In this document: piece by piece, positions 1-64,000 of the stretch
Layout: each line of letters opens with the position of its first letter
Numbering within the stretch: position 1 is the first letter of the stretch
From: a bacterium
Lineage (GTDB): Bacteria; Patescibacteriota; CPR2; UBA1875; JAJYID01
Direction of reading: 5' to 3'
Assembly: GCA_021787535.1 (NCBI GenBank)
Contig: JAJYLR010000001.1
Coordinates: 147,648 to 211,647, forward strand
Length of the DNA stretch: 64,000 bases
Notes under the pieces: model-generated
Told to the model about the DNA's origin: nothing
The model's input: only the letters and a program-made list of their open reading frames with translations
Database searches by the model: none
Translations under genes and position numbers: made by a program

Positions 1-759
1 ATGATAGACACGCATGCGCATCTTAACTTTCCGGATTTTGAGGCGGATTTGGATAATATAATCCAAGAATCTTTTGAAAAAGGCGTCGAGAAAATAATTA
101 TTCCGGGATCAAACATTTCGGCCAGTAAGAAAGCCGTCAAAATTGCAGAAAAATATGACGGTATCTTTGCGGCGGTTGGCATTCATCCGGAAGATGCTGG
201 TGATATCAAAAATTTTTCGGAAATTGAGAAGTTGGCAAACTATGATAAGGTGATAGCAATTGGCGAGTGCGGGCTTGACTACTCATATCCGGGCACTGAC
301 GCAAAGGAAGACAGACTAAAACAAAAACAACTCTTAGAGAGACACCTGAAACTGGCGGAGAAGATGGATTTGCCGCTTATTTTTCATAACCGCGACTCAG
401 ATGATGATTTCTATGAAACAGTTAAAGATTACAAAGGAGAAGCGGTACTGCATTGTTTTACAGGTAACTGGGAGTTTGCACGAAAAATACTGGATCTGGG
501 ATTTTTAATATCTTTTACCGGCATCATTACATTTGATAAAACCGGACGACTCGCAGAAGTTTTAAAAAACATCCCGCTTGATAAAGTCATGGTGGAAACT
601 GACGCGCCGTATCTAGCGCCGGTACCATATCGCGGCAAAAGGTGCGAGCCGTGGATGACGAACGAAGTGATTCGAAAGATAGCCGAGATCAAAGGCATTT
701 TATCTCAAGAGGTAGAGGAAAAAACCTCCACTACCGCAAAAAACTTTTTTAAGTTATAG
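1..759 (+). CDS. tatD: TatD-family metal-dependent hydrolase/DNase
   Basis: N-terminus MIDTHAHLNF with His-rich metal motifs typical of TatD/YcfH; 252 aa. Confidence 0.8.
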   Translation: MIDTHAHLNFPDFEADLDNIIQESFEKGVEKIIIPGSNISASKKAVKIAEKYDGIFAAVGIHPEDAGDIKNFSEIEKLANYDKVIAIGECGLDYSYPGTDAKEDRLKQKQLLERHLKLAEKMDLPLIFHNRDSDDDFYETVKDYKGEAVLHCFTGNWEFARKILDLGFLISFTGIITFDKTGRLAEVLKNIPLDKVMVETDAPYLAPVPYRGKRCEPWMTNEVIRKIAEIKGILSQEVEEKTSTTAKNFFKL

Positions 760-765
760 TGCCTA

Positions 766-830
766 TGTTGTCCTGAAGATTGACTCAGATCATAGATTAT
801 ATAGATTCCGGATCAAGTCTGGAATGACAG
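766..830 (+). repeat. composite miniature palindromic repeat, long form, copy 1 (TGTCCTGAAG...GATTCCGGATCAAGTCTGGAATGACA)
   Basis: near-identical copies at 28228-28290 and 34921-34982, each in a gene-gene spacer. Confidence 0.85.
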
Positions 831-889
831 ATGGTTTTAAAAAGTTTTTTAAGTTATAATATCGATATTAGTAAAAAACGGAGTCTATT

Positions 890-2014
890 ATGGCAGAAGA
901 TGAAAAACAGCCGGAAGAGCCGTCGGAAGAACTAAATATTATCGAAGAAGAAAAAGCCCAGGAAAAAGGCGAGCTGGATTATAACGGTATTTTTGACGAT
1001 GATTATGTAGAGGGCAAAACTGAAGCCAGGGAAGAGTTTGATGAAAATGAACAGCACAGAGACGATATGCTTGAAGAAACTGACGGGGGTGAAGAAATAG
1101 CAGAAGAACCCAAGCCAGGGAAGAAAAATCAAGACAAATCCAAAAAATCTTCCAAAAAATCTTCTTCTGAAAAAAAGGAAGCCAAAAAAGAGGAGAAGAC
1201 CGATCCGGATAAAACCAAGGAAGTAAAGGAAGAGAAGATTGCCCCTGAAGATCCCGCTCAAAAACCAGGCAGCAGCAAAGGATCATTCGCAAAGAAAATT
1301 CTTATTGTATTGGCTATACTTTTTGCCTTGCTTCTTGGTGCTTTTGGCGGATATCTTTATTTCAAAAAGACAAGTAAACAGCTAGAGGAAGCAAAGCCGC
1401 CGACCACGACCACCACACCCGCAACAAAGAAAACTAAAAAGTATGTTTATGTAACAGCGAGCGACGGTCTGAATATGCGCCAGAATCCAGACTCAAGCGC
1501 TAAAGTTCTGGCAGTCATACCTTATGGAACCAAATTATCTGTTATAGATACGCAAAATGGCTGGGATAAGGTTGAGTATAATGGCCAGCAGGGCTGGGTT
1601 TCGGCTGATTATGTGAGCGAAACTAAGCCAGAAGACTTCAAAACCTACATCGGAACCGGGCAAATGCCGGATAATCCCAAGTTTAGCGTACAATATCCAA
1701 GCGATTGGGTGCTGGATGGCTACAAAGTTTCCAAAACGGATAATGGCAAGGTATATACCATAGCGCTTGGGGCGGGCGGACATGGATTTAGTGAAGGTGA
1801 TACCTCAATCACTAGCAGCCAGGAAAATATAACTGTTAATGGGAATGCCGGCATAAAAACGACGGCAGTGAAAGATGGCAAGATTGTGTCTCTAGTTACG
1901 GCTTTTACAAAAGGAAATGGCTATATCAATATCGAATTTGAGCCGCCAGCAGGCTATGACCAGTCATATATCGATATCTATAATAAGATCGTCGAAACGT
2001 TTAAATTTTTGTAG
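890..2014 (+). CDS. membrane-anchored protein with acidic Lys/Glu-rich N-terminus and bacterial SH3 (SH3b) domain
   Basis: low-complexity E/K-rich N-terminus, one TM helix (ILIVLAILFALLLGAFGGYLYF), SH3b-like segment YVYVTASDGLNMRQNP...GWDKVEY...GWVSADYV. Confidence 0.45.
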   Translation: MAEDEKQPEEPSEELNIIEEEKAQEKGELDYNGIFDDDYVEGKTEAREEFDENEQHRDDMLEETDGGEEIAEEPKPGKKNQDKSKKSSKKSSSEKKEAKKEEKTDPDKTKEVKEEKIAPEDPAQKPGSSKGSFAKKILIVLAILFALLLGAFGGYLYFKKTSKQLEEAKPPTTTTTPATKKTKKYVYVTASDGLNMRQNPDSSAKVLAVIPYGTKLSVIDTQNGWDKVEYNGQQGWVSADYVSETKPEDFKTYIGTGQMPDNPKFSVQYPSDWVLDGYKVSKTDNGKVYTIALGAGGHGFSEGDTSITSSQENITVNGNAGIKTTAVKDGKIVSLVTAFTKGNGYINIEFEPPAGYDQSYIDIYNKIVETFKFL

Positions 2015-2137
2015 AAAATCGTTGACAATAGCGACAGAAAAAGTTACCCTACATCTAGGGTAAGATGTTAATTTTCAATTCTTAATTTCTAATTTTCAAT
2101 CAAGTCCCAATTCTTCAATGAATAAATAAGCAGTTGT

Positions 2138-2159
2138 TACACTAATATGTATTAGTGTA
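2138..2159. promoter_or_regulatory. perfect 9-4-9 palindrome TACACTAAT-ATGT-ATTAGTGTA upstream of Phd-like gene (candidate operator); second imperfect palindrome at 2165-2190
   Basis: read directly from sequence. Confidence 0.4.
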
Positions 2160-2210
2160 GTGGTCTGCAAGGGTCTGTCCTTTGCAGATCGAAGAGTATT
2201 TTACAAAGTA

Positions 2211-2276
2211 TGTCATTCTGTGGAACGAAGAATCTCTCTAGATCCTTCGTCGTACCTCCTCAGGATGACAATGAGG
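2211..2276 (+). repeat. MITE-like element with 10-bp terminal inverted repeats TGTCATTCTG/CAGGATGACA and nested internal hairpin
   Basis: related copy 7949-8004. Confidence 0.7.
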
Positions 2277-2283
2277 AGCATTT

Positions 2284-2505
2284 ATGAAGGAAAAATTTAT
2301 TACAACAAATGAGCTGGCAAACGATGCTTCAAAGATTCTAAAGAATTTGAAAGACGGCGAAGGCGTAGTAGTCCTTCGCTACTCAGAGCCGGTCGGCGTC
2401 CTTATTTCCTATGACGATTATAAGAAGTTAATGAACCTAGAATCAGAGTTTGTTTCTGAGTGCAAGGTCTGTCTGGGAGCGATAAAGAAGAAAGGGAAAA
2501 ATTAA
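2284..2505 (+). CDS. Phd/YefM-like antitoxin-family small protein
   Basis: 73 aa; pattern VVVLRYSEPVGVLISYDDYKKL resembles Phd/YefM antitoxin fold; perfect 9-4-9 palindrome upstream. Confidence 0.4.
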   Translation: MKEKFITTNELANDASKILKNLKDGEGVVVLRYSEPVGVLISYDDYKKLMNLESEFVSECKVCLGAIKKKGKN

Positions 2506-2870
2506 TGGCAGAAAATTCTGAATCAAGTAAGTATGGTGATCAGATGACGCATAGAAAATTAGTCAGGGATAGAATACCTGAAATTATAGAAGCAAATGAT
2601 CAGAAACATGAGACCAGAATTCTAGAAAAGGACGAACATCTAGAACTCCTCAAAAAGAAACTATTAGAGGAATCTCAGGAAGTAGTTGAAGCTACAAATA
2701 GAGACGAAACTATTAAAGAGCTAGCAGATGTTTCTGAGGTTGTCCGTTCTATTGCTGAAAGTGAAGGGATAGGTATGGATGAGATTAATGAGGTCATGGA
2801 GGATAGAGCTGAAAAAAGAGGCAGATTTAAGGATGGAATTTTTTTGGAAAGGACATGGACTGAGAAATGA
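2505..2870 (+). CDS. MazG-like nucleoside triphosphate pyrophosphohydrolase domain protein
   Basis: KLVRDRIPEII... EExEV motif pattern of MazG/PRA-PH-like all-alpha NTP-PPases; start ATG 2505 abuts stop of upstream gene. Confidence 0.5.
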   Translation: MAENSESSKYGDQMTHRKLVRDRIPEIIEANDQKHETRILEKDEHLELLKKKLLEESQEVVEATNRDETIKELADVSEVVRSIAESEGIGMDEINEVMEDRAEKRGRFKDGIFLERTWTEK

Positions 2871-4060
2871 TTTATTTTGACCATGCGGCGACGACGCCGG
2901 TTTCGAAGGATGTTTTAGATGCCATGAATCTGTATTTTAGCGAGAAATACGGTAATCCTTCCAGTATTTATAAAATCGGCCAGGAGGCAAAGTCAGCTGT
3001 TGAGAAAGCGCGGGAAGAAATCGCCGGTATGCTTGGCGCAAACCCTAGAGAGATTATTTTTACTTCAGGGGCGACGGAAGCAAATAATCTGGCTTTGAAA
3101 GGAGTGGCATTTTATTGGTCACAAATATTAAAGACTAAACCGCATATTATCATCAGCTCTATCGAGCATCACTCTGTTTTGGACACGGCGGAATATCTGG
3201 AGAAGAACTTCGGATTTGAAGTTACAAAATTAGGTGTTTCGAATGAAGGAATAGTTAATCCGAAAGATCTGGAGAAGGCAATCCAGGAAAACACAGCTAT
3301 AGTTTTAGTGATGTATGGGAATAATGAAGTTGGAAGCATTCAGCCAATTTCTGAACTTTCAGAAATAATTAAAAAGGAAAAAGTAAAAAGGGAAAATGGG
3401 GGGAATGAGTTTCCGATTGTTTTTCACACGGATGCGGTGCAAGCTTTTCAATATTTAGACTGCAATGTTAGCGACTTGGGCGCGGATATGCTTTCTCTCA
3501 CCGGGCATAAATTCTACGGGCCGAAAGGGGTCGGGCTTTTGTATGTAAAATCTGGCACCAAGTTCCTTCCGCAGCAGCAAGGCGGAGCTCAGGAAAGACG
3601 ACAAAGAGCCGGGACGGAAAATGTGCCGTATATCGTCGGTATGGCAAAAGCAATGAATGACGCCAGAACTGAAAATCACAAAAAAGAAGTTGAGGATCTG
3701 AGGGATTATTTAATTGAGAAAATTACAAAGGAAATTCCGGATGTGATACTTACCGGACCGGAAGTCGGCGAAAAGAGATTACCACACATTGCCAGCTTCA
3801 TATTTAAGAAAATAGAAGGTGAGTCGATTCTCATAAATCTGGACTTGCTTGGTATTGCCGCCTCCAGCGGTTCGGCTTGCACGTCGGGCAGTCTGGCATC
3901 TTCGCACGTTTTGACGGCTATGGGTTATGACGACCTTCTGGCGCATGGTTCTATCCGATTTTCGCTTGGGAAAATGAATTCAAAAGAAGAAATTGATGAA
4001 ATGATGAAACATTTGCCGCAGATTGTAGAGAAATTAAGAGGAATGTCACCAATAAAATGA
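2867..4060 (+). CDS. iscS: cysteine desulfurase (class I NifS/IscS)
   Basis: PLP-lysine motif SLTGHKFYGPKG, C-terminal SSGSACTS active-site Cys loop; ATGA overlap with upstream gene. Confidence 0.9.
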   Translation: MIYFDHAATTPVSKDVLDAMNLYFSEKYGNPSSIYKIGQEAKSAVEKAREEIAGMLGANPREIIFTSGATEANNLALKGVAFYWSQILKTKPHIIISSIEHHSVLDTAEYLEKNFGFEVTKLGVSNEGIVNPKDLEKAIQENTAIVLVMYGNNEVGSIQPISELSEIIKKEKVKRENGGNEFPIVFHTDAVQAFQYLDCNVSDLGADMLSLTGHKFYGPKGVGLLYVKSGTKFLPQQQGGAQERRQRAGTENVPYIVGMAKAMNDARTENHKKEVEDLRDYLIEKITKEIPDVILTGPEVGEKRLPHIASFIFKKIEGESILINLDLLGIAASSGSACTSGSLASSHVLTAMGYDDLLAHGSIRFSLGKMNSKEEIDEMMKHLPQIVEKLRGMSPIK

Positions 4061-4584
4061 ATGAAGAAAGTATCAAAAAAGCGGCTGAGAAATTTTATGA
4101 GATTCGGGATATTCCTTATCATATTGCTTTAGATGGAGAGAAAGATTGGAGTTGTGGTAGCAAGAACAAGAAATTAGCGAAGGAATTAGAGCAGTTGGGA
4201 TATAAAACTAGAGAAAGAATTGCCCTTTTTAGATGGACTGAGCAAGGTTTACCTAAAGAGGCGTTAGTCAATGTTGATGAAGATGAATGTTCACATTTGT
4301 TTCTGGAAGTCATACCTCCTGGGCAAGACAATTGGATTACAGTCGATGCAACATGGAACTCAGAATTAAAGCCATCTACCTTGCCTGTAGCAGAATGGGA
4401 TGGATTAAAACCAACGGCTAATGCAGTTAAATATTATGAAATAATTCCTGTGGAGAAGAATAAGGAATATTTAGATTCAATCGATGAACAGGAAGATTTA
4501 AAAATGAATTACAAAATTTACGATGCATTTAACAAATATTGTGATGGTTTTTTAGAAAAGAGGGATAATGCCGGTAGCAATTAA
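4057..4584 (+). CDS. transglutaminase-like (Cys-His-Asp) domain protein, hypothetical
   Basis: ordered C (WSCGSK), H (CSHLFLEV), D (VDATWN) spacing resembles transglutaminase-like core; overlaps iscS stop. Confidence 0.3.
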   Translation: MNEESIKKAAEKFYEIRDIPYHIALDGEKDWSCGSKNKKLAKELEQLGYKTRERIALFRWTEQGLPKEALVNVDEDECSHLFLEVIPPGQDNWITVDATWNSELKPSTLPVAEWDGLKPTANAVKYYEIIPVEKNKEYLDSIDEQEDLKMNYKIYDAFNKYCDGFLEKRDNAGSN

Positions 4585-5173
4585 CTTTAAGATTTGTGAT
4601 AACGCTGAAGAATGCAACGGGATAGAAGTTTGCCCGACTGGTGCGCTTTCTTGGGATGATAAGAAAAAAACAATTGTCATAGACAACACAAAATGCACCA
4701 GCTGCGGAGCTTGCGAACGTTCCTGTATGGTTCAAGCCATTAAAGTCGGCAGAACCAAAGAGGAATTTGCCAAAATCCAAAAAGAAATAGAGGAAGATTC
4801 GAGAAAAGTTTCAGATTTATACCTTGACCGATATGGGGCAATGCCGATTTTGCCGGCGTTCTTGATTGAAGAAGACAAATTTGAACGCGAGGTATTAAAG
4901 GCATCCAAGTTAACAGCGGTAGAAGTTTTCGCAAATGAGGGAATTATGTGCTTACTTAAATCAATTCCAATAACAGAACTTTTTGACGGCTTGGACATAA
5001 AGTTTAGAAAAATGGAGATAAAGAACAAGAAATTCTTGGATGATTATGATATTAAAGAACTTCCAGCACTCTTGTTTTTCTTAGAAGGCAAGTTGGCTGG
5101 CAAAGTTGAAGGTTATTTCGAAAATGAAAACAAACAAGCGTTAAAGGAAAAGGTTAAAGTGATAATAGGTTAA
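4568..5173 (+). CDS. 4Fe-4S ferredoxin-domain protein fused to thioredoxin-like (CxxC-less) C-terminal domain
   Basis: N-terminal CPTGAL...CTSCGACERSC ferredoxin-type Cys cluster; C-terminal PALLFFLEGKLAGKVEGY thioredoxin-fold-like. Confidence 0.45.
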   Translation: MPVAINFKICDNAEECNGIEVCPTGALSWDDKKKTIVIDNTKCTSCGACERSCMVQAIKVGRTKEEFAKIQKEIEEDSRKVSDLYLDRYGAMPILPAFLIEEDKFEREVLKASKLTAVEVFANEGIMCLLKSIPITELFDGLDIKFRKMEIKNKKFLDDYDIKELPALLFFLEGKLAGKVEGYFENENKQALKEKVKVIIG

Positions 5174-5179
5174 TTATTA

Positions 5180-5204
5180 GATTCTGGACAAGCCAGAATG
5201 ACAG
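5180..5204 (+). repeat. GAATGACA-hairpin repeat (GATTCTGGACAAGCCAGAATGACA)
   Basis: 7-bp stem ATTCTGG/CCAGAAT; followed by tandem GGAAATTG array 5221-5257 and degenerate copy 5291-5316. Confidence 0.85.
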
Positions 5205-5332
5205 ATTGAAGATTGTCTCATTGAGGATTGATTGGAAATTGGAAATTGTGAATTGGAAATTAAAAGTAAAGGGATTCCTCGACTTGTCCTTAACAGGAAG
5301 TCGCTCGGAATGACAAAAAGGAGACTAAATTT

Positions 5333-5728
5333 ATGGCGGATATGTATTCAGAAAAAGTAATGGATCATTTTATGAACCCGAGGAATGTCGGAGAGATTAA
5401 AGATGCTTCCGGAGTAGGCGAGAAGGGCAATCCGACCTGCGGGGATATCATGAAAATGTACATCAAGGTTGGCAAGAAAAATGGTAAGGAAATCATTGAG
5501 GATATTAAGTTTCAAACTTTTGGCTGCGGAGCGGCGGTAGCAACCTCTTCCATGATTACAGAAATGGTTAAAGGCAAGACTCTGAAGGAAGCGGAAAAGA
5601 TCTCAAATGCGCAAGTGGCAGAAGCGCTCGGAGGGCTGCCTCCGATAAAGATGCACTGTTCAAACTTGGCAGCAAATGCGCTGCAAGATGCGATAGAGAA
5701 CTATCGTTCTAAAATTTCTAATGCCTAA
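5333..5728 (+). CDS. iscU: Fe-S cluster assembly scaffold IscU/NifU
   Basis: MNPRNVGE...GNPTCGDIMK...FGCGAAVATSS...HCS three conserved Cys plus LPPVK-like motif. Confidence 0.88.
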   Translation: MADMYSEKVMDHFMNPRNVGEIKDASGVGEKGNPTCGDIMKMYIKVGKKNGKEIIEDIKFQTFGCGAAVATSSMITEMVKGKTLKEAEKISNAQVAEALGGLPPIKMHCSNLAANALQDAIENYRSKISNA

Positions 5729-5740
5729 TTAAGAATTTCT

Positions 5741-5844
5741 ATTCAAATCCCAATTCAAAAATTTCTTAAATTAAAAATTGGACATTCATTAGGAATTAGG
5801 AATTCTTAATTTTTAATTGGATTCCCGACTTCTCGGGAATGACA
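5741..5844 (+). repeat. tandem AATT/GGAATT-type octamer array followed by hairpin repeat GGATTCCCGACTTCTCGGGAATGACA
   Basis: compensatory stem variant (CCCG/CGGG instead of CTGG/CCAG). Confidence 0.8.
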
Positions 5845-5941
5845 AGGGAGAATTTGTATTTTTGGCTAATGCTTGACCGGGTAATAAAACTTAAAATATT
5901 TTTGTTTCATTCAGACCATTAAGTGTGGTAATCTAGAAAAT

Positions 5942-6898
5942 ATGAACTGGGTAGATCTGGCAATTATAGCTTTTATTCTATATTTCCTGGTGATGGGGTA
6001 TTTCCAGGGTTTTTTGAAGGGTGCAATAGAACTTGTCGGCTTGGTTTTATCTTTTTTTCTAGCACTGAAACTTTACCCGGGCTTGGCTCAAAGTATCAGC
6101 ACGCACTTTAACGCACCTCTGCCAATCTCAAAAATTTTAGGACTTGTCAGCGTCTGGTTTATCTCGTATCTGGCCTACTATTTTGCTTCAAACTTTGGGC
6201 TAAAGAAAATACCTGATAATATTAAAAACTCCAAATATAACCGTTTTGGCGGCGGAGCGCCCGCCTTGCTGAAGGGTTTGATGGTTACGGCAATTTTACT
6301 GAGTTTGATTTTAATTTTGCCCATTCCGACAAAATATCGAAACGATATTTCCGACTCGAAAATCGGAGGAAGCTTAGTTAAACACAGTGAGCAAGCTCAG
6401 ACATTTTTACAGAAAGAGTTCGGCGGTGCAGTTGATGAAACTCTGACTTTTCTGACTGTTAAAGAGGAAAATGATGAGACAACAAATCTTGGTTTTAAAA
6501 CTGATAAGGTATCTGTTGATTCGTCTAGCGAACAAAGGATGCTGACTCTTGTGAATCAGGAGAGAACTTCCAGAGGATTACATGCTCTTCAAATGGACCC
6601 AAAGCTGCAAGAGGTTGCCAGAGCTCACTGTAAAGATATGTTTAAAAATGGGTATTTTGCCCACAACTCTTTGGATGGCAAAACTCCTTTTGACAGGATG
6701 CATAATGCCGGGATTACTTTTCTTGTTGCCGGAGAAAACTTGGCTCTTGCGCCAAATGTTGATATTGCCCACAACGGACTCATGAATAGTCCCGGCCATC
6801 GTGCCAATATTCTTACTCCCGAGTTTGGAAAAGTCGGCATAGGTGTCATTGATGGCGGAGTTTATGGTAAAATGTTTGCTCAGGAGTTTACAGACTAA
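5942..6898 (+). CDS. CvpA-family membrane domain fused to CAP/SCP (PR-1-like, YkwD-type) domain
   Basis: 4 TM N-terminal CvpA-like region; C-terminal HCKDMFKNGYFAHNS...GENLA...GHRANIL CAP motifs. Confidence 0.55.
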   Translation: MNWVDLAIIAFILYFLVMGYFQGFLKGAIELVGLVLSFFLALKLYPGLAQSISTHFNAPLPISKILGLVSVWFISYLAYYFASNFGLKKIPDNIKNSKYNRFGGGAPALLKGLMVTAILLSLILILPIPTKYRNDISDSKIGGSLVKHSEQAQTFLQKEFGGAVDETLTFLTVKEENDETTNLGFKTDKVSVDSSSEQRMLTLVNQERTSRGLHALQMDPKLQEVARAHCKDMFKNGYFAHNSLDGKTPFDRMHNAGITFLVAGENLALAPNVDIAHNGLMNSPGHRANILTPEFGKVGIGVIDGGVYGKMFAQEFTD

Positions 6899-6912
6899 CC
6901 AAGGGCATATAT

Positions 6913-7485
6913 TTGATTAGAAAACTTTTAAAGCTGGTTTTAATAGTAGTTGTTTTGGCTGTTGTCTTTCTAGCCGGCGCAGCCCTTTATCTCTCGCCGC
7001 AAGACAAGCTGGAAAAAACAGATTGTATAGTAGTGATCTCGGGCGGGGATACTGACGCTAGGCTTGCCGAAGGCATTAAACTTTATAATGAAAAATATGC
7101 GCCGAAAGTTCTATTTTCCGGCGCAGCTGCCGAGGGTACGGTTTCAAACGCTTCAGCAATGAAGAACATAGCTATCCGAAACGGTTTGCCGGCCGGGGAT
7201 ATCTTAATTGAAGAAAATTCTAAAACTACCGAGGAAAATGCCGAGTATACAGGTAAAATCATTCGTGCCGCAAATTTTCACAGCATAATACTCGTAACTT
7301 CTCCGTATCATCAGCGCCGGGCATACGAGGCCTTCAGACAGGCGCTGGGCAGAGATTTTAAAATTATCAATCATTCAGCCACAGATAGGACATGGCGAAA
7401 GGCCGACTGGTGGGACAACTCTCAAGCGAGAATTCTGACAATCGGCGAAATCTTGAAAAATCTATACTTTTTAGTTAATAAGTAA
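6913..7485 (+). CDS. DUF218/YdcF-ElyC family protein
   Basis: TM anchor then IVVISGGDTDARL...LFSGAAAEG...ENSKTTEENAEYT...VTSPYHQRRA typical DUF218; TTG start. Confidence 0.55.
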   Translation: MIRKLLKLVLIVVVLAVVFLAGAALYLSPQDKLEKTDCIVVISGGDTDARLAEGIKLYNEKYAPKVLFSGAAAEGTVSNASAMKNIAIRNGLPAGDILIEENSKTTEENAEYTGKIIRAANFHSIILVTSPYHQRRAYEAFRQALGRDFKIINHSATDRTWRKADWWDNSQARILTIGEILKNLYFLVNK

Positions 7486-7500
7486 TTCTTTTTTGTATAC

Positions 7501-7529
7501 TTGCCACACGATTTTTAAAGGGCTATAAT
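7501..7529 (+). promoter_or_regulatory. sigma70-like promoter for trxA: TTGCCA-17-TATAAT
   Basis: hexamers and 17-nt spacer read from sequence. Confidence 0.5.
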
Positions 7530-7606
7530 AAGTATTGTCTAAAAAATCGGGCTGATTATTAAATAAATAAGCTTTGCATGCGCAGAGTTGTTTGGGAGGA
7601 GAAAAA

Positions 7607-7927
7607 ATGAGTGAGGTAGTTGTGACAGATCAAAACTTTGAAGCAGAAGTGCTCAAAGCAAAAGGCGTGGTAATGGTTGATTTTTGGGCTCCCTGGTGCG
7701 GACCATGCCAAATGGTCGGTCCGATTGTAGCGGAACTTGCGAAAGATTTTGAAGGCAAAGCCAAGGTTGGCAAGCTGAATGTTGATGATAATCCGCAGAC
7801 AGCCGGAAAATACGGAGTGATGAGTATTCCTACTTTGATTATTTTTAAAGACGGGGAAGCTGTCCAGACTTATGTGGGTGTTCAGTCGAAAGAAACCTTA
7901 TCTTCTAAACTTAAATCTTTAGTTTAA
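7607..7927 (+). CDS. trxA: thioredoxin
   Basis: WAPWCGPCQ active site; GGAGG RBS before ATG 7607. Confidence 0.9.
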   Translation: MSEVVVTDQNFEAEVLKAKGVVMVDFWAPWCGPCQMVGPIVAELAKDFEGKAKVGKLNVDDNPQTAGKYGVMSIPTLIIFKDGEAVQTYVGVQSKETLSSKLKSLV

Positions 7928-7948
7928 ATCTGATTCTGATTCGTCCAG

Positions 7949-8004
7949 AATAGTCATCCTGAGAGAAACGAAAGAATCTCTTTCCATGTCACTACTTCGT
8001 GGCC
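7949..8004 (+). repeat. MITE-like variant (GTCATCCTGAGAGAAACGAAAGAATCTCT...)
   Basis: shares GTCATYCTG..GAAACGAAGAATCTCT core with 2211-2276. Confidence 0.6.
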
Positions 8005-8284
8005 ATCATAATTCCTCTACTTTTTTAAAAAAAGTGGAACAAAAATCCCCGACTAGCACTCCGAAATAGATAAAACATAATAAAAATTTATCACTAAAAA
8101 CAATAATCGCTTTGTTTAATCTTGATTTTTCCGGCTTGCGCCGGACGTTCTAAATTTTTAAGTTTTATTAACAACGTAAAGCGAGGGATATAAAAAAGTA
8201 ATCTTTTTTATATCCGAGCTGAGGAGTTAAAACTTTTTGCTACTTCTTCGTGATGTCGGGAAAGAATTGGTATAAAATATTTAT

Positions 8285-9358
8285 ATGAGTAAAGGAAAAA
8301 TACTTGTAGCAATGTCGGGAGGGGTTGACTCCTCTGTGGCCGCTCATTTGCTCAAAAAAGAGGGTTTTGATTGCATAGGTGTTACCATGAAGCTTTTTTG
8401 TTATGCGGGCACCGAAGCATCGCAACGGTCTTGTTGTTCTCTGGAAGCAATTAATGACGCGAGGGCAGTCTGTAAGAAACTTAGTATTCCTCATTATGTT
8501 ATTGACTTTGAAAAAGAGTTTGAACGGGAAGTTATTAAGGATTTTGTCAGTGAATATGAAAAAGGCAGAACACCAAACCCCTGTATCAGATGCAACCAAT
8601 TGATTAAATTCGATTACCTATTGAAAAAAGCAGAGGAACTTGGATGTGATTATCTTGCCACAGGACACTATGCGCAGATAAATCAGGCAACAAATAACAA
8701 TCAACAAATAACATTTAAGCTGCTCAAGGGAGTTGACAGAGTAAAAGACCAAACTTACTTTTTGTACCGATTGAATCAAAAGCAGCTTTCAAAGCTAAAA
8801 TTTCCATTAGGCGGGCTAACAAAGAAAGAGGTTCGCAGAATTGCCGGGGAAGCGGGCCTAAAGACAGCCGAAAAAGCAGAAAGCCAGGAAATCTGTTTCA
8901 TTGATACAAATGTCTCAGAATTTCTCTCAGGAAAAATTAAAATAGAAAAAGGGGATATTTTAGATACTTCCGGCAAAAAGGTCGGGGAACATGAAGGGAT
9001 CCCATTCTACACAATCGGCCAAAGGAAAGGCCTTGGCGGAGGTTTTGCTCATCCAGTGTATGCGGTCGGGATTGATGTTGAGAAAAATCAAGTTATTGTC
9101 GGCGAAGACATAGATTTATATAAGAAAGAAGTTGTGTTTGATAAGACAAGCTGGATAGCTGGTCAGGTGCCGGCTAGCAAGGATTTGTCTGCTGTAATCC
9201 GTTATAACATGGCAGGAAAAGGAGTTGCGGAATTACAGCGGATTAAAGGTTTATATAAAGCTATTTTTAAAGAAAGAGTGCGAGCCGTTACTCCCGGCCA
9301 ATCAATTGTTTTCTATTCGGGCGATGAATGTCTCGGTGGCGGTGTCATTACCAAATAA
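8285..9358 (+). CDS. mnmA: tRNA-specific 2-thiouridylase MnmA
   Basis: PP-loop SGGVDSSVAA, CxxC Cys pairs, full-length 357 aa MnmA architecture. Confidence 0.88.
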   Translation: MSKGKILVAMSGGVDSSVAAHLLKKEGFDCIGVTMKLFCYAGTEASQRSCCSLEAINDARAVCKKLSIPHYVIDFEKEFEREVIKDFVSEYEKGRTPNPCIRCNQLIKFDYLLKKAEELGCDYLATGHYAQINQATNNNQQITFKLLKGVDRVKDQTYFLYRLNQKQLSKLKFPLGGLTKKEVRRIAGEAGLKTAEKAESQEICFIDTNVSEFLSGKIKIEKGDILDTSGKKVGEHEGIPFYTIGQRKGLGGGFAHPVYAVGIDVEKNQVIVGEDIDLYKKEVVFDKTSWIAGQVPASKDLSAVIRYNMAGKGVAELQRIKGLYKAIFKERVRAVTPGQSIVFYSGDECLGGGVITK

Positions 9359-9420
9359 GCTTGACGCAGAACAATATCTATGGTAGACTACTTGTCCCTT
9401 TCGGATACGTGCTGGAGGAG

Positions 9421-9696
9421 GTGAAACACTTGTCAGCTGGACTTCAGGATAAAAGAGATGATCAAGATGAAAGAAGTACAAAGCTAGTTGAGTATATCAA
9501 ACTAGTGAAAGGAGCAGTTTGGGAGACCAGGGGCGACAGATACGCAGAAAAAAACTCGGAGTCGGCCAAAAAAGCGAAGAAAATTGCGCTTGATCTCATG
9601 ATAGGCCTTGAGGAGACAGAGCGAAAAGCTTTAACCCAAGAGTTAAACAGCGTCTGGGAGGCCGCTATACATGCATATAAAGCACGTAAAAACTAA
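9421..9696 (+). CDS. hypothetical small protein
   Basis: ORF with GGAGGAGGTG RBS immediately before GTG 9421; no recognisable domain. Confidence 0.3.
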   Translation: MKHLSAGLQDKRDDQDERSTKLVEYIKLVKGAVWETRGDRYAEKNSESAKKAKKIALDLMIGLEETERKALTQELNSVWEAAIHAYKARKN

Positions 9697-9770
9697 AGCC
9701 GAGGGGTAGGCGTCTTTTAAAGAAATCAATTGATTTGTTTTACAAAGGCGCCTTTTACTTTGGCTAGGGG

Positions 9771-9798
9771 TTGAAAAATTATTATTTTCCAGTATAAT
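9771..9798 (+). promoter_or_regulatory. sigma70-like promoter TTGAAA-16-TATAAT
   Basis: read from sequence. Confidence 0.5.
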
Positions 9799-9846
9799 CA
9801 CCATAAGTGTAACTTGTTTTATTGTGCCTCAACCGAGAGAGGGAAC

Positions 9847-10194
9847 GTGACAGATTTTCAAGGAATTGACGTAATTGTCGATGAGTTCATATGGTCGCAT
9901 GGAAGCTTGCTACCGTTTGCCAGCAAGTTAAATGACCTGGGGAAAAAGTGGTCTAAGCTCATAGCTGTTATCGAACGGCAACCTTCTAGCAGCACTGAAC
10001 CAATACTAACACCAGATGACTTGGTAGATCTTCTGTTAGATGTTTCTGCGCTTTTGCTGGAGATTGGCGAAAGAGTCAGTGTATCTGAGCCAGAGGAAAG
10101 AGAAAAAAGAGAGCTGCTGAGCATACTGAAGATTCTATTCATGGCTGGTTTGAATAGGCAAAGGAGGAATGTAGAGGATACTTCGAGTCTTTGA
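9847..10194 (+). CDS. hypothetical protein
   Basis: ORF downstream of strong sigma70-like promoter (9771-9798); GTG start after GAGAGAGGGAA RBS; no recognisable domain. Confidence 0.3.
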   Translation: MTDFQGIDVIVDEFIWSHGSLLPFASKLNDLGKKWSKLIAVIERQPSSSTEPILTPDDLVDLLLDVSALLLEIGERVSVSEPEEREKRELLSILKILFMAGLNRQRRNVEDTSSL

Positions 10195-10210
10195 CCAGTG
10201 GGGAGGTCTT

Positions 10211-10540
10211 GTGGAAAAAGTGTACGGATCGGCAGATTTTTCGGAGCTTGAATTCTACGAAGATGAGCTAGATATCCTGCCTCGAACGAAGATCATCTTT
10301 GCAGGTTCCTATCACCCTCGAATGAATTCATTAATTCGCGCATTGATCGCGAGACATAGGTTAAGCCGGCAAGAGCTTGCAAACTCAATGATGCTCTATG
10401 CTCTTGTGACAGACGGGCAAGGGACAAAGGTTTACGGACTAGGCAGTGAGTTCGATATCCCCGGCTTTTATCGCTTCCTTCAGGGGTTTAGCGGTCCTGT
10501 GAAGATGGTTCTGGCAATCGGTTCAAAAAGTTATGACTAG
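10211..10540 (+). CDS. hypothetical protein
   Basis: ORF with GGGGAGG RBS, followed by rho-independent terminator. Confidence 0.3.
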   Translation: MEKVYGSADFSELEFYEDELDILPRTKIIFAGSYHPRMNSLIRALIARHRLSRQELANSMMLYALVTDGQGTKVYGLGSEFDIPGFYRFLQGFSGPVKMVLAIGSKSYD

Positions 10541-10556
10541 GGGGTTTCAAAAGAGG

Positions 10557-10588
10557 GGGCGGTGCAGTTATGGCCGCCCTTTTAGAAT
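10557..10588 (+). terminator. rho-independent terminator (GGGCGG...CCGCCC + TTTTA)
   Basis: GC-rich hairpin followed by T tract. Confidence 0.6.
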
Positions 10589-10648
10589 CCCTTTATTTAT
10601 AGTAGTATTTTAGTTGGTAAGTTTTTTAGTTTTTAAGTTGCTAAGATT

Positions 10649-12613
10649 ATGAATTCAAATAAACTAAGGCAAAAATTTCTGAAATTTTTTGAGGAGAAGG
10701 GGCACAAGGTTATCTCTTCAGCTTCGCTCGTGCCTGAAAACGACCCCTCGGTGCTTTTTACAACCGCCGGCATGCATCCGCTCGTGCCATATCTCATGGG
10801 TGAGAAACATCCGCTTGGGAAGAGATTAGTTGACATTCAGAAGTGTATTCGCACCGGTGACATCGACGAGGTTGGCGATATTCAGCACATGACATTCTTT
10901 GAGATGCTTGGCTACTGGTCGCTTGGCGATTACTTTAAAAAAGAATCCATTCACTACACCTATGATTTTTATACAAAAGTTCTGGGCATTGACGGCGATA
11001 AAATCTCTGTGACGGTGTTTAAAGGAGATAATGACGCACCGTTTGACCAAGAGTCGTATGACACTTGGAAAGCAATTGGTATTCCTGAAGATAGAATATA
11101 TAAATATCCTAAAAAAGAAAACTGGTGGGGGCCGGTCACAGATACGGGACCGTGCGGACCTTGCACTGAAATGTTTATCGATACCGGACTAGAATCCTGT
11201 GGGCCGGACTGCGGACCTTCGTGCAACTGCGATAAATTCGTCGAAATAGGCAACAACGTTTTCATGGAATATTTCAAAAACCACGAAGGGAAGTTCGAGA
11301 AGCTGGAGCAGAAAAATGTCGATGTCGGACTTGGCTTTGAACGGCTGGTAATGATTGTGAATGAGCTCGATACCGTATTTGAGACGGATCTTTTCACCGG
11401 TATTATCGGGAAAATTAAAGAGCTGGCTTCTCCTTCTGTCATTCCCGCGCAGGCGGGAATCCAGACGGAATCTAAGGAAAATTCCATCCGTGTAATCGCC
11501 GACCATATGCGGGCGGCAACGATGGCGATAGCGGATGAGGTAGAGCCGTCTAATCTGGATAGGGGTTATGTGGTTCGCAGGTTGATCCGTCGCTCTATCC
11601 GTCACGGAAGACTTATCGGAATTGAGGGCAAATTTACGGCAGAAATAGCCAAAGAAGTAGTGAAGTCACTAGGCGATGTCTATCCTGAACTTAAAGATAA
11701 TGAAGAATTTATTTACTCGGAACTTGATAAGGAAGAGGAGAAGTTTAATGACCTAATCATTAAAATAAAACCTAAGGAGAATAAAAGAGTAGAAATAAGA
11801 AAAAGGCTAGAAAAAGAAATCATAGATGCTGATAAAAAATGGATACTCGATGATACAAAAGTTGCTGGTATCAAATTTGATGACTTGAACGAGGAATATC
11901 AGAAGAGCCCAAGAAAATTCGTTACAACTGTTTCTGGGGCGATGGCCTTTAGGATGGAAACCACACATGGTTGGCCCAGTGATTTGTATTTTGAAGATAT
12001 TGCCGAGAAATTGATTAGTGAAGAACCAAGTAAAAGTATTACTATCGAAAAAAAAATTAGTGAAGAAAAAAAGGCGTATGAAGAGTTTGTAAAAAAGCAC
12101 CAGGAATTATCCAGAAAAGGCGCCGAGAAAAAGTTTAAAGGCGGGCTTGGTGAGGTTTCTGAGAAAACCATTAAATATCACACGGCTACTCATTTATTGC
12201 ACGAGGCGCTCAGACAGGTGCTTGGCAATCACGTCTACCAGAAAGGGTCGAATATTACAGCAGAAAGAATGCGGTTTGACTTTACCCATCCGGACAAAAT
12301 GACCGATGAAGAAAAAAAGAAGGTCGAAGATATTGTAAACGAACAGATTCAGGCCAAGTTACCGGTTATTGAAACCATTACGACCGTGGAAGAGGCGAAA
12401 GGTGAGGGAGCGATCGGACTTTTTGAAGCCAAATACGGAGAAAAAGTGAAAGTTTACTCGATCGGCGGGCCACTCGATTCGCCTGATGCATTTTCCAAGG
12501 AAATCTGTGGCGGCCCGCATGTCAAAAACACCGGCGAACTCGGCCATTTCAGGATTAAAAAAGAGGAATCAAGTTCTAAGGGAGTAAGGCGCATTAAAGC
12601 CGTTTTGGAGTAA
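10649..12613 (+). CDS. alaS: alanyl-tRNA synthetase (short form lacking C-Ala domain)
   Basis: class II AlaRS catalytic core (FTTAGM, GDIDEVG) and editing domain HxxxH (HTATHLLHEALR), CGGPHV; 654 aa; contains in-frame palindromic repeat at 11438-11466. Confidence 0.9.
   Translation: MNSNKLRQKFLKFFEEKGHKVISSASLVPENDPSVLFTTAGMHPLVPYLMGEKHPLGKRLVDIQKCIRTGDIDEVGDIQHMTFFEMLGYWSLGDYFKKESIHYTYDFYTKVLGIDGDKISVTVFKGDNDAPFDQESYDTWKAIGIPEDRIYKYPKKENWWGPVTDTGPCGPCTEMFIDTGLESCGPDCGPSCNCDKFVEIGNNVFMEYFKNHEGKFEKLEQKNVDVGLGFERLVMIVNELDTVFETDLFTGIIGKIKELASPSVIPAQAGIQTESKENSIRVIADHMRAATMAIADEVEPSNLDRGYVVRRLIRRSIRHGRLIGIEGKFTAEIAKEVVKSLGDVYPELKDNEEFIYSELDKEEEKFNDLIIKIKPKENKRVEIRKRLEKEIIDADKKWILDDTKVAGIKFDDLNEEYQKSPRKFVTTVSGAMAFRMETTHGWPSDLYFEDIAEKLISEEPSKSITIEKKISEEKKAYEEFVKKHQELSRKGAEKKFKGGLGEVSEKTIKYHTATHLLHEALRQVLGNHVYQKGSNITAERMRFDFTHPDKMTDEEKKKVEDIVNEQIQAKLPVIETITTVEEAKGEGAIGLFEAKYGEKVKVYSIGGPLDSPDAFSKEICGGPHVKNTGELGHFRIKKEESSSKGVRRIKAVLE
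11438..11466 (-). repeat. hairpin repeat inserted in frame in alaS (reverse orientation; encodes VIPAQAGIQ)
   Basis: GTCATTCCCGCGCAGGCGGGAATCCAG = reverse complement of CTGGATTCCCGC...GCGGGAATGAC family consensus. Confidence 0.75.
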
Positions 12614-12695
12614 ACATTTACCAAGGTATGCCAAGGTACAGTACCTTGGCAAGATTATAAGATAAATTGCAGCTCTCTCTATTCGCTAAATCTTA

Positions 12696-12725
12696 TTGGA
12701 CAATATGGGCTAAAGTCTTTACAAT
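12696..12725 (+). promoter_or_regulatory. promoter TTGGAC-18-TACAAT upstream of ftsA-like gene
   Basis: read from sequence. Confidence 0.4.
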
Positions 12726-12734
12726 GAAACAGTA

Positions 12735-14003
12735 ATGAAAGAGTTAATTTCGAACGTTTCGAATGCCCTAAAAAGGAGGCCCAAAGACCCCGTTTATGTC
12801 GCTCTTGATGTAGGAACGGAGTTTGTTAAGGCCTTTGTCTTCAAAATCGAAAACGGCAAAGCGGTCATTAGCGGGGTAGGGCGGCAGCGCCAAAGATTAG
12901 GCGATATGCACGGCGGAGCAGTAACGGATATTTCTGGTGTGGTTGAAAACTGCGCCAAAGCGCTCGATAGAGCAGAGGAAATGGCCGGTGTAATCAGCGA
13001 CTTTGCAGTTATCGGTATCGCCGGCGAACTGGTCAAAGGGACAACGACTACCGTTCATTATGAGCGCCTGAAACCGAAAACAAAGATTGATTATAACGAA
13101 CTGAAAAACATTGTGAACAAAGTCCAGTGGAAGGCCTTCGATGCTGCCCGCCAGCAGCTGGCATGGGAAACCGGTCACGAGGAAGTTGATGTGAAATTGG
13201 TCAATGCCTCGATTGTCGATGTTAAAATTGATGGCTACAGAGTGACTAATCCAATGGGCTTTCAAGGCAAAGATGTCAGTATCGGAGTGTTTAACGCCTT
13301 TGCGCCGCTTGTGCATCTGGGCGCACTTCAGACAATTGCATCTGACCTCGATCTTGAACTTCTTTCCATTGCTGCCGAACCATATGCGGTGGCTAAGAGT
13401 GTAGGCAGTGAGGAAGCGGGAGAGTTCAGCGCTATCTTTATCGATATTGGCGGCGGAACTTCTGATGTGGCGGTGGTCCGAAACGGCGGTCTGGAAGGAA
13501 CGAAAATGTTTGCCATTGGTGGCCGGAGCTTTACCAAAAGATTATCGCAAGTTTTAAACTTATCCTTTTCCAAAGCTGAAAACATCAAACTTGCTTATTC
13601 AAAAGGCGAGCTTGAAAAAGAAAGCGAGAAAACAATCAAAGAAGCCCTGGAGGCGGATGCTGACGTTTGGCTTTCCGGTATTGAACTTTCGCTTAGCGAG
13701 TTTTCAAATATTGACCTTCTGCCGTCGAGAATCATGCTTTGCGGCGGCGGCTCGGCGCTGCCTGAGATTAAAAAAGCTTTGGAAAAACCGGGTTGGTACA
13801 AGGATCTGCCCTTTGCCAAAAAACCGCAGGTGAGTTTTATTAAGCCCGAGGAAGTTAATCATTGTGTAGATAAAACCGGCCAGATCAAAAATCAGCAGGA
13901 CATCACTCCGATGGGGTTAGCTAATCTGGCTTTGAATATTGAAGAAGAGGAAGGAGTCTTGCCGGGGATATTGACCAAGGTGGCAAAGGCGATGCAAAAT
14001 TGA
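12735..14003 (+). CDS. ftsA: FtsA-like actin-family ATPase (FtsA/PilM superfamily)
   Basis: VALDVGTEFVK N-terminal phosphate-1 motif, DIGGGTSDVAVV phosphate-2, 422 aa as FtsA; no ftsZ adjacent. Confidence 0.5.
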   Translation: MKELISNVSNALKRRPKDPVYVALDVGTEFVKAFVFKIENGKAVISGVGRQRQRLGDMHGGAVTDISGVVENCAKALDRAEEMAGVISDFAVIGIAGELVKGTTTTVHYERLKPKTKIDYNELKNIVNKVQWKAFDAARQQLAWETGHEEVDVKLVNASIVDVKIDGYRVTNPMGFQGKDVSIGVFNAFAPLVHLGALQTIASDLDLELLSIAAEPYAVAKSVGSEEAGEFSAIFIDIGGGTSDVAVVRNGGLEGTKMFAIGGRSFTKRLSQVLNLSFSKAENIKLAYSKGELEKESEKTIKEALEADADVWLSGIELSLSEFSNIDLLPSRIMLCGGGSALPEIKKALEKPGWYKDLPFAKKPQVSFIKPEEVNHCVDKTGQIKNQQDITPMGLANLALNIEEEEGVLPGILTKVAKAMQN

Positions 14004-14093
14004 TAAGAAATGTCGGAAATGTTAGAGTTGTTGGAGATGTTGGTTGGAGCAAAACAAACAATTCCATCAACTAGAACAATTTAAACAAATCAA

Positions 14094-15728
14094 ATGGATA
14101 ACAAAATATTATATCTGGAAATAGACGAGGAGATAACTTCGGTCATTGATCGGCTAAAAAAGACAGCTGAAACCGAGATTCATTTAGTGGTTCCGAAAGA
14201 AGCGGCGCTGCTACAGAGTATTGTGAATTTAAAACTGCTCAAGAAACAGGCCGACTCTTTAGGCAAAGAGATCCAAATTATCACTCACGACAAAGTCGGC
14301 CGAAATCTGGCCGAGCAAGTCGGCATTCACTCGGTATCTAAAATAGGCGAACCGGTCAAGAAGGCGGCTTCTGTTATGGCAGAACCGGCAAATGAAATTA
14401 AATTTAAAGAACGTGAGCCGGTGGTGCAAGATACGCAGGAAGTAGTTTTCAAAAAAGGGTCGTTGCTTGATAAAGATGAACCTTTGAAAGAACCGGCTAA
14501 AGAAGCAAAACCGGTCAAAAGCGGGAATAAAGAAGTTCAGAAAAAGAAAATGAGCGAGTTACTCCCTAAGTTTCCGCACAAAAAATTTCTTATCATCGCT
14601 TCCGTTGTCGGCTTGGTACTTTTAATTTTTCTCTATATCTTTATTCCAATGGCAAATATTACTTTGAAAATAGCCGCCGAACAGAAGAATATGAAAGCTG
14701 ATTTTACTATTGATAAAAACGCAAGCGGTATCGATAACGGCTCTCAGAAGATACCCGGAGATCTTATTTCAGTTAATAAATCAGAGACTAAAACTTATCA
14801 GGCGACCGGCAAGAAAAATGTCGGCACTCAAGCTTCAGGTACCGTTACCGTGAAAAATACTTATAGTACTGTCTCGCAGACTTTGGTAGCCGGCACTAGA
14901 TTTGAGGCAAACGGGCTAGTCTTTAGAACTCAGTCCGATGTGAGTGTGCCGGGCTACAGCGATTCCGGCGGAGGTAATATCACACCTGGGACGGCTAATG
15001 TCAGCGTTTTAGCTGACAGTCCTGGCGATCAGTATAATATCTCGTCATCGGATTTTCGCATTCCGGCTTTTGCCGGTACGGCCGAATATGACAAGATGAC
15101 CGGGGCAAGCGCCGGCCAAATGTCGGGAGGTACTACAAAAAATGTTAATGTAGTCACGGATTCTGACATCTCAAATGCCAGAAATTCCTTTGCCGGTGAC
15201 GCCAAAAGTGATATTCAAAAAGATGGGCAAGATAAGATGAAATCCGGTGAAACCGTGGATGACAAAGCTCAGAAGATGCAGGTTAGCAGCATTACGGCTT
15301 CAAAAAACGCCGGTGATGAAGCAGATAACTTTACGCTTTCAGCCAATGTATCTTATGAAGCCCTTGCTTACAAAAAAGACGATCTCAACAAGCTTGTGTA
15401 CGATAATTTGAAAAGCCAGACCGGTCCGGGCAAACAAATTCTCGAGGATAAACTTGATAATGTTGATATCACAGTGAATAATGTCAATCTCGAAGAAGGT
15501 ACGGTTTCCGGCCAAGCAGCTGCCTCGGTTCATTTGGGCACTAAAATCGACCAAAATCAGGTCAAAACCGAAATAGCGGGGGAGGGTGAGCGTAAAGCCA
15601 AAGCATATCTTTCCGGCCTTGACGGAGTTGATAGCGTAGATATTAAATATTTTCCGGGCTTTATCAAAAGTATTCCTCGCATCAAAAGCCATATCTATAT
15701 CAAAACGAACTTCGAAGAAAAACAGTAA
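14094..15728 (+). CDS. hypothetical bitopic membrane protein (cytoplasmic N-domain, one TM, large Ser/Thr/Gly-rich extracytoplasmic domain)
   Basis: TM helix FLIIASVVGLVLLIFLYIFIP at ~aa 165; no known motif. Confidence 0.4.
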   Translation: MDNKILYLEIDEEITSVIDRLKKTAETEIHLVVPKEAALLQSIVNLKLLKKQADSLGKEIQIITHDKVGRNLAEQVGIHSVSKIGEPVKKAASVMAEPANEIKFKEREPVVQDTQEVVFKKGSLLDKDEPLKEPAKEAKPVKSGNKEVQKKKMSELLPKFPHKKFLIIASVVGLVLLIFLYIFIPMANITLKIAAEQKNMKADFTIDKNASGIDNGSQKIPGDLISVNKSETKTYQATGKKNVGTQASGTVTVKNTYSTVSQTLVAGTRFEANGLVFRTQSDVSVPGYSDSGGGNITPGTANVSVLADSPGDQYNISSSDFRIPAFAGTAEYDKMTGASAGQMSGGTTKNVNVVTDSDISNARNSFAGDAKSDIQKDGQDKMKSGETVDDKAQKMQVSSITASKNAGDEADNFTLSANVSYEALAYKKDDLNKLVYDNLKSQTGPGKQILEDKLDNVDITVNNVNLEEGTVSGQAAASVHLGTKIDQNQVKTEIAGEGERKAKAYLSGLDGVDSVDIKYFPGFIKSIPRIKSHIYIKTNFEEKQ

Positions 15729-15743
15729 TCCTTAAAATTTCCA

Positions 15744-16193
15744 ATGACCAATCAATTTTCAAATTTTAAATTTCCAAAAAATATTAAGGCAGTAGCGCTT
15801 GATGTCGGGGAAAAAAGGATCGGAATTGCATACAGTGAAGATGGCATATTTGCGTTTCCTTTGAAAACCGTGCCTGCCGGTAATATTGCAGCGGAGATTT
15901 TGCAAATTGCAGAGGGAGGATCCCTTGAACGCATTATCATCGGGCTTCCCAGGAATATGGACGGATCGCTGGGATTTCAGACTGATAAGGTCAAGTCATT
16001 TGTGAGTGATAATCTGGCAAAATATCTGGATTTAGTGGAATATATCGATGAGACGGCTACAAGCGTTGAAGCGGCAGATCTTATGCGGGTTGAAGGCAAA
16101 GATCCCCGTAAAAATCCAGGGCTAATCGATGCGTATTCGGCTAAAATTATCCTTGAAGATTGGATTAGCAAAGTGAAAGGAAAAAACAAATGA
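15744..16193 (+). CDS. ruvX: Holliday-junction resolvase-like YqgF/RuvX
   Basis: ALDVGEKRIGIAYSE... RNase H-like YqgF signature, 149 aa. Confidence 0.8.
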   Translation: MTNQFSNFKFPKNIKAVALDVGEKRIGIAYSEDGIFAFPLKTVPAGNIAAEILQIAEGGSLERIIIGLPRNMDGSLGFQTDKVKSFVSDNLAKYLDLVEYIDETATSVEAADLMRVEGKDPRKNPGLIDAYSAKIILEDWISKVKGKNK

Positions 16194-17239
16194 ATTTCAG
16201 TGAAGTCCCGGAAGTTAAAGAAAACAAACTGCTTACAAAAAAGCGCATTCTGCTTTTTCTCCTGGGCTTATTTGTTATTTTAGTTTTATTAGCCGGCGTA
16301 TTAGCTGCTCAATATATTCATTCGGCTCTTTACGAACCGGTCTCTTCGAGTAATGAGACTGTAAAATTTACGATCACAAAAGGCGAGGGAACCCGCAATA
16401 TTGCCGAGGAACTAGAGAAGCAACATCTGATCAAGAGTTCTCTTGTATTTATCGGTTATTTGAAGTATTCAAACCGTAAGATAAGCGTTCAAGTCGGGGA
16501 TTATGCGATTCATAGAAATTCTACTATGATTCAAATTATTGACAAATTTGCCAAAGGGGATGTGATAACTACTAAAATAACCATTCCGGAGGGATGGACG
16601 GACCAGCAAATTGAAGACTATCTAGTGAAGAAAGGCATCACAACTCAGGCGGATTTTAAAAGCGCTCTCAAAAAGGATTACGGCTTTGATTTCCTAAAAA
16701 AGAGTCCGGACGGTTCTCTTCAAGGTTTTCTCTATCCTGATACATATATTCTCTCATCCAAACCCACAGCCGAGGAAGCCATTTTTAAAATGCTTGCGGA
16801 ATTCCAAAAAAAAGCTGATCCTGAGATTAGAGCCAAAATGGGCGCAGAGCAGCTGTCTTATTATCAAGTTTTGACTTTGTCATCAATAGTTGAAAGGGAA
16901 GTTCAGACCAAGGCAGATAAAAAGGCGGTGGCAGGAATATTTTTAAACCGCCTAAGTATAGATATGAATCTGGATTCTTGCGCCACAGTGCAATATGTTC
17001 TGGGCACGAACAAAAAAATTCTCTCAGATCAGGATATAGCTGTAGACTCGCCTTATAATACTTACCTCAACAAGGGACTGCCGCCGGGTCCAATAGCCAA
17101 TCCGGGCATGGATTCTATCGAAGCGGTCCTCAACCCGGCAAAAACAGACTACTTCTATTTCTTTACCGGCAAAGACGGCAAAACTTACTTTTCAAAAACA
17201 GCTGAAGAGCATGAGGCAAAAAAGGCCAAATACTTGTAA
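16190..17239 (+). CDS. mltG: endolytic murein transglycosylase MltG (YceG family)
   Basis: N-terminal TM, TIPEGWTDQQIEDYL and GLPPGPIANPG YceG motifs. Confidence 0.8.
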   Translation: MNFSEVPEVKENKLLTKKRILLFLLGLFVILVLLAGVLAAQYIHSALYEPVSSSNETVKFTITKGEGTRNIAEELEKQHLIKSSLVFIGYLKYSNRKISVQVGDYAIHRNSTMIQIIDKFAKGDVITTKITIPEGWTDQQIEDYLVKKGITTQADFKSALKKDYGFDFLKKSPDGSLQGFLYPDTYILSSKPTAEEAIFKMLAEFQKKADPEIRAKMGAEQLSYYQVLTLSSIVEREVQTKADKKAVAGIFLNRLSIDMNLDSCATVQYVLGTNKKILSDQDIAVDSPYNTYLNKGLPPGPIANPGMDSIEAVLNPAKTDYFYFFTGKDGKTYFSKTAEEHEAKKAKYL

Positions 17240-17325
17240 TTGTAAGATGTTCAAATTATTGGAATTGTTATATTCAGATTAAGCTGACAACTCCGTTATA
17301 TTCAACATTTTAAACGATCTATTGA

Positions 17326-17355
17326 TTGACAAAAGACATGTATTTCGGTTATACT
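17326..17355 (+). promoter_or_regulatory. promoter TTGACA-17-TTATAC(T) upstream of LysM-CHAP gene, with ~90-nt hairpin-containing leader
   Basis: read from sequence. Confidence 0.45.
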
Positions 17356-17445
17356 CATGTGCGTATCTTTATGGGCTTGCTTGTTTGATACAAGAAAAAG
17401 AAAGTCTCAAAACTTGAGATAAAGTTTGGACAAATCTTTCAAAAA

Positions 17446-18609
17446 ATGAAAAAGATCAGAACATTTTTATATGGGCGGAAAAATATTTTTTCGCTGGCAA
17501 GATTGCAGAATGAGGGTAATATACTAAGTTGGCTTTATAGAACAGCTGCTTCTTCCTGTAGTATTTTTAGAAGGCCTACCCGCCTTTTTTCTCATTATGC
17601 AGTGCTTTTTATATTTGCTTTAGTACTGATGATGGGTATTTTAGTGAAACCGGCAGACAATAAACGAGGCAAGAACCCTTATCTTTTCAACACGGCCGAT
17701 GAACAGGTCAATGAAATGACCTATAGGCAGTCTGTGGCGACAATCGGCAGTATAGTTGACGACAAAATCGGCCAGCAGGCATATGAACTAGCTCAAAAAA
17801 AGAATACTGCTCCGGTCCTCGCGGTAGCCGGCAATGGATTTGTAGCCCAGCCCACTTTGTCTGAGGCAAGGCAGCCAACCGATAAGCCCAAAAATGATGT
17901 TCAGGAATATATCGTGCAAGATGGTGATACTCTTTCGATTATCGCCAGCAACTATGGTTTAACCACCGATACACTTAGATGGGCGAACGGTATTGATGAT
18001 CCTGATTCTGTCAAACCTGGACAGAAACTTCTCATCCCGCCGGTAAATGGCGTGCTTTATGTCGCTCAAGCTGGGGATACGACTGATTCTATCGCTGGCA
18101 AATTTAGCGCTAGTGCTTCCATGATTGTTGCTCAAAATGATTTGTATGGCGAGGATATAAAAGCTGGAATGCGCATCATGGTCCCTGACGGTATCGGACC
18201 GGAAGTGCCAAAACCGGCTCCGGCACCGGAACCTGAGCCATCGAGTGTACCGCAACCGGTCATGGTTGCATCGGCAACGCCTAAATATTATTCTGGCTCT
18301 TCATATAACAGATTCCCCTACGGCTGGTGTACTTACTACGTTGCCAGCCGCAGAAACGTGCCGTGGAGTGGTAATGCAGGTGACTGGTACTGGAATGCCA
18401 GATCTATGGGTTACTCGGTAGGCAGAGCGCCGGCTGCGGGAGCAATTATGGTGACCGGCGAATCCGGCTGGGGGCATGTGGCGTATGTTGAAGGCGTAAA
18501 CAGCAACGGCAGCTGGACTGTATCGGAAATGAACTATAACGGCTGGGGCGTAGTTGATCATAGAACTATTTCTCCGGGGCAGGTGCCGCTGATAGGATTC
18601 ATTTATTAA
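17446..18609 (+). CDS. cell-wall hydrolase with two LysM domains and C-terminal CHAP domain
   Basis: two LysM repeats (YIVQDGDTLSIIA..., YVAQAGDTTDSIA...), CHAP catalytic Cys (GWCTYYV) and His (GHVAYVEGV). Confidence 0.7.
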   Translation: MKKIRTFLYGRKNIFSLARLQNEGNILSWLYRTAASSCSIFRRPTRLFSHYAVLFIFALVLMMGILVKPADNKRGKNPYLFNTADEQVNEMTYRQSVATIGSIVDDKIGQQAYELAQKKNTAPVLAVAGNGFVAQPTLSEARQPTDKPKNDVQEYIVQDGDTLSIIASNYGLTTDTLRWANGIDDPDSVKPGQKLLIPPVNGVLYVAQAGDTTDSIAGKFSASASMIVAQNDLYGEDIKAGMRIMVPDGIGPEVPKPAPAPEPEPSSVPQPVMVASATPKYYSGSSYNRFPYGWCTYYVASRRNVPWSGNAGDWYWNARSMGYSVGRAPAAGAIMVTGESGWGHVAYVEGVNSNGSWTVSEMNYNGWGVVDHRTISPGQVPLIGFIY

Positions 18610-18658
18610 GTAATTGTTGTAATTGCTAGCATTGTTCGAGATGATGGATTTGTTATAA

Positions 18659-20014
<1,356 letters not shown>

Positions 20015-20017
20015 CAA

Positions 20018-20737
20018 ATGAAAAAATCGGAAAAATTTGAGGGCATTAATGCCTTGAAAGAGGCAGGTTTGCCGATGGTGCCTTTTACTGTTCTTGAAGA
20101 GAAAATTTTTGAAAAACAAATAAAAGACTTCTTAAAAAAGACTAGGTCAAAAAAATTTATCATTAGGACGGGCAGCACCAAATCAAGTAATTTAATAGGC
20201 ACGCCGGGGTTGGTTGACGCGGAACTTGAAAGGGATAAGGAGAAAATTCAGAAATGGTTTGCTGACGGCTATTTAATCATGGCGATGGCTTATCAAAATA
20301 TTTACAGAAACTCGCATAACTTTAATGTTATGAGATTAGATAAAAAAATTGTTGTGGAAGTTGTTGGCAGGGGTTTTGTATCAAGGGATTTGTGTTTTGA
20401 CGGCCACCTTCACGAGGAAATAGTTTTTGAACCGATAACTTTTGATATTCTCAAAAGAAAAGTTATCAGTCCGGCAAGATATCAAAAATCGAGAGAAAAA
20501 AAGATGAGACAGTTTGGCATAGGGGAGTTAAAGAAAAATAAAAGTTTCTTGTTATCCGATGAAGAATACATTCCTTTAGACGAGCAAAAGATCAAGTTTA
20601 TCAAAGATTCTTATCCTAGATTATCCCGGGCAGCAAAAAAGATGGGTTATAATAACTTTGTTGCAAGTTTTGGATATATGGAGAGGGTCGGGAAAGAACA
20701 TGAACCGATTTTTTGGGATATTTATAGAGTCAGGTAG
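20018..20737 (+). CDS. hypothetical protein
   Basis: 239-aa ORF immediately after obg; no recognisable motif. Confidence 0.35.
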   Translation: MKKSEKFEGINALKEAGLPMVPFTVLEEKIFEKQIKDFLKKTRSKKFIIRTGSTKSSNLIGTPGLVDAELERDKEKIQKWFADGYLIMAMAYQNIYRNSHNFNVMRLDKKIVVEVVGRGFVSRDLCFDGHLHEEIVFEPITFDILKRKVISPARYQKSREKKMRQFGIGELKKNKSFLLSDEEYIPLDEQKIKFIKDSYPRLSRAAKKMGYNNFVASFGYMERVGKEHEPIFWDIYRVR

Positions 20738-20856
20738 AATAAAAAACAGTTACTTAATCGGAAAATTTAAGTTTACCTTAGAATTATGATAACTAAAATT
20801 GTAAGTTAAATATAGTGGTCTAACCTTATATTTGTTTACAAAAAACAAAAGAGAAA

Positions 20857-20891
20857 GGGCTTTCCGGTTCGACTCGGAAAGCCCTTTTTTT
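20857..20891. terminator. bidirectional rho-independent terminator (GGGCTTTCCGG..TCGGAAAGCCC flanked by A- and T-runs)
   Basis: 10-11-bp stem, TTTTTTT downstream, A-run upstream. Confidence 0.7.
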
Positions 20892-20977
20892 ACACCTTGC
20901 AAAGGAGAGCTATATAAAAGAGGTGTATTGGTAGCCCCAACCTCCTTTATAACGCTAATACCTTTTGGTCGCTTCAT

Positions 20978-21496
20978 TTAGGAACTTTGCATGCCGTGAT
21001 AGCCGTGTTGAAAGCCAAGCTTCAACATGACAGCTTTGGCGGCCGTCCTGGCTGGTCCCCGACACCACCATTGGATAGAGTTCTTATCGAACCCGATCTC
21101 TCTCAGTTTCATCTCTGGAGAGATGACAGTAAAGCCGTCCGCCCTGATCATTTTACTGACCATGGGAAGTTGCAGAAATGGCTGGGCAACCGGGACGACC
21201 TCGGTGATACCGTTTGGAATGAACAATTGGTCTCGGACAATCGGCCAAACTTCCTTTGAACCCAGGTAACTCCCATCTTCTGGTAATTCCACAACTAGAT
21301 CAGATGTCAGACCTACCCACTTGAGGGCAAGATCTACTTCCCATTGATTCCCGAATAGGAATTCAGTGTCAGGATTCTCTTCAGCAATCAATTTAATCCT
21401 GTAAGCTATTCGCTGATTACATGGGTTAGGTTCACTGGGCTCCAATGCAAATGAAAACCCGATAATACCTATCTTCTTCAGCCCCTTCTCCATCAC
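20978..21496 (-). CDS. hypothetical protein (GC-rich, minus strand)
   Basis: 172-aa ORF on opposite strand with markedly higher GC than flanks; bidirectional terminator downstream. Confidence 0.4.
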   Translation of the reverse strand: MMEKGLKKIGIIGFSFALEPSEPNPCNQRIAYRIKLIAEENPDTEFLFGNQWEVDLALKWVGLTSDLVVELPEDGSYLGSKEVWPIVRDQLFIPNGITEVVPVAQPFLQLPMVSKMIRADGFTVISPEMKLREIGFDKNSIQWWCRGPARTAAKAVMLKLGFQHGYHGMQSS

Positions 21497-21706
21497 TGCC
21501 TCCTTTCACGAAGGGTTTTTTGAATGAGCACCTGCTAGATTCAAATGTGCAGGATGTTCATTATAACTGTTTTAAACCAATTTGTCAATCATTTAAGCAT
21601 AAAAACATTGACTGAACGGCATAAAGGTGATAAGATATGATATTCGGTATTACCGTGCCAACTTAAAAATTAAATATTATTAGAGCACCACTTCCTGAAA
21701 GGAGGA

Positions 21707-22828
21707 GTGATGAAGGGCTTTCTTAAAAAGCTAGTGAGCCGTAAGGCAAAACTAGTGTATGTTAACTCATTTGCTGTTTATCGTTTCGCCGTCTCAGGGA
21801 TAATAGTTGCGGCGTGGTATTCAGGTGAATGGAATTGGGCTGTAGGACTGCTGTTGTCCGGAGTGCTGAGCGATTATATAGATGGATTCTTGGCACGTCT
21901 CTGGAAAGTGACCACGAAGTTCGGTTTTTGGTTTGACATGTTAAGCGATCGTTTCCTTCTCATGTCACCATTTATAGCCGAAACACTTCGCGGGAGATTA
22001 CCTTGGTATATTTTACCAGGTCTTGTCGTTTTGATAATCGTGACAGACATTTTGGCGATAAGCTCAAAAAATGTCAGGGCTCCTCAGGCGATTTACTGGT
22101 TTTCTTTGTTTGCCACTGTCTATGTACTGCTGACAACGGAGACTTCCTTCATCTATACATTACCTTGGCTTGTTTTGTGGGGTTTGATGTCGATGATCCC
22201 TGCCTGCGAACCCGCAAAAAGGAAGGAAGGCGCTCAAGCAGTAGAGGAAATACTGGGAGTCATTCCGGAGAAGTATCGTAACCAAATTCCAAACATGATG
22301 AGTTGGTTTCGGATCATTATTGCTCTTCCATGTTATTTGCTGGTAATGGGTGATCACTGGATCACGGCAAATATAGTTGTAACACTGGCATGGATAAGCG
22401 ATATGTATGACGGTGAGGTAGCAAGATACTTAGGTATAGCAAATCCCAAAAACCCAATAGATGTTGTGGGTGATGGAGTATTTGTAGCACCCCTGGTTTT
22501 TGCTCTTGCCAGAAAGGGTTTAATATCGTGGGGGCTTGTTGCTCTGGTTGTCGTTTTGTGGCTTGCTGCGATGATTATTCCTGAATACACAAAGGGGATT
22601 ATCAAGCAGATATTCATCCGAATATTGCCACTGATGTACATCATCTCAGCAACATATATTAGTTACACCTTTCTTAATCAGGTGGTTCCAACCGTATACT
22701 CCTTAATTATCATTGTTATGGCCGGAGCTATTGCAACAATACTGAAAAGAGAGAGGTTATATCAACTCATATGGCAGGGCAAACGCGCTCAGTACATTGA
22801 CCTGCCCGGTAACAAAAGAACTAATTAA
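21707..22828 (+). CDS. membrane protein with tandem CDP-alcohol phosphatidyltransferase domains
   Basis: two copies of D-G-x2-A-R...G-x3-D-x3-D motif (DYIDGFLARLW...GFWFDMLSD and DMYDGEVARYL...), multiple TM helices. Confidence 0.5.
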   Translation: MMKGFLKKLVSRKAKLVYVNSFAVYRFAVSGIIVAAWYSGEWNWAVGLLLSGVLSDYIDGFLARLWKVTTKFGFWFDMLSDRFLLMSPFIAETLRGRLPWYILPGLVVLIIVTDILAISSKNVRAPQAIYWFSLFATVYVLLTTETSFIYTLPWLVLWGLMSMIPACEPAKRKEGAQAVEEILGVIPEKYRNQIPNMMSWFRIIIALPCYLLVMGDHWITANIVVTLAWISDMYDGEVARYLGIANPKNPIDVVGDGVFVAPLVFALARKGLISWGLVALVVVLWLAAMIIPEYTKGIIKQIFIRILPLMYIISATYISYTFLNQVVPTVYSLIIIVMAGAIATILKRERLYQLIWQGKRAQYIDLPGNKRTN

Positions 22829-22943
22829 CTGCCCGCTAAAACGTTTCGGAAAAGATTCGGCTCGCATTAGCGGGTCTTTTCTTTTGGCTAAATTACTTTT
22901 ATGAAAGGGCAATCTGTGCTAGAATTTGATTAATTTTTATTGT

Positions 22944-23035
22944 GTCATCTCGAGCGAAGTCGAGGGATCCCTTAAATACAGAAAGAAAGGGATTTCTCCG
23001 CTTATCACTAGCGTGATGTCGGTCGAAATGACAAA
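22944..23035 (+). repeat. ~90-bp MITE-like element with TIRs TGTCATCTCGAGCG / CGGTCGAAATGACA
   Basis: terminal inverted repeats plus internal palindromes (CTCGAGCGAAGTCGAG, GGGATCCC). Confidence 0.6.
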
Positions 23036-23044
23036 GAAGGCAAA

Positions 23045-25957
23045 ATGAGTAACAAATATGATCATAAAAAAATAGAATCCAAGTGGCGCGATATTTGGGA
23101 GAAAGCCGGTCTTAACCGGACTGATTTAAAGTCAGTCAAACCCAAACACTACAATCTCGTCATGTTTCCGTATCCGAGCGCTGAGTATATCCATCTCGGC
23201 CATATTTACTCTTACTCCGGAGCTGATGTTTATGGGCGATACCAGAGATTGAAAGGCAAAAATGTCTTTGAGCCGATCGGTTTTGATTCATTTGGCCTGC
23301 CGGCTGAAAACTTTGCTATAAAAAAAGGCATTCATCCGGAAAAGGTGATTGATCATGCAATCGATCAATCTACGAGACAGCTGAAAGAAGCCGGCTTTAT
23401 GTTCGACTGGTTCCGGGAAGTGATCACTTCAAAGCCGGATTACTACAAATGGACTCAGTTGCTTTTCTTAAAACTATATGATCAAGGGTTGGCATATCGG
23501 AAAGAAGCGCCGGTGAATTGGTGCCCGAGCTGCAAGACGGTTTTGGCAAATGAACAGGTGAAAGATGGTTTGTGCGACCGTTGTGACACTGAGGTTGTAC
23601 AAAAGGAAATGAAGCAATGGTTTTTCAAAGTAACCGATTACGCCGAGAGATTGATAAAAGACTTGGACAAAGTTGACTGGCCTGAATCGTCGAAAATTAA
23701 ACAAAGGAACTGGATCGGCAGAAGTGAGGGTGTGGAGATGGATATGCAGATTACAGACTCTAAAGAAAAGTTTTCGGTATTTACCACTCGCATTGATACG
23801 GTTTACGGCATGACATATGTGGTGCTGGCACCGGAACATCCATTAGTTAATAAAATCACGACTGACAAACAGAAGAAAGAAGTTGAAAAGTACAAGATTC
23901 AGGCGCAGAAACAGACAGAGATCGAGAGGCAGTCGCTCGAAAAGGATAAAACAGGGGTATTTACAGGATCGTATGCTATAAATCCGTTTACCGGTGAGAA
24001 GGTGCCCATTTGGATAGCTGATTATGTACTTTTTGGTTATGGAACCGGTGCTGTGATGGCGGTACCGGCTCACGATGAGCGCGACTTCGAATTTGCCAAA
24101 AAGTACAAGCTTCCTATTATCCAGTCTATTGCGCCTCATAGTGTGGATACAAAAAATCCTCCGAGAAAAGGTAAAACAGATACTAGAAGAAAAGTAGTAC
24201 ATGTGATTTTGGAAAATGATAAGGGCGAGGTACTTACTTTAAATCTCAAGGGTCAGGAATGGGGTGATAATAAGCCCAAAACACTCATCATCGGCGGTAT
24301 AGAAGATAGGGAATCTCCGGAAGAAGCCGCCATGCGGGAGATCGAGGAAGAAACCGGTTACACAGATGTCCAGATTTCAGAGGTTTACCCGATTGAATTT
24401 CATGCTGAGTTTTTTGCCGCCCATAAAGATGTTAATCGTTATGTAGAAACAGTGGGTGTTTTCTGTCAACTGAAGTCTGAGAAAAAAGTTCCTGTCAGTG
24501 AAAATGAAAAGAAGCTGCATGAAATTATCTGGGTTAAGAAAAAAAATCTTCTTTCTTCCGTAACCATCCCTGACGATATTTTTCTAGCGAAAGCTTATGT
24601 AGAAAAAATTGGCAGCTACACTGAATATGGTGTACTTATCAATTCTGGCAAGTTCACCGGCCTTATCTACGAAGAAGCTAAAAAGAAAATGGCTGATTGG
24701 CTGGAGAAGAAAGGCATTGGCTCTCGCAAAATTAATTACCGTCTTCATGATTGGTCTATTGGACGACAAAGATACTGGGGAGCGCCGATACCGATCATTC
24801 ATTGCGACAAATGCGGGGTAGTGCCGGTTCCGGAGAAAGATTTGCCGGTTAAACTGCCGGAAAATATCAAAGATTTCCGGCCGAAAGGGACGGGGAAAGG
24901 TCCTTTGGCTAGCGTATCTGAATTTGTAAACGTAAAATGTCCAAGATGCGGAGGTAAAGCAGAGCGAGAAACTGATACCATGGATACTTTTGTCGACTCC
25001 AGCTTTTATTTCCTTCGTTATCCGAGTACGGGGGATGATACTCAAATGATGGAGCCAAAGGTTACCAAAAAATGGCTGCCTGTTGATATGTATGTCGGTG
25101 GTGCTGAACATGTAACCATGCATTTGCTTTATGCCAGATTTATCACGAAGGCCTTACATGATGCCAAACTGATTACTTTTGATGAGCCATTTATGAAGCT
25201 TCGCCATCAGGGATATATTTTGGGTCCGGATGGTAAAAAGATGTCTAAGTCAAAGGGCAATGTTGTTAATCCGGACGGCGTTGTCAAAGAGCATGGAGCG
25301 GACGCTTTCAGAACCTACATACTCTTTATGGCTCGGTTTGAAGACGGCGGTCCGTGGAACCCCAAAGGTTTAGTCGGTGTCAGCCGATTTCTGGAAAAGA
25401 TTTGGAGAATTGGAATTGGGTTGGATTCCCGTCTGCACGGGAATGACAATAAGGGTAATTGGCCGGACGTGTCTAGCACAGAGGTGCAGGCAAAACTTGC
25501 CAGAACTATCAAAAAGGTTGGGGAAGATATTGAGAGCTTTAAATTTAATACAGCCGTAGCTTCGCTTATGACGCTTATGAATGGCATCTCAGTTGAGAAA
25601 AGACCAGATGAAGATTGGATTAGTAAAGGAGACTTTGAAAAACTTCTGATTATTCTTGCGCCGTTTGCGCCATTTATAACCGAAGAACTTTGGGAAAAGC
25701 TTGGTAACAAGGATAGTATTCATGTAGAGAAGTGGCCGGCTTATGATGAAAAACTGATCCAGGAAGAGGCGGTGACAATCGCTGTACAGGTTAACGGCAA
25801 AGTCCGCGATCAGCTGGTTGTGAATGTCGATAGTGCAAAAGACGAAGTTTTTGAACTGGCAAAGGCAAGTGAGAAGGTGCAGAAGTATTTGTTAGATAAA
25901 GAGGTTAAAAAGGTTATCTATATCGAAGGTAAGCTACTTAGTCTTGTCGTGAACTAG
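23045..25957 (+). CDS. leuS: leucyl-tRNA synthetase with internal Nudix-domain insertion
   Basis: HIGH (HLGH), TTRIDT, AVPAHDERD, KMSKS; ~165-aa insertion (aa ~363-528) containing perfect Nudix box GGIEDRESPEEAAMREIEEETGY; second small in-frame palindromic-repeat insertion at 25423-25448. Confidence 0.9.
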   Translation: MSNKYDHKKIESKWRDIWEKAGLNRTDLKSVKPKHYNLVMFPYPSAEYIHLGHIYSYSGADVYGRYQRLKGKNVFEPIGFDSFGLPAENFAIKKGIHPEKVIDHAIDQSTRQLKEAGFMFDWFREVITSKPDYYKWTQLLFLKLYDQGLAYRKEAPVNWCPSCKTVLANEQVKDGLCDRCDTEVVQKEMKQWFFKVTDYAERLIKDLDKVDWPESSKIKQRNWIGRSEGVEMDMQITDSKEKFSVFTTRIDTVYGMTYVVLAPEHPLVNKITTDKQKKEVEKYKIQAQKQTEIERQSLEKDKTGVFTGSYAINPFTGEKVPIWIADYVLFGYGTGAVMAVPAHDERDFEFAKKYKLPIIQSIAPHSVDTKNPPRKGKTDTRRKVVHVILENDKGEVLTLNLKGQEWGDNKPKTLIIGGIEDRESPEEAAMREIEEETGYTDVQISEVYPIEFHAEFFAAHKDVNRYVETVGVFCQLKSEKKVPVSENEKKLHEIIWVKKKNLLSSVTIPDDIFLAKAYVEKIGSYTEYGVLINSGKFTGLIYEEAKKKMADWLEKKGIGSRKINYRLHDWSIGRQRYWGAPIPIIHCDKCGVVPVPEKDLPVKLPENIKDFRPKGTGKGPLASVSEFVNVKCPRCGGKAERETDTMDTFVDSSFYFLRYPSTGDDTQMMEPKVTKKWLPVDMYVGGAEHVTMHLLYARFITKALHDAKLITFDEPFMKLRHQGYILGPDGKKMSKSKGNVVNPDGVVKEHGADAFRTYILFMARFEDGGPWNPKGLVGVSRFLEKIWRIGIGLDSRLHGNDNKGNWPDVSSTEVQAKLARTIKKVGEDIESFKFNTAVASLMTLMNGISVEKRPDEDWISKGDFEKLLIILAPFAPFITEELWEKLGNKDSIHVEKWPAYDEKLIQEEAVTIAVQVNGKVRDQLVVNVDSAKDEVFELAKASEKVQKYLLDKEVKKVIYIEGKLLSLVVN
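25411..25448 (+). repeat. octamer (GAATTGGAATTGGG) plus hairpin repeat GGATTCCCGTCTGCACGGGAATGACA inserted in frame in leuS (encodes ...LDSRLHGNDNK)
   Basis: same family as intergenic copies. Confidence 0.75.
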
Positions 25958-25992
25958 ATTTTCTGCTATAATTTCCTTTGTGTCCGCCTCAT

Positions 25993-26066
25993 TGTCATTC
26001 TCGGGCTTGACCCGGGAATCTATGAGTTAAATTTAAAAAATAGATCCTGTTTTCACAGGAATGACA
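25993..26066 (-). repeat. reverse-orientation hairpin repeat (TGTCATTCTCGGGCTTGACCCGGGAATC) plus half-copy ending GGAATGACA that supplies yceD ATG
   Basis: family consensus. Confidence 0.7.
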
Positions 26067-26525
26067 GAAAAAGTAAATTTGAAAATGACCAAAAAACCTT
26101 CAGATAACATAGATAATTCGGTTTATATTAACGTTAAAGATTTTCTGATCAAAGGGCCAGTAGGCGATACGGAAACGATTCCAATTCATGAAACATTCGA
26201 AAAATCGCTCGATCCGGAAAATACGCTTAGGTCTTTCGAAGGCAGTATCAAACTGACTCTGCTTGAGGAAGAGATTTTAGCAGAGTTCAGCGTCGAATAT
26301 TTAGCAAAAACGATTTGTGTCAGATGTTTGAAAAGGTTTGATCGAGAAGGCAGTCTGGCATTTGAAAGAGTATACTTGCTTGGTAGAAGAACGGCTGCGG
26401 ACGGCGAACTGATTGTCGGCAAGGATTTCCAAATTGAAGTTGGTGGGCCGATACTCGAAGAAATTAACTTCGATATACCGATGAAACCATTATGTAAAAC
26501 AGATTGTCAAGGATTTAACAAATAA
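26061..26525 (+). CDS. yceD: YceD/DUF177-family protein
   Basis: position upstream of rpmF, C-terminal CxxC...C..C motif (ICVRCLKRF...LCKTDCQGF); start ATG lies inside repeat terminus GAATGACA (alt. start 26085). Confidence 0.6.
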   Translation: MTEKVNLKMTKKPSDNIDNSVYINVKDFLIKGPVGDTETIPIHETFEKSLDPENTLRSFEGSIKLTLLEEEILAEFSVEYLAKTICVRCLKRFDREGSLAFERVYLLGRRTAADGELIVGKDFQIEVGGPILEEINFDIPMKPLCKTDCQGFNK

Positions 26526-26556
26526 TAATTTAAAATATTTGACCTGAAAGGAAAAA

Positions 26557-26799
26557 ATGGCAGTACCAAAGAAAAAAACCTCATATAGAAGAACCAGACA
26601 AAGGAGAACTCATCATGGACTTAGTGTTCCGACACTTGTGGCGTGTGCAAAGTGCGGAGAAAAAAACTTGCCTCATAGAGCATGTGCGAACTGCGGCTTT
26701 TATGGCGGGAAGAAAGTATTGGATACCCAATCGAAACTTGCCAAGAAGCTAAAAAAGAAGGAAAATGGAGAGAAGAAACAAGATAGCAAGGAACAATGA
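26557..26799 (+). CDS. rpmF: 50S ribosomal protein L32 with Lys-rich C-terminal extension
   Basis: MAVPKKKTSYRRTRQRRTHH canonical L32 N-terminus plus Cys motif. Confidence 0.9.
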   Translation: MAVPKKKTSYRRTRQRRTHHGLSVPTLVACAKCGEKNLPHRACANCGFYGGKKVLDTQSKLAKKLKKKENGEKKQDSKEQ

Positions 26800-26907
26800 C
26801 CAAACGAATTCCAATTTCCAAATTCAACACGTTTCTAATTTGAATATTGAGATTTGTTTGTATCTTGCATCTTGGTGATTGTATCTTTTAAAACGGGAGT
26901 TTAAACA

Positions 26908-27456
26908 TTGGCATCAAACAGGCACCTATCACGAATAATCGCTCTCCAATCTCTCTTTGAGATAGCTTTTTGCGATTTTAATATGGAAGGCAAACTAAGT
27001 AAAACCGAGAAAACAAAAAAGCTTGAGAGGATCATTACAAGGAATGTCGGAGAGTTTGCTTCCGGAGAGCAAAATAAAAAGTTTGCTCTCAATATTGCCT
27101 CTGGCGTAGTAAAAAACGAGGATCAGATCGATGCCGTGATCACACCGGCTGCTCCGGAGTGGCCGATCAAGCAGATTGCTCTTGTAGATCTGACTATTTT
27201 GCGTATGGCTGTTTATGAACTGCTCTTTGCCGGAGAAGAAGTACCGCCTAAAGTTGCCATTAACGAAGCAGTTGAACTGGCAAAAGCGTTTGGCGGACCC
27301 AGATCTTCTAAGTTTGTCAACGGCGTCTTAGGCACTATTTATAGGGCAAGTGACAGGTATAATCCGGAGGATGATAAGAAGAAAGCTGGAGATGCGGGAA
27401 TTGAAGGAAATGTTGGAAATGCAAAGAAAGAGAAAAACAACAATTCCAACAAGTGA
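26908..27456 (+). CDS. nusB: transcription antitermination factor NusB (with charged C-terminal tail)
   Basis: RIIALQSLFEIAF... and DLTILRMAVYELLF...NEAVELAKAFG NusB motifs; TTG start. Confidence 0.7.
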   Translation: MASNRHLSRIIALQSLFEIAFCDFNMEGKLSKTEKTKKLERIITRNVGEFASGEQNKKFALNIASGVVKNEDQIDAVITPAAPEWPIKQIALVDLTILRMAVYELLFAGEEVPPKVAINEAVELAKAFGGPRSSKFVNGVLGTIYRASDRYNPEDDKKKAGDAGIEGNVGNAKKEKNNNSNK

Positions 27457-27492
27457 AACGATCCCACAATTTCAACACTATAACAATTAACA

Positions 27493-28173
27493 ATGAAAGA
27501 TTTCAAAGCATTACAGAAAAAAATCGGAACAGACTTTAAAGATGAACAACTTTTAATCACAGCATTTGTACACCGTTCATACTTAAACGAAAACTCTGAT
27601 TTCAAGGAACATAACGAACGTCTCGAATTCTTGGGAGACGCAGTCTTGGAGCTTGTGTCCACAGATTACTTGTATCAAAACTATCCGAATCCCGAAGGAG
27701 AACTCACGAGCTGGAGAAGCGCGCTGGTTAAAACTGAAACTATTTCAGATGCGGCAAAATCCCTGGGTTTTGAAGATTATCTTTTTATGTCGCGAGGTGA
27801 ATCTAAGAGTAAAGGCAGGGCGCGCCAACTCATTCTAGCCAATAGTTTCGAAGCGGTTATCGGTGCTATTTATCTCGATCAGGGCTATGATGCAGCTAAA
27901 GAATTTATTTCCAAAAACCTTTTAAAGATATTGCCGGAGATTTTGGAGAAAAAACTCTACGTCGATCCGAAAAGTCAGTTGCAAGAGTTGGCTCAAAGGA
28001 AAGAAAGCATTACTCCTAAATATGAAGTTCTGGAAGAAAGCGGTCCTGACCATGCGCGAATATTTAAAATTGGCGTATTTTTAGAAAAAAGAAAAATCGG
28101 TGAAGGCGAAGGGATGTCGAAGCAGCTAGCCCAACAAAATGCCGCCGAAAACGCTCTCAAGAGTTATAAATAA
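27493..28173 (+). CDS. rnc: ribonuclease III
   Basis: RNase III signature ERLEFLGDAVLELV, C-terminal dsRBD. Confidence 0.9.
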   Translation: MKDFKALQKKIGTDFKDEQLLITAFVHRSYLNENSDFKEHNERLEFLGDAVLELVSTDYLYQNYPNPEGELTSWRSALVKTETISDAAKSLGFEDYLFMSRGESKSKGRARQLILANSFEAVIGAIYLDQGYDAAKEFISKNLLKILPEILEKKLYVDPKSQLQELAQRKESITPKYEVLEESGPDHARIFKIGVFLEKRKIGEGEGMSKQLAQQNAAENALKSYK

Positions 28174-28227
28174 TTTCCGGTTTATGATCCTTGTGCTACA
28201 ATAAGTTAGTTAAGTAGGGCATAAAAA

Positions 28228-28290
28228 TGTCATCCTGAACTTAATTCAGGATCCAGATCGTATAGATTCCGGATCAAGTCCAGAATGACA
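28228..28290 (+). repeat. composite long-form repeat copy 2
   Basis: matches 766-830. Confidence 0.85.
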
Positions 28291-28309
28291 AGTTAATTGT
28301 GAGGGGATT

Positions 28310-30838
28310 TTGTATTTAAAAAATATCAATGTTTCAGGTTTTAAATCTTTCGGAGGGAAGAATGTTTTGGATTTTCCCGAGGTTGGAAACGCTAAGCAGA
28401 AAAGTTTTGCCGCGGTTGTCGGACCGAATGGAAGCGGAAAAAGTAACATTGCTGACGCTATCCGTTGGGTTTTGGGCGAACAATCCTCAAAACTCTTAAG
28501 AGTGAAAAAGGGCGAGGATGTCATATTCTTCGGCAGCACCAAAAAAGGCCGCGGATCTTTTTCTGAGATTTCCATGACGCTTGATAATTCTGATAAGTCG
28601 GCTGAGATTGACTTTTCAGAAATCGAAGTAGCTCGCAGGTTGTATCGAAACGGCGACAATGACTATTTTATAAATCGCAAAAAAGTCAGATTACTCGACG
28701 TACAGGAACTGCTTGCAAAATGCGGAGTAGGAAGGTCTACTTACACAGTTATCGGTCAGGGTATGGTCGACTCTCTGCTTTTTTATGGACCGGCGGAGAG
28801 GAAGGTGCTGTTCGAGGAGGCATCCGGTGTGAAGCAGTACGAGATTAAGCGCGCCGAATCTCTTCGCAAATTGGATTCCACAGACAAAAACATTATTCGC
28901 ATCAAGGATCTTTTGTTTGAGCTAGAGCCACGCCTTCGATCGGCTGAGCGCAACTTCAAAAAATACCAGAAAAAGCAGGATATAGAGAAGGAGCTGGATG
29001 AGCTGAGCCGCAAATATTATTCCGGCGTACTTTCTCAAATTCAATCCAAGAAAGAAAAACTAGAAAAAGAACTGGCAGAATTCAAGAAGAAAGAATCCGG
29101 CTTGCAGTCAGACATTACCGTATTGGAAGCAAAAATCGCCAAAGGTCTGAAGGCCGAGGGTTCTGACAAAAAAGAAAAAGAGCTTCGGGTAAGTCTAGAA
29201 AAAATTTCAAGTCAAAAAGATGAGCTAGCCAGAAAGCTTTACCGGATACAAGTGGAAGATCAGGCGACTGAAGCGGTATTTGCCAAAGAAAAACAAGGGC
29301 TTGAAAGCGAAGAGGCAAGGATTACCCGTGAAATTGAAGGGTTGGAAGAGAAAATTACCAGGTTAAAGGGAGAGAGTAGTGAAAATCAGACTCGGCTTGA
29401 AAGCGCCAAAAAAGAACTTGCCGAGCTCGATAAAAGGATTGTCTTTTCAAACAATACCTTGGCAAGAATCCAGAGAGAAAGCCTAACTTTAACCAAGGAT
29501 GACATTCGGAAAAAGATAGAGGAGATTTATAAAAACTACTCACTAGTGGTGGCGAAAATGAATTTGGTTCAAGACTTGAAAAGTTTTGGTAAGCTGAAGC
29601 GGGAAGCGGAAGATATAGCCAATATTTTAAATACATTGATCGGTGACATTAAAAAAAGCCAGAACTCAGATACTAGTTTACTCGAAAGCAAACAAAGGGA
29701 AATAAAAGGGCTGGTTCAGAACAAGGAGAAAATACTCGGCATCGTGCAGGACTTAAGGGTCAGATCTATTTCACGGGAGGATATTTTAAAAAATTCTGAA
29801 GGCCAAGCTGAAAATTTAAAGAAAAGATTAGAAGATATTAAAGCAAAACTTGGCAGTTTGAAAGAGCCGGGCCAGAAGGATTCTAAAAATATTGAGAAGC
29901 TGAATAATGAAAAAGCAAATCTGGAGAAGGAAATATCTGAGCTCAAAGTGAAGCTGAAAGAGCTGGAAGCAAAAAGCACCTCCGGCGATTACACAAAGAT
30001 TTTGGATGACGAGAAGGCAAAAAGGCGAGACATTTCTGATCTTCAAGAAAAGATCGGCGCTATCAATATCGATCTTGCAAGAGTTGAGACGCGGGAAGAA
30101 GACTTGAAAGATGAAATTCACGAATTTCTGGGGGCAGAATTCTACAAGGGTCTGACCCTTGCAAAGGACGGACCTTTGCAAGGTGAAAATGTTGACCATC
30201 TGATGCCGAAAATCCAGCGCCTTAGAAAGGACATGTATGCGCTTGGCGAAATAGACCAGTTTGTGGGGGAAGAGTTTGAAGAGCTGGAAGCGAGGGTTGG
30301 CAGCTTGAAGGAGCAGTATGAAGATCTGGAAAAGGCAAAGAAAGATATCTTGAAAGTTATAGGAGAGTTAGACGGGCGTATCAAGACGCAGTTTAAAACT
30401 ACATTTATCCGGATTTCCGAGGAGTTTACCAAATATTTTAAGATACTTTTTGGCGGGGGCAATGCTACCTTGAATTTAGAGACAGATGAGGAGGGAAACT
30501 TCGGCGTAGAAATAACGGCCACGCCGCCGGGCAAGAAAAACCAATCTCTAAATTCGTTATCCGGCGGGGAAAGGGCTCTGACCTCGATCGCACTTCTTTT
30601 TGCCATATTATCCGTCAACCCGAGCCCGTTTTGCGTGCTTGATGAGGTGGATGCCTCGCTTGATGAAACAAATACCGAGCGATTTTTGGAAATTTTAAAA
30701 ACTCTGTCTCACAAAACCCAATTTATCGTGGTTACCCACAACCGCGAAACTATGAAGAAAGCCGATGTTATCTATGGCGTCTCCATGGACGACAACCACG
30801 TCTCGCAAGTCTACTCGCTGAAACTGATGGAGGTTTAG
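28310..30838 (+). CDS. smc: SMC-family chromosome segregation ATPase (short form)
   Basis: Walker A GPNGSGKSN at N-terminus, long coiled coil, C-terminal LSGGERALTSIALLFAIL signature and Walker B VLDEVDASLD; TTG start. Confidence 0.75.
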   Translation: MYLKNINVSGFKSFGGKNVLDFPEVGNAKQKSFAAVVGPNGSGKSNIADAIRWVLGEQSSKLLRVKKGEDVIFFGSTKKGRGSFSEISMTLDNSDKSAEIDFSEIEVARRLYRNGDNDYFINRKKVRLLDVQELLAKCGVGRSTYTVIGQGMVDSLLFYGPAERKVLFEEASGVKQYEIKRAESLRKLDSTDKNIIRIKDLLFELEPRLRSAERNFKKYQKKQDIEKELDELSRKYYSGVLSQIQSKKEKLEKELAEFKKKESGLQSDITVLEAKIAKGLKAEGSDKKEKELRVSLEKISSQKDELARKLYRIQVEDQATEAVFAKEKQGLESEEARITREIEGLEEKITRLKGESSENQTRLESAKKELAELDKRIVFSNNTLARIQRESLTLTKDDIRKKIEEIYKNYSLVVAKMNLVQDLKSFGKLKREAEDIANILNTLIGDIKKSQNSDTSLLESKQREIKGLVQNKEKILGIVQDLRVRSISREDILKNSEGQAENLKKRLEDIKAKLGSLKEPGQKDSKNIEKLNNEKANLEKEISELKVKLKELEAKSTSGDYTKILDDEKAKRRDISDLQEKIGAINIDLARVETREEDLKDEIHEFLGAEFYKGLTLAKDGPLQGENVDHLMPKIQRLRKDMYALGEIDQFVGEEFEELEARVGSLKEQYEDLEKAKKDILKVIGELDGRIKTQFKTTFIRISEEFTKYFKILFGGGNATLNLETDEEGNFGVEITATPPGKKNQSLNSLSGGERALTSIALLFAILSVNPSPFCVLDEVDASLDETNTERFLEILKTLSHKTQFIVVTHNRETMKKADVIYGVSMDDNHVSQVYSLKLMEV

Positions 30839-30864
30839 AGAACTTAATAAATACCAAGAAATGA

Positions 30865-30893
30865 TTGACAAAACTCATCTAATATGGTAATAT
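30865..30893 (+). promoter_or_regulatory. consensus-like promoter TTGACA-17-TAATAT upstream of DEAH helicase gene
   Basis: read from sequence. Confidence 0.5.
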
Positions 30894-31012
30894 AAAAACT
30901 ATTACATTAAACGTAAAGCAACTTGAAAACGTAATACCTAACACTGTATTCCAGGATATAGTCCTGTCTTAAACTCAATATTTTCTGTTAAAGCGAGTAT
31001 GGAGGTGGGAAG

Positions 31013-34000
31013 ATGCAACTGCCAATCGAGGATTATAAGGAAGAAATACAGAGAGCGGTGACAGATAACGATGTGGTTATCATCACCGCCGAGACCGGAG
31101 CCGGGAAAACGACTCAGGTCCCACAGTATTTGTACGAATCAGGGTTCGAAGTGGTAGTCACACAGCCTCGTCGAGTGGCGGCCAGGACCGCAGCGATGCG
31201 GGTGGCTGAGGAGATGGAGACATCTCTCGGCGGACTAGTCGGTTTCAGGACGGCTGAGGAGAAGTATTCCTCGGCAGAGACCAAAGTGCTTTTCTGTACC
31301 GATGGTCTCCAGCTGGTTCGAGAACTGACCGGAAATGGCGCCAAGGACGATGTGATACTGATCATCGATGAAGTGCACGAGTGGAATCGGAATATCGAAA
31401 CACTCATCGCCTGGGCGAAACACCAGCTTGGTATCGGTGTCGCTCTCAAGGTGGTCATTATGAGCGCCACGCTCGAGGCCGAGAAGCTCTCGGCCTACTA
31501 CAACGATGCGCCGGTTATCTCGGTGCCGGGAAGACTGTTCCCGGTTGAAGCAAAAGGGACAGACGATGACCCGGCGATGATTGCTGCAGACTTGGCACGG
31601 GCCGGACGTAATGTCCTGGTCTTTTCTGAAGGCAAGGCTGAGATAGCCGGGCTAGTTGACGTCCTGAAGGCAATGGAGCTGTATGCAGAAATTCTACCGC
31701 TTCATGGCGCCTTAACGCCTGCTGAACAGAAGAAAGCATTCTTGCACTACGGCCGTTCCAAAATCGTCGTTGCCACGAATGTGGCTCAGACGTCGATTAC
31801 CATCGATGACATCGATGCGGTTGTGGACAATGGCATCGAGAAGAAAATAGAAGTCCGCGACGGTATCGAGGGTCTTTTCATTGCTGACACTTCGCAGGCA
31901 GACTGCGAGCAGCGGAAAGGCCGCGCCGGCAGAACGAAGGAAGGGATTTACGTCCTTTGTTCCAGGGTGAAGCTCGAGGATCGGGAGAAGTTTCCGGTTC
32001 CTGAGATTCTGCGCAGCCGGCTTGATCAGCTCGTTTTGCGCCTGGCCGTTATCGGCCTGGACGCGACTGAGCTCGAGTTCTTCCATCAGCCTGACCATGA
32101 CGAAATAGCCCGGGCGAAACAGACACTGATTAAACTCGGCGCTATGACAGAAGACATGCAGGTGACAGGTGTCGGCAGGGCCATGAGCCATTTGCCGGTG
32201 GATGTCCGTTTTGCCCGGATGCTGGTTGAGGCGGAAAGACGGGGAGCCATTGATGATGTTATAGTCATTGTCTCCTGTCTGGAGGCCGGAAGCCTGCGCG
32301 GTCGGGGCAAGAAAGACGAAGAAGGCCGCGAAATGATTCCCGGTTGGCGCAGTTTGACCAGGGAGCATGAATCTGATCTTCTGACCGAGCTCGATCTCTA
32401 TAATGCCGCCCGCGAGATGACAAAGAAGGAAATGTGGGAACACGATATTCCTTCCAAGACCTTCGCCAAAGCAAAAGAGATCAGGGACCGGCTTGCCGGG
32501 ATGTTCACTTCACCCGAGAGACCGGCTTCAAGCAGGCGCGAGGAAATCATGAAGGCGATCACAGCCGGCATGGTGGAGCATGTCTACATGCAGACCTATG
32601 ACAACTATGTCGGGTCTGAAGGAGATGTGCGGCAGCGCGACAGAAAGTCGGTGGTCTTCGGAGAATCGCTGATCGCCGGGGTTCCCTTCAATCTTGAGAT
32701 CAAGACAAGGGAAGGTAATCCCCTCACTCTCCAGCTAATCACTTCTGTCACAAAGGTAGAGATGGCCTGGCTTCAGGAAGTGGCGCCCCAGCTCCTCGAG
32801 GAAAAGCCGAGAGGTTACGAGTATGTTCCCCATCTGGGGGATGTTGCTCTTGTGACCGATAGGCTCTTCAACGGACTGGGGCTCGACTCAAGTTATGAAC
32901 CCGCGAAGGAGTGTCCCGAGGCAACTCGGGCGCTGGCAGAAGCACTGGTCAAGGGCAGGCTGCCTTATCCTGATCGTGTTCATAACGAGACGGTTGTCCG
33001 GGAGGTCAACAAGATAGCCACCAGGCACAATGAGCTGGAAACACTGACAGAGGGGAGACTGATCGAGATCTTCATCGAGAGGCTGGGCAAGACCTACCAG
33101 GTGAAAGACCTGGAAGCCCGTTCGCTTAGCTTCAGGAAGAAGGTAAACCTGAAACTCGATGTCGAAGGCTTCGTTCCGGTGGAGCTGATTCCCGACCTGA
33201 AGACTGAGGTCATCGAGTATGACGGCACCAGCTTCACCGTCAGCTATGAGGAATACTACTCGCGGATAAGCGCGACTGTAGTCATCTCTCAGGCTGACAT
33301 GGACAAGGTCCGGATTCTGCCGCTTCTGCCGAAAGCCGATGAAGTGACGTCAGTTCAAATAGTCGGTGAAAACGGCGAGGTTGTGGCGCGGGGCTATAAC
33401 CTTCGTGATGCGCAAGATAGCCTTGAGAATTATGAAGCGCGCCTCAGGCGGGAATCTGAGGAAAGGAAGCTCCAGGAAGAAGTTAATCAGTTGAGGAAAA
33501 AAGCTGGGGAACTTGCAGACAGAGGCCTCCCAACGGACTACCTCAACCAACTCATCTCAAAGGCAAGGATGCCTCAGGGCTATCGGTATTTTGGGGCAAC
33601 TAATGCGGCTGTCCATGATGCTATCCGAACTGCCGAAAACGAGATCGTCAGGCTGGAGTCAGCCTCGCCGCAGGAAATCCTTCTGGAAGAACTGATGGCC
33701 GGGAAGATTCATCATCCCGACCTTACGTTCAACCGGGGAATCCTGGCGGAGCTGGACAGCCATGCCATTCGCTCGGCAGGCTTCATTGAGAGCCTGTCCG
33801 AAGATCAGTTGCGTGAGCACTACGCTAAGCGGCTGGAAGAAAATGGCATTACCATGCTTGATCAGCTCCTGGAAGCCGATCTCAAGCTTAGGCTCGAGGA
33901 TTACGCTCCGGCTGACATCCTCGCAGAGCTCGAGATGGCTCCTTGTGAGCTCGAGCTGACCGGCCGCAAGGGTACATCTGCCTACCCCATATCCTATCGG

Positions 34001-34306
34001 TATGATGATTTGGACGGCATGCGTACCCCGATCGGTATGGTTAGGATCCCGGTGGCGACTTATGAGAAGAACTGTGAGAGTGTTGGCCGAAGGTCGGGGT
34101 TCTCACAGCTGCCTCATGGCATCACTCTCATCATTGAGGTGACCGAGAAGAACAAGGTCATCGCCAGCGGTGAGGACAGTGAGCAGCTTCAAGCTCAGAT
34201 CAAGCGGTACAAGAAGGGCAAGAAGCGCTCGCCCAACCAGCACGGTGTACTGTCGCATGAGGGTACTGCGCCGCCGCCTTGGCATGTTGGGAACGTAAGG
34301 TATTAA
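31013..34306 (+). CDS. DEAH-box ATP-dependent helicase (HrpA/HrpB-like) with long C-terminal extension
   Basis: motif I AETGAGKTTQ, DEVHEW (motif II), SAT, QRKGRAGR; GC content visibly higher than neighbours. Confidence 0.75.
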   Translation: MQLPIEDYKEEIQRAVTDNDVVIITAETGAGKTTQVPQYLYESGFEVVVTQPRRVAARTAAMRVAEEMETSLGGLVGFRTAEEKYSSAETKVLFCTDGLQLVRELTGNGAKDDVILIIDEVHEWNRNIETLIAWAKHQLGIGVALKVVIMSATLEAEKLSAYYNDAPVISVPGRLFPVEAKGTDDDPAMIAADLARAGRNVLVFSEGKAEIAGLVDVLKAMELYAEILPLHGALTPAEQKKAFLHYGRSKIVVATNVAQTSITIDDIDAVVDNGIEKKIEVRDGIEGLFIADTSQADCEQRKGRAGRTKEGIYVLCSRVKLEDREKFPVPEILRSRLDQLVLRLAVIGLDATELEFFHQPDHDEIARAKQTLIKLGAMTEDMQVTGVGRAMSHLPVDVRFARMLVEAERRGAIDDVIVIVSCLEAGSLRGRGKKDEEGREMIPGWRSLTREHESDLLTELDLYNAAREMTKKEMWEHDIPSKTFAKAKEIRDRLAGMFTSPERPASSRREEIMKAITAGMVEHVYMQTYDNYVGSEGDVRQRDRKSVVFGESLIAGVPFNLEIKTREGNPLTLQLITSVTKVEMAWLQEVAPQLLEEKPRGYEYVPHLGDVALVTDRLFNGLGLDSSYEPAKECPEATRALAEALVKGRLPYPDRVHNETVVREVNKIATRHNELETLTEGRLIEIFIERLGKTYQVKDLEARSLSFRKKVNLKLDVEGFVPVELIPDLKTEVIEYDGTSFTVSYEEYYSRISATVVISQADMDKVRILPLLPKADEVTSVQIVGENGEVVARGYNLRDAQDSLENYEARLRRESEERKLQEEVNQLRKKAGELADRGLPTDYLNQLISKARMPQGYRYFGATNAAVHDAIRTAENEIVRLESASPQEILLEELMAGKIHHPDLTFNRGILAELDSHAIRSAGFIESLSEDQLREHYAKRLEENGITMLDQLLEADLKLRLEDYAPADILAELEMAPCELELTGRKGTSAYPISYRYDDLDGMRTPIGMVRIPVATYEKNCESVGRRSGFSQLPHGITLIIEVTEKNKVIASGEDSEQLQAQIKRYKKGKKRSPNQHGVLSHEGTAPPPWHVGNVRY

Positions 34307-34451
34307 GTAGACCCCGACAGGGGACAAAAGGGGCCGATGAAAATCGGTCCCTTTCTTATGGATTTTTAATATAATTCAGTTGACTTTTAGGCATACATTT
34401 ACTATAATTGCTTCAAATCAATTAATCAGTTAAATTACAGAAGGAGCAGGA

Positions 34452-34913
34452 TTGGTAGTAATCAGACTCACCCGTGTCGGTAAGAAAAAGCAGGCACACT
34501 ATAGAATTGTTGTAGCAGATTCTCAGAGGGCGGTTCAAGGGAAATTTATTTCTATTTTGGGCTGGTATAATCCGCATACAAAAGAACTCGAAGTGAAGAA
34601 AGATGAGCTAAAAAACTGGCTTGATAAGGGAGCCCAGCCTTCTAATACTTTGGCGAAACTTCTTAAAAAAGAAGGAGTTAAGTTGCCGAAGTGGGTTAAA
34701 ATTATAGAGAAGAAAAAAGCGTCAAAGAAAAAAGAGGATCCAAAAGAAGCGGTGCCGAAAGCTGAGGCCAAAGAAGAAACAAAGCCGGCAGAAGGTGAGG
34801 CAGCTGAAGCCGTCGAAGAAAAGAAGGAGGAAAAATCCGAAGAAGCTTCCACAGATGAAACCGAGGAAGAACCAGCCACAGAAGAGAAACCTGCCGAAGA
34901 AACAAGTGAATAA
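34452..34913 (+). CDS. rpsP: 30S ribosomal protein S16 with ~70-aa K/E/A-rich C-terminal tail
   Basis: MVVIRLTRVGKKKQAHYRIVVADSQ...GWYNP canonical S16; TTG start after AAGGAG. Confidence 0.85.
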   Translation: MVVIRLTRVGKKKQAHYRIVVADSQRAVQGKFISILGWYNPHTKELEVKKDELKNWLDKGAQPSNTLAKLLKKEGVKLPKWVKIIEKKKASKKKEDPKEAVPKAEAKEETKPAEGEAAEAVEEKKEEKSEEASTDETEEEPATEEKPAEETSE

Positions 34914-34920
34914 CTTACAT

Positions 34921-34982
34921 TGTCACTGCGAACTTAATTCAGAATCCATAAAATAGATTCCGGATCGGAGTCCGGAATGACA
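34921..34982 (+). repeat. composite long-form repeat copy 3 (compensatory CGGAG/TCCGG stem)
   Basis: matches 766-830 with covariation. Confidence 0.85.
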
Positions 34983-35035
34983 AGGGAAATATTAACTAAA
35001 TAATAATTAAGCCCCAAAGGGGCAAAGGAGTAAAA

Positions 35036-35419
35036 ATGGCAGCAAAAGAAAGAGACCAGGAATTCGTTGAATACGTAGTAAAAGAGATCGTTACCAATCC
35101 GGATGCGGTAAAAGTAACGAGAAGCATTGATGAGAAAGGAGTTCTACTGGAACTTACCGTGGATCCTTCTGACATGGGTGTAATTATCGGTAAAGAAGGA
35201 AAAACTGCAAAATCTATCCGAACTTTGCTTCGCGTGCTCGGTTCGAAAAATGACTCAAGAGTTAACTTAAAGATCGTTGAGCCGGAAGGCGCCGCACCAA
35301 AAGCTGAGAAAAAGGAAGAAAAAGTTGAAGAGGAAGTAGAGGAAGTTCCGGCAGAAGAATCAGAAGAATCTGCCTCTGGGGATTCGGATGATGAACCGAT
35401 GGCGGATTTGGATTTGTAA
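35036..35419 (+). CDS. KH-domain RNA-binding protein (YlqC-like) with acidic tail
   Basis: VIIGKEGKTAKSIRTLL KH GXXG motif; conserved position after rpsP. Confidence 0.7.
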   Translation: MAAKERDQEFVEYVVKEIVTNPDAVKVTRSIDEKGVLLELTVDPSDMGVIIGKEGKTAKSIRTLLRVLGSKNDSRVNLKIVEPEGAAPKAEKKEEKVEEEVEEVPAEESEESASGDSDDEPMADLDL

Positions 35420-35470
35420 AATCCAAATCGGTATAGAGTATTCTGTATTGATTATTGGGTATAAGAAAAA

Positions 35471-35494
35471 GCCGCGGAAACGCGGCTTTTATTT
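35471..35494 (+). terminator. rho-independent terminator GCCGCGGAAACGCGGC + TTTTATTT
   Basis: read from sequence. Confidence 0.65.
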
Positions 35495-35502
35495 ATCTTT
35501 TC

Positions 35503-35528
35503 TGTCATTCCCGCGGAGGCGGGAATCC
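35503..35528 (-). repeat. hairpin repeat, reverse orientation (TGTCATTCCCGCGGAGGCGGGAATCC)
   Basis: family consensus; second copy forward at 35633-35655. Confidence 0.8.
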
Positions 35529-35700
35529 AGTCAATTAAAATTAATTCTACTTTTTCTAAAAAAGTAGATAATATTTTTAAAGAGATAGATTGCCCATCTA
35601 TGTGGGAATAGAAGAAAACTGATGACTTAATAGATTCTGGTCAAGCCAGAATGACCCGTCACTATTACACAGTGCGGGGCAAGCATGTTAAAATAAGGAT

Positions 35701-36393
35701 ATGAAACCAAGAATTACATTCAACATTATTACACTTTTTCCGGAAACGGTTGAAAGCATGACGGATTATAGCATTCTGGGGCGGGCGATAGAGTCTGGAA
35801 TTATTGACATCCAGACTTATAATATCCGTGACTACGGACAAGGCAAAAGAAAGCAGGTTGACGATACGCCTTTTGGCGGTGGTGCGGGTATGGTTCTAAA
35901 GGCGGATGTCATGGATAAGGCGATTCAAAAAGTGAAAGAGGAAAACCCCGGTACAAAAGTGATTTTGCTGACCCCAAAGGGCGAGAAATACAGCCAGAAA
36001 AAAGCCGGAGAACTCTCAAAAAAGAAAAATATCACTCTGATTTCTGGCCACTATGAAGGATTTGACGAGCGTATTCGTAGTTTTGTCGACGAAGAAGTAT
36101 CAATTGGTGATTACATCTTAACAGGCGGAGAACTGGCGGCGGTTGCGGTGGTGGATAGCGTCTCCAGACTCATTCCCGGCGTATTAGGCAAAGAAGAGTC
36201 ACTCGCAAAAGAATCATTTGAAGAAAACCTGCTTGAATATCCGCAATATACCCAGCCGCGGGAATATGGAGGCATGGAAGTGCCGGAGATTTTACTCTCA
36301 GGCAATCATGCGGCAATTGAAAGATGGAGGAGAGAGCAAGCGGAAAAGATTACGCGCAAGAGAAGAAAAGACCTTTTTGAAAATAACCAATAA
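35701..36393 (+). CDS. trmD: tRNA (guanine37-N1)-methyltransferase TrmD
   Basis: ITLFPE..., GHYEGFDERI, GDYILTGGELAA SPOUT-class TrmD motifs. Confidence 0.9.
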   Translation: MKPRITFNIITLFPETVESMTDYSILGRAIESGIIDIQTYNIRDYGQGKRKQVDDTPFGGGAGMVLKADVMDKAIQKVKEENPGTKVILLTPKGEKYSQKKAGELSKKKNITLISGHYEGFDERIRSFVDEEVSIGDYILTGGELAAVAVVDSVSRLIPGVLGKEESLAKESFEENLLEYPQYTQPREYGGMEVPEILLSGNHAAIERWRREQAEKITRKRRKDLFENNQ

Positions 36394-36440
36394 CCAATCA
36401 ATGAGATTAAGAAATATTGAAAATTATACATTTAAATTTG

Positions 36441-36564
36441 ATTGGAAATTGGTAATTGCTGATTGGAAATTCTAAAACCTCTTTACACCACCGGCAAGAA
36501 TATTTAATATTTAATGTATAGATTACCGTTTTTACGGGAATGATAGAGAAAACGGGAATGACAA
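36441..36564 (+). repeat. tandem GATTGGAAATTGG array plus degenerate hairpin repeats ending GGGAATGACA
   Basis: family consensus. Confidence 0.6.
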
Positions 36565-36585
36565 TAAAGAAGGGAGTATTTTTAA

Positions 36586-36768
36586 ATGACGAAAATTAAG
36601 ATTGACGAGAACCTCTGTAGCGGCTGCGGAACATGCGAAGCGGCTTGTCCGGAATGCTTTAAAGTAGGGGAAAACTTCAAAGCTCATGTTATAAAACAGG
36701 ATTGCCAGGGCTGTGATCTGGATGAGGTAGTCGCTGACTGTCCTATGGGAGCTATAAGCCGTGAATGA
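36586..36768 (+). CDS. small 4Fe-4S ferredoxin
   Basis: 60 aa, CSGCGTCEAACP...C...CP pattern; RBS AGGGAG. Confidence 0.7.
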   Translation: MTKIKIDENLCSGCGTCEAACPECFKVGENFKAHVIKQDCQGCDLDEVVADCPMGAISRE

Positions 36769-37603
36769 AATGGATCCTATAGATTCTATGAATGCGGGTT
36801 CTGCCTCGCCCATTGATCCGAACCCTAACTCTGCGGGGCCTGTTGGTCAGACAGGTTCAGGTAATGCCAATCCACTGGGTCCTAATGGTCCGGTGGGGCC
36901 GGGTAATCCTATGGATTACAACAGCTCATCACCCGGAGGAGGCGGACTTAATATGACCAGGATTTACCAGATTGCCCTGGGTATCTTGATATTGATTATT
37001 CTGATACTCATCATTTTTGTTTTTCTTTACAAAGGAAAAGCCAATAAAACACAAAAATATATAGACAATGTTACAGCTCAAGCAGTTGATAACAAATCGA
37101 AAGAAGATAAGTCTTCCTGTGATAAACAAATTAAAGATATGAAAGAAAATCCATGGGCAGAATATAAAGCGCTTGATGAGTATGGGGCCTTCAAATTTCA
37201 AGTCCCCAAAGACTGGTCTCAATACGAACATTATGATATGAGTGGTAGTTATCCTTACCGGCTTTACTTTAACCCCGCTCCGGTGCATTATGACGCAAGC
37301 AATAGCGTGCATGATGATCATGCGGCTTTGGAAGTTATCATTAGCAAACAGCAATATAACGACGAAGTTAAACAGTTGGAAAGCCAGCTTGCTTATGCTG
37401 CAGATAAGCACACAGAAGATGATATAAGTATCTCAAATTTCAAAGGAAAGAATTTTTTCTATAAAGATAAAGACCTCGGTAAAAACGTCGGTGTTATTAT
37501 CCTGCCTTACCGTGACCGTGCACTCTTTATTAAGACAGATGACTATGATCAGTGGCACGACTACTTTAGCCAATTCTACCAATCTTTCAAACTGACGCCG
37601 TAG
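36761..37603 (+). CDS. hypothetical membrane protein with Pro/Gly-rich N-terminus
   Basis: PNPNSAGPVGQTGSGNANPLGPNGPVGPGNP low complexity, one TM helix; overlaps ferredoxin stop. Confidence 0.4.
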   Translation: MNEMDPIDSMNAGSASPIDPNPNSAGPVGQTGSGNANPLGPNGPVGPGNPMDYNSSSPGGGGLNMTRIYQIALGILILIILILIIFVFLYKGKANKTQKYIDNVTAQAVDNKSKEDKSSCDKQIKDMKENPWAEYKALDEYGAFKFQVPKDWSQYEHYDMSGSYPYRLYFNPAPVHYDASNSVHDDHAALEVIISKQQYNDEVKQLESQLAYAADKHTEDDISISNFKGKNFFYKDKDLGKNVGVIILPYRDRALFIKTDDYDQWHDYFSQFYQSFKLTP

Positions 37604-37750
37604 CCATTTTCATTATAATAATGGAATTCTCAATTTCTCATTTTTCAGTGACCAATGAAAATTCATTGGAAATTGAGAAATGAAAACTGAAAATTATTTT
37701 TTTGCCTTTATGCTGGCAAAAGATCCCTTTTTCAGTTATAATGCCAACCT

Positions 37751-39925
37751 ATGGACAAATTTGTTTTGAAAAGCGGTTATAAAATGACTGGAGATCAACC
37801 GGAGGCGGCGGCCAGTTTAATCCGCGGTCTTGAAAATGGTCTGGACAAGCAAATTCTGCTGGGTGTGACGGGGTCCGGCAAGACTTTCACGGCGGCCAAT
37901 GTGATCCAGAAAATCAACAAACCGACTCTGGTCATTTCACATAACAAAACTCTGGCGGCGCAGCTGTATAGCGAATTCAAAGAATTTTTCCCCGATAATG
38001 CCGTGCGCTACTTTGTTTCTTACTACGACTACTACCAGCCGGAAGCTTACATCCCTCGTACCGATACCTATATTGAAAAAGACGCATCTATTAACGAAGA
38101 AATAGACCGGCTCAGAAATGCGGCAACGGCAGCTCTACTCTCAAGAAAGGATACCCTTATTGTCGCCAGCGTTTCCTGTATCTACGGTCTTGGTTCGCCT
38201 GAAGATTATATTAACATGAAAATAGATTTTGAAGCCGGCAAGGCGAAAAATCAGGAGAAAGCTATGCGCCAGCTTCTGGCAGTGCAGTACGAGCGAAATG
38301 ATCAGTCATTTGAAAGGGGAAAGTTCCGTGTGCGCGGCGATGTTCTGGACATTTATCCGATCTATGAGGAGAAAGCGGTACGCGTGACTTTCGATAATGA
38401 TATTGTGGAGTCAATTCGAGATCTCAATCCCGTGACAGGCGAGCTGGGCAAGAGAGTGGATAATGTTTCGATATTCCCGGCCAAGCACTTCGTCACGCCC
38501 AGGGAGAAACTGCTCTCAGCTATTCCGGAGATTGAGCGCGACCTGGCCAGCAGATTAGCCGAACTGAAGAAGCAGGGCAAACTGCTTGAAGCGCAGCGGC
38601 TGGAGCAGAGAACCAAGTTCGACCTGGAAATGATCCGAGAGACCGGCTACTGCTCGGGGATCGAGAACTATTCTCGTTATCTGGCAGGCCGTGCACCGGG
38701 CGAACCGCCGGCAACGCTTCTCGACTTCTTTCCTGATGATTTTCTAATGCTGATCGACGAGTCCCACATGACCATTCCGCAGATCAGAGGCATGTACAAC
38801 GGCGACCGATCGCGCAAAGAAACGCTTATCGAGCACGGATTTCGCCTGCCCTCAGCCCTCGATAATCGTCCGCTGCACTTCAGTGAATTTAAAAAATTCA
38901 TGAGCCCGGCCATCTTTATCTCAGCCACGCCGGGGGACTACGAATTCAAAACGGCCAGCGGACACAAGATTAACTCGGCCGATGAATATTACGAGGCGGC
39001 AAGAAGCAATGATCAATTTCCAATTTCCAATTTCCAATCAATTTCCAATGATCAAAATTCAAACAAAAACAGTCATTCTGGGGACGACAGGACTCCAGAA
39101 TCGGTTTTGGACAAGGATTCTGGACAAGCCAGAATGACAGGAAAAGGGTTCTCCTGGATTTCTGAACAGGTTATCCGCCCGACGGGGCTTCTCGATCCCG
39201 AGGTGGAAGTGCGCCCGAACAAGAACCAGATTGACGACCTCATTCACGCAATCCAGCTTAGGGTCAAGAAGGAGCAAAGGGTTTTGGTGACGACTTTAAC
39301 GAAAAGAATGGCCGAGGACCTAAGCGAATACTTGAAAGAGCTAAACATCAAGGTGACCTATATTCATTCGGAAATTAATACCTTGGAACGTCCGGAAATC
39401 CTGCGTGATCTTAGAAAAGGCGTCTATGACGTAGTTGTCGGCGTCAATCTTTTGCGGGAAGGTCTGGATCTGCCGGAAGTATCGCTGGTAGCAATCTTGG
39501 ACGCCGACAAGGAAGGATTTCTGCGCGGAGAGAACGCCCTCATTCAGACCATCGGGCGAGCGGCGCGGCACTCAGAAGGCAAGGTAATAATGTATGGCGA
39601 TACCATGACTTTATCTATGGAGCGAGCGATCAGCGAGACTCAACGAAGGCGCAGGATTCAAGAGGAATATAATAAAAAGCATGGCATTACGCCAAAGACT
39701 ATTAAAAAAGCTATTCGCGAAGACATCGTCCGGTCGGAAAAAAGAAAGAAAGAACCCAAATTCGAGATTACTGATATGCCGGCCGATGAACTTGAGCGCA
39801 TAGTTCAAGACATGCGTAAGAAAATGGAAATCGCCTCAAAGAACTTAGAATTTGAGCAGGCAGCCAAACTCCGCGACCAGATACAAGACATTAGAGCGAA
39901 GATAGAGTCAAAGAAAATAAAATAG
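37751..39925 (+). CDS. uvrB: excinuclease ABC subunit B
   Basis: [10 protein letters not shown] Walker A, DESH, helicase motifs, C-terminal UVR domain ([10 protein letters not shown]); ~50-aa in-frame repeat-derived insertion at 39000-39140. Confidence 0.9.
39001..39139 (+). repeat. composite element inside uvrB: (CAATTTC)n tandem array, hairpin GTCATTCTGG..CCAGAAT, hairpin GATTCTGGACAAGCCAGAATGACA; all in frame
   Basis: encodes ...[13 protein letters not shown]...[10 protein letters not shown]. Confidence 0.8.
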
Positions 39926-39929
39926 GAAA

Positions 39930-39958
39930 AAGCCCCGCGCGTTGCGAGGGGCTTTTTT
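39930..39958. terminator. bidirectional terminator AAAAAGCCCCGCGCGTTGCGAGGGGCTTTTTT between uvrB and convergent gene
   Basis: read from sequence. Confidence 0.75.
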
Positions 39959-39967
39959 AAGAGGGGA

Positions 39968-40768
39968 TTAGGACAGGTGCTCGCATTTCTTGTAAGCGCC
40001 TTTTGTGTAGCCGATAGCTTCCGAAAGAACGAGATGATCGTCCGGTCCCATACGAAGGGCTCCTTCGGCGTCAACACTCGCGTCAGGACAAATCTCGAGA
40101 ATTGGATCCAGGAGATCAAGATTACCCTTGTGTAGACCGCCTGCCACTGTGATGCCGATGTCCAGAGCTGCTGCCTTTATAGCTTTCATGTTCTTGACCA
40201 TCAGGCCAGGGAAGAGCTCTATGCCGAGTCCGCCGGAGATGTCGAGGATCAGATAATCAACCTCGCCATTCAGATAGGCTGCTCGGAAGCGTTTCACCAG
40301 TTCCAGAGCGGTCTCAGTGGAGTCCTTGAGTGTCCAGCGTCCTGCCTGAAGTACGATCTGCATCTCAGGGAACTTCTCCTTGAACTTCGCAATTTCGCCG
40401 GCTTCCGGCCAGGCCATATTCAACTGAAATCCATGGAGATTAGGTCCGGCTATGTCACTAGCGATCATCATCAGCGCTTCCCCGAGACCTTCGGAACTCT
40501 TCAGTCCATCACCGTAGTGAATCAGATTGAATGCCCGAGGATCATCGGTGAATATACCGCTTATATCGTTGCCCATAGGATAGCGGCCGGTCCATTTGTT
40601 GCCGTTGCCGTAGATCGTCTTGGGGCTTGCCAGCACCCCCACCATGAACTTCCTGGATGCATTTGAAGGGATAGCACCCATCACAGTTTCTACCTCTTCC
40701 CGGGTCATAAATCCGGTAATGCCGATGTATGGTTCGTGTCTCATTACTCCTACCAAGATGTCAACCAC
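39968..40768 (-). CDS. TIM-barrel protein, weakly TrpF (phosphoribosylanthranilate isomerase)-like
   Basis: IGITGFMT..., YLILDISGGLG..., ITVAGGLHKGNL resemble PRAI motifs; minus strand, higher GC. Confidence 0.3.
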   Translation of the reverse strand: MVDILVGVMRHEPYIGITGFMTREEVETVMGAIPSNASRKFMVGVLASPKTIYGNGNKWTGRYPMGNDISGIFTDDPRAFNLIHYGDGLKSSEGLGEALMMIASDIAGPNLHGFQLNMAWPEAGEIAKFKEKFPEMQIVLQAGRWTLKDSTETALELVKRFRAAYLNGEVDYLILDISGGLGIELFPGLMVKNMKAIKAAALDIGITVAGGLHKGNLDLLDPILEICPDASVDAEGALRMGPDDHLVLSEAIGYTKGAYKKCEHLS

Positions 40769-40783
40769 TTGATATTATGCCTA

Positions 40784-40807
40784 TCTGTAGGCATAATTTT
40801 TTGTTCG
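40784..40807. promoter_or_regulatory. 10-4-10 perfect palindrome ATTATGCCTA-TCTG-TAGGCATAAT in divergent promoter region
   Basis: read from sequence. Confidence 0.35.
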
Positions 40808-40888
40808 AATAAATTGATTGAACTGACAGGACTCGAACTTTTAAGCACAAAATTGTTCCCCTCTCGGGTTTATTATTTCTCTGGAAAG

Positions 40889-40916
40889 TTGACATGTAGA
40901 TAAAGTGTAGTATATT
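40889..40916 (+). promoter_or_regulatory. promoter TTGACA-16-TATATT
   Basis: read from sequence. Confidence 0.45.
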
Positions 40917-40953
40917 GATTATAAGAAATATGTATTAAACGGAGACAATAATT

Positions 40954-41268
40954 ATGTCAGAAGAACAATCAATGGATGATTTACGTCATGAAATGTATGA
41001 CGAAGATAGAGTTCAAGATCCAGAAAAGGCTCGTGTTATGGCGGAAGCAGAAAGGCCACATCAAGAAAAGGCTAATGAGCGTTTCGATTACGCAAAGAGA
41101 TTGGAAAGTATCGCGGAAGAAATACGATCAGAATATCCGGAAGAAGCAGGTAAGCTTCTTGATGTTGTTGAACAACTCAATCAAGATGCCAATTGGGGAG
41201 ATCTCAATATGGCAGACAGTAAGGGTCAAGAAGCAGGCGAAAAATACGATTCAGAAAAAAGTGATTAG
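40954..41268 (+). CDS. hypothetical acidic protein
   Basis: 104 aa, highly acidic; preceded by TTGACA-16-TATATT promoter and GGAGAC RBS. Confidence 0.35.
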   Translation: MSEEQSMDDLRHEMYDEDRVQDPEKARVMAEAERPHQEKANERFDYAKRLESIAEEIRSEYPEEAGKLLDVVEQLNQDANWGDLNMADSKGQEAGEKYDSEKSD

Positions 41269-41535
41269 TATTTCAAGAGCCACAAGAACTTGTCTATGCA
41301 GAGAGCTTCTCTAAGTGCTGTTTTAGCCCATTTAGAAGGGAAATCTCACTTTTGGTATAGTTCGAATAACGTAGCACCTGGTCTCCTTTTGTTTTCAAGT
41401 TGCGAACTATTTACATGATATTTGCCTTGTCAGTATATTGATATTGCGTTATATGGGTAAGCATTTAGGCTAAACCGTGCTTGCTTCGTCAGCTTTCTTA
41501 TTGAAAATGTTAATGTTATATGTCAAGATATTGAT

Positions 41536-41982
41536 ATGATAAAGTGTCCATATTGCAGGGAAGATTTTAATGACGTCAAAAACAGCCGTTCGACATACAA
41601 TGGCTCGCAAGTTTGGCGGCGGAGACTCTGCCGGAAATGCGGCAAAACATTTACCACTTATGAGAAAGTGCGGCCGGACTTTCTTTTTGTCATTAAAAAA
41701 TCGGGAAGAAAAGAAAGGTATTCTCGCGAAAACATCTACTCAGGTATTTATCGCGCTGCTCTGGACTGGAAGGATAAGGAAAAGATTGTCAACAAGATAG
41801 TAGATATAGTCGAGTCGAAAATCCTGGATCTTGGGGAAAAGGAGGTAAAGACATCTGAGATTTCAGACATAGTCCTGAAAGTCTTGAAGCACTCAAACAT
41901 TAAAACATTTGTTCGCTTTCTAACATACAACAAACAGCCGCAAGGTGAGGAGGAGTTCACCAAACTCTTTAGAAAATACTAG
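41536..41982 (+). CDS. nrdR: transcriptional repressor NrdR
   Basis: N-terminal zinc ribbon MIKCPYC...RRRLCRKCGKTFTTYE and ATP-cone; 148 aa. Confidence 0.8.
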   Translation: MIKCPYCREDFNDVKNSRSTYNGSQVWRRRLCRKCGKTFTTYEKVRPDFLFVIKKSGRKERYSRENIYSGIYRAALDWKDKEKIVNKIVDIVESKILDLGEKEVKTSEISDIVLKVLKHSNIKTFVRFLTYNKQPQGEEEFTKLFRKY

Positions 41983-42075
41983 TTTTGTTGTATAATTGCT
42001 TTAGAAGTCAAAGAAAATCGGAGGCAAACTCTGATTTTTTAAACTCGTATCTTGATATAGGAAGGCGGACAAATC

Positions 42076-42276
42076 ATGAAAAGTTTTGTGATCGGCTTTA
42101 CTCTGATAGTTATAACTGTGTTACTGACTATCATATTTAATGTGACAAATGTTGTTCCGGGCTCATTCCTGCATTTCATTATAGCTTCTGTTGCATTCGC
42201 ATCACTGATTATCGGTATATGGTTTATATATGGTTGGTTTGACTCAAAACTATTTCCAAAAAAAGGGGGTCAGTAA
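42076..42276 (+). CDS. small 2-TM membrane protein
   Basis: 66 aa, two hydrophobic helices, basic tail. Confidence 0.4.
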   Translation: MKSFVIGFTLIVITVLLTIIFNVTNVVPGSFLHFIIASVAFASLIIGIWFIYGWFDSKLFPKKGGQ

Positions 42277-42277
42277 G

Positions 42278-42499
42278 GTGAAAAAGATTTTGTTGGTTAT
42301 ATGGCTCCTAGTGCTGGCTGAGGTAGTTACATTTATTATCCCGCCTCATTTTGAGCAGAAAGCTGATCTGTCTTTTGAGGCCTGGCTAGTTCTCGGTCTC
42401 ATGCCCGGCAGCTTTGGGTTGGGTCTCCTGTTTGCATGGTTGCCCCCAAGGGAAAAAAAGAGCGGTTCTGGCCGTGTTTGGTCTCGTCCGATGCGATAA
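42278..42499 (+). CDS. small 2-TM membrane protein
   Basis: GTG start 2 nt after upstream stop with GGGGG RBS; two hydrophobic helices. Confidence 0.4.
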   Translation: MKKILLVIWLLVLAEVVTFIIPPHFEQKADLSFEAWLVLGLMPGSFGLGLLFAWLPPREKKSGSGRVWSRPMR

Positions 42500-42517
42500 T
42501 TAAAACGGAGGTGAGTG

Positions 42518-42721
42518 ATGGCGCTAGACCCTGAGAAACCTTCTAGTATTTGCCATAATCCGGACTCTGTATTTTACGAGACCGAGCCATGTGAGTGCGC
42601 GTCCTGCAAATTCACCAATGATAGCCATCGTTGCGTGGATGATCCGTGTAATGGATGCGAAGAACCGACAGTTGATTGCGGTATTTCAGAACAAATCAAA
42701 AAAGAAGAAAGAGGCGAATGA
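42518..42721 (+). CDS. small Cys-rich soluble protein (8 Cys)
   Basis: GGAGG RBS; CHNP...CECASC...CVDDPCNGCEEPTVDC. Confidence 0.4.
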   Translation: MALDPEKPSSICHNPDSVFYETEPCECASCKFTNDSHRCVDDPCNGCEEPTVDCGISEQIKKEERGE

Positions 42722-42722
42722 A

Positions 42723-43034
42723 ATGGCAATATTCAAACCCAATGCGTCCAGGGAAACAAAAGTTCTGATAACGGGATTTCTGATGACTTTTCTGGGGGTT
42801 GTCGCAGTCATTGCGATCGTGGCTCTTTTCCCCGATCAGTATGAAATGCCATTCATCCCCGTATCCGTGCTAAGCTTGCCTGGGTTAGCTTTGATGCTGA
42901 TCTTCTGGTTCAAAGCGCCTAAGTATGCTTGCAAATATGACAGGGGACTCTGTGATGGGCACTGCAGAGACAAAAAACAGCGCATCATTTGTCCTGAATA
43001 TGGCAAATGTTCAGAACATGATTTAAGCGGATGA
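42723..43034 (+). CDS. small 2-TM membrane protein with Cys-rich C-terminal tail
   Basis: ATG 2 nt after upstream TGA; two helices then CKYDRGLCDGHCRD...CPEYGKC. Confidence 0.4.
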   Translation: MAIFKPNASRETKVLITGFLMTFLGVVAVIAIVALFPDQYEMPFIPVSVLSLPGLALMLIFWFKAPKYACKYDRGLCDGHCRDKKQRIICPEYGKCSEHDLSG

Positions 43035-43050
43035 CCGGAAGGAGGACTAG

Positions 43051-43242
43051 ATGTCCAAGAGGTTATTTCTACGGACTATGGAACTTGTCTTGGCGATCAT
43101 TTTGATCGTACTGGCCTGGCAATATGTCGATTTCATCAGGATTAAACCCTTCTGGGGAAGTGCTAGTCTGATTCTTTGGACTGTCGGTGTGCCAATGGCT
43201 ATCATGAAAAATCGGGCTATGCATCATATACGAGGTGAGTGA
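43051..43242 (+). CDS. small 2-TM membrane protein
   Basis: GGAAGGAGG RBS; 63 aa. Confidence 0.4.
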   Translation: MSKRLFLRTMELVLAIILIVLAWQYVDFIRIKPFWGSASLILWTVGVPMAIMKNRAMHHIRGE

Positions 43243-43247
43243 AGTTG

Positions 43248-43499
43248 ATGACCAGAGGAGAATTGTTTAAAGCCAAGTACGGCCTTAGCTTGAGCGGGGT
43301 ATTTTGGTTTATGACTGTCTTTATTCTGGTGATTGTGGCGATGATCGGATTAGCTTTAGTATTCGCTGATCTCAACCATCATTACTTCGTTCAAGCGGTG
43401 GGTTTTCTCATTGTTTCCGGTGTATTGGCAGTCTGCCTTTTCATTCTCGGATTCATAGCCCGCCGGTACGATCGCCAGCCAATTAAGAGAGTGAGGTGA
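43248..43499 (+). CDS. small 2-TM membrane protein
   Basis: overlaps upstream stop; alternative GTG 43239 or TTG 43245. Confidence 0.4.
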   Translation: MTRGELFKAKYGLSLSGVFWFMTVFILVIVAMIGLALVFADLNHHYFVQAVGFLIVSGVLAVCLFILGFIARRYDRQPIKRVR

Positions 43500-43505
43500 G
43501 GGAAG

Positions 43506-43652
43506 GTGAAAGATAGTCAAGAAGGAACGCGGGGTGAAAATTCAGATGTTTCGGTTGAGTACCAAACCGTAGACCCTGCCTGCGAGATGTGTATGCTGGA
43601 ATGCGAGAGGTGTGGACTTGGCATTCCACTTGAAAAGCAGGGGAATCGGTGA
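43506..43652 (+). CDS. putative 48-aa Cys-rich peptide (two CxxC pairs)
   Basis: GTG after GAGGTGAGG RBS; CEMCMLECERCG; below ORF-track size cutoff; followed by two mutually exclusive hairpins. Confidence 0.25.
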   Translation: MKDSQEGTRGENSDVSVEYQTVDPACEMCMLECERCGLGIPLEKQGNR

Positions 43653-43668
43653 AACGCTCGCTTTTATG

Positions 43669-43718
43669 GCGGGGACAAGAGAAGTGGTCTTGTCCCCGCC
43701 ACAGAGGGGACTTTTTTG
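43669..43718 (+). terminator. two mutually exclusive hairpins: 12-bp stem GGCGGGGACAAG/CTTGTCCCCGCC versus terminator GTCCCC-loop-GGGGAC + TTTTTT
   Basis: read from sequence. Confidence 0.5.
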
Positions 43719-43846
43719 AAAAAAGAGTCCTTTTTTTCTTTTTATGAAAGAAGGTCGGATCTTTCTAGTACCCGCCAGGTCCGAACCTCAAAACAAATCC
43801 AAAATAGATTCCCGACTTCACGGAATAACAGAAAGGTTGCAAAAGT

Positions 43847-43875
43847 ATTGTCAAACCTCGCCAAAATCTGTATAA
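43847..43875 (+). promoter_or_regulatory. promoter TTGTCA-17-TATAAT upstream of uvrA
   Basis: read from sequence. Confidence 0.5.
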
Positions 43876-43961
43876 TGGAGAGGTTTCTGGCGCCTCCTGC
43901 AAACGGGGGAATGGATTTTTGGCTTACACAGTGCATAAATTTTTAATATTTTGAGGGCAAT

Positions 43962-46786
<2,825 letters not shown>

Positions 46787-46787
<1 letters not shown>

Positions 46788-47545
46788 TGGCTTATTTTCG
46801 TGAAAGAAATAAATTGCATATTGAATACTCTGGTAATGAAGAAGTGTCTGAAAGCTTGAGAAATAGACTGATAGCTATACATAAAAAATATACTAATTAT
46901 TCTACCAATTATGGTCGATATATTAAGAAAACGAATTTAGAGCATGAGCTTCTGATTCATCTAGAAAACTCAGATTATATTAACATCTTATGCAATGAAC
47001 CTTATGATTCTGTTTTTGAAGCAGTAGAAATTTTCATTGAGCTAGCAGGAAAGGATGCTCATAACAATATTGGTGCTATTATTGTTGAGATCGAAAGAGC
47101 CTTTCTTTTGTCCGGAAGTGTTTATGAGATTGACAAACAATGTCAAATTTCCCTAAAAGTAGACCGAAAAACAGCAGAAAGATTAAATGATATTGAAGCC
47201 ATTTTTGATCAGGATGCTAAGGAAAAATTTTTTGATTCAGTTGGTAAATTTCTATCTCGGAAGTTAGCACCCAAGGACACAATTAAAGATGTTTTTGTCG
47301 CCTTTGAAGATTATTTGAAAGAAAAGTTAGCTGTAAAGGACTATTCAAAAGCGATCGAAAAGCTGAAAAAAGAAGGAATAATTTCAAATACTCAAAAGGC
47401 TTTATTAGAAAAAATTTATGCTTATAGGTCTGATACTTATGGTGTCACTCATGCTGGTAACTCCGAAGAACCAAAAGAACTAGAAGCAGTTTGGTTTATA
47501 GATACTGTTTCGGCGCAAATTATTTATCTTTCCAAGAAAATTTAG
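46787..47545 (+). CDS. hypothetical protein (AT-rich island gene 1)
   Basis: TAATG overlap with uvrA stop; very Lys/Ile/Asn-rich; C-terminal R-x7-H (RSDTYGVTH) loosely HEPN-like. Confidence 0.35.
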
Positions 47546-47655
47546 TTGTTTTGGCACAGAAAAAAGGAACAAAAATTTGGTAAAGTGGACGCAGAAAAAT
47601 TTTTTTGAAACAAAGCCAAAATACGGTATAATTATAAGGTAATAAAGGATTCCCT

Positions 47656-48174
47656 ATGGGTTTTCAAGAACAAATCATAGCTACTTTTATTGGTGCACTT
47701 TCAGGTTTTATTTTTTCAATAGCGGTTTTTTATATAACAGAAAAAATTAGACAAGCAAATTATAACTCTAATCTGGCAAAAAATATTCAAAAAGAAGCCG
47801 ATTTCAACGTTAGTTTACTTGATACCATCAAAGAAGAAATTGACGAACTACTAAGAAAAATCTCAGCAAATGATGCCGGCCATATTTATACAATATTTAA
47901 ATATGATCAATTACAGAAAAACTTTCTCCAACAAGCTCTTTGGAATGGTTACTTATACGAAAAGTTGGAAACAGAAGATATATATAAAGTTCAAGAAATG
48001 TGGAGCTTTTTTATGCCGTCTTCCAATCAGTTCGATATAGGTAACGTTGAGCTACTAAAGTCCGGGCAAATGACTCAAGCTGATGCCCTGAATCGTTTTG
48101 AATATGTTAAGAAGAAAATCATAGAATTTAAAAAATTTAATAAAGATCTGAAAAAGAAATTCACGAACAAATAG
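47656..48174 (+). CDS. hypothetical N-terminally membrane-anchored protein (AT-rich island gene 2)
   Basis: TM helix IIATFIGALSGFIFSIAVFYI, no known motif. Confidence 0.35.
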   Translation: MGFQEQIIATFIGALSGFIFSIAVFYITEKIRQANYNSNLAKNIQKEADFNVSLLDTIKEEIDELLRKISANDAGHIYTIFKYDQLQKNFLQQALWNGYLYEKLETEDIYKVQEMWSFFMPSSNQFDIGNVELLKSGQMTQADALNRFEYVKKKIIEFKKFNKDLKKKFTNK

Positions 48175-48491
48175 ACGGACATATCAAGATCGCTTGACTG
48201 TTTTGTTTCTCAACCCCGATTTAATTTTTGTGCTAAAAACCCTAAACCCCAAGTGACACAAACTTTGCCTACCCTCCTTCACCAAGGTTACGGGCGGACA
48301 GGTCGTCCAACTTTGTGTCACCTCAACTCCCGCATTTGTGCTAAAGAGATTCAGAGAAGAGTATAAAACACAAAATACAAAACACGGCATGGTGGCATTT
48401 CTGTACGATCACTCCTAAAGAAATAACCTTCAGTTCAATTCTGTGCTAAAATAGGAGGTGTAGTTTAGTGTTGCATAAATAATTTGAACAT

Positions 48492-50045
48492 ATGGATGTG
48501 AAAAGGGAAGTTAAAAAATTGCCGGCGAGTCCGGGGGTATACATTTACCGCAACTCGCGGGGCAGAATAATCTATATTGGCAAAGCGATTTCAATTCGTC
48601 ATCGGGTGAGCCAGTATTTTCAAGATGCGCGGGGATTGGATGATAAGACGCGGAGGCTGGTGCCCGAGATAGCCAAGATTGAATATATAAAGACAGGTTC
48701 TGAGGTAGAGGCATTAATCTTGGAAGCGGAGCTCATCAAGCGCTACAAGCCGAAGTTTAACATCCAGTGGAAGGACGATAAAAACTATGTCTATATCAAA
48801 ATCACGGCTGAGGATTACCCGCAGGTATCTTTGGTTAGACAGATCGTAGACGATAAAGCGCGCTACATCGGTCCCTTTGTCAGTGCCGGAGCGGTAAGAG
48901 GGCTTCTGAGATATGTCCGGAGGATATTTATGTTTAGGCATTGTGAGAACATGCCTCAGAAAGTTTGCCTGCAATACTCTATCGGCAACTGTACGGGTCC
49001 GTGCCAAAAATACATAACAAAGGCCGAATACAACAAAAACATTCGCAGGATGATCAAGCTTTTTCAGGGTAAGACCAAGGAGATTGAGAGGGAATTTAGT
49101 CGGGAGATGAAGCAGGCAGCTAAGAATGAGGATTTTGAGAAGGCGGCCATGTATAGGAATAGGTTGATGTGGTTGAAAAAGATTAAAACGATCGAGCTAG
49201 ATAAAGAAGATTTTGATTCCGGACAAGCCAGAATGACGAGGGATAAGGGATTAATCGGTTTGCGGGACGCACTGGACCTTGGCTCGGTTCCGAAGCGGAT
49301 AGAGTGTTATGACATCTCTAATATATTCGGAAAAGCGGCGGTGGGCTCAATGGTAGTTTTTATAGACGGGCTGCCGGATAAAGCGCACTACAGGAGGTTT
49401 GAGATTAAGACGGTAGATAAGATTTCGGATACTGATATGATCAAGGAAGTTCTCTCGAGAAGGTTCAGAAAATTCACCGATTCTGGACAAGCCAGAATGA
49501 CAAAGCAAAGGGATTCTTCGCGGAGTTTATCCGTCTTTGGCGGGCTTAGAATGACAGGGAAGGATAGCGTGGACAAATCTTTTACTCAAGTACCTGACCT
49601 CATTATCATCGACGGCGGGAAGGGCCAGCTGTCGGTGGCGGAGAAGGCGCTCAATGAGTATAGCCTGCATCTAAACTTGGTGTCGCTTGCCAAAAGGCGC
49701 GAGGAGATATTCAAGAAGGATTATGGTCAAGCCAGAATGACGAGGGTAGGCAAGCAAAACGGAAATTTTCAGAAAATTACACTGCCGGAAGGCTCTGAGA
49801 GCTTGTATTTGGTTCAGCGCATTCGTGATGAGGCACACAGATTTGCCATAACTTATCACAGAAGCAAGCGCGGCAAGGAGATGGAAGCGTCAAATCTGGA
49901 TGCCATATCTGGTATTGGCCCAAAAACCAAAAAAAAGCTTCTTAGAAATTTTGGTTCACTTGAAAACATAAGAAAAGCATCAAAAGAAGATTTAGCCGAG
50001 ATAGTCGGCGGGAAACTGGCTCAAAAGATCAAAGAAAAACTTTAG
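48492..50045 (+). CDS. uvrC: excinuclease ABC subunit C (compact, with 3-4 in-frame palindromic-repeat insertions)
   Basis: GIY-YIG (VYIYRNSRGRIIYIGKA), UVR domain, endonuclease domain, C-terminal (HhH)2 ISGIGPKTKKKLL; repeated SGQARMT peptides. Confidence 0.9.
   Translation: MDVKREVKKLPASPGVYIYRNSRGRIIYIGKAISIRHRVSQYFQDARGLDDKTRRLVPEIAKIEYIKTGSEVEALILEAELIKRYKPKFNIQWKDDKNYVYIKITAEDYPQVSLVRQIVDDKARYIGPFVSAGAVRGLLRYVRRIFMFRHCENMPQKVCLQYSIGNCTGPCQKYITKAEYNKNIRRMIKLFQGKTKEIEREFSREMKQAAKNEDFEKAAMYRNRLMWLKKIKTIELDKEDFDSGQARMTRDKGLIGLRDALDLGSVPKRIECYDISNIFGKAAVGSMVVFIDGLPDKAHYRRFEIKTVDKISDTDMIKEVLSRRFRKFTDSGQARMTKQRDSSRSLSVFGGLRMTGKDSVDKSFTQVPDLIIIDGGKGQLSVAEKALNEYSLHLNLVSLAKRREEIFKKDYGQARMTRVGKQNGNFQKITLPEGSESLYLVQRIRDEAHRFAITYHRSKRGKEMEASNLDAISGIGPKTKKKLLRNFGSLENIRKASKEDLAEIVGGKLAQKIKEKL
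49215..49750 (+). repeat. three to four hairpin-repeat copies inserted in frame in uvrC (49215-49237, 49479-49502, 49511-49556, 49728-49750)
   Basis: each read in same frame giving (D)SGQARMT. Confidence 0.8.
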
Positions 50046-50108
50046 AACAAGTATAATTGACAAAACATCTCCTGAAATATAAACTGAGTCCATTTACAAG
50101 GAAGAATA

Positions 50109-51077
50109 ATGAAAAAAGTAGTTGTGATTGGGGGAGGTACAGGTAACTATGTAGTGCTCTCCGGACTGAAAAAATATGATCTGGATATTTCAGCAATTGT
50201 CAGCATGGCAGATGATGGAGGATCTACAGGTATTTTGCGTGACGAAATGGGAGTATTGCCCCCCGGGGATGTCAGGCAATGTCTGGTAGCTCTCTCTGAG
50301 TCATCTAAAGAACTTCGGGAACTTTTTAACTATCGTTTTGAAACCGGCAAATTGGCCGGCCATAGCTTTGGGAATTTATTTTTATCAGCCCTTGAAAAAA
50401 TTGCCGGGAGTTTTGGACAAGCTGTCGAAGAGGCTGAGAAGATATTATGTACCAAAGGCAGGGTGTTGCCGGTCACTTATGACGAGGTTGTTCTGCAAGC
50501 TGATCTCGGAAATGGCCGGATAGTAAAAGGACAGATGAATATTGATAAGATAGGAATGTATAAATATCCGGATAAAAAGCTTTTTATAAAACCGCCGGCA
50601 AAGATTAATCCTGACGCTGATAGAGCGATCAGAGAAGCGGATCTGGTTGTAATTGCTCCGGGATCTCTATACTCAAGTTTACTTCCCAACTTGCTGGTCG
50701 AAGGGGTGCCAAATGCTCTCAAGCAGACGAAAGCCAGAGCCCTATATATTTGTAACTTAGTTAATAAACCAAATGAAACCCGGGGTTATACGGTTTGTGA
50801 CTATGTCGCAGAACTTGAAAAAGCAGGGCATAGAGAAATCGACATGGTGATTTATAATACCAAGAAACCAAAAAACAAAGTACTCGAAAGATATGTTAAG
50901 CAAAATGAGCTTTTGGTGGGAGAATGCCAGGCATCTTCCAGATATAAATTGCTTGAAGATGACGTATTGAAAGACGCTATCACTTCTCAGAAGAAAGGCG
51001 ATTTAATGAATCGGTCTTTCATCCGCCACGACAGCGATAAACTGGCATCTATCATTATGAATATTCTGGAGGAGTAA
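50109..51077 (+). CDS. YvcK/CofD-family gluconeogenesis factor (UPF0052)
   Basis: VVIGGGTGNYVVLSGL...MADDGGSTG signature. Confidence 0.8.
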   Translation: MKKVVVIGGGTGNYVVLSGLKKYDLDISAIVSMADDGGSTGILRDEMGVLPPGDVRQCLVALSESSKELRELFNYRFETGKLAGHSFGNLFLSALEKIAGSFGQAVEEAEKILCTKGRVLPVTYDEVVLQADLGNGRIVKGQMNIDKIGMYKYPDKKLFIKPPAKINPDADRAIREADLVVIAPGSLYSSLLPNLLVEGVPNALKQTKARALYICNLVNKPNETRGYTVCDYVAELEKAGHREIDMVIYNTKKPKNKVLERYVKQNELLVGECQASSRYKLLEDDVLKDAITSQKKGDLMNRSFIRHDSDKLASIIMNILEE

Positions 51078-51078
51078 A

Positions 51079-51207
51079 ATGAAAAAGGATTGGGAAGAGG
51101 AAGAAGAAAATCTCAAAAACCCCCGCAAGAGAAAAACGGAGAAAAAGAAAATGAAAGTTTCGGGGAAGGGTGTTTTTAAGATACAGAAACAGTTGAAGAA
51201 GAAATAG
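51079..51207 (+). CDS. putative 42-aa highly basic/acidic small protein
   Basis: ATG 9 nt after GGAGGAG and 1 nt after yvcK stop; no homology recognised. Confidence 0.2.
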   Translation: MKKDWEEEEENLKNPRKRKTEKKKMKVSGKGVFKIQKQLKKK

Positions 51208-51216
51208 GTTGAGTTC

Positions 51217-51239
51217 GTCATTCTGGCTTATCCAGAATC
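51217..51239 (-). repeat. hairpin repeat, reverse orientation (GTCATTCTGGCTTATCCAGAATC)
   Basis: family consensus. Confidence 0.8.
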
Positions 51240-51600
51240 TATTGTTAAAAAATATTTATTTTTCAACTTTTGGCAGCAAAAGTTAAGCAAAACTGCCGAC
51301 TAGGGCGGCGACAAAGTGTCTCATTTCGTCTCGTTCGGGTTTGAAAAACCACAACTCCTTTCAGTCGGGTTAAAACCAAGTGGTCTTTTCAAATTCTTCA
51401 CTCATCTCATGCTCGCTTTGTCTTCGATAGTCGGAATTATTTAGATTAAAGCATTTAGATGTACTTATGTATCTTTTTCTGCTAGACTTTGGAAACAATT
51501 CCCGGAGATACCGGGTCGGCCCGAAAGGGTTAAGGTGGTTCTCTGCCACGTAACAGAGAAAGGATTCCCTGCCTAAATAGGGAAAAAGGAGGTGGCTTAA

Positions 51601-52002
51601 ATGGCCACGGCACTTACAGAATGTTTATTTGTCGTACCTGAAGGGTTCTCATTTCGTCACAAGTACAAGTGCGACCAGGGGCCGAGCGATAACCTGATCG
51701 ACGCTTCGCACAAAGCTACGAAAGAGCCAGGTTTCGAACATGATATAGAGTTTAAGGGGCGTCTGGCTTTCTATACCGATTATAATGTTGGTGACCATAA
51801 TCACTGGAGGTATGTAGAGCTGACGAAGAAAGAGGGCAAACTCAAGAGGTACAGGTACTACTGCTATCCTTTGGCTGTTCAATGGCTACCAAAGAACAGA
51901 GCACATCTCCTATGTTTGGAAACATCCGGTGTAATATTGATCATTAAAAATTACAACTACCGGAACGGCAAGGGTGATGTCTATGTTTACAGCCAGTTTT
52001 AG
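51601..52002 (+). CDS. hypothetical protein
   Basis: 133-aa ORF with AAGGAGGTG RBS after a long structured leader; terminator downstream. Confidence 0.35.
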   Translation: MATALTECLFVVPEGFSFRHKYKCDQGPSDNLIDASHKATKEPGFEHDIEFKGRLAFYTDYNVGDHNHWRYVELTKKEGKLKRYRYYCYPLAVQWLPKNRAHLLCLETSGVILIIKNYNYRNGKGDVYVYSQF

Positions 52003-52019
52003 GCCAAGAGCTTAATCGT

Positions 52020-52069
52020 CCCACCAAGTAATGCGGAGAAATCCGCCTTACGAGGTGGGTTTCTTTTTG
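52020..52069 (+). terminator. branched hairpin (CCCACC...GGTGGG) followed by TTTCTTTTT
   Basis: read from sequence. Confidence 0.45.
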
Positions 52070-52077
52070 GAAATAAA

Positions 52078-52106
52078 TTTACTTCATTCGCTTTTTCTGC
52101 TAGAAT
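52078..52106 (+). promoter_or_regulatory. extended -10 promoter (TTTACT-17-TGcTAGAAT) placing TSS at or next to secG ATG (leaderless); same TTTTTCTGCTAGAnT motif at 51474-51488
   Basis: read from sequence. Confidence 0.4.
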
Positions 52107-52113
52107 TACACTC

Positions 52114-52338
52114 ATGCAAAAAGAGATTCTGACAATTGTCATTATAATATCGGCGATCATTATGTGCGTTTCAATCCTGATGCAAAAACAAGAAGGGGGA
52201 CTGGGGTCGGCCTTTGGCGGTGGTGATAGCGGCAGTTATATGAAAAAAAGAGGTGCGGAAAAGATAGTTTTCTATTTAACTATTATCTCGGCTATTGTCT
52301 TTATCGGGACGATTCTGCTCACATTTGTGCTTAAATAA
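52114..52338 (+). CDS. secG: preprotein translocase subunit SecG
   Basis: two TM helices flanking Gly-rich loop LGSAFGGGDSGS; apparently leaderless (extended -10 TGcTAGAAT ends 7 nt before ATG). Confidence 0.7.
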   Translation: MQKEILTIVIIISAIIMCVSILMQKQEGGLGSAFGGGDSGSYMKKRGAEKIVFYLTIISAIVFIGTILLTFVLK

Positions 52339-52344
52339 GTTGGA

Positions 52345-54093
52345 ATGAAGCTCAAAAGACTATATCTGCGATATTCTCTCAATTTCCAAAAACTCAAAAT
52401 AAAACTATATAATCTTGAGGCAGAAGATTTTCAGAAAGCTTATATCGTAGTTTCCAAAAGATTGTATCGAGTGGTTCACCTGAGAAATCTGGTGATTTTC
52501 TGCCTAGGTTTTCTAGTGGTTGTTTTCTCGATGTTTCTGTCATCTTTTAAAACGCTGGGGGCATATTATCAAAAAGATAAACCGCTTGTTGGAGGAGTTT
52601 ACAGCGAAGGAAGTGTGGGAAAATTCCTGCTTTTAAATCCGCTGTACTCTGTCGTTAACCAAAACGATGAAGACGCGGTCAATCTTATTTTTAGCGGACT
52701 TACGAAACATAGCCGTGGGAAAGAGATAATTCCGGATCTAGCCAGCAGTTGGTCTCTGTCTCAAGATCGAAAAACTTACATCTTTGATATTAAAAAAGGG
52801 GTGAAATGGCAGGACGGCCAGGATTTTACAGCAGATGATGTGGTTTTTACCGTTCAGACCATCCAGAACCCGGACGCCAAAAGCCCGCTTTATGAAGCCT
52901 GGAAAGGAGTGAAAGTAGAAAAGACAGGCAGCTATGGTGTCAAATTTGTTTTAAATGCGCCGGATAAATCTTTTCTGGAAAATACTACGCTGAAAATTCT
53001 GCCCCGCCACGTCTTAGCCAGTATTCCGGCTAGTGATATGCAGACTGTGGACTTTAATACCTCTCCGATCGGAACGGGCCCTTATCAATTTGGCAGTATG
53101 AACGAAGAGTCGGGTAGAGAAACTCTTATTTTAAATGCCTTTAGCGGCTATTACGGCAAAAAGCCGTTTATTCAAAAGTTGATGTTGGAAAGTTTTGCGG
53201 ATGCGCGAGAAATGATTGCTGAGTACCGCAAAAGAAATATTATGGCGATTGCAAATCCCGATCAAGCTGATATTCAAAGATTGGGAAATGATAAAACGAC
53301 TAATATTCACGAATATATCTTGCCTCGCTATACAGCCGCTTTTTTTAATATGGACAATGAATTTTTAAAAGATAAGAATCTGCGGCTCGCCATTAGCCAG
53401 ATTACGGACAGAAAAAATATGGTGGACGAAGCACTTGACGGTGAGGGACTGCCGGTTTATTTGCCGCTTGTATATGGTCCAAACGGACAAAGCGCGGCTG
53501 CAGACGCAGCCCAAGCTTCTGATACCTTAAAGGTAGCCGGTTACACGCTTGCTCAGGGTAAACTGCAGTTCAAGGGGAAGGATGTAAAGTTGAAGATTGT
53601 CACGGCAGAAACAGATGAGATGAAAAAAACCGCTGATATTTTTCAAAAGGAACTGGGGAGTTTGGGAATAAGCAGCGATGTAGAGGCCGCTGGCATGAAT
53701 GATCTGCAAAATAATTATCTGAGGCCGAGAAATTATGATGTTTTAATTCTCGGCGAAAACAGCGGGCTTTACGGTGACCTCTTCAGTTTCTGGCATTCTT
53801 CCCAGGTGCAAGATCCGGGACTTAACTTCTCCAAGTACAAAAGCCCGGCCCTAGATAAGTTTCTGGAAATTTTAAGATCAAACAATGATCCGGCCGAAAA
53901 GCAAAAAATGTATTCTGAAATAGATCGCATCTTTCAAGAGGATAATCCCGCCGTCTATCTTTATAATCCTTTTTACCAGTTTATTACATCAGATAGAGTA
54001 AAGGGCGTCCATAACGGCCGGCTGGTTACTCCGGCTGATCGGCTGAATATGCTTGAGGACTGGTATCTAAAATACCAAAAAGTTTCTCTTTAG
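52345..54093 (+). CDS. ABC transporter substrate-binding protein, family 5 (peptide/nickel-binding-like)
   Basis: N-terminal anchor then SBP_bac_5-like architecture (~580 aa). Confidence 0.65.
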   Translation: MKLKRLYLRYSLNFQKLKIKLYNLEAEDFQKAYIVVSKRLYRVVHLRNLVIFCLGFLVVVFSMFLSSFKTLGAYYQKDKPLVGGVYSEGSVGKFLLLNPLYSVVNQNDEDAVNLIFSGLTKHSRGKEIIPDLASSWSLSQDRKTYIFDIKKGVKWQDGQDFTADDVVFTVQTIQNPDAKSPLYEAWKGVKVEKTGSYGVKFVLNAPDKSFLENTTLKILPRHVLASIPASDMQTVDFNTSPIGTGPYQFGSMNEESGRETLILNAFSGYYGKKPFIQKLMLESFADAREMIAEYRKRNIMAIANPDQADIQRLGNDKTTNIHEYILPRYTAAFFNMDNEFLKDKNLRLAISQITDRKNMVDEALDGEGLPVYLPLVYGPNGQSAAADAAQASDTLKVAGYTLAQGKLQFKGKDVKLKIVTAETDEMKKTADIFQKELGSLGISSDVEAAGMNDLQNNYLRPRNYDVLILGENSGLYGDLFSFWHSSQVQDPGLNFSKYKSPALDKFLEILRSNNDPAEKQKMYSEIDRIFQEDNPAVYLYNPFYQFITSDRVKGVHNGRLVTPADRLNMLEDWYLKYQKVSL

Positions 54094-54108
54094 TTGATAC
54101 GGTCTCTG

Positions 54109-54579
54109 TTACGGTGCAGATACCGTCTCTATGCAGCTGCTGCCTGTGTAATCATGAGTACAGATTTGATATCTGGACTCTTCTAAATACATTAATCTTC
54201 CACTGCAGCCATTATTAGGATCGCTGCAGTCCGATGATACAGTTGGAGTTTTGGATAATCCGCATGAAATACCATCGCTTGCCAGTTCTTGAGCTACATC
54301 ATTGATCACTACGCCGTTTGTCCCATAATGGCCTGTACCCGGATTGGCGGGATAGCAAAGAGTGTTTTGAGTTTGACCGCAATATACCTTATTTCTTGCT
54401 AAATATGCTTCTAGGCATGTTTCCATCTTTTTGACATTTGACCTGTTAGTTGTTTCAGTTGCCATATGTTGCGCAATCTTTATGGCATTTACAAGAACAG
54501 CAAAAAGAACAGCGATGATTGTCATAACAACCATTATCTCGATTAATGTAAAGCCCTTGTTTTGATTAATTTTATGCAC
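54109..54579 (-). CDS. type IV pilin-like (prepilin N-terminal methylation domain) protein
   Basis: KGFTLIEIMVVMTIIAVL class III signal/N-methyl-Phe motif at N-terminus. Confidence 0.7.
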   Translation of the reverse strand: MHKINQNKGFTLIEIMVVMTIIAVLFAVLVNAIKIAQHMATETTNRSNVKKMETCLEAYLARNKVYCGQTQNTLCYPANPGTGHYGTNGVVINDVAQELASDGISCGLSKTPTVSSDCSDPNNGCSGRLMYLEESRYQICTHDYTGSSCIETVSAP

Positions 54580-54754
54580 CTAGCTTACCCTCGCATATTG
54601 CTTATATTGTATTTTTTATTTTTTTAAATTGCAAATCTTTATCTCGTTGTTATGTAATTGAAAAACTCTCGTGGAAATGATAAAATTTTCACACTCGTTG
54701 TGTAACTTGATCTGGCAGTAGTTATCTGCCACTTTAGGAATCACTTGAGATATT

Positions 54755-54843
54755 GCTGCGGTGGCGGAATTGGTAGACGCGCTGGCTTGAGGGGCCAGTG
54801 GCCCGAAACGGCCGTGGAGGTTCAAGTCCTCTCCGCAGCACCA
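54755..54843 (+). tRNA. tRNA-Leu (anticodon GAG)
   Basis: hand-folded cloverleaf: acceptor GCTGCGG/CCGCAGC, anticodon loop TTGAGGG, long variable arm, GGTTCAAGTCC T-arm, encoded CCA. Confidence 0.85.
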
Positions 54844-54989
54844 AAAACTAAATACCCTCACAGGGTTTTTAGTTTTGGGTAATGCTGAGGTGGTGAGAAT
54901 CTTCTGTAGACGCCCAGAAAAATCATAAACAATGTTACAAGACTTTCAATGAGATTGATGTGAGTTTATTAGAGAATTAAACTCAAAGG

Positions 54990-55084
54990 CGGCGAGCCGC
55001 TTCAAGTCCTCGCAGCAAGCACCAAACTTCGCTCTGAATTTTTCAGAACTACGCTTGGCAGGCCAACGAAGTTATTTGCAAGGT
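54990..55084 (+). repeat. ~95-bp direct repeat copy A: tRNA-Leu 3'-half-like fragment (TTCAAGTCCTCGCAGCAAGCACCA) plus ~70-nt hairpin-rich tail
   Basis: near-identical to copy B at 56955-57047; compensatory changes in internal hairpin. Confidence 0.7.
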
Positions 55085-55147
55085 GAGAAACACAGAATAG
55101 AATAGAATTTTAATGAAGCCGAGAGGGCTTTTTTTGACGCTTTCTAA

Positions 55148-56035
55148 TCAATACCTTTGCAACACCTGAGCTGGTGTTTTAAGGCCAATGCCCAGATGCC
55201 TCCTTTCATTGTTGTAGTAATCCAGATAGCTTTTAATCCTTGCTTCAATTCCTTTCTCCAGCCATAGCTTTTCACATTCTTCCTGAATGGTTCTATTGAA
55301 TCTTTCAATGTGAGCATTATCATTTGGTTTTCTGACTCTGGAATGTCTGAGTTTTGTTCCTTTGTAGCCAAGCATGTCAGAAAACCATTTGCCAAATTCA
55401 GGTCCGTTATCTGTTTGGACTGTTTTAAATCTAAATCCTGCTAGTTTCTGTGCTTTTAAGACAAACTTCAAGCTGTTGGTTTGAGAAAACCTCTCAGTAT
55501 ATTCCGCATAAGCAAATCTTGAGTAAAGATCGATTAATGTATAGACATAATATCTAGTTCCATCATCTCTAACAAAGTGAATGGTGTCTAACTGAACCAA
55601 GTCACCCGGTTGAAAGACAAAAGGCCTGGGAATATGCGGCCTGAAGCGTTTCCACTTTGATTTTTCTCTGATCAATCCCTGTCTTTTAAGGGTTCTTTTC
55701 ACTGAGGATAAACTAACTTTAATATCTCTTTCCTTTAAATCCTCGTAGATCACTTCAGCGCATCTGTTGTGTTTTAATCTTTCTTCTCTGATTGCCTCAA
55801 TAATATCCTGGGGCAGTTCTTTCGGATGATGGTGAGGTCTTGAGCTTCTGGTTTGAAGATGAGCGTTTAATGAAAGATATTCCTCCCTATATCTTTTTGC
55901 CCATCTTGAAACAGAAGAGTAGGAATATCCAAAGTGACGGGCTACCTGCCTGGTTGAATATCCTTGCTTTAACATTCTGACAGCTTGCAATCTAACCTTT
56001 GGCATATTGGGATTTTTTGTGTATGACATACTCAT
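55148..56035 (-). CDS. DDE transposase (rve/integrase core, IS481/IS3 superfamily) with N-terminal HTH
   Basis: HTH QVARHFGYSYSSVSRWAKRY; DDE residues in VQLDTIHF, VQTDNGPEF, HIERFNRTIQEE. Confidence 0.8.
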   Translation of the reverse strand: MSMSYTKNPNMPKVRLQAVRMLKQGYSTRQVARHFGYSYSSVSRWAKRYREEYLSLNAHLQTRSSRPHHHPKELPQDIIEAIREERLKHNRCAEVIYEDLKERDIKVSLSSVKRTLKRQGLIREKSKWKRFRPHIPRPFVFQPGDLVQLDTIHFVRDDGTRYYVYTLIDLYSRFAYAEYTERFSQTNSLKFVLKAQKLAGFRFKTVQTDNGPEFGKWFSDMLGYKGTKLRHSRVRKPNDNAHIERFNRTIQEECEKLWLEKGIEARIKSYLDYYNNERRHLGIGLKTPAQVLQRY

Positions 56036-56067
56036 AATTTTAATGCAAAGTGTTGCAAAGGTATTGA
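55148..56067 (-). mobile_element. IS481-like insertion sequence (~920 bp) with 18-bp terminal inverted repeats TCAATACCTTTGCAACAC
   Basis: IRs at 55148-55165 and 56050-56067 (reverse complement) bracketing single transposase ORF. Confidence 0.75.
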
Positions 56068-56156
56068 ACCATTACGTTTTGATTGACAGATATAAACTTT
56101 TATGGTACTTTATTAATCATAACTTTTGTTGCCTAGGAATATTTATCTGAAAAGGA

Positions 56157-56384
56157 GTGATGGTAGTGATGGTAATGAAGAAAGGAACGAAGGTGGTAAC
56201 ATTTTTCAAAGAGGAGGATCTGAGCGAGATGAGAGACGCCGGTCTCACTGATGGTATGAAAGGAGTGATCATCAGTGACCCGATACCTGCCCATAAAGGG
56301 AGCTCATTTCGTGTTCGTTGCGAGAATGGGATCGAAATAAAGCTTCATGAATCTCACTTGCAGCTAACATCAGCGGACGGGTAG
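56157..56384 (+). CDS. hypothetical 75-aa protein
   Basis: GGAGTG RBS; ends exactly at tRNA-Val start. Confidence 0.25.
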   Translation: MMVVMVMKKGTKVVTFFKEEDLSEMRDAGLTDGMKGVIISDPIPAHKGSSFRVRCENGIEIKLHESHLQLTSADG

Positions 56385-56461
56385 CTTAACTGGCTAAAGT
56401 GCCGGCTCGACATGCCGGAAATTGAAGGTTCAAATCCTTTCCCGTCCGCCAACATTTGAGG
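56385..56461 (+). tRNA. tRNA-Val (anticodon GAC; unusual C33)
   Basis: hand-folded: acceptor GGACGGG/CCCGTCC, anticodon stem CCGGC/GCCGG loop TCGACAT, T-arm GAAGGTTCAAATCCTTT, encoded CCA. Confidence 0.7.
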
Positions 56462-56485
56462 GGATTTATCCTCTCTTGCAGAGAC

Positions 56486-56560
56486 TGCTCCAGTAGCTTA
56501 ACTGGTAAAACGTCGGGTCGTTATTTGAAGGTTACCAGTTCAAATCTTACCTTGGGCAGG
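56486..56560 (+). pseudogene. degenerate tRNA-like duplicate (pseudo-tRNA)
   Basis: shares GTAGCTTAACTGG.TAAA and GAAGGTT...CAAATC with adjacent tRNA-Val but T-arm and anticodon stem do not pair; 7-nt ACCAGTT insertion. Confidence 0.3.
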
Positions 56561-56645
56561 CAATTTATCTGGGCGTCCGCGAATCTTGGGCGCCCATTTT
56601 TCTTTTACAAATTCAGATCTTATAGTATAATATTTCAGTATTTTT

Positions 56646-56722
56646 GGGCGCTTAGCTCAGCTGGCTAGAGCGACTGGTTTACACCCAGTAGGTCGAGGGT
56701 TCGAGTCCCCCAGCGCCCACCA
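56646..56722 (+). tRNA. tRNA-Val (anticodon TAC)
   Basis: acceptor GGGCGCT/AGCGCCC, D-arm GCTCAGCTGGCTAGAGC, anticodon loop TTTACAC, T-loop TTCGAGT, CCA. Confidence 0.85.
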
Positions 56723-56750
56723 TAGAAAATTTCGCTGAAAATATTGAAAA

Positions 56751-56837
56751 GCCGCGGTGGCGGAACTGGTAGACGCGCTGGCTTCAGGTGCCAGTGAAAG
56801 CAATTTCGTGGAGGTTCGAGTCCTCTCCGCGGCACCA
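56751..56837 (+). tRNA. tRNA-Leu (anticodon CAG)
   Basis: acceptor GCCGCGG/CCGCGGC, anticodon loop TTCAGGT, long variable arm, CCA; paralogous to tRNA-Leu(GAG) at 54755. Confidence 0.85.
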
Positions 56838-56954
56838 ATGAAATTGTTTAGCAAGGAGAGACGAGAACCTCCTGAAAAACGCTTTAAGTTTCAGGTATTG
56901 AAAATGGTAAAATTTAGCATGTAAGAAAGGTGCTATAAAAAAGAAATGAAAAGT

Positions 56955-57047
56955 GGTTGAACCGCTTCGAGTCCTCGCAGTAAGCACCAAACCTCGCTCT
57001 GGTTTTTTCAGAGCTACGCTTGGCAGGCCAACGAAGTTGTTTGTAAG
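56955..57047 (+). repeat. ~95-bp direct repeat copy B (tRNA-Leu 3'-half-like fragment plus structured tail); partial third copy at 57152-57187
   Basis: aligns to copy A with covarying hairpin stems. Confidence 0.7.
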
Positions 57048-57204
57048 GAGGTGGCAAGAACCTCCTGAAACTGCCCAAATGAAACAAAAATCATATAAAA
57101 AAAGAAAATTTATTTTGTAAGATAACCTTTTAGAAAAGTAAAATAAAAAGTAGTGGTGCTTTTCAAGTACTCGCAGCTAGCACTATATTAAAAAAGAATC
57201 TGAT

Positions 57205-58353
57205 ATGCAAAAACCAAATTACAAAGGCGGCAGTATTGTCAATCTAATGAGTTCTATTAAAAGATCATTTGGCGGATCATCTGAGTATGAGCCGCTAGCC
57301 GGTTTTGACATTTCAGAAATCGCCCAAAAAACAGTTGTCCTAATAGTTATAGACGGACTTGGTTATGAATTTATTAAAAAATACGGCAGTGAGAGTTTCC
57401 TTAGTAAAAACTTAAAAGGTAATATTACATCGGTTTTCCCTGCCACGACGGCTTCAGCTATGACCGCTTTTTCAACCGGTGTTCCTGCGCAGCAGCACGG
57501 ACTCACAGGATGGTTTGTTTATTTAAAGGAACTCGGCGCAGTCACTACAGTGCTGCCTTTTAAAACGCGTGCCGGAGATCTAAGTTTATCCCAGGGGAAT
57601 ATAAACTATGGAGACATTTTTTCTCAAAAAAGTTTTTTTGAAGAATTAGACGTACCATCTTTTTACATCGGCAGTGAAAAATATGTAGATTCTGATTACT
57701 CGCGCTTCGCACACGAAGGGGCTAAAAGAGTTCCCTTTTCTTCACTTGAAAACTTCTCGCAGCAAATCAGTAAGCTCATCTCTGACGGCCAAAGACAATA
57801 CGCTCTGGCTTATTGGGACGGTTTTGATATGTTAAGCCATGTCCATGGAAATAACAGCCAAGAAGTGAGAAACCATTTTAAAATGATCGATCAGGAGATT
57901 GAATCCCTGTCAAAAAATCTAAAAGAGAAAAATGCTGTACTGATTATAAGCGCTGATCACGGTTTTATAGATACTGAGATGAAAGATGTCATTCATCTTG
58001 CAGATCATCCAAAGCTTCAAAAAACTTTAGCACTCCCTCTTGCCGGAGATTCCAGAGCTGTTTACTGTTATGTCAAACCGGGGAAAACCAAAGATTTTGA
58101 GAATTATGTCAAAATGGTTTTAGGAGATTATTGCCATCTCTATAAAAGCAAGGATCTTTTTGAAAAAGGATTTTTTGGCTTGTTTGAGCCGCATAAAGAG
58201 CTAATGGATCGTATCGGAGATTACACCCTCATAATGAAGAAAAACTATATTATGAAAGACGAAGTTCTGGGAGAAGAAAGACATAACTTTATCGGCCACC
58301 ACAGCGGAATGAGCAAAGAAGAGATGTTTGTTCCTCTAATCGTGGTAGAATAG
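57205..58353 (+). CDS. alkaline-phosphatase-superfamily protein (nucleotide pyrophosphatase/phosphodiesterase- or phosphomutase-like)
   Basis: VLIVIDGLGYEF...SVFPATTASAMTAFSTG metal-binding core motifs. Confidence 0.55.
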   Translation: MQKPNYKGGSIVNLMSSIKRSFGGSSEYEPLAGFDISEIAQKTVVLIVIDGLGYEFIKKYGSESFLSKNLKGNITSVFPATTASAMTAFSTGVPAQQHGLTGWFVYLKELGAVTTVLPFKTRAGDLSLSQGNINYGDIFSQKSFFEELDVPSFYIGSEKYVDSDYSRFAHEGAKRVPFSSLENFSQQISKLISDGQRQYALAYWDGFDMLSHVHGNNSQEVRNHFKMIDQEIESLSKNLKEKNAVLIISADHGFIDTEMKDVIHLADHPKLQKTLALPLAGDSRAVYCYVKPGKTKDFENYVKMVLGDYCHLYKSKDLFEKGFFGLFEPHKELMDRIGDYTLIMKKNYIMKDEVLGEERHNFIGHHSGMSKEEMFVPLIVVE

Positions 58354-58683
58354 TTACTTTGTTTTCTCTTCGTCCTTTTTATGGAGTTTTTCCAGTCGAA
58401 ACCATTTGTAACCGAAGTAAACTACGAGTGCTACGATAGAAAAGTCAATTAGCGCGCTGATGAAATTCCCCAGAAGAATATCTGCTGAGAAAATATGAAA
58501 GCTTATCTTATCAAGCCCTTTGGCTTGTCCGAGAATGAGCCCGACTATAGGACTAATAATATCAGTCACGAGTGCGGTTACAAGCTTAGCTACGGCTCCG
58601 GCTAAAACAAAACCGATAGCCAGCCCTACTACCTTGTTTTCGATAATAAATTCTCTAAAACCTTCAAACTGTCTTTTGATCAT
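58354..58683 (-). CDS. mscL: large-conductance mechanosensitive channel MscL
   Basis: FREFIIENKVVGLAIGFVLAGA...ISPIVGL...LIDFSIVALVVYF matches MscL TM1/TM2 pattern. Confidence 0.8.
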   Translation of the reverse strand: MIKRQFEGFREFIIENKVVGLAIGFVLAGAVAKLVTALVTDIISPIVGLILGQAKGLDKISFHIFSADILLGNFISALIDFSIVALVVYFGYKWFRLEKLHKKDEEKTK

Positions 58684-58836
58684 TTCTTTCTCCTTGGCAG
58701 TATTTTACCAAAAACAAAAAAATCTGGCCAGCTTTATGTATTATAAAACTGTGAGTTACTTAGTCATTCCGACCGCCATCCAGTACTTCAATGCTTAAGT
58801 GTTGGATAATTTGTTATAAAGACTGAGAATTCTATT

Positions 58837-59241
58837 CTATTGCTCAGGTGTTTGCACTACAATCTTCCCGTTCATGTATGGATGCAGTTTGCAATGATAC
58901 TCATATTCTCCAACTTTTGTAAATTTATAGCTGAAAGAGTCATCGTTTTTAAGATTTGCTGAAGCGAAATCTTTTGATTGGATCGTATGCACAGCGCCAT
59001 CTTCATTAAACCAAGTAACGCTTTCACCGGTTTTTATATTTAATACAGGCGGCTCGAATGCGAAGTTGTTGATCATTACAAGATTTTTGGCATTTGGTTT
59101 CTCGGCAACCTGCTCGCTCGGCAGTTTGACTACCGGTTCCTTGGGCTCTTTCGGTTGAAGCAATAAAAACGCCAGGGCGCCGGCTGTTACAACTATAAAG
59201 ATCATAAGCACAATGTAAGGTTTTTTCATTATGTACCTCAA
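58837..59241 (-). CDS. cupredoxin (plastocyanin/azurin-like blue copper protein) with N-terminal anchor
   Basis: type-1 copper ligands H...C..H....M: EYHCKLHPYM, AVHTIQ. Confidence 0.7.
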   Translation of the reverse strand: MRYIMKKPYIVLMIFIVVTAGALAFLLLQPKEPKEPVVKLPSEQVAEKPNAKNLVMINNFAFEPPVLNIKTGESVTWFNEDGAVHTIQSKDFASANLKNDDSFSYKFTKVGEYEYHCKLHPYMNGKIVVQTPEQ

Positions 59242-59382
59242 ATTTCATCTCTTAAAAGTTTCGGTAATCCTCATGTTAGCCAATCTGATACCTCAGAACA
59301 ATATGAGAATCTACAATATTAGTTTTGGTTTTGGGGCTTAAGTTTGTTATAATTTAGAGGTTAAAAGCAGAAATAAGGAATA

Positions 59383-61116
59383 TTGAAAGAGAACAAGATG
59401 GAAATTAAGACTATGAGACACAGCTTCAGTCATGTCTTGGCTGCGGCAGTGCTTGATATGTTCCCGGAAGCCAAGCTCGGCATGGGTCCGGCTGTAGAAA
59501 ACGGATTTTACTATGATTTTGACCTGCCAAGGACTTTGATTCCTGAGGATTTGCCGATCCTTGAGAAAAAAATGAGGCGGATTATAAAGAAAAACGAGAA
59601 GTTTGAACGTGCTGATGTCTCTATCAAGGAAGCTCTCGAGATTTCCAAGAAGTCGAAGCAGACTTACAAAACCGAGTTAATTAAAGATCTCGAAAAAGCC
59701 GGCGAGAAAACAGTATCGTTCTACAAAACCGGCAAGTTCATTGACCTTTGCGCCGGTCCGCATGTCGTCTCCACAAATCAGCTGGGCGCTTTCAAGCTCT
59801 CACACATTTCCGGCGCATACTGGAAAGGCGATGAGAAAAATAAAATGCTTCAGCGCATCTACGGCTATGCGTTTGCCACCCAGAAAGAATTGGATGAATT
59901 TTTGGTAAATTTAGAAGAAGCCAAGAAAAGGGATCATAGAAAGATTGGCAAAGAAATGGACCTTTTTTCATTTCACAGTGAGGCACCGGGAATGGTATTC
60001 TGGCACCCAAAGGGCATGATCCTAAGAGAAGCTCTTATGGAACCTCACAAAAAACTTCATGATGAAGAGGGTTATGAGACAGTTTCTACTCCTATCATGC
60101 TTTCTGAAAAACTCTGGCATAGATCAGGCCACTGGGATAACTATAAGGATGAAATGTATTTTTCCAAAGTTGATAATGCCAAATTTGCCATAAAACCAAT
60201 GAACTGCCCCGGCTCAATCCTCATTTATAGCACTTATCCCAGATCTTACAGAGAGTTTCCGATGCGGCTTTATGAAAACGGAGAGATCCATCGCCATGAA
60301 CTATCCGGAACATTGCACGGACTTTTTAGAGTCAGGGCTTTCCGCCAGGATGATGCGCATATCTATCTTTTACCGGATCAAATAGAAAACGAAATTCAAA
60401 AAATAGTAAAGTTAACGCTGGATTTCTATAAAATGTGCGGGTTTGAAGAAGTAAGTATTGAAGTTTCAACCAGACCGGAAAAATCAATCGGATCCGATGA
60501 AATCTGGGAAAAGTCAGAAAGCATCTTGAAGAAAACCTTGAAAGACATGGGCTTAAAATATCAAATCAACGAAGGCGACGGCGCTTTTTACGGACCAAAA
60601 ATAGATTTTCATATCAAAGACTCTTTAGGGCGTTCCTGGCAATGCGGAACCACCCAGCTTGATTTCTCTATGCCGGAGAGATTTGATCTTAAATATATCG
60701 ACAAAGACGGCAAACTGAAACACCCCGTGATGATACATAGAACTGTAATCGGTTCGATTCAAAGATTCATTGGCGTTTTGATAGAACACTACGGCGGACA
60801 CTTTCCTCTCTGGCTGGCTCCGGTTCAGGTGAAAATAATTCCGGTTTCCGATAAGTTCGAAAAATTTGCCAGAAAAGTCGAGGCAGAATTGAAGTCTGCA
60901 GATTCGCGGGTAGAGTTTGACTCATCCGATGAATCGGTCGGCAAGAAAATCCGAAATGCCGAGCTTGAAAAAATTCCATACATGCTGATACTCGGCGAGA
61001 AGGAAGAAAAAGCCGGCAAGGTCGCCGTTCGCTCGCATAAAAAAGGCGACGAAGGCCAAATAGAACTCAAGAAACTGATCTCAAATCTCAAAAAAGAAAT
61101 TAACGAGAAGAAATGA
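59383..61116 (+). CDS. thrS: threonyl-tRNA synthetase (lacks N-terminal TGS domain)
   Basis: N2 editing-domain HxxxH (HSFSHVLA), class II motifs, anticodon-binding domain; start TTG 59383 or ATG 59398. Confidence 0.9.
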   Translation: MKENKMEIKTMRHSFSHVLAAAVLDMFPEAKLGMGPAVENGFYYDFDLPRTLIPEDLPILEKKMRRIIKKNEKFERADVSIKEALEISKKSKQTYKTELIKDLEKAGEKTVSFYKTGKFIDLCAGPHVVSTNQLGAFKLSHISGAYWKGDEKNKMLQRIYGYAFATQKELDEFLVNLEEAKKRDHRKIGKEMDLFSFHSEAPGMVFWHPKGMILREALMEPHKKLHDEEGYETVSTPIMLSEKLWHRSGHWDNYKDEMYFSKVDNAKFAIKPMNCPGSILIYSTYPRSYREFPMRLYENGEIHRHELSGTLHGLFRVRAFRQDDAHIYLLPDQIENEIQKIVKLTLDFYKMCGFEEVSIEVSTRPEKSIGSDEIWEKSESILKKTLKDMGLKYQINEGDGAFYGPKIDFHIKDSLGRSWQCGTTQLDFSMPERFDLKYIDKDGKLKHPVMIHRTVIGSIQRFIGVLIEHYGGHFPLWLAPVQVKIIPVSDKFEKFARKVEAELKSADSRVEFDSSDESVGKKIRNAELEKIPYMLILGEKEEKAGKVAVRSHKKGDEGQIELKKLISNLKKEINEKK

Positions 61117-62036
61117 CGCAGAAAAGCAAGAAGATTATTGCTATAGACATCGGCGGGACAAATATACGGATAGGTCTTGTTGATTCACTTGGTAATCTTG
61201 AGAAAAATACCAAGTTAGACAAGCCCGACATCAGCCAGGTTCCAGATTTGATAATTTCAACAATCAAGGATTTGTTTACCAAATCAGAACTGGAAAACAC
61301 CTCCTGTATCGCAGTCAGTACAGCCGGCCGAGTCGACAATGAAAAAGGATTAATAGAATGCCCGACTATAGGCAAGGGTGTATTACCGCTTGGCAGAGAC
61401 TTAAAAGAAGTATTTGGGAAAGAAGTTATCTTAATCAATGATGCGAATGTGGCGGCATACGGTGAGTACTCTAAAATAAAAGATAAGACTCAAAACCTGG
61501 TTTATGTAACAATTTCGACAGGAATCGGCGGAGGTGCCATAGTAGACGGTTACTTAATCCAAAACAACGCAGTAGAAATAGGACATATCGTTGTCAAAGA
61601 AGAGGATTATAAACTTTTTTGCAATTACGGACATGAAAATTGCTGGGAGGCATTTGCATCAGGCAATGGCATCCCCCATTTTTTCAAAGCATGGGCAAAA
61701 AAACAAAAAATTACCGCAGAAAACTATTCAGCCGCTGGAGAGATATTTGAGGCAGCCAAAAAGGGCGGACAAACAGAAAAGAAATTTCTTGAAAAACTGG
61801 GAGAATATAATAGCCGAGGCATTAGCATGATTATGGCAGCTTATAATCCTGACATAATTGTAATAGGCGGGTCTGTCGTGCGCCATAATAAAAATGAAAT
61901 TTTAAAACCGATGATGAAAAATATTCAAGAAATTTATAAATTACCTCAAATTATAGTGACTGAATCCGGCGACGAAGTTTGTCTTCTAGGTGCCGCCCAA
62001 TATGCTTTTGATAATTTAGTTAAGGAGAAAAAATGA
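61113..62036 (+). CDS. ROK-family sugar kinase (glucokinase/N-acetylglucosamine kinase-like)
   Basis: IAIDIGGTNIRIGLVD ATP motif; Cys/His zinc motif CNYGHENCWEAFASG. Confidence 0.75.
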   Translation: MTQKSKKIIAIDIGGTNIRIGLVDSLGNLEKNTKLDKPDISQVPDLIISTIKDLFTKSELENTSCIAVSTAGRVDNEKGLIECPTIGKGVLPLGRDLKEVFGKEVILINDANVAAYGEYSKIKDKTQNLVYVTISTGIGGGAIVDGYLIQNNAVEIGHIVVKEEDYKLFCNYGHENCWEAFASGNGIPHFFKAWAKKQKITAENYSAAGEIFEAAKKGGQTEKKFLEKLGEYNSRGISMIMAAYNPDIIVIGGSVVRHNKNEILKPMMKNIQEIYKLPQIIVTESGDEVCLLGAAQYAFDNLVKEKK

Positions 62037-62542
62037 GCAAGGAACAGCTTTTTGATCTAGTAGCCACTGCCATTATTCTAAAGGAGCCATTTGAGTCAGG
62101 CGCCAAGCCCAGATATTTGATTACTCAGCGCTCCGATGACGAAGAAACCTTTCCGGGACTTTGGACGGTTCCCGGTGGACATCTGGACGCGGAAGATATC
62201 ACAGCATTTCCAAAACAGACTGAGATTTACTGGTATAATTGCTTAGAGCGAGCCCTCAGACGCGAGGTAAAAGAAGAGTGCAATCTCAAAATTAAAAATA
62301 TCTGGTACCTGACATCGCTTGTTCGTTTGAAAGATGATGGACACGGCTCTATGGTTATCTCCTTCGTCGCTGACAACGCAGGCGGAAAAGTTGAAATCGG
62401 CGAAGATATGCAGGATTTTGCTTGGGTAACTTATGAGGAAGCTAAAAATTACAAACTATTCGACGGCATTTTAGAAGAATTCTATATGATTGAGAGAAAA
62501 CTAGCCGGTGAATGTGATGTTGAATGGGAAAGGATTAAATAA
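62033..62542 (+). CDS. Nudix-like hydrolase (box with insertion)
   Basis: GGHLDAE... RREVKEECNL partial Nudix box separated by ~20-aa insert. Confidence 0.45.
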   Translation: MSKEQLFDLVATAIILKEPFESGAKPRYLITQRSDDEETFPGLWTVPGGHLDAEDITAFPKQTEIYWYNCLERALRREVKEECNLKIKNIWYLTSLVRLKDDGHGSMVISFVADNAGGKVEIGEDMQDFAWVTYEEAKNYKLFDGILEEFYMIERKLAGECDVEWERIK

Positions 62543-63711
62543 TGCAAGATCCTATAGAAATGCATGAAAAACTGCGGGGCAAAATCATCATCAGCTCGAA
62601 AATCGAGCTAAACGAGGAGACTCTTCCTGTTGCCTATACTCCGGGCGTCGCCAAGGCGTCCGACGCCATCGCCAAAGACAAATCGCAGGTCAATCTCTTA
62701 ACCGGCAGACAAAACACCGTGCCGGTTGTTTCCGACGGCAGCGCGGTGCTGGGACTTGGCAACGTCGGTCCCGAGGCCGCCATGCCGGTAATGGAGGGTA
62801 AAGCGGCCATTTTCGCCCAGTTTGCCGGAGTCAATGCCGTGCCGATTTGTCTCGATACTCAAGACACCGAGGAAATTATTAAAATTGTGAAAGCTATGGC
62901 ACCCTCCTTTGGCGGGATTAATCTGGAGGACATCTCGGCGCCCCGCTGTTTTGAAATTGAAAAAAGATTAACCGAAGAGCTCGATATCCCGGTCTTTCAT
63001 GACGACCAGCACGGCACCGCCATCGTCGTTTTGGCGGGTTTAATAAATGCCTTAAAGGTAGTCGGCAAAGACAAAGGTGTAAAAATCGTCATCTCCGGCG
63101 CCGGTGCCGCCGGGATTGCCATTGCCAATCTCCTTTTTCATTATGGTTTTGAAAACCTATGCCTGTGCGACTCCCAAGGAATAGTCAGTAAAGAAAGAAA
63201 GGATTTAAGCGAGCATAAGAAAAATATAGTAGGAAGAGGCACTTCTCCCTGCAAGGAAGGCAGTTGCAATCTGGCGCTTAAAGGCGCGGATGTCTTGATC
63301 GGCGTATCAAAGCCGGGACAGTTTACCGCAGAAGATATAAAGACAATGAATCCCAACCCAATAGTTTTCGCCATGGCAAACCCTATCCCGGAGATTATGC
63401 CGGATGAAGCTCGAAAAGGCGGTGCGAGAGTAGTGGCAACCGGCCGAAGCGATTTTCCAAATCAGATTAATAATGCGCTCGTTTTCCCCGGCCTTTTTCG
63501 CGGACTTTTAGACAATGGCATTTCTAATGTAACTTCGGAAATTAAGGTAGCAGTGGCCGAAGCTATTGCGGCAATGATAGAAAAACCGACAACAGAGAAA
63601 ATTATCCCGTCAATTTTCGATCAAAGTCTAGTTCCCATAATCGCAAACTCTATGAAAGATTTTGATAAAAGTGGTAAAAGAAAGGTAAAATCAAATGTCC
63701 ATACCGCCTGA
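62542..63711 (+). CDS. NAD(P)-dependent malic enzyme (short form)
   Basis: LPVAYTPGVA, malic-enzyme NAD-binding GAGAAGIAIA, 389 aa. Confidence 0.85.
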   Translation: MQDPIEMHEKLRGKIIISSKIELNEETLPVAYTPGVAKASDAIAKDKSQVNLLTGRQNTVPVVSDGSAVLGLGNVGPEAAMPVMEGKAAIFAQFAGVNAVPICLDTQDTEEIIKIVKAMAPSFGGINLEDISAPRCFEIEKRLTEELDIPVFHDDQHGTAIVVLAGLINALKVVGKDKGVKIVISGAGAAGIAIANLLFHYGFENLCLCDSQGIVSKERKDLSEHKKNIVGRGTSPCKEGSCNLALKGADVLIGVSKPGQFTAEDIKTMNPNPIVFAMANPIPEIMPDEARKGGARVVATGRSDFPNQINNALVFPGLFRGLLDNGISNVTSEIKVAVAEAIAAMIEKPTTEKIIPSIFDQSLVPIIANSMKDFDKSGKRKVKSNVHTA

Positions 63712-64000
63712 AGGAAATAATCCTCCTCCTGAGAAATCAGAAAGAGAACTTCTGCTTGAAGAACTAGATAAAGTAAATGTTTTTATCAAACATTGGGGAC
63801 CTCTGTATCTGAGATTATTAGATCAAGGTGAAAATATCAGACAGGAAGCCAAGTTTCTTACTGATTCTAAAATAGAAGACGAGGAACATTTGAATCAGCT
63901 CTTAGAGCAATTCTACGATGTGATTGGCGAGGCAAGAAATATTGAGTCGGTCAAAAATGAATACCTGCAAAATCTTAACAGAAGAGTTGAGATTGAAGAG
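63695..64000 (+). CDS. hypothetical protein, 3'-truncated by window end
   Basis: open frame from ATG 63695 to window end overlapping malic enzyme stop. Confidence 0.25.
   Translation, partial: MSIPPEGNNPPPEKSERELLLEELDKVNVFIKHWGPLYLRLLDQGENIRQEAKFLTDSKIEDEEHLNQLLEQFYDVIGEARNIESVKNEYLQNLNRRVEIEE

Follow-up and report, generated by a model that had tools for sequence, protein, structure and literature searches.

Hairpin repeats of the Neisseria dRS3/NTS type between and within genes of a CPR-like bacterium, probably derived from a hairpin-ssn-hairpin unit

The 64-kb window, as we call the whole stretch of DNA analyzed here, carries many copies of a short hairpin repeat, every one of them between positions 766 and 51239. 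Manual curation yielded 28 hairpin units and, in addition, a diverged doublet 3' of trxA (7933 to 7979, GATTCTGattcgtCCAGAAT and then GTCATCCTGAGAGAAACGAAAGAATC), that is, about 30 units spread over 20 sites. The sequence GAATGACA occurs 17 times, against 2.41 ± 1.68 expected from shuffles of the window, and the flank-only pattern GTCATTC-N9-16-GAATC, searched on either strand, was found 15 times, against 0.095 expected and a maximum of 1 in 200 dinucleotide shuffles. Both orientations are represented (18 versus 10 units). A sequence-only reading of this DNA had described a dense, structured, MITE- or REP-like hairpin family with more than 20 copies in both orientations, and these counts bear it out.

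Solo hairpins are 24 to 28 nt long, and the dominant stem variant is the TGG type (ATTCTGG/CCAGAAT). Hairpins of this type were found directly 3' of the ferredoxin-thioredoxin gene (GATTCTGGACAAGCCAGAATGACA, 5180 to 5203, minus strand), 5' of trmD (35633 to 35656, minus strand) and 3' of the cofD/yvcK-like gene (51217 to 51239, plus strand). A variant with a long stem, ending in GAATGACA, is located 17 nt 5' of the nifU start codon (5273 to 5315, minus strand), and 3' of trmD a hairpin is followed by an additional 3' half-site (ACGGGAATGATAG...ACGGGAATGACA, 36518 to 36563, minus strand). The exact 20-bp dRS3 palindrome (ATTCCC-N8-GGGAAT) has four matches in the window (5821 to 5840, 11441 to 11460, 25425 to 25444, and 35507 to 35526), of which the first belongs to a hairpin in the nifU/cvpA intergenic region (5819 to 5844, minus strand) and the last to TGTCATTCCCGCGGAGGCGGGAATCCAG (35503 to 35530, plus strand). 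In the other copies ATTC/GAAT is kept and the inner stem varies. When covariation was scored on copies picked without regard to the inner stem, pair 5 was T-A (6 copies), C-G (6) or T-G (3), pair 6 was G-C (8) or C-G (5), with 87% paired versus 47% (maximum, 73%) after shuffling the partners, and pair 7 was 100% paired, so that the compensatory stem substitutions proposed earlier are real. Nearly every copy retains the flank GTC...C, which is preceded by T in 74% of 231 copies. Hairpins also form mosaics with a partner repeat, a CAATTTC heptamer array (no strand assigned), as at 5219 to 5262, where there is a hairpin on each side. The copy reported after rpmF (26794 to 26824) was rejected as a hairpin, being itself such a heptamer array.

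Eight inverted doublets (the REPIN form), for which no strand was assigned, complete the family. Besides the one after trxA, they include a 60-nt element located 14 nt 5' of the phd/yefM-like start codon (2211 to 2270, z = -5.07), which has a hairpin nested between its terminal inverted repeats TGTCATTC...GGATGACA, a 93-nt element with termini TGTCAT...AAATGACA directly 5' of the leuS start codon (22943 to 23035, z = -5.15), a 74-nt element in the spacer between leuS and the yceD-like gene (25993 to 26066, z = -3.45), and a 72-nt element within uvrB (39068 to 39139, z = -4.69; see below). The other three correspond to the 63-bp composite form that had been noticed to recur three times, and they share a mean column identity of 83%. 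Of these, the 63-nt copy between rnc and smc (28228 to 28290) is the best preserved, while the left hairpin is decayed in both the 63-nt copy between tatD and the SH3-domain gene (766 to 830; left hairpin, 766 to 792; right hairpin, 804 to 829, GATTCCGGATCAAGTCTGGAATGACA) and the 62-nt copy between rpsP and the KH-domain gene (34921 to 34982). The long forms, 60 to 93 nt in length and with the termini TGTCATYC...GRATGACA, adopt much more stable folds than shuffles do (z of -5.1 and -5.2 for 2211 to 2270 and 22943 to 23035), in agreement with the terminal inverted repeats and nested hairpins first described for them.

The repeats had been thought to fill intergenic spacers, which holds for the many copies in short gaps between genes but not for the 8 units, about a quarter of the total, that are in frame within alaS, leuS, uvrB, and uvrC and, from their reading frames, must be translated. 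In alaS, TGTCATTCCCGCGCAGGCGGGAATCCAG (11437 to 11464, plus strand) gives SVIPAQAGIQ, and comparison with solved structures shows ~9 extra residues of AlaRS at the repeat. The dRS3-core hairpin of leuS (25422 to 25448, minus strand) is translated as LDSRLHGND; here the solved homologs give a variable region and no clean gap. The uvrB gene has a 70-amino-acid insert relative to all 15 matching solved UvrB chains, which comprises a CAATTTC heptamer array in frame (39001 to 39062, a 17-residue peptide) next to the in-frame doublet, with left arm GTCATTCTGGGGA..GACTCCAGAATC and right arm GATTCTGGACAAGCCAGAATGAC. Three sites are occupied in uvrC, all on the minus strand: a decaying TGG-type hairpin translated as DSGQARMT (49215 to 49238), at a place variably occupied in orthologs, a TGG-type plus a long hairpin (49479 to 49556) in a 78-nt in-frame insertion (49476 to 49553), and another decaying TGG-type hairpin (49719 to 49742) in a 39-nt in-frame insertion (49719 to 49757). 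The last two insertions are the +78 and +39 nt by which this gene differs from its ortholog P0002. An AF2 model of UvrC gives pLDDT values of <50 and coil at 235 to 250, 330 to 359, and 413 to 423, the three insert sites; since the model is poor overall (mean pLDDT, 62.6), it only hints that the inserts might sit in surface loops. The DSGQARMT frame is used by 13 of 19 coding TGG-type copies (P = 6.5e-6), and 19 of 65 hairpins in CPR loci lie within long ORFs, versus 7 of 109 in Nitrospirota loci (P = 1e-4).

Comparisons with orthologs and with solved structures support insertion into unrelated genes whose counterparts lack the repeats. UvrC orthologs present four to five hot spots with or without repeat-encoded peptides, and the uvrC genes of P0013 and P0014, with 92% DNA identity, nevertheless differ in two insertions, of 171 and 66 nt, that consist of these repeats. 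No clear target-site duplication was found at these two clean filled/empty sites; at uvrC site 2 a possible ACNGG repeat overlaps the GACA end of the element itself.

The dRS3/NTS repeats of Neisseria, generalized as Ssn-related motifs (SRM), have been tied to the GIY-YIG single-strand nuclease Ssn (PMC11893778, Nat Commun 2025), and the core described here is nearly identical to theirs. The 28-nt NTS consensus from that study, CGTCATTCCCGCGMAVGCGGGAATCYRG, differs from the alaS copy (11437 to 11464) at 1 of 28 positions, and 35503 to 35530 matches it within the limit of 3 mismatches. Both sets also have a conserved asymmetric flank that orients the repeat (GTC before the palindrome and C after it) and both occur in mosaic arrays with other repeats. 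That the sequence-only reading did not recognize the family does not make it new; judged by their sequence, the window repeats are of the dRS3/NTS/SRM class, in a lineage where such repeats had not been described before. There are differences, however. Instead of a proteobacterium, the host is a CPR-like, candidate-phylum organism, uncultivated and with a very small genome; its nearest named relatives are candidate division WS5 and Patescibacteria. The base ahead of GTC is T instead of the C of the Neisseria type, gene-less, MITE-like inverted doublets are common, and copies are found in frame in essential genes, which was not reported in PMC11893778. Moreover, the published SRM expression, HGTCWYN(0-2)YYVSBRHN(0-5)WNVSBRGN(0-2)RNCYNB, matches only 2 of the ~30 window copies (0.14 expected); the dominant TGG stem fails it at the V/S positions, which makes the family a variant that the pattern, taken literally, does not cover.

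GTDB genomes contain the exact 23-mer GTCATTCTGGCTTGTCCAGAATC in at least 119 stretches; the contexts are unrelated, and the genomes span many CPR classes as well as Nitrospirota, Ignavibacteria, Nitrospinota, and other MAGs. As in the SRM systems, some of these related genomes have hairpins on both sides of a ~100-amino-acid single-domain GIY-YIG gene. At four loci (L040, L067, L071, and L092) the 23-mer abuts ORFs of that size matching Pfam GIY-YIG, with a longer hairpin upstream and the stop codon inside the downstream one. Altogether, 5 of 6 GIY-YIG ORFs touch a hairpin, the exception (L069) being at a contig end. The GIY-YIG protein expected for the class is a member of CDD family cd10448; for the proteins found here, PF01541 is the only Pfam match, no NCBIfam profile matched them, and no solved SsnA structure was found. 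One of them, P0126, shows 44% identity (E = 4e-27) to a 94-amino-acid ORF of N. gonorrhoeae with 16 NTS copies within 1.2 kb, a setting that fits a gonococcal SsnA ortholog and agrees with the published description of ssnA (PMC11893778). Set against the ssn units of loci L040 and L071, the left arm of the uvrB doublet aligns with the left end and its right arm with the right end. This doublet thus corresponds to both ends of an ssn unit with the gene missing and is therefore MITE-like. Unlike the Neisseria case, the window holds no ssn gene: tblastn found neither an ssn nor a Y1-transposase homolog in the 64 kb, and among the 120 Ssn-like database matches listed none was on the 635,771-bp contig.

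We consider it likely that the window repeats are Ssn-type hairpin repeats, non-autonomous derivatives of a hairpin-ssn-hairpin unit that have spread through the genome and in places decayed. The parent would be a small IS-like unit made of a left hairpin (GTCATTC...GAATC), the gene of a ~100-amino-acid single-domain GIY-YIG nuclease (ssn), and an oppositely oriented right hairpin (GATTC...GAATGAC) holding the TGA stop codon of ssn. Only its non-autonomous derivatives would remain in the window, as solo hairpins of 24 to 28 nt, gene-less inverted doublets of 60 to 93 nt, and CAATTTC mosaics. Insertion would have taken place genome-wide, with decay in places, and many events would have hit genes because ~90% of the genome is coding. 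Those surviving within genes would be multiples of 3 nt that avoid the one frame containing a stop, placed in tolerant linkers or loops, and translated mostly as the hydrophilic DSGQARMT or LDSRLRGND. By analogy with IS200/IS605 and RAYT-REP systems, an Ssn nuclease might nick the hairpin in single-stranded DNA and so drive the spread, and we infer an ssn gene for this genome, either still present or since lost. Ssn is not known to transpose; what PMC11893778 demonstrates is cleavage of single-stranded DNA and an influence on transformation rather than mobility.

Other readings of the same repeats have to be weighed. That they are RNA-level regulatory hairpins, selected for transcript structure as intrinsic terminators or attenuators, a role suggested for them earlier, would suit the covarying stems, the many copies in short spacers, and the several copies ending 14 to 17 nt 5' of a start codon. 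However, no U-tract was found 3' of the hairpin on the sense strand in the window repeats, a terminator scan flagged only three of them, all on the antisense strand, and the terminator-like totals are those of shuffles (15 versus 19.2 and 24 versus 20.4 expected). The convincing terminators (35467 to 35490, which lies 13 nt 5' of TGTCATTCCCGCGGAGGCGGGAATCCAG, and 22859 to 22876) adjoin repeats and are not inside them. With no Rfam match for the repeats at gathering thresholds, units in both orientations and inside ORFs, and identical 23-mers in unrelated phyla and contexts, the terminator role was not borne out and this explanation is very improbable. We give even less credence to the idea that selection at the protein level maintains the in-gene copies as functional peptide modules, with DNA similarity as a secondary effect. 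The strong preference for the DSGQARMT frame and the recurrence of the same hot spots in UvrC orthologs speak for it, but the same DNA is also intergenic, in both orientations, and encodes unrelated peptides (e.g., VIPAQAGIQ and CHSGLSRI), close orthologs do without the inserts, which are predicted as low-confidence coil, and the frame preference is more simply a tolerance of a hydrophilic, stop-free peptide.

More serious is the resemblance to REP/REPIN elements spread by a RAYT (Y1/HUH) and not by Ssn. The inverted doublets look like REPINs, and Y1_Tnp-like ORFs with an HUH motif were detected at 5 of the 119 hairpin-selected loci, one of them weakly matching NCBIfam REP_Tyr_transpos (30.6 bits versus a cut-off of 80); in L108 a hairpin doublet lies ~170 nt from the Y1-like gene. 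Nevertheless, the Y1 gene is separated from any hairpin by >1 kb at 4 of the 5 loci, unlike the GIY-YIG ORFs described above, the window lacks a Y1 gene, and the conserved head is TGTC and not the GTAG of classical REPs, all of which makes a RAYT origin improbable. Somewhat less remote, although still unlikely, is that the repeats are kept mainly for a DNA-level host function of the sort proposed for Neisseria, in which Ssn would cut hairpin-marked single-stranded DNA to tune recombination or DNA uptake in transformation; domestication rather than selfish spread would then explain why the repeats are so abundant. SsnA of N. meningitidis does cleave NTS-bearing single-stranded DNA and modulates transformation (PMC11893778); the sequence family is shared with Neisseria, and a prepilin-type protein with an N_methyl motif (54109 to 54579) is consistent with a DNA-uptake apparatus. 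On the other hand, a parasite that spread and then decayed is suggested by insertions in essential genes, decaying copies (49215, 49719, 766, and 34921), and repeats that only one of two 92%-identical genes carries, and clustering near particular gene classes is not evident in the window. Neither reading precludes the other.

The Ssn-type repeats have counterparts among known elements. They share with REP/REPIN-RAYT, BIME, and IS200/IS605 systems the short imperfect palindromes, single and as inverted doublets, the mosaic arrays, and the small nuclease gene flanked by repeats, and, with IS200/IS605 and REP-type elements, the expected substrate, hairpin DNA in single-stranded form. There, however, the enzyme is an HUH/Y1 transposase, whereas here it would be a GIY-YIG nuclease, the head motif differs, and REPs are essentially extragenic while the window repeats are also found in coding sequence. 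Similarly, MITEs such as the Correia element of Neisseria and QMITE1 of Coxiella are non-autonomous, have terminal inverted repeats, appear to derive from a gene-bearing unit via gene loss, and are occasionally fused in frame, but the window elements are much smaller, their ends are themselves hairpins, no clear target-site duplication was seen, and a DDE transposase is not the enzyme presumed for them. The Rickettsia palindromic elements (RPEs), as outlined in PMC10969869 after Ogata et al. (2000), are also palindromic repeats that sit in frame in housekeeping genes with no relation to each other, again in a reduced genome; they add translated segments to the proteins and are variably present among orthologs. 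They are treated there as Rickettsia-specific families of ~100 to 150 bp, compared to hairpins of 24 to 28 nt and NTS-type composites of 60 to 170 nt here. What further distinguishes the window repeats is that a candidate partner enzyme can be proposed for them (Ssn), together with a parent unit that carries a gene. Size and host argue against membership in the RPEs. Rickettsia is listed among the SRM-rich genera (PMC11893778). The window repeats resemble RPEs yet are built from Ssn-type hairpins.

PMC11893778 left open what role Ssn and its hairpins have in bacteria other than Neisseria and whether hairpin-gene-hairpin units are mobile. The locus and its relatives now provide comparative evidence for mobility namely, sites that are filled in one and empty in the other of two 92%-identical genes, end-to-end derivatives without the gene, and decaying copies. 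A bolder version, possible but to us doubtful, is that the units are true single-strand-DNA transposons of a new class, whose transposase would be a ~100-residue GIY-YIG nuclease, that their gene-less derivatives actively remodel essential proteins in ultra-small CPR bacteria, and that the identical 23-nt hairpin across phyla would reflect recent movement, perhaps between episymbiont and host, and not convergence on one nuclease specificity. Here, where hardly any of the genome is non-coding, the repeats can become part of the essential proteins UvrB, UvrC, AlaRS, and LeuRS. In CPR annotations, peptides derived from the repeats, such as the 17-residue peptide of uvrB and VIPAQAGIQ, inflate the lengths of proteins and contaminate protein families, and multicopy ssn units probably break metagenome assemblies.

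The window contains 17 occurrences of the motif GAATGACA, compared with 2.41 ± 1.68 in dinucleotide-preserving shuffles, a count that confirms the dense family of hairpin repeats described in the sequence-only reading of this DNA. On the opposite strand the unit reads 5'-TGTCATTC-(inner stem)-loop-(inner stem)-GAATC-3', and the pattern of its outer flanks (GTCATTC-N9-16-GAATC) was found 15 times where 0.095 was expected, with a maximum of one in 200 shuffles of the window. The figure of more than 20 copies was likewise borne out, as a hairpin scan followed by manual curation gave 28 units, all within positions 766 to 51239, plus a diverged doublet (two inverted hairpins) 3' of trxA. Because the 15 flank-defined copies were picked without regard to the inner stem, they are an unbiased test of the proposed compensatory stem changes, and covariation was indeed seen among them. 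With pairs counted inwards from the outer base pair (a MAFFT alignment of the hairpins misplaced the 3' arms of stems of unequal length), inner pair 5 was T-A in six copies, C-G in six and T-G in three, pair 7 was 100% paired, and pair 6 was G-C in eight or C-G in five, being paired in 87% compared with 47% (maximum 73%) when the 3' partners were shuffled among copies. Another 221 copies from other genomes carried 43 distinct inner sequences, with pairs 5 to 7 Watson-Crick in 95 to 99% of them. Folding gave z scores of -4.3 to -4.6 for single hairpins and of -3.5 to -5.2 for the longer forms bounded by terminal inverted repeats. Solo hairpins, inverted doublets and mosaics with an array of the heptamer CAATTTC are all present, in copies that range from perfect to decayed. 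The 63-bp composite form does occur three times, as reported, but its left half is decayed in two of the copies. The bias in orientation (18 versus 10) was not significant (p = 0.18).

Although it had not been recognized at first reading, the family is of an already known type. Neisseria carries the repeat dRS3, ATTCCC-N8-GGGAAT, and a longer one, the Neisseria Transformation Sequence (NTS), which reads CGTCATTCCCGCGMAVGCGGGAATCYRG (PMC11893778). The copy at 11437-11464 (TGTCATTCCCGCGCAGGCGGGAATCCAG) has one mismatch to the NTS consensus, the copy at 35503-35530 is within the limit of three mismatches, and exact dRS3 cores are found in four window copies. In many bacteria, NTS-like “Ssn-related motifs” (SRM) flank ssnA, a 94-amino-acid single-domain GIY-YIG gene; its product, SsnA, acts as a site-specific nuclease and cleaves only single-stranded DNA, beside the hairpin, and the NTS-ssnA-NTS arrangement is similar to an insertion sequence (PMC11893778). 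The literal SRM expression of that work matches only two window copies (0.14 expected), so the dominant ATTCTGG/CCAGAAT (TGG-type) stem lies outside its definition. The repeats form a real and dense family of a known kind (dRS3/NTS/SRM, Ssn associated), whose DNA hairpins are of the NTS type, have an orientation and conserve their structure; the host lineage and the stem variant are new. Unreported for this class are the MITE-like doublets without a gene and the RPE-like colonization, in frame, of essential genes. The main text of PMC11893778 contains neither the term “Patescibacteria” nor a mention of in-frame coding copies, and literature searches of limited coverage returned nothing relevant on REP, MITE, palindromic or in-frame repeats in CPR/Patescibacteria and only noise on repeat-encoded peptides. 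At gathering thresholds, Rfam found only four tRNAs in the whole window, so the hairpin repeat corresponds to no curated RNA family.

A role of the hairpins as terminators or attenuators, also raised at first, found no support. No T-run follows a hairpin 3' on the sense strand, the three repeats flagged in a terminator scan were all flagged in antisense, and the totals of terminator-like structures were those of shuffled sequence (15 versus 19.2 and 24 versus 20.4). Convincing terminators do stand beside repeats at 35467-35490 and 22859-22876. Past the conserved GAATGACA end there is often a stretch that is rich in purines and resembles a Shine-Dalgarno sequence, with a start codon 9 to 17 nt further on (26059-26066, 2263-2284, 5308-5332 and 23028-23044); at 26059-26066 a yceD-like ORF has its first in-frame ATG within GAATGACA. 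The flank beyond this end is depleted in G on the opposite strand (231 copies), and the elements may act as donors of ribosome-binding regions or may target them. The stretch directly downstream of the element at 2211-2270 (2284-2870) holds a Phd/YefM-type antitoxin ORF (2284-2460) and then an ORF whose MazG-like match is weak.

Many copies lie in intergenic spacers, as originally described, but four long ORFs that read through copies had been overlooked. The hairpin is read in frame in AlaRS (SVIPAQAGIQ, 11437-11464) and LeuRS (LDSRLHGND, 25422-25448), while UvrB encodes a heptamer-array peptide followed by DSGQARMT (array and doublet, 39001-39139) and UvrC carries repeat peptides, including DYGQARMT, at three in-frame sites (49215-49238, 49479-49556 and 49719-49742). 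By comparison with homologous sequences, these in-gene copies are insertions and not ancestral sequence. Residues 400 to 469 of UvrB were unmatched in all 15 solved UvrB chains with matches, where chain residue 401 is followed by 407 in the alignment, and AlaRS has about nine extra residues at the hairpin compared with solved homologs. The LeuRS region is variable in length and showed no clean gap against solved homologs, so that the case for an insertion there is the DNA identity to the repeat family. UvrC has its best named relatives in “candidate division WS5” (~70% identity) and Patescibacteria (~47 to 50%). In an alignment of 16 UvrC orthologs the baseline length was 471 to 477 amino acids, compared with 517 in the window, and four to five hot spots were empty in some orthologs and occupied by differing repeat subtypes in others. 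The uvrC genes of orthologs P0013 and P0014 are syntenic, with 92% DNA identity, and are distinguished by insertions of 171 nt (81 + 90) and 66 nt, both multiples of three and composed of heptamer array, hairpins and repeated 3' half-sites; no target-site duplication was evident at either. The window gene has 15, 78, 6 and 39 nt more than that of ortholog P0002, with the 15, 78 and 39 nt at the three repeat sites. Such comparisons show the insertions as polymorphic between close relatives.

The inserts would be translated and not removed, to judge by their reading frames and a structural model. Every coding copy preserves the frame, and the one of the six frames that contains a stop (ATT CTG GAC AAG CCA GAA TGA) is used by none. 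The hydrophilic DSGQARMT frame is used in 13 of 19 TGG-type copies inside long ORFs of the window and the fetched loci (p = 6.5e-6 if the five open frames were used equally). In an AF2 model of UvrC, of mediocre quality (mean pLDDT 62.6), the three insert sites (235-250, 330-359 and 413-423) are predicted as coil with pLDDT below 50. Hairpins that fall within ORFs of ≥200 amino acids account for 19/65 of the hairpins in CPR loci versus 7/109 of those in Nitrospirota loci (Fisher p = 1e-4; 5/14 in the window), an excess consistent with a selection filter in a mostly coding genome.

We also observed other features along the window. LeuRS (23045-25957) contains a NUDIX hydrolase domain (amino acids 381-502, PF00293, E = 2.5e-13, ~24185-24550) that immediately follows an editing (CP1) domain, itself matching its profile at only 148 of 185 positions; such a module is unusual within the LeuRS editing region. 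The CAATTTC heptamer arrays (or their complement) form a second repeat family, with 14 matches versus 4 expected (2070-2129, 5219-5262, 15736-15781, 26794-26824, 36429-36472, 37653-37695 and 39001-39062); they usually lie less than 100 nt from a hairpin, one is in frame in uvrB, and the same array together with hairpins makes up the insertion of 171 nt in the uvrC of a relative (locus L121). The stretch 54755-57070 holds two copies of a tRNA-Leu module (54755-55083 and 56751-57070), which share a 99-nt repeat at 87% identity; between them lie two tRNA-Val genes and, on the minus strand, an IS481-like DDE transposase gene (55148-56035). Long ORFs lie almost exclusively on the plus strand, and in nearly every 4-kb bin of the 64 kb the GC skew is positive (~+0.05 to +0.17), recalling the one-directional skew known in some Microgenomates genomes (PMC7143001).

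All-versus-all clustering of ORFs from the fetched loci recovered GIY-YIG and Y1 clusters; a simple GIY-YIG regular expression had found nothing real in their 900 kb. The former is a family of ~100 amino acids with a Pfam GIY-YIG match, present in L040, L067, L069, L071 and L092 (two copies in the last). Four of the five loci share a layout of a longer upstream hairpin (e.g., TGTCATTCTGGGGAG...CTCCAGAATC), the gene and a short 3' hairpin, GATTCTGGACAAGCCAGAATGAC, which contains the TGA stop of the gene (...ILDKPE, then stop). One CPR member, P0126, gave one tblastn match per chromosome in two N. gonorrhoeae chromosomes of the PLSDB plasmid set, in which these 2.17-Mb chromosomes are entered as plasmids. 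The match (44% identity, E = 4e-27) is a 94-amino-acid ORF that has 16 NTS copies around it within 1.2 kb, in agreement with how ssnA has been described; at NZ_CP119140.1 1880790-1884056 (L131) this ortholog, amid the 16 copies, is unannotated in the table. Another Ssn-like protein, P0128, comes from the Saccharibacteria locus. Gene-bearing units with the same ends as the window repeats are seen in the sequences of related genomes. The left arm of the 72-nt uvrB doublet (GTCATTCTGGGGA...GACTCCAGAATC) matches the left ends of ssn units and its right arm is identical to their right end, so by sequence the doublet appears to be an ssn-type unit minus its gene, a MITE derivation. In L092 (5780-6260) both ends are tandemly duplicated, the left hairpin plus 19 nt of flank twice and the right hairpin plus the final ~22 nt of the gene two to three times, which suggests repeated end-copying events. 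Among the matches listed, most Ssn-like GIY-YIG proteins nearest the CPR query (P0121-P0240) are on contigs of ~0.6 to 2 kb, as would be expected if the units were multicopy and broke metagenome assemblies. By tblastn the 64-kb window has neither an ssn nor a Y1 gene, and a profile search gave no Ssn-like protein on the 635,771-bp contig among the matches listed. The hairpins might alternatively be driven by a RAYT or other Y1 enzyme; Y1/IS200-like ORFs are indeed present in five fetched loci, but most of them lie over 1 kb from the nearest hairpin, which makes RAYT a weaker candidate than Ssn.

A scan that covered one genome for each GTDB species found the exact 23-mer GTCATTCTGGCTTGTCCAGAATC in at least 119 stretches, and many of these loci (L002-L120) are from groundwater or sediment MAGs. 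The matches listed include, within CPR, Levy-, Davies-, Gottesman-, Roizman- and Curtissbacteria, Berkelbacteria, Howlettbacteria, Kazan, WWE3, Saccharibacteria, Gracilibacteria, Peribacteria and Paceibacterota, and, beyond CPR, Nitrospirota/Thermodesulfovibrionia, Ignavibacteria, Nitrospinota, Desantisbacteria, LCP-89 and MAGs labelled Gammaproteobacteria. This sharing across phyla may reflect horizontal transfer or a common nuclease specificity. A phage origin was rejected, with only three exact matches in 2.9 million viral contigs.

We propose that Ssn would nick the hairpin when DNA becomes single stranded, during replication, repair or DNA uptake, and that the ends might then be copied to new positions, in a manner analogous to IS200/IS605 and RAYT-REP systems. 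Ssn itself is not known to carry out transposition. With ~90% of the genome coding, many insertions would strike genes, and selection would keep only those of 3n length, stop-free and hydrophilic, in linkers and loops. As in Neisseria, the repeats may also have a role at the level of the host, in the control of recombination of incoming single-stranded DNA, which would be compatible with selfish spread.

Follow-up and report, generated by a model that had tools for sequence, protein, structure and literature searches.

The closest described relative of the repeat analysed here is the NTS/dRS3 hairpin of Neisseria, whose single-stranded DNA (ssDNA) form is bound and cleaved by the 94-aa GIY-YIG nuclease SsnA (PMC11893778). 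The ssnA gene is bracketed by inverted NTS copies in the arrangement NTS-ssnA-NTS (Nat Commun 2025, PMC11893778), and SsnA depends on three bases upstream (GTC) for cutting and on the C right after the palindrome for binding (PMC11893778). NTS and SsnA modulate or limit transformation in Neisseria, dRS3 serves as the target of an IS110-family phage recombinase (Neisseria Nf phage), 81% of the genomes that contain over 200 SRMs also encode an ssnA homologue, and Ssn has so far only been shown to cut ssDNA (PMC11893778). The published SRM pattern reads HGTCWYN(0-2)YYVSBRHN(0-5)WNVSBRGN(0-2)RNCYNB, and the published Ssn-type GIY-YIG partner is assigned to the CDD family cd10448.

Repeats fused to genes are known from other systems. 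The Rickettsia palindromic elements (RPEs; Ogata et al. 2000), which are 105-146 bp long, Rickettsia-specific and carry terminal inverted repeats, occur between genes and fused in frame in 19 R. conorii genes; they are believed to be neutral or slightly harmful, and the gmk product with its insert is still active (PMC2229807). The 107-bp form of Correia/NEMIS and the ERIC and YPAL MITEs are likewise found fused to ORFs (PMC2229807). REP/BIME elements are associated with RAYT (Y1) transposases (Nunvar 2010; Ton-Hoang 2012, as cited in PMC11893778).

The window analysed here is a 64-kb stretch of DNA from a Patescibacteria (CPR) lineage near WS5/CPR2, which looks like a new host for the NTS/SRM family. 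We confirmed that two essential tRNA-synthetase genes in this window, alaS and leuS, each carry an in-frame copy of a hairpin repeat of ~27 bases (Table 1). The alaS ORF matched NCBIfam NF002436 at 782 bits (cut-off 529), with AlaRS homologues from CPR2/WS5/Patescibacteria, and the leuS ORF matched TIGR00396 at 1012 bits (cut-off 548). The uvrB gene matched NF003673 at 1024 bits, and its profile alignment was interrupted at residue 406.

Table 1. Host genes and hairpin copies in the 64-kb window.
Feature	Position	Strand	Remarks
alaS, alanine--tRNA ligase	10649-12613	+	654 aa, short CPR type
alaS hairpin repeat TGTCATTCCCGCGCAGGCGGGAATCCAG	11437-11464	+ (published NTS orientation)	peptide (S)VIPAQAGIQ, residues 263-272
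leuS, leucine--tRNA ligase	23045-25957	+	970 aa, internal NUDIX domain
GAATTGGAATTGGG	25407-25420	+	two heptamer-like units immediately 5' of leuS hairpin; (R)IGIG
leuS hairpin repeat	25421-25448	- (NTS orientation)	peptide LDSRLHGND, residues 793-801
uvrB	37751-39925	+	724 aa; host of composite insert
uvrB composite in-frame insert	39001-39143	+	residues 417-465
uvrC	48492-50045	+	517 aa; host of three hairpin copies
uvrC copies	49214-49238, 49478-49502, 49718-49742		in frame; readings include KDYGQARMT
Intergenic copy AGATTCCGGATCAAGTCTGGAATGACA	803-829	+	GATTC...GAATGAC reading on + strand
Intergenic copy AGATTCTGGACAAGCCAGAATGACA	5179-5203	+	begins 6 nt past stop codon
Intergenic copy GGATTCCCGACTTCTCGGGAATGACA	5819-5844	+	
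leuS-yceD spacer inverted pair	25993-26068		TGTCATTCTCGGGCTTGACCCGGGAATCT, spacer, GATCCTGTTTTCACAGGAATGACAG
rnc-smc spacer inverted pair	28228-28290		28228-28254 and 28264-28290
Intergenic copy AGATTCCGGATCGGAGTCCGGAATGACA	34955-34982	+	
Intergenic copy TGTCATTCCCGCGGAGGCGGGAATCCAG	35503-35530	+	26/28 bases of NTS consensus
Intergenic copy AGATTCTGGTCAAGCCAGAATGACC	35632-35656	+	upstream of trmD
Intergenic copy AGATTACCGTTTTTACGGGAATGATA and repeated 3' half CGGGAATGACA	36520-36563	+	
Intergenic copy	51216-51240	-	- strand = AGATTCTGGATAAGCCAGAATGACG

The alaS copy (GTCATTCCCGCGCAGGCGGGAATCCAG, 11438-11464, 27 nt, AlaRS codons 264-272), whose extended shared unit spans 11434-11464, is 93% reverse-complementary over 27 nt to the leuS copy (GGATTCCCGTCTGCACGGGAATGACA, 25423-25448). 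Since the + strand of the leuS copy reads TTGGATTCCCGTCTGCACGGGAATGACA, its NTS orientation lies on the - strand. Across the insert, LeuRS reads IGIG-LDSRLHGND-NK (residues ~789-804), and GAATTGGAATTGGG stands in place of MYEIFE of the closest LeuRS orthologue. The initial annotation had placed the two repeats in frame, in opposite orientations and in different frames, with which the sequences and the ORF translations agree. It had also located the VIPAQAGIQ copy and the two-part leuS segment correctly apart from one boundary each: the alaS copy ends at 11464 instead of 11466, and the leuS parts are 25407-25420 and 25423-25448 instead of beginning at 25411.

Judged by its sequence, the alaS/leuS repeat is a member of the NTS/dRS3/SRM hairpin family linked to Ssn GIY-YIG nucleases. 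The alaS copy matches the Neisseria NTS consensus CGTCATTCCCGCGMAVGCGGGAATCYRG at 27/28 bases, and the leuS copy fits dRS3 (ATTCCC-N8-GGGAAT). As ssDNA, the alaS copy is predicted to fold at -13.0 kcal/mol (z -5.0) and the leuS copy at -8.7 kcal/mol (z -3.7); the corresponding prediction for the intergenic copy at 35503-35530, which shares 97% identity with the alaS unit across 31 nt, is -10.3 kcal/mol (z -4.7). This oriented hairpin family is represented in the window by at least 18 copies, as single hairpins of ~26-31 nt or inverted pairs of ~70 nt. The pattern ATTCCCG-N6-CGGGAAT with at most one mismatch had 5 matches in the window against 0.02 expected from shuffles, and the dRS3-type pattern ATTCCC-N4-12-GGGAAT had 4 against 0.06. 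A search using the flanks only gave 18 matches; in 11 of these, three or more additional stem pairs were complementary, compared with 3% in shuffles.

The core of the family reads GTCATTC...GAATC or, on the other strand, GATTC...GAATGAC, with single-base departures in a few copies, and the GTC and C positions critical for SsnA are its invariant flanks. At least 6 different stems were found across the window and four relatives, the stems varying in a compensatory manner and the flanks being conserved. The stem variants CCCG, CTGG, CCGG and long-loop coexist, and the uvrB and uvrC copies represent a sister stem variant, GATTCTGGACAAGCCAGAATGAC. The published SRM pattern matched only 11437-11464 (alaS) and 25993-26023 among the ~18 copies present in the window (0.14 matches expected); the leuS copy and the CTGG/CCGG variants do not fit it. 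The hairpins had no counterpart among Rfam families, the copies showed no target-site duplication, and literature searches on the sequences, the peptides and CPR repeats returned nothing beyond the Ssn paper (PMC11893778). The AGGG following several window copies was considered as a target site and rejected, being unconserved in 132 exact copies elsewhere.

The alaS and leuS copies are both located in variable loops. In an alignment of 22 AlaRS sequences, most orthologues read KELAKx--xEKSxRIIADH, with no residues at the insert site, and the AlaRS chains in the PDB show a gap of 5-9 residues opposite the insert. A VIPAQAGIQ-like peptide was present in only 2 of 120 AlaRS relatives. In the AlphaFold model, AlaRS residues 264-273 form a loop joining two helices with pLDDT below 50, and the site corresponds to the junction from the catalytic to the helical domain. 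The element is shared with a relative known from an independent assembly (L001) and, between the two genomes, is conserved at 25/27 positions, compared with 11/21 for the flanks. Two other candidates at this site were rejected: the insert in the same loop of a WS5 AlaRS (P0004) forms no clear hairpin, and a palindrome in L002 differs in sequence and is a member of no repeat family in the available sequences.

The leuS segment is missing from the closest LeuRS orthologue (L005, 76% identity) and from five other close ones, and an LDSRLHGND-like peptide was found in only 3 of 120 LeuRS relatives. The insert site, which precedes the anticodon-binding domain, is also filled in a 64%-identical relative, and the element at this site recurs in L006 and L007, two assemblies from a different lineage. 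The loops holding both inserts vary in length among distant homologues. With the orthologue alignments lacking the segments and the AlaRS loop having low pLDDT, the earlier view that the segments are insertions and not conserved core is upheld. As a separate observation, LeuRS of T. thermophilus has a loop of similar length at the leuS site.

Seven family copies lie inside four genes, alaS, leuS, uvrB and uvrC, which are the four hosts that the initial annotation had named. The uvrB insert is composed of an (AATTTCC)n array and two hairpins, one with a long loop at 39071-39103 and the other, GGATTCTGGACAAGCCAGAATGACA (DSGQARMT), at 39115-39139. This hairpin pair resembles both ends of a GIY-YIG cassette minus the gene; the same long-loop and CTGG pair recurs at four other loci (L072, L087, L093 and L119) and flanks a GIY-YIG gene in L046.

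Between genes, comparison with relatives gave further information on the history of the copies. The spacer between leuS and yceD, occupied by an inverted pair in the window, has none in L005, where TGTCAT runs directly into GAAAAAG. Degenerate orthologous copies of the rnc-smc pair and an orthologous copy of 35632-35656 are present in L005, and the full-plus-half arrangement of 36520-36563 recurs in the leuS insert of L006. In the part syntenic with the relative represented by L001 and L005, the window holds ~12 copies and that relative 2. Downstream of the copy at 5179-5203 lies an (ATTGGAA)n array (5231-5261), and such arrays, related to the GAATTGGAATTGGG units, also lie beside other hairpin copies. 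Some orthologous sites carry differing stems, as if copies attract new copies.

The distribution of the repeat extends beyond this genome. In-frame copies were found in UvrD, PrmC and LeuRS of relatives, and 28 of 83 family copies in other Patescibacteria lie inside long ORFs. A Pfam scan of ten longer host ORFs matched all 10 to known families, including DNA ligase, ArgRS, GMP synthase, TrmD and TatD. The in-frame hosts in other genomes and metagenome contigs include LeuRS, ArgRS (twice), UvrD, DNA ligase, GuaA and TrmD, with two further class I synthetases (Ile/Val/Leu-type), and the insert sites recur across lineages. Together with the number of copies in the window, these data support the initial suggestion of a genome-wide phenomenon. 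The frequent in-frame colonisation of housekeeping genes, the strict use of reading frame and the recurrent sites look new. Viral contigs yielded only 3 exact hairpin copies and thus gave no indication that phages carry the repeat.

In other genomes, the repeat is physically linked to GIY-YIG genes. Among 119 loci with the exact 23-mer, five (L046, L073, L075, L077 and L098) have a PF01541 gene of ~99 aa (E 1e-10 to 1e-14); as L098 has two, these loci hold six such genes. A family hairpin stands at the 3' end of four of the six; among these four, three carry the 23-mer unchanged and two are preceded by an inverted copy. Seven of 120 metagenome loci bearing the exact 28-mer have an adjoining GIY-YIG gene, and five of these show NTS-orientation copies upstream and an inverted copy past the stop. 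In every case examined (13 genes, 12 loci), the gene directly adjoining the exact hairpins was a small GIY-YIG gene, and in about two thirds of the 13 the hairpin lies at or just after the stop, often with inverted copies upstream. The hairpin-bracketed genes encode ~90-105 aa with a single domain, as in the published layout. An I[LP]DKPE C-terminal tail occurs in 50 of the 120 listed GIY-YIG homologues; as this tail is hairpin-encoded, the hairpin supplies the stop codon of those homologues. Assignment of these neighbours by Pfam goes as far as PF01541, and they agree with the description of Ssn in size, in having one domain and in their flanking hairpins; NCBIfam and PDB gave no specific family, the best PDB match being UPF0213 BH0048 (E 0.015). 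Pfam scans and phmmer found no GIY-YIG gene besides the UvrC N-terminus in the window or in L001-L007.

We consider it likely that both synthetase segments represent copies of the NTS/dRS3/SRM hairpin that multiplied in the host lineage, with the in-gene survivors filtered by selection. This interpretation draws on the identity of the repeat, the hairpin with its covarying stem, the absence from close orthologues, the loop location, the lineage-specific abundance and the link to GIY-YIG genes. The family would have multiplied in this Patescibacteria genome mostly as solo or paired copies between genes, with some inside genes. The GAATGA arm yields TGA in one frame, and the surviving in-gene insertions would be those that kept the frame, avoided the stop-containing one and fell in tolerant surface loops or domain junctions. 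They may be translated as short hydrophilic loops that are neutral or nearly so for the enzyme. Copies may be made on ssDNA, aided by an Ssn-type nuclease encoded elsewhere in the genome; we know of no mechanism by which Ssn would copy hairpins. Further points that speak against this interpretation are that no Ssn-type gene was found in the window or in L001-L007, that most copies, the leuS one included, do not fit the published SRM pattern, and that target-site duplications were not seen.

The high conservation of the alaS element and the recurrent sites could reflect function or targeting instead of neutrality. One such possibility, which we regard as unlikely, is that the in-gene hairpins are retained for a function of their own, such as an mRNA or ssDNA structure slowing ribosomes at domain borders, a processing site, or a nuclease/recombination site that would control whether incoming DNA replaces essential genes, much as NTS and SsnA limit transformation in Neisseria. 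The ArgRS copies of two genomes, both at the catalytic/DALR junction, join those of AlaRS and LeuRS at domain junctions, but neutral insertions would also be expected to survive at such junctions and loops. The excess conservation of the alaS hairpin over its flanks and the occupation of the same LeuRS site in the 64%-identical relative also speak for a function. Every in-gene copy was found in a stop-free frame, copies being defined as lying inside uninterrupted ORFs; this strict frame use is another point in favour. Against it, the insertions are sporadic among AlaRS and LeuRS orthologues, both hairpin orientations occur inside genes, and most occurrences of the same hairpin sequences lie between genes and are spread over different phyla.

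Less probable still is the proposal that the repeats are REP/BIME-like and moved by a Y1/RAYT/IS200/IS605-type transposase, or are targets of the IS110 family, the GIY-YIG genes being mere neighbours. The repeats are similar to REP/BIME in length, in forming hairpins, in their inverted pairing and in lying after stop codons, dRS3 is a recombinase target, and the orthologous sites with different stems look as if copies draw copies. Yet in the loci examined the adjoining gene was always a small GIY-YIG gene, the head is GTC and not the REP-typical GTAG, and the sole transposase in the window (55148-56035) is of the IS481-type DDE class with no hairpin beside it. Among 20 window ORFs that were small or unassigned, Pfam revealed no GIY-YIG, Y1 or IS110 gene. 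That the segments are native to the enzymes, chance palindromes or repeat-made assembly artefacts is hardly credible: loop length does vary in distant homologues, with T. thermophilus LeuRS having a similar loop, but the alaS copy nearly equals a repeat from another phylum, the stem pattern far exceeds expectation, close orthologues lack the segments, the elements reappear in L001 and in L006 and L007, and the reading frames are intact.

The findings have several implications. The filled and empty orthologous sites and the burst in one lineage constitute comparative evidence of hairpin movement. Core enzymes can carry repeats in frame, as with RPEs in Rickettsia, and the copies thereby mark out naturally where synthetases and repair proteins tolerate insertions. 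The family accounts for the recurring metagenome-protein peptides VIPAQAGIQ, LDSRLRGND and DSGQARMT and probably for some spurious ORFs, and it may help explain why many GIY-YIG homologues are recorded only on very short contigs. It also raises the question of whether single-strand cut sites in essential genes affect recombination or transformation. A more far-reaching idea, which we hold to be doubtful, is that Ssn-type cassettes are a working mobile system in Patescibacteria, with the GIY-YIG nuclease replacing a transposase and routinely entering coding DNA, and that the in-gene hairpins are single-strand cut sites controlling recombination. If so, cut sites in aminoacyl-tRNA synthetases, UvrB/C/D and ligase would govern which incoming or replicating strands recombine, forming a self-marking or recombination-control layer on the core genes of organisms dependent on DNA uptake.

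Compared with the described systems, the Correia/NEMIS, ERIC and YPAL elements differ in form, being 100-170 bp with TA target duplications and terminal inverted repeats, none of which were seen here. The palindromic GC clusters and 'byp' elements of yeast mitochondrial genes are short mobile hairpin inserts in essential coding sequences, and the byps are skipped by the ribosome. Unlike byps, the in-gene copies here stand in a stop-free frame, so bypass is unneeded. REP/BIME elements share the short imperfect palindromes, inverted clusters, post-gene location and a small nuclease gene flanked by inverted copies of its own repeat, but the enzyme here is a GIY-YIG nuclease and not a tyrosine transposase, the head is different, and REPs are extragenic by definition. 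RPEs and the present repeats are alike in occurring between genes and in having inserted in frame, at sites that tolerate it, in genes for conserved proteins; in size and host the two differ, as the present repeats are hairpins of 26-31 nt or pairs of ~70 nt that recur with identical sequence in different phyla and are linked to GIY-YIG genes.

The main text of the paper on Ssn mentions neither Patescibacteria/CPR nor copies in coding sequence or in frame (PMC11893778). The NTS repeats of Neisseria cluster between genes. Several stem variants coexist here, the published SRM pattern misses most window copies, and no ssn gene lies within the window. The likeness to the NTS/SRM-SsnA system nevertheless comprises near-identical sequence, oriented GTC/C flanks, a predicted ssDNA hairpin, many copies and inverted pairs, together with hairpins that bracket small GIY-YIG genes in other genomes, an inverted copy past the stop and a cross-phylum distribution. 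Our data extend the hairpin/nuclease pairing, first described in 2025, to the Candidate Phyla Radiation.

The repeats recognised in alaS and leuS in the initial annotation are real and in frame, its coordinates being only a few bases out, and they lie in opposite orientations as it described, since the two copies are mutual reverse complements (93% over 27 nt). As judged from alignments, both segments were shown to be additions relative to close orthologues, situated in variable loops. At the alaS site, an alignment of 22 sequences shows KELAKx--xEKSxRIIADH in most orthologues, where the window AlaRS has about 12 residues more, and aligned PDB AlaRS chains leave a gap of 5–9 residues at the insert point. 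In the AlphaFold model (mean pLDDT 71.6), exactly residues 264–273 fall below pLDDT 50, forming a loop flanked by helices 250–259 and 273–295. For leuS, the closest orthologue (syntenic locus L005, 76% identity) reads WRMYEIFEGSW against WRIGIGLDSRLHGNDNKGNW in the window; the segment is also missing from five further close orthologues, and the site is a variable loop in distant LeuRS structures. Among the matches listed, a hairpin-type peptide occurs in only 2 of 120 AlaRS and 3 of 120 LeuRS relatives. Because close orthologues are without the segments, the loops are variable and the peptides are confined to few relatives, these residues are insertions, as had been proposed, and not part of the conserved core of AlaRS or LeuRS.

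Positions in the window of the synthetase genes, their inserts, the inverted hairpin pairs and the heptamer arrays
Feature	Position	Extent	Match, sequence or translation
AlaRS gene	10649–12613	654 aa	NCBIfam NF002436, 782 bits
alaS hairpin copy	11438–11464	codons 264–272	GTCATTCCCGCGCAGGCGGGAATCCAG, translated VIPAQAGIQ
LeuRS gene	23045–25957	970 aa	TIGR00396, 1012 bits
leuS segment and hairpin copy	25407–25420, then 25421–25448		GAATTGGAATTGGG, then hairpin copy TTGGATTCCCGTCTGCACGGGAATGACA; translated IGIG-LDSRLHGND-NK
Inverted hairpin pair	25993/26040		
Inverted hairpin pair	28228/28264		
Inverted hairpin pair	39071/39115		
(ATTGGAA)n array	2068–2094		
(ATTGGAA)n array	5231–5261		
(ATTGGAA)n array	5788–5804		
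(ATTGGAA)n array	15754–15778		
(ATTGGAA)n array	26807–26825		
(ATTGGAA)n array	36441–36471		
(ATTGGAA)n array	39007–39055		

The motif ATTCCCG-N6-CGGGAAT, with at most one mismatch, has five window matches, where shuffled sequence would give 0.02. Looking for a GAATGA arm with a complementary stem yielded at least 18 window copies of one oriented hairpin family, laid out as (R)GATTC-stem-loop-stem-GAATGAC(A) on one strand and GTCATTC...GAATC(C) on the other. The flanks and stem base are constant and the inner stem is variable yet complementary, with CCCG/CGGG, CTGG/CCAG, CCGG/CCGG and a long-loop form among the variants and at least six distinct stems across the window and its four relatives. 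Searching with the flanks only returned 18 window matches, 11 of which have at least three additional Watson–Crick pairs, as against 3% of shuffled interiors. Folded as single-stranded DNA, the alaS copy reaches -13.0 kcal/mol (z -5.0) and the leuS copy -8.7 kcal/mol (z -3.7). The window hairpins are mainly intergenic, many directly 3′ of stop codons. Seven copies lie within the four host genes that had been named (alaS 1, leuS 1, uvrB 2, uvrC 3), the uvrB copies being part of a 49-aa composite insert that also holds an (AATTTCC)n array.

Other features of the window were also recorded. The (ATTGGAA)n arrays form a second repeat family, mainly intergenic and often adjoining hairpins; one is translated inside uvrB, and two such units directly precede the leuS hairpin. 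The uvrC product (48492–50045) has just 517 aa and aligns to its NCBIfam profile in two blocks, lacking about 165 mid-profile positions; of its three hairpin inserts, the first falls at this junction. An IS481-type DDE transposase (55148–56035, minus strand; region 54755–57070) has tRNA-Leu(gag) on one side and a tRNA-Val/Val/Leu(cag) cluster on the other, with a 99-nt direct repeat (87% identical; 54985–55083 and 56950–57048) after each tRNA-Leu. GC skew is positive all along 1–64000 and almost every gene is on the plus strand, a pattern suggestive of just one replichore arm and a strong strand bias.

The host belongs to the Patescibacteria (CPR), near candidate divisions WS5 and CPR2. Among its relatives, the syntenic locus L001 has the same element at the same alaS site (GTCATTTCCGCGGAGGCGGGAATCCAG, translated VISAEAGIQ). 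The LeuRS genes of L006 and L007 (64% identity) have a family hairpin in the same loop and frame as the window, with an additional half copy, LDSRLRGNDKRGGND; a PrmC gene in L006 holds another copy, translated VIPAEAGIQ, and L002 has an inverted pair within a UvrD/intein gene. Over 34 kb of synteny, L001/L005 have 2 copies and the window about 12; the leuS–yceD spacer carries hairpins in the window and none in L005, and other orthologous spacers have copies with different stems. These filled and empty sites, stem differences and the copy excess indicate that hairpin spread and turnover have been recent and lineage-specific. The hairpin-free L005 spacer (12878–12903 against window 25958–26060) reads TGTCAT|GAAAAAG and therefore keeps the element's terminal hexamer.

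Several side observations concern the same genes. At the window-hairpin site, L002 alaS has a nested palindrome unrelated to the family (10779–10815, TTGCAGAGGGTGCCACCCTCTGCACCCTCTGCAA, translated CRGCHPLHPLQG; a single occurrence in the data examined), which may have been left behind when a hairpin was processed. A 50–60-aa extra segment at AlaRS residues about 365–480 (window 11740–12092) is shared by the window AlaRS with the L002 protein (P0002) only, and its hairpin with the L001 protein (P0003) only, which hints that alaS may be a mosaic gene. LeuRS residues about 380–510 form an internal NUDIX-like domain with weak NCBIfam RNA pyrophosphohydrolase matches; since PF00293 is precomputed for most of the best 120 CPR LeuRS homologues, this is a widespread CPR feature. 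The UvrD-type helicase of L002 (3651–7325) contains an intein (Hint/intein-splicing Pfam matches), with the hairpin pair near its N-terminus.

In-frame copies are, judging from the host ORFs, general in Patescibacteria. As an exact 23-mer (GATTCTGGACAAGCCAGAATGAC), the uvrB/uvrC variant turned up in at least 119 stretches of species-representative genomes; Nitrospirota, many Patescibacteria classes and Gammaproteobacteria MAGs are among the sources. At these loci, long ORFs contain 28 of the 83 family copies from Patescibacteria, compared with 8 of the 126 from Nitrospirota, and all ten host ORFs tested matched known Pfam families: ATP-dependent DNA ligase, ArgRS (two genomes), GMP synthase, TrmD, TatD, FemAB, a GT2 glycosyltransferase, a TPR protein and an NPCBM-domain protein. 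Two ArgRS genes of different Patescibacteria (L119 4888–6699, L011 5055–6791) have inserts at the same catalytic/DALR junction. The exact alaS-type 28-mer was found in at least 120 metagenome contigs, where 21 of 125 copies lie within ORFs that extend 60 aa or more to each side; hosts with Pfam support include a LeuRS, two more class I synthetases, UvrD, a methyltransferase and a GT1 glycosyltransferase, and two high-GC host ORFs without a Pfam match may be spurious. Copies within genes keep strictly to certain frames: read in the direction of the gene, the CTGG variant gives DSGQARMT 12 times and the other open frame once, the third holding a stop, and the CCCG variant in the WS5/CPR2-like clade reads LDSRLxGND (3/3) or VIPAxAGIQ (3/3). 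Across the mixed set of metagenome contigs, the 28-mer copies use each of the five open frames.

It is rather unlikely that the in-gene hairpins are kept for a function such as making ribosomes pause where domains meet, processing, or controlling recombination or transformation. Recurrent insertion sites favour such selection, as does the conservation of the alaS hairpin, which is identical to that of L001 at 25 of 27 positions against 11 of 21 in the immediate flanks; however, the in-gene distribution is sporadic and the hairpins are mainly intergenic and cross-phylum.

As a sequence family, the repeat is the already known NTS/dRS3/SRM repeat. The alaS copy matches the Neisseria Transformation Sequence CGTCATTCCCGCGMAVGCGGGAATCYRG, which contains dRS3, at 27 of 28 positions and meets the published degenerate SRM pattern, and the copy at 35503 matches at 26 of 28. 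The NTS is hairpin-forming; SsnA, a 94-aa single-domain GIY-YIG protein (cd10448), binds and cuts it solely as ssDNA, with cutting governed by the upstream GTC and the C after the palindrome most critical for binding, and ssnA genes of many phyla are bracketed by such motifs as NTS-ssnA-NTS (PMC11893778). The window family's invariant flanks are likewise GTC and C. By this comparison, the alaS and leuS segments were shown to be copies of an NTS/SRM-type hairpin.

Elsewhere, the same hairpins were shown to terminate GIY-YIG cassettes. In 5 of the at least 119 loci, the 23-mer adjoins a PF01541 gene of about 99 aa (six genes, two in L098); four of the six have a family hairpin at the 3′ end. Three of these end within the hairpin, whose GAATGA arm supplies the TGA stop codon (...ILDKPE*), and two have inverted copies upstream. 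Among the matches listed, 50 of 120 homologues of this protein end in I[LP]DKPE. In 7 of the at least 120 metagenome contigs, a GIY-YIG gene of 90–95 aa directly adjoins the 28-mer; five of these have both 1–3 NTS-orientation copies before the start and CTGGATTCCCGCCTGCGCGGGAATGACA, or a one-base variant, 7–30 nt past the stop. Since NTS-orientation copies precede and CTGGATTCCCGCCTGCGCGGGAATGACA follows these genes, the alaS copy is in the upstream and the leuS copy in the downstream orientation of such a cassette, and the uvrB pair looks like both cassette ends without the gene. No Ssn-type nuclease gene was found in the 64-kb window. Most GIY-YIG homologues (P0241–P0360) are on record only on contigs below 2 kb, as would be expected if assemblies break where such multi-copy, hairpin-flanked cassettes occur, and some gene calls reach back across upstream hairpins, which adds VILACPES or SFW... 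peptides at the N-terminus.

Mobilisation by REP/RAYT or IS110 systems is more doubtful still, because the gene identified next to the exact hairpins in the loci examined was always GIY-YIG. That the segments are a native motif, chance or artefact is contradicted by the statistics, alignments and independent assemblies, and can be given hardly any credence. We favour insertion of NTS/SRM-type hairpins, in which an Ssn-type nuclease would help to make hairpin copies on single-stranded DNA, and selection would purge in-gene copies that break the frame, enter the TGA frame or disturb folding; surviving inserts would be short hydrophilic loops, neutral or nearly so. No target duplication was seen at the hairpin copies.

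The Ssn paper (PMC11893778) mentions neither CPR genomes nor a coding-sequence location for these hairpins, and sequence and peptide searches of open-access papers returned nothing beyond it; neither setting has thus been reported for them before in the open-access literature searched. Rickettsia palindromic elements, of 105–146 bp, are fused in frame in 19 conserved genes, and the gmk product is still active (PMC2229807). The window hairpins are not such elements, from which they differ in size, structure and host, but they resemble them in behaviour, being likewise fused in frame into conserved genes.

Follow-up and report, generated by a model that had tools for sequence, protein, structure and literature searches.

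A predicted Nudix hydrolase domain lodged within the editing domain of a Patescibacteria leucyl-tRNA synthetase

The synthetase gene

The window (the whole stretch of DNA that was analysed, 64,000 nucleotides) carries a gene for leucyl-tRNA synthetase (LeuRS) whose CP1 editing domain is interrupted by a Nudix domain and, elsewhere, a stand-alone Nudix gene (Table 1). Against TIGR00396 (leuS_bact) the whole protein scores 1012 bits, the curated equivalog cut-off being 548.4, and the match falls into two stretches with the insert between them. Pfam recognises the tRNA-synt_1, tRNA-synt_1_2 and Anticodon_1 domains, and the AF2 model of the full-length protein (pLDDT 91.9, pTM 0.83) superimposes on solved bacterial LeuRS with target-normalised TM-scores of up to 0.86. 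The core with its HIGH and KMSKS signatures, the CP1 domain with a Thr-rich motif and an Asp, the Zn-binding module and the anticodon-binding and C-terminal domains are common to this protein and the LeuRS of Thermus thermophilus (1h3n/2bte), E. coli (4aq7/4arc) and N. gonorrhoeae (6q89).

Table 1. Features of the LeuRS gene and the stand-alone Nudix gene, in window coordinates
Feature	Residues	Position	Strand	Basis or remark
LeuRS gene hosting the insertion	970 aa plus stop	23045..25957	+	single open frame
HLGH (HIGH signature, class I catalytic site)	50-53	23192..23203	+	sequence position
CP1 editing domain, N-terminal three quarters	221-362	23705..24130	+	PF13603 and T. thermophilus LeuRS alignment
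TTRIDT (Thr-rich editing motif)	247-252	23783..23800	+	sequence position
AVPAHDERDFEFAKKY block	339-354	24059-24106	+	sequence position
AHDERD (editing-site block)	342-347	24068..24085	+	sequence position
Inserted Nudix domain (~161 aa), replacing a 13-aa CP1 surface loop	363-523	24131..24613	+	
Nudix box GGIEDRESPEEAAMREIEEETGY	417-439	24293..24361	+	fits GX5EX7REUXEEXGU at every position
X-loop motif FFAAHKDVNR	456-465	24410..24439	+	family-specific; column counts over 87 sequences
CP1 editing domain, C-terminal remainder	524 to about 560	24614..24724	+	alignment resumes at T. thermophilus 376
GVLINSGKF block	529-537	24629-24655	+	sequence position
KMSKS loop (catalytic site)	732-736	25238..25252	+	sequence position
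Stand-alone Nudix gene		62033-62542		Nudix match, 44.8 bits

The motifs of both active sites are in place. Among 90 relatives, H50 and G52 of the HIGH signature and S734 and K735 of the KMSKS loop do not vary, and conservation is at least 90% at H53, K732 and M733. On the editing side, T247, T248, D251 and T252 are invariant in insert-bearing and insert-less relatives alike, as are H343, D344, R346 and D347 of the AHDERD block among the relatives and, beyond the insert, G529 and S534. From the alignment and from what is generally known of LeuRS, we take the Asp within AHDERD to correspond to the editing Asp that all LeuRS conserve (E. coli D345, T. thermophilus D347). An earlier, sequence-only reading of this DNA had called HLGH, TTRIDT and KMSKS intact, and all three are present, at residues 50-53, 247-252 and 732-736. 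Judged by its sequence, the protein is a bacterial-type LeuRS serving as the housekeeping enzyme of a Patescibacteria (CPR) bacterium, its synthetic- and editing-site motifs untouched.

Two things set it apart from the T. thermophilus enzyme: the Nudix domain of 161 residues, which stands where the latter has a loop of 13, and the absence of the leucine-specific domain (T. thermophilus about 580-636). In the alignment with 1h3n, window residues 727-732 span T. thermophilus 579-637, with ~57 residues missing. The leucine-specific domain is found in E. coli and T. thermophilus LeuRS and is not universal; its absence is compatible with LeuRS membership.

The inserted domain

Residues 3-362 of the window protein align with T. 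thermophilus 2-362 and residues 524-727 with T. thermophilus 376-579, so that the loop that has been replaced comprises T. thermophilus residues 363-375. The editing-domain match (PF13603, 232.8 bits, residues 221-370, profile positions 1-148 of 185) ends at profile position 148 just before the insert, which places the insert inside CP1 and not between domains. An insertion at residues 363-528 (24131-24628), between the AVPAHDERDFEFAKKY and GVLINSGKF blocks, had been claimed from the sequence alone; these coordinates are confirmed, the net insertion by alignment being residues 363-523. It had also been proposed to place the domain relative to CP1 and the leucine-specific domain: it lies within CP1, and there is no leucine-specific domain in this LeuRS to which it could be referred.

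The excised segment matches Pfam NUDIX (PF00293) with 54.7 bits (E 1.4e-14; curated cut-off 21.1), and within the full protein the match covers residues 381-502 (50.6 bits). The Nudix box, already described as textbook by the sequence-only reading, reads G417-x5-E423-x7-R431-E432-I433-E434-E435-E436-T437-G438-Y439, with E423, R431, E432, E435 and E436 as the predicted metal-binding or catalytic residues. Structure prediction, which the same reading had suggested as a check, returns the Nudix fold (an alpha/beta/alpha sandwich) both for the insert alone and within full-length LeuRS, with a local pLDDT of 92-95 at both junctions with CP1.

The closest solved relative of the domain is an uncharacterised MutT/nudix protein of E. 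faecalis (2azw, 17% identity to the insert, no assigned substrate), followed among structural neighbours, which are mixed, by a decapping effector, ADP-sugar hydrolases and NudI; ApnA hydrolases and RppH are also among the best structural and sequence matches. By sequence, B. halodurans MutT and AtNUDX1 (both over the full length) and Dcp2 chains are matched too. Among the curated NCBIfam subfamily models the insert reaches none, and no ApnA-specific match appeared. The best of these matches are to RppH (the PRK00714 models, 30.7 bits against a cut-off of 118), and RppH is likewise the best NCBIfam match of six stand-alone relatives (20-31 bits; cut-offs 116-259). The models for 8-oxo-dGTP diphosphatase MutT, TIGR00586 and PRK10776, give scores of 18.7 against 97.9 and 19.9 against 148.

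The X-loop, ~17 residues past the Nudix box, is a published determinant of specificity (PMC5389931), and a Tyr ~17 residues downstream of the box is given as the mark of ApnA hydrolases in that survey (Dunn et al. 1999, via PMC5389931). The family has the motif F[YF]AAHKDxNR here, its Lys (K461 in the window) being invariant in 87 sequences; over these, position +17 is F in 59 and Y in 24, +18 is Y in 40 and F in 37, +21 is H in 65, +22 is K in 87 of 87, +25 is N in 79 and +26 is R in 69. Family-wide the position is always aromatic, with Tyr in part of the members only; the window copy has F456-F457 at +17/+18 and no Tyr. By this sequence criterion the insert is shown to belong to a distinct Nudix family, with an aromatic pair at +17/+18 and then an invariant Lys, and FFAAHKDVNR is likely to be its substrate-specificity element. 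The stand-alone Nudix gene of the window, which the sequence-only reading had pointed to as a second Nudix-like gene, does encode a Nudix protein, but one of another family and no close relative of the insert, to go by their comparison (BLASTP E 0.7; hhalign probability 11%).

Conservation and spread

A survey of related LeuRS finds an insert of 139-178 residues at the same site in 87 of the 120 best relatives. They amount to at least 87 independent sequences with identities of 46-76%, drawn from separate assemblies and sources (NCBI, ENA, JGI and Logan assemblies, with contigs of up to 720 kb). An exhaustive HMMER scan yielded 188 clusters (at the 50% identity level) with E<=1e-30, and roughly 30 GTDB species genomes from across Patescibacteria have the insert as well. 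It is found in Moran-, Berkel-, Komeili-, Taylor-, Magasanik-, Falkow- and Nomurabacteria, Saccharibacteria and Gracilibacteria. Where gracilibacterial loci have in-frame UGA codons, these coincide precisely with Gly positions of the Nudix box, as genetic code 25 predicts. The insert has a scattered distribution on the tree of the LeuRS core, where parsimony gives 14 changes for 120 sequences. Some related LeuRS carry two or three Nudix copies. NCBI labels such LeuRS simply as 'class I tRNA ligase family protein'.

Such recurrence across assemblies and lineages effectively refutes an origin of the insertion as an assembly chimera, as a frameshift or annotation artefact, or as an intein-like selfish element. 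With a GC3 of 0.34, the insert lies somewhat below the remainder of the gene (0.46), which might have hinted at such an origin, but the insert is in frame and free of stops, the sliding-window composition profile has no break, Pfam matches nothing except NUDIX in residues 363-523 (no Hint/intein or homing-endonuclease domain), and the same architecture is met in many CPR lineages, some of which use a different genetic code. The earlier opinion that this is a domain insertion rather than a fusion artefact is thus borne out: in frame, in an otherwise intact LeuRS, and at the same site in at least 87 independent LeuRS.

Of the 87 LeuRS that bear the insert, 81 retain the whole REUXEE core of the box and 86 the ExxEE glutamates, and the G, R, E, E, E and G of the box are invariant in a 45-sequence alignment. 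Since mean identity among the inserts is only 33%, this is the signature of selection on catalysis, which speaks against a structural, docking or ligand-sensing module that modulates LeuRS or mediates protein contacts without catalysing anything. There is a model for such a module in the NrtR-type Nudix domains, which only bind ADP-ribose; six of the 87 (P0014, P0066, P0068, P0070, P0074 and P0088) have lost the box Arg or more and have kept the domain, and the confidently modelled junctions with CP1 would suit it, but we consider it very improbable. As every catalytic residue of the box is kept across LeuRS that have diverged to ~46% identity, the insert is almost certainly an active enzyme and no relic. 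That the Nudix insertion is real, conserved and competent in catalysis, and its host LeuRS functional, has in our view a probability of roughly 0.95.

Family members in and beside other synthetases

The family is not confined to LeuRS. It is also found inserted in a prolyl-tRNA synthetase (ProRS; hhalign E 5e-45), between the anticodon-binding and C-terminal domains, and a stand-alone member lies one gene away from that Nudix-bearing ProRS. Other stand-alone members lie 13 bp after an ArgRS gene, directly before a ThrRS gene, 1 bp before a Nudix-bearing LeuRS gene and 3 bp before an insert-less one. Counted over the nine informative contexts, four stand-alone members immediately adjoin an aminoacyl-tRNA synthetase (aaRS) gene and five do not (binomial P ~1e-3, given a rough estimate of ~5% for the chance rate in a genome of such size). 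One stand-alone member follows the gene for the 8-oxoG glycosylase Fpg/MutM by 4 bp, one stands beside MiaA and another near RNase Y, and others have nucleotide-kinase-like genes and PRPP synthetase in their vicinity. A His_Phos_1 insert is present in an IleRS that neighbours a stand-alone member, and related LeuRS carry yet other domains: Ham1/ITPase (P0144), HAD phosphatase (P0185), serine hydrolase (P0071, P0125 and P0132), ASCH (P0044) and PD-(D/E)XK (P0148). A functional tie of the Nudix family to aaRS at large seems to us rather probable.

What the insert may act upon

The insert may be a tethered nucleotide clean-up enzyme serving the chemistry of the synthetase. E432, E435 and E436 would hold Mg2+ or Mn2+, and a pyrophosphate bond would be cut in a nucleoside-diphosphate-X compound. 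The substrates that we prefer are Ap4A, Ap3A and Ap4N, formed when ATP or another nucleotide attacks the enzyme-bound aminoacyl-adenylate; it is chiefly aaRS that supply the cell's Ap4A, and tethering would keep the degrading activity in fixed stoichiometry with the producer in tiny genomes. Assignment of the insert to ApnA-type dinucleoside polyphosphates is tentative and, by our own estimate, short of an even chance. In its favour are the aromatic F/Y at +17/+18 of the X-loop, where a Tyr is quoted as marking ApnA hydrolases (PMC5389931), and the conserved basic H, K and R after the aromatic pair, suited to a long polyphosphate chain. It is weakened by the failure to reach any curated subfamily, by the mixed structural neighbours, by the Phe-Phe of the window copy and by the five of nine stand-alone contexts that are away from aaRS, and it counts against it that ArgRS, one of the neighbouring synthetases, is classically no producer of Ap4A. 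The Fpg/MutM neighbour points instead to the sanitising of oxidised nucleotides, and the Ham1/ITPase and HAD domains of related LeuRS fit general NTP house-cleaning better than ApnA turnover.

These last observations lead to a close rival, which we regard as a possible reading and one that is also well below even odds: that the insert is a MutT/MTH1-like sanitiser of non-canonical or damaged (d)NTPs such as 8-oxo-(d)GTP and 2-OH-ATP. Small house-cleaning enzymes would then occupy permissive loops in synthetases that are large and expressed constitutively, in the genome-reduced, nucleotide-scavenging cells of CPR and DPANN, and their link to LeuRS chemistry would be loose, amounting at most to the protection of an ATP-using enzyme. 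The further house-cleaning hydrolases in related LeuRS (Ham1/ITPase, HAD, serine hydrolase, ASCH, PD-(D/E)XK and the two or three Nudix copies), the His_Phos_1 insert of the adjoining IleRS, the proximity to Fpg/MutM, to nucleotide-kinase-like genes and to PRPP synthetase, and the full-length matches to B. halodurans MutT and AtNUDX1 are all in keeping with this, as is the patchy distribution of the insert, which is that of a dispensable passenger. But the MutT equivalog scores are far under their cut-offs, and pure hitch-hiking would leave unexplained why free copies stand beside LeuRS, ArgRS and ThrRS genes and one gene from the Nudix-bearing ProRS, and why this same family, and no other Nudix, was independently inserted in ProRS. 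The window genome, moreover, has an unrelated stand-alone Nudix gene that could already do the house-cleaning.

Were the insert a decapping module of the RppH or Dcp2 kind, it would take 5'-triphosphate, NAD or Np4 caps off RNA, perhaps off tRNA that the synthetase holds or off mRNAs. The 5' end of tRNA neighbours the 3' end that visits CP1; RppH is consistently the best, if sub-threshold, NCBIfam match for the insert and the six stand-alone members, Dcp2 chains are among the matches of the insert, and stand-alone members stand beside MiaA and near RNase Y. Nevertheless the scores lie 4- to 10-fold under the RppH cut-offs, short of membership, and the LeuRS (CP1 loop) and ProRS insertion points share no position relative to tRNA. 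ApnA hydrolases and RppH being close relatives, the RppH matches fail to separate decapping from ApnA hydrolysis. We consider a decapping role unlikely.

The sequence-only reading had suggested that the domain might hydrolyse either misactivated adenylates or Ap4A-type products. The second suggestion stays plausible; the first is disfavoured, the family being tied to ProRS, ArgRS and ThrRS and also free-standing. As an added pre-transfer proofreading step, removing for example Nva-AMP or Ile-AMP, it would suit a domain that has conserved catalytic residues and is housed in the editing domain of LeuRS, an enzyme obliged to turn away near-cognate amino acids. An aminoacyl-adenylate, however, is a carboxyl-phosphate mixed anhydride on a nucleoside monophosphate and holds no nucleoside diphosphate-X. 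HIT-family enzymes hydrolyse aminoacyl-adenylates, and we know of no Nudix enzyme that does. Since the post-transfer editing site is fully conserved, there is no editing deficit to fill, and a family that occurs beside ArgRS and ThrRS and inside ProRS is not specific to leucine proofreading. The chance that adenylates are the substrate appears to us very small.

One may speculate more widely that the aaRS of ultra-small symbiotic prokaryotes (CPR bacteria and probably also DPANN archaea) could be scaffolds for a distributed nucleotide-hygiene system, in which a dedicated Nudix family, inserted in LeuRS and ProRS or co-transcribed with LeuRS, ArgRS and ThrRS, would destroy Ap4A/Np4N by-products or aberrant ATP analogues where they are made or used. 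We offer this as a conjecture more apt to fail than to hold; if true, aminoacylation would have a further layer of quality control, unrecognised until now and distinct from amino-acid editing.

Relation to known systems

The sequence-only reading knew of no described aaRS with an internal Nudix domain. In the literature searched as full text there was no description of a Nudix insertion in any aaRS and no paper on an association, inserted or neighbouring, of a Nudix family with aaRS; in the 2017 survey that covers the Nudix clan as a whole (PMC5389931), the terms tRNA synthetase and tRNA ligase do not occur. The architecture is nevertheless common in public metagenome data and already automatically tagged with PF00293, and is therefore better called undescribed than unseen.

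The ApnA hydrolases of lupin (1f3y), Aquifex (3i7u), T. thermophilus (Ndx1, 1vc8) and M. tuberculosis (Rv2985, 9cxx), as well as RppH, share fold and box with the insert, and the substrates of ApnA hydrolases are by-products of aaRS. These hydrolases have Tyr at the X-loop position where the insert family has an aromatic residue, followed in the insert family by basic ones; the window copy differs in having Phe-Phe instead. To our knowledge there is no synthetase fusion among these enzymes, and it is by being embedded in another enzyme and by an X-loop motif of its own, with the invariant Lys, that the insert differs from other Nudix domains.

Extra catalytic domains within synthetases have precedents in the GNAT-containing IleRS (NF040702) and in the INS/YbaK-type editing insertion of bacterial ProRS. 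Such chimeras are recognised, NF040702 appearing in our profile search as a curated 'exception' model, but their added domains have acetyltransferase or aminoacyl-tRNA deacylase folds, in contrast with the Nudix pyrophosphohydrolase fold found here. Another likeness is the NadM-Nudix (NMNAT-Nudix) fusion (mentioned in PMC7824862), in which an adenylyl-transferring enzyme of the HIGH superfamily shares its chain with a Nudix domain (ADP-ribose pyrophosphatase) by which a nucleotide product of that pathway is broken down. That fusion differs in being end to end, in its ADP-ribose Nudix subfamily with a Pro signature and in its host enzyme. For this kind of fusion, PRK05379 appears in the profile search as a weak match for stand-alone members of the family, which at JGI carry the generic label 'MutT (NUDIX family)'.

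A Nudix domain within the editing domain of LeuRS

The window gene for leucyl-tRNA synthetase (LeuRS) is a single uninterrupted open reading frame of 970 codons. Its product scores 1012 bits against TIGR00396, the equivalog model of bacterial LeuRS (cut-off 548), and Pfam recognizes in it the class I catalytic domain, the editing domain (PF13603) and the anticodon-binding domain. A sequence-only reading had placed a Nudix hydrolase domain at 24131-24628, inside this gene, together with a set of LeuRS landmarks. The landmarks all lie where it put them, and the excised segment matches the Pfam NUDIX profile at 54.7 bits (E 1.4e-14; gathering score 21.1), far above chance; the observation is confirmed.

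Alignment with Thermus thermophilus LeuRS (PDB 1h3n) is collinear from residues 3-362 of the window protein (2-362 of the T. thermophilus enzyme) and restarts at residue 524, which corresponds to T. thermophilus 376. Residues 363-523, ~161 amino acids, therefore take the place of a 13-residue loop. The match to PF13603 ends at profile position 148 of 185, and the T. thermophilus editing domain spans approximately residues 224-417; the Nudix domain therefore lies within CP1 and not between domains. The alignment puts it in a peripheral CP1 loop directly after the block with the conserved editing Asp. The full-length AF2 model (pLDDT 91.9, pTM 0.83, junction blocks 92-95) has a LeuRS body that matches the solved T. 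thermophilus, E. coli and Neisseria gonorrhoeae enzymes with target-normalised TM scores of up to 0.86. The leucine-specific domain of bacterial LeuRS (T. thermophilus) is absent from the window protein: aa 727-732 (nt 25223-25240) stand opposite T. thermophilus 579-637, of which ~57 residues are unmatched.

Positions of the features discussed (plain numbers, window nucleotides; aa, residues of the window LeuRS; P, database relatives; L, retrieved genome or metagenome loci)
Feature	Position	Strand	Remarks
LeuRS gene	23045-25957	+	970 codons
HLGH	aa 50-53	+	sequence position
TTRIDT	aa 247-252	+	sequence position
AVPAHDERDFEFAKKY	aa 339-354	+	sequence position
Nudix insert	24131-24613		aa 363-523
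Nudix box GGIEDRESPEEAAMREIEEETGY	aa 417-439	+	sequence position
GVLINSGKF	aa 529-537	+	sequence position
KMSKS	aa 732-736	+	sequence position
ThrRS	59383-61116		first of four genes head to tail
307-aa protein	61113-62036		second of four; ROK/glucokinase-like by motif only
Stand-alone Nudix	62033-62542		third of four; outside insert family
389-aa ORF	62542-63711		last of four
P0270, free-standing Nudix			13 bp after ArgRS; just upstream of IleRS with His_Phos_1 insertion
IleRS-like class I synthetase	L081-L083, ~5386-8498		tRNA-synt_1, Anticodon_1, DUF5915; inserted His_Phos_1 domain; few genes after ArgRS and P0270
P0282, free-standing Nudix			directly before ThrRS and MiaA
P0162, free-standing Nudix			1 bp before LeuRS that itself bears the Nudix insert
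P0202, free-standing Nudix, with its LeuRS neighbour	L096:3001-4853; L097:492-3217		3 bp before LeuRS with unbroken editing domain (PF13603 1-185/185)
P0209, free-standing Nudix	L098:1533-2084		one gene upstream of Nudix-bearing ProRS; 37% identical copy
Nudix-bearing class II ProRS	L098:2762-4693		Nudix at its aa 418-515, between anticodon-binding and C-terminal domains
P0194, free-standing Nudix			4 bp after Fpg/MutM
P0286, P0235, P0250, free-standing Nudix			no synthetase neighbour
ASCH domain			in LeuRS relative P0044
Serine hydrolase or alpha/beta-hydrolase domain			in LeuRS relatives P0071, P0098, P0125, P0132
Ham1/ITPase			in LeuRS relative P0144
HAD phosphatase			in LeuRS relative P0185
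PD-(D/E)XK nuclease domain			in LeuRS relative P0148
Two or three Nudix copies			in LeuRS relatives P0057, P0098, P0121, P0122, P0131

Distribution and conservation

The identical protein sequence is present on a 636-kb contig, and a full-protein database search returns dozens of LeuRS relatives (940-1007 aa, 46-76% identical) in which the insert has already been detected automatically, as a precomputed PF00293 tag. They come from NCBI, ENA, JGI and Logan, among others; those with names are entered as 'class I tRNA ligase family protein' from Patescibacteria, Parcubacteria, Moranbacteria, Nomurabacteria or Paceibacterota. When the 120 best LeuRS matches are aligned with MAFFT, 87 have an insert of 139-178 aa at exactly the same site and the remaining 33 a loop of 21-46 aa. 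One genome per GTDB species was also scanned, with a single 241-aa query made up of the insert and its flanks: about 30 species match over the full length, insert included. They belong to Moran-, Berkel-, Komeili-, Taylor-, Magasanik-, Falkow- and Nomurabacteria, Saccharibacteria, Gracilibacteria and the 'Patescibacteria group'; in other phyla of that scan the LeuRS match covers the flanks only. (A word-indexed protein search with the 166-aa insert alone returned nothing, not even the parent protein, which marks a sensitivity limit for short queries.)

Three Gracilibacteria loci (L019, L022, L028, each at about position 3200) provide an independent check on the insert: translated with table 11, they show in-frame UGA codons on conserved Nudix-box glycines (for example 'G*IEE*ETELE'), as genetic code 25 (UGA = Gly) predicts for these organisms. 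Bacterial-type LeuRS loci also occur in four metagenome-assembled genomes labelled Woesearchaeota or Pacearchaeota; L017, L020 and L027 carry the Nudix insert, and the short match of L040 suggests that it has none. These are either mis-binned CPR contigs or the product of CPR-DPANN gene transfer.

An assembly chimera is effectively ruled out by flat composition (the sliding-window profile has no break at the insert junctions), by relatives from many sources and by recurrence across GTDB, and an intein or mobile element by the lack of any intein-type Pfam domain in the window LeuRS. That this is a domain insertion and no artefact, as originally proposed, is thus borne out. The insert does have a lower GC3 than the rest of the gene (0.34 vs 0.46; overall GC 0.40 vs 0.44), which could reflect amino-acid composition or relaxed codon selection; recent transfer is an unlikely source, because the insert is so widely conserved.

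Mean pairwise identity is 33% for the insert and 56% for the LeuRS core. The REUXEE core is nevertheless intact in 81 of the 87 inserts and the ExxEE glutamates in 86; the strict box pattern is missed mostly because Gx4E replaces Gx5E, and only P0014, P0066/68, P0070, P0074 and P0088 have degenerate boxes. The Nudix box is therefore under selection while the remainder of the insert drifts. A purely structural role is contradicted by this pattern of conservation and can be given very little credence. The LeuRS editing-site and synthetic-site residues T247, T248, D251, T252, H343, D344, H50, G52, S734 and K735 are invariant or nearly so with the insert and without it. What the sequences show is a complete Nudix catalytic apparatus that has been kept through deep divergence by a LeuRS normal in other respects.

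A family of synthetase-associated Nudix domains

The inserts share a second motif, F[YF]AAHKDxNR, C-terminal to the Nudix box. Counting from the last box residue in 87 sequences, position +17 is F in 59 and Y in 24, +18 is Y in 40 and F in 37, +21 is H in 65, +22 is Lys in all 87, +25 is N in 79 and +26 is R in 69. When 1.84 billion representative proteins are scanned exhaustively by HMMER for the insert profile, 188 clusters match at E<=1e-30 and 776 do so at E<=1e-10. These are of three kinds: LeuRS, full-length or fragmentary, whose insert occupies the CP1 loop; LeuRS that bear a second or third Nudix copy elsewhere, just before CP1; and free-standing Nudix proteins of 160-200 aa. In profile-profile comparison with the window insert, the free-standing P0202 (100% probability, E 6e-41) and a Nudix domain embedded in prolyl-tRNA synthetase (100%, E 5e-45) score as members of the same family; P0202 and the window insert share 34% identity, which is the level seen among the inserts themselves. 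ProRS with the Nudix domain forms a small clade, of which only five clusters were found. The closest relatives that lack the insert carry Nanoarchaeota or Woesearchaeota labels, and the family therefore probably reaches into the DPANN archaea.

Ten free-standing representatives were checked for their neighbours, and nine are informative (the contigs of P0266, ~1 kb, are left out). In four of the nine contexts the Nudix gene is directly adjacent to a synthetase gene. Against our own rough chance expectation of ~5%, for a genome of 600-1000 genes, this has a binomial P of ~1e-3, or ~7e-3 with the two syntenic LeuRS cases taken as one; both estimates ignore kinship. P0202 with its insert-less LeuRS partner is a natural split version of the window protein. 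The YchF-DUF5671 synteny at this pair also precedes a Nudix gene paired with a Nudix-bearing LeuRS in another metagenome.

In Patescibacteria, LeuRS is a hot spot of insertion for further enzyme domains, hydrolases especially, and most of these lie at a second site just before CP1 or separate the catalytic core from the anticodon-binding domain. The LeuRS scaffold tolerates passengers, several of them classical nucleotide house-cleaning enzymes.

What might the insert hydrolyse?

From its sequence the insert would be expected to cleave the pyrophosphate bond of some nucleoside-diphosphate-X compound. Neither it nor the stand-alone members reach any curated Nudix subfamily among the equivalog models. 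MutT models score 19-20 bits (cut-offs 98-148), and the neighbours in the PDB, by sequence and structure, are mixed: MutT-like, ApnA, ADP-sugar, NudI, NudB, Dcp2/RppH and fungal effector Nudix proteins. The best subfamily matches are to RppH models, yet with 20-31 bits against cut-offs of 116-259; RppH-like action at RNA or tRNA 5' ends has an outside chance of being the function.

Aminoacyl-tRNA synthetases are the main source of Ap4A, and the insert would, on the reading that we favour, hydrolyse such dinucleoside polyphosphates, the by-products of the synthetases themselves. In Nudix hydrolases the X-loop, ~17 residues past the Nudix box, is a specificity determinant, and a Tyr there goes with ApnA hydrolase activity (Srouji et al. 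2017, PMC5389931). At that place the insert family invariably has two aromatic residues, followed by H, K and R; the window copy, however, has Phe-Phe and no Tyr. The X-loop aromatics, the synthetase as a source of Ap4A and the ties of the family to four or five synthetase specificities are the reasons for preferring this substrate, to which we assign a probability of about 0.35.

Its close rival is that the domain sanitises non-canonical or oxidised NTPs, with the synthetases mainly as carriers, a possibility to be taken seriously given the Ham1 and HAD co-insertions in related LeuRS, the Fpg neighbour of one stand-alone member, and neighbours that resemble nucleotide kinases or encode PRPP synthetase. 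The hydrolysis of misactivated adenylates, as the sequence-only reading had imagined it, is very unlikely, because an acyl-adenylate does not fall under the nucleoside diphosphate-X compounds, the residues of the usual LeuRS editing site are intact, and the family is tied to other synthetases as well as LeuRS.

LeuRS is among the best-studied of enzymes, with a CP1 domain that is targeted by drugs (benzoxaboroles). A second, unrelated catalytic domain is conserved within CP1 in much of the bacterial tree, apparently without having been described so far. The suggestion that no synthetase with an internal Nudix domain had been reported holds as far as full-text searches of the open-access literature (PMC, bioRxiv) go, in which no description of such an insertion was found; one may exist elsewhere. 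A comprehensive review of the Nudix clan never mentions a tRNA synthetase or ligase (PMC5389931). The enzyme is a known one; its conserved catalytic insertion is undescribed, as is the synthetase-associated Nudix family, which F[YF]AAHKDxNR defines and which could be curated. Annotation pipelines demote insert-bearing LeuRS genes to the generic 'class I tRNA ligase family protein'. An Ap4A-type substrate, if confirmed, would offer a direct and testable handle on two long-standing questions, the role of alarmone-like molecules and the coupling of their levels to translation; a sanitiser would show house-cleaning enzymes packed into essential proteins of genome-reduced symbionts. The natural variants, stand-alone Nudix with insert-less LeuRS as against the inserted form, are ready-made experimental controls.

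Origin of the insert

Mapped on a LeuRS core tree built by neighbour joining, the presence or absence of the insert requires ~14 changes among the 120 sequences, with one pure clade of 53. A second neighbour-joining tree, of the Nudix family, interleaves free-standing copies with those of the CP1 loop, the pre-CP1 site and ProRS; the ProRS copies are closest to free-standing ones and the pre-CP1 copies closest to each other or to those of the CP1 loop. Distances in both trees are near saturation (~1.5), so the 14 gains or losses and the interleaving are tentative. The divergence of LeuRS core and insert correlates weakly (r 0.32). All of this hints at repeated loss or capture of the insert, and the arrangement of a Nudix gene beside LeuRS is a plausible intermediate towards insertion.

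Other features of the window

The second Nudix-like gene that had been noticed in the window is a true Nudix gene, but it does not belong to the insert family, and as donor or paralogue of the insert it is rejected by sequence and profile comparison. It is one of four genes that overlap or abut head to tail at 59383-63711. Its box (GGHLDAEDITAFPKQTEIYWYNCLERALRREVKEEC) is unusual in having ~16 additional residues between the Gly and the REVKEE helix.

The window alanyl-tRNA synthetase (10649-12613) has only 654 aa, with catalytic and tRNA_SAD editing domains and nothing past SAD; the usual C-Ala region is therefore apparently absent. Two tRNA-Leu genes (GAG, CAG) and two tRNA-Val genes (GAC, TAC) lie at 54755-54843 and 56375-56837, three of the four within 460 bp. 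All 23 ORFs of at least 300 aa in the 64-kb window are on the + strand, an extreme coding-strand bias, and the cumulative GC skew climbs steadily over 21-28 kb.
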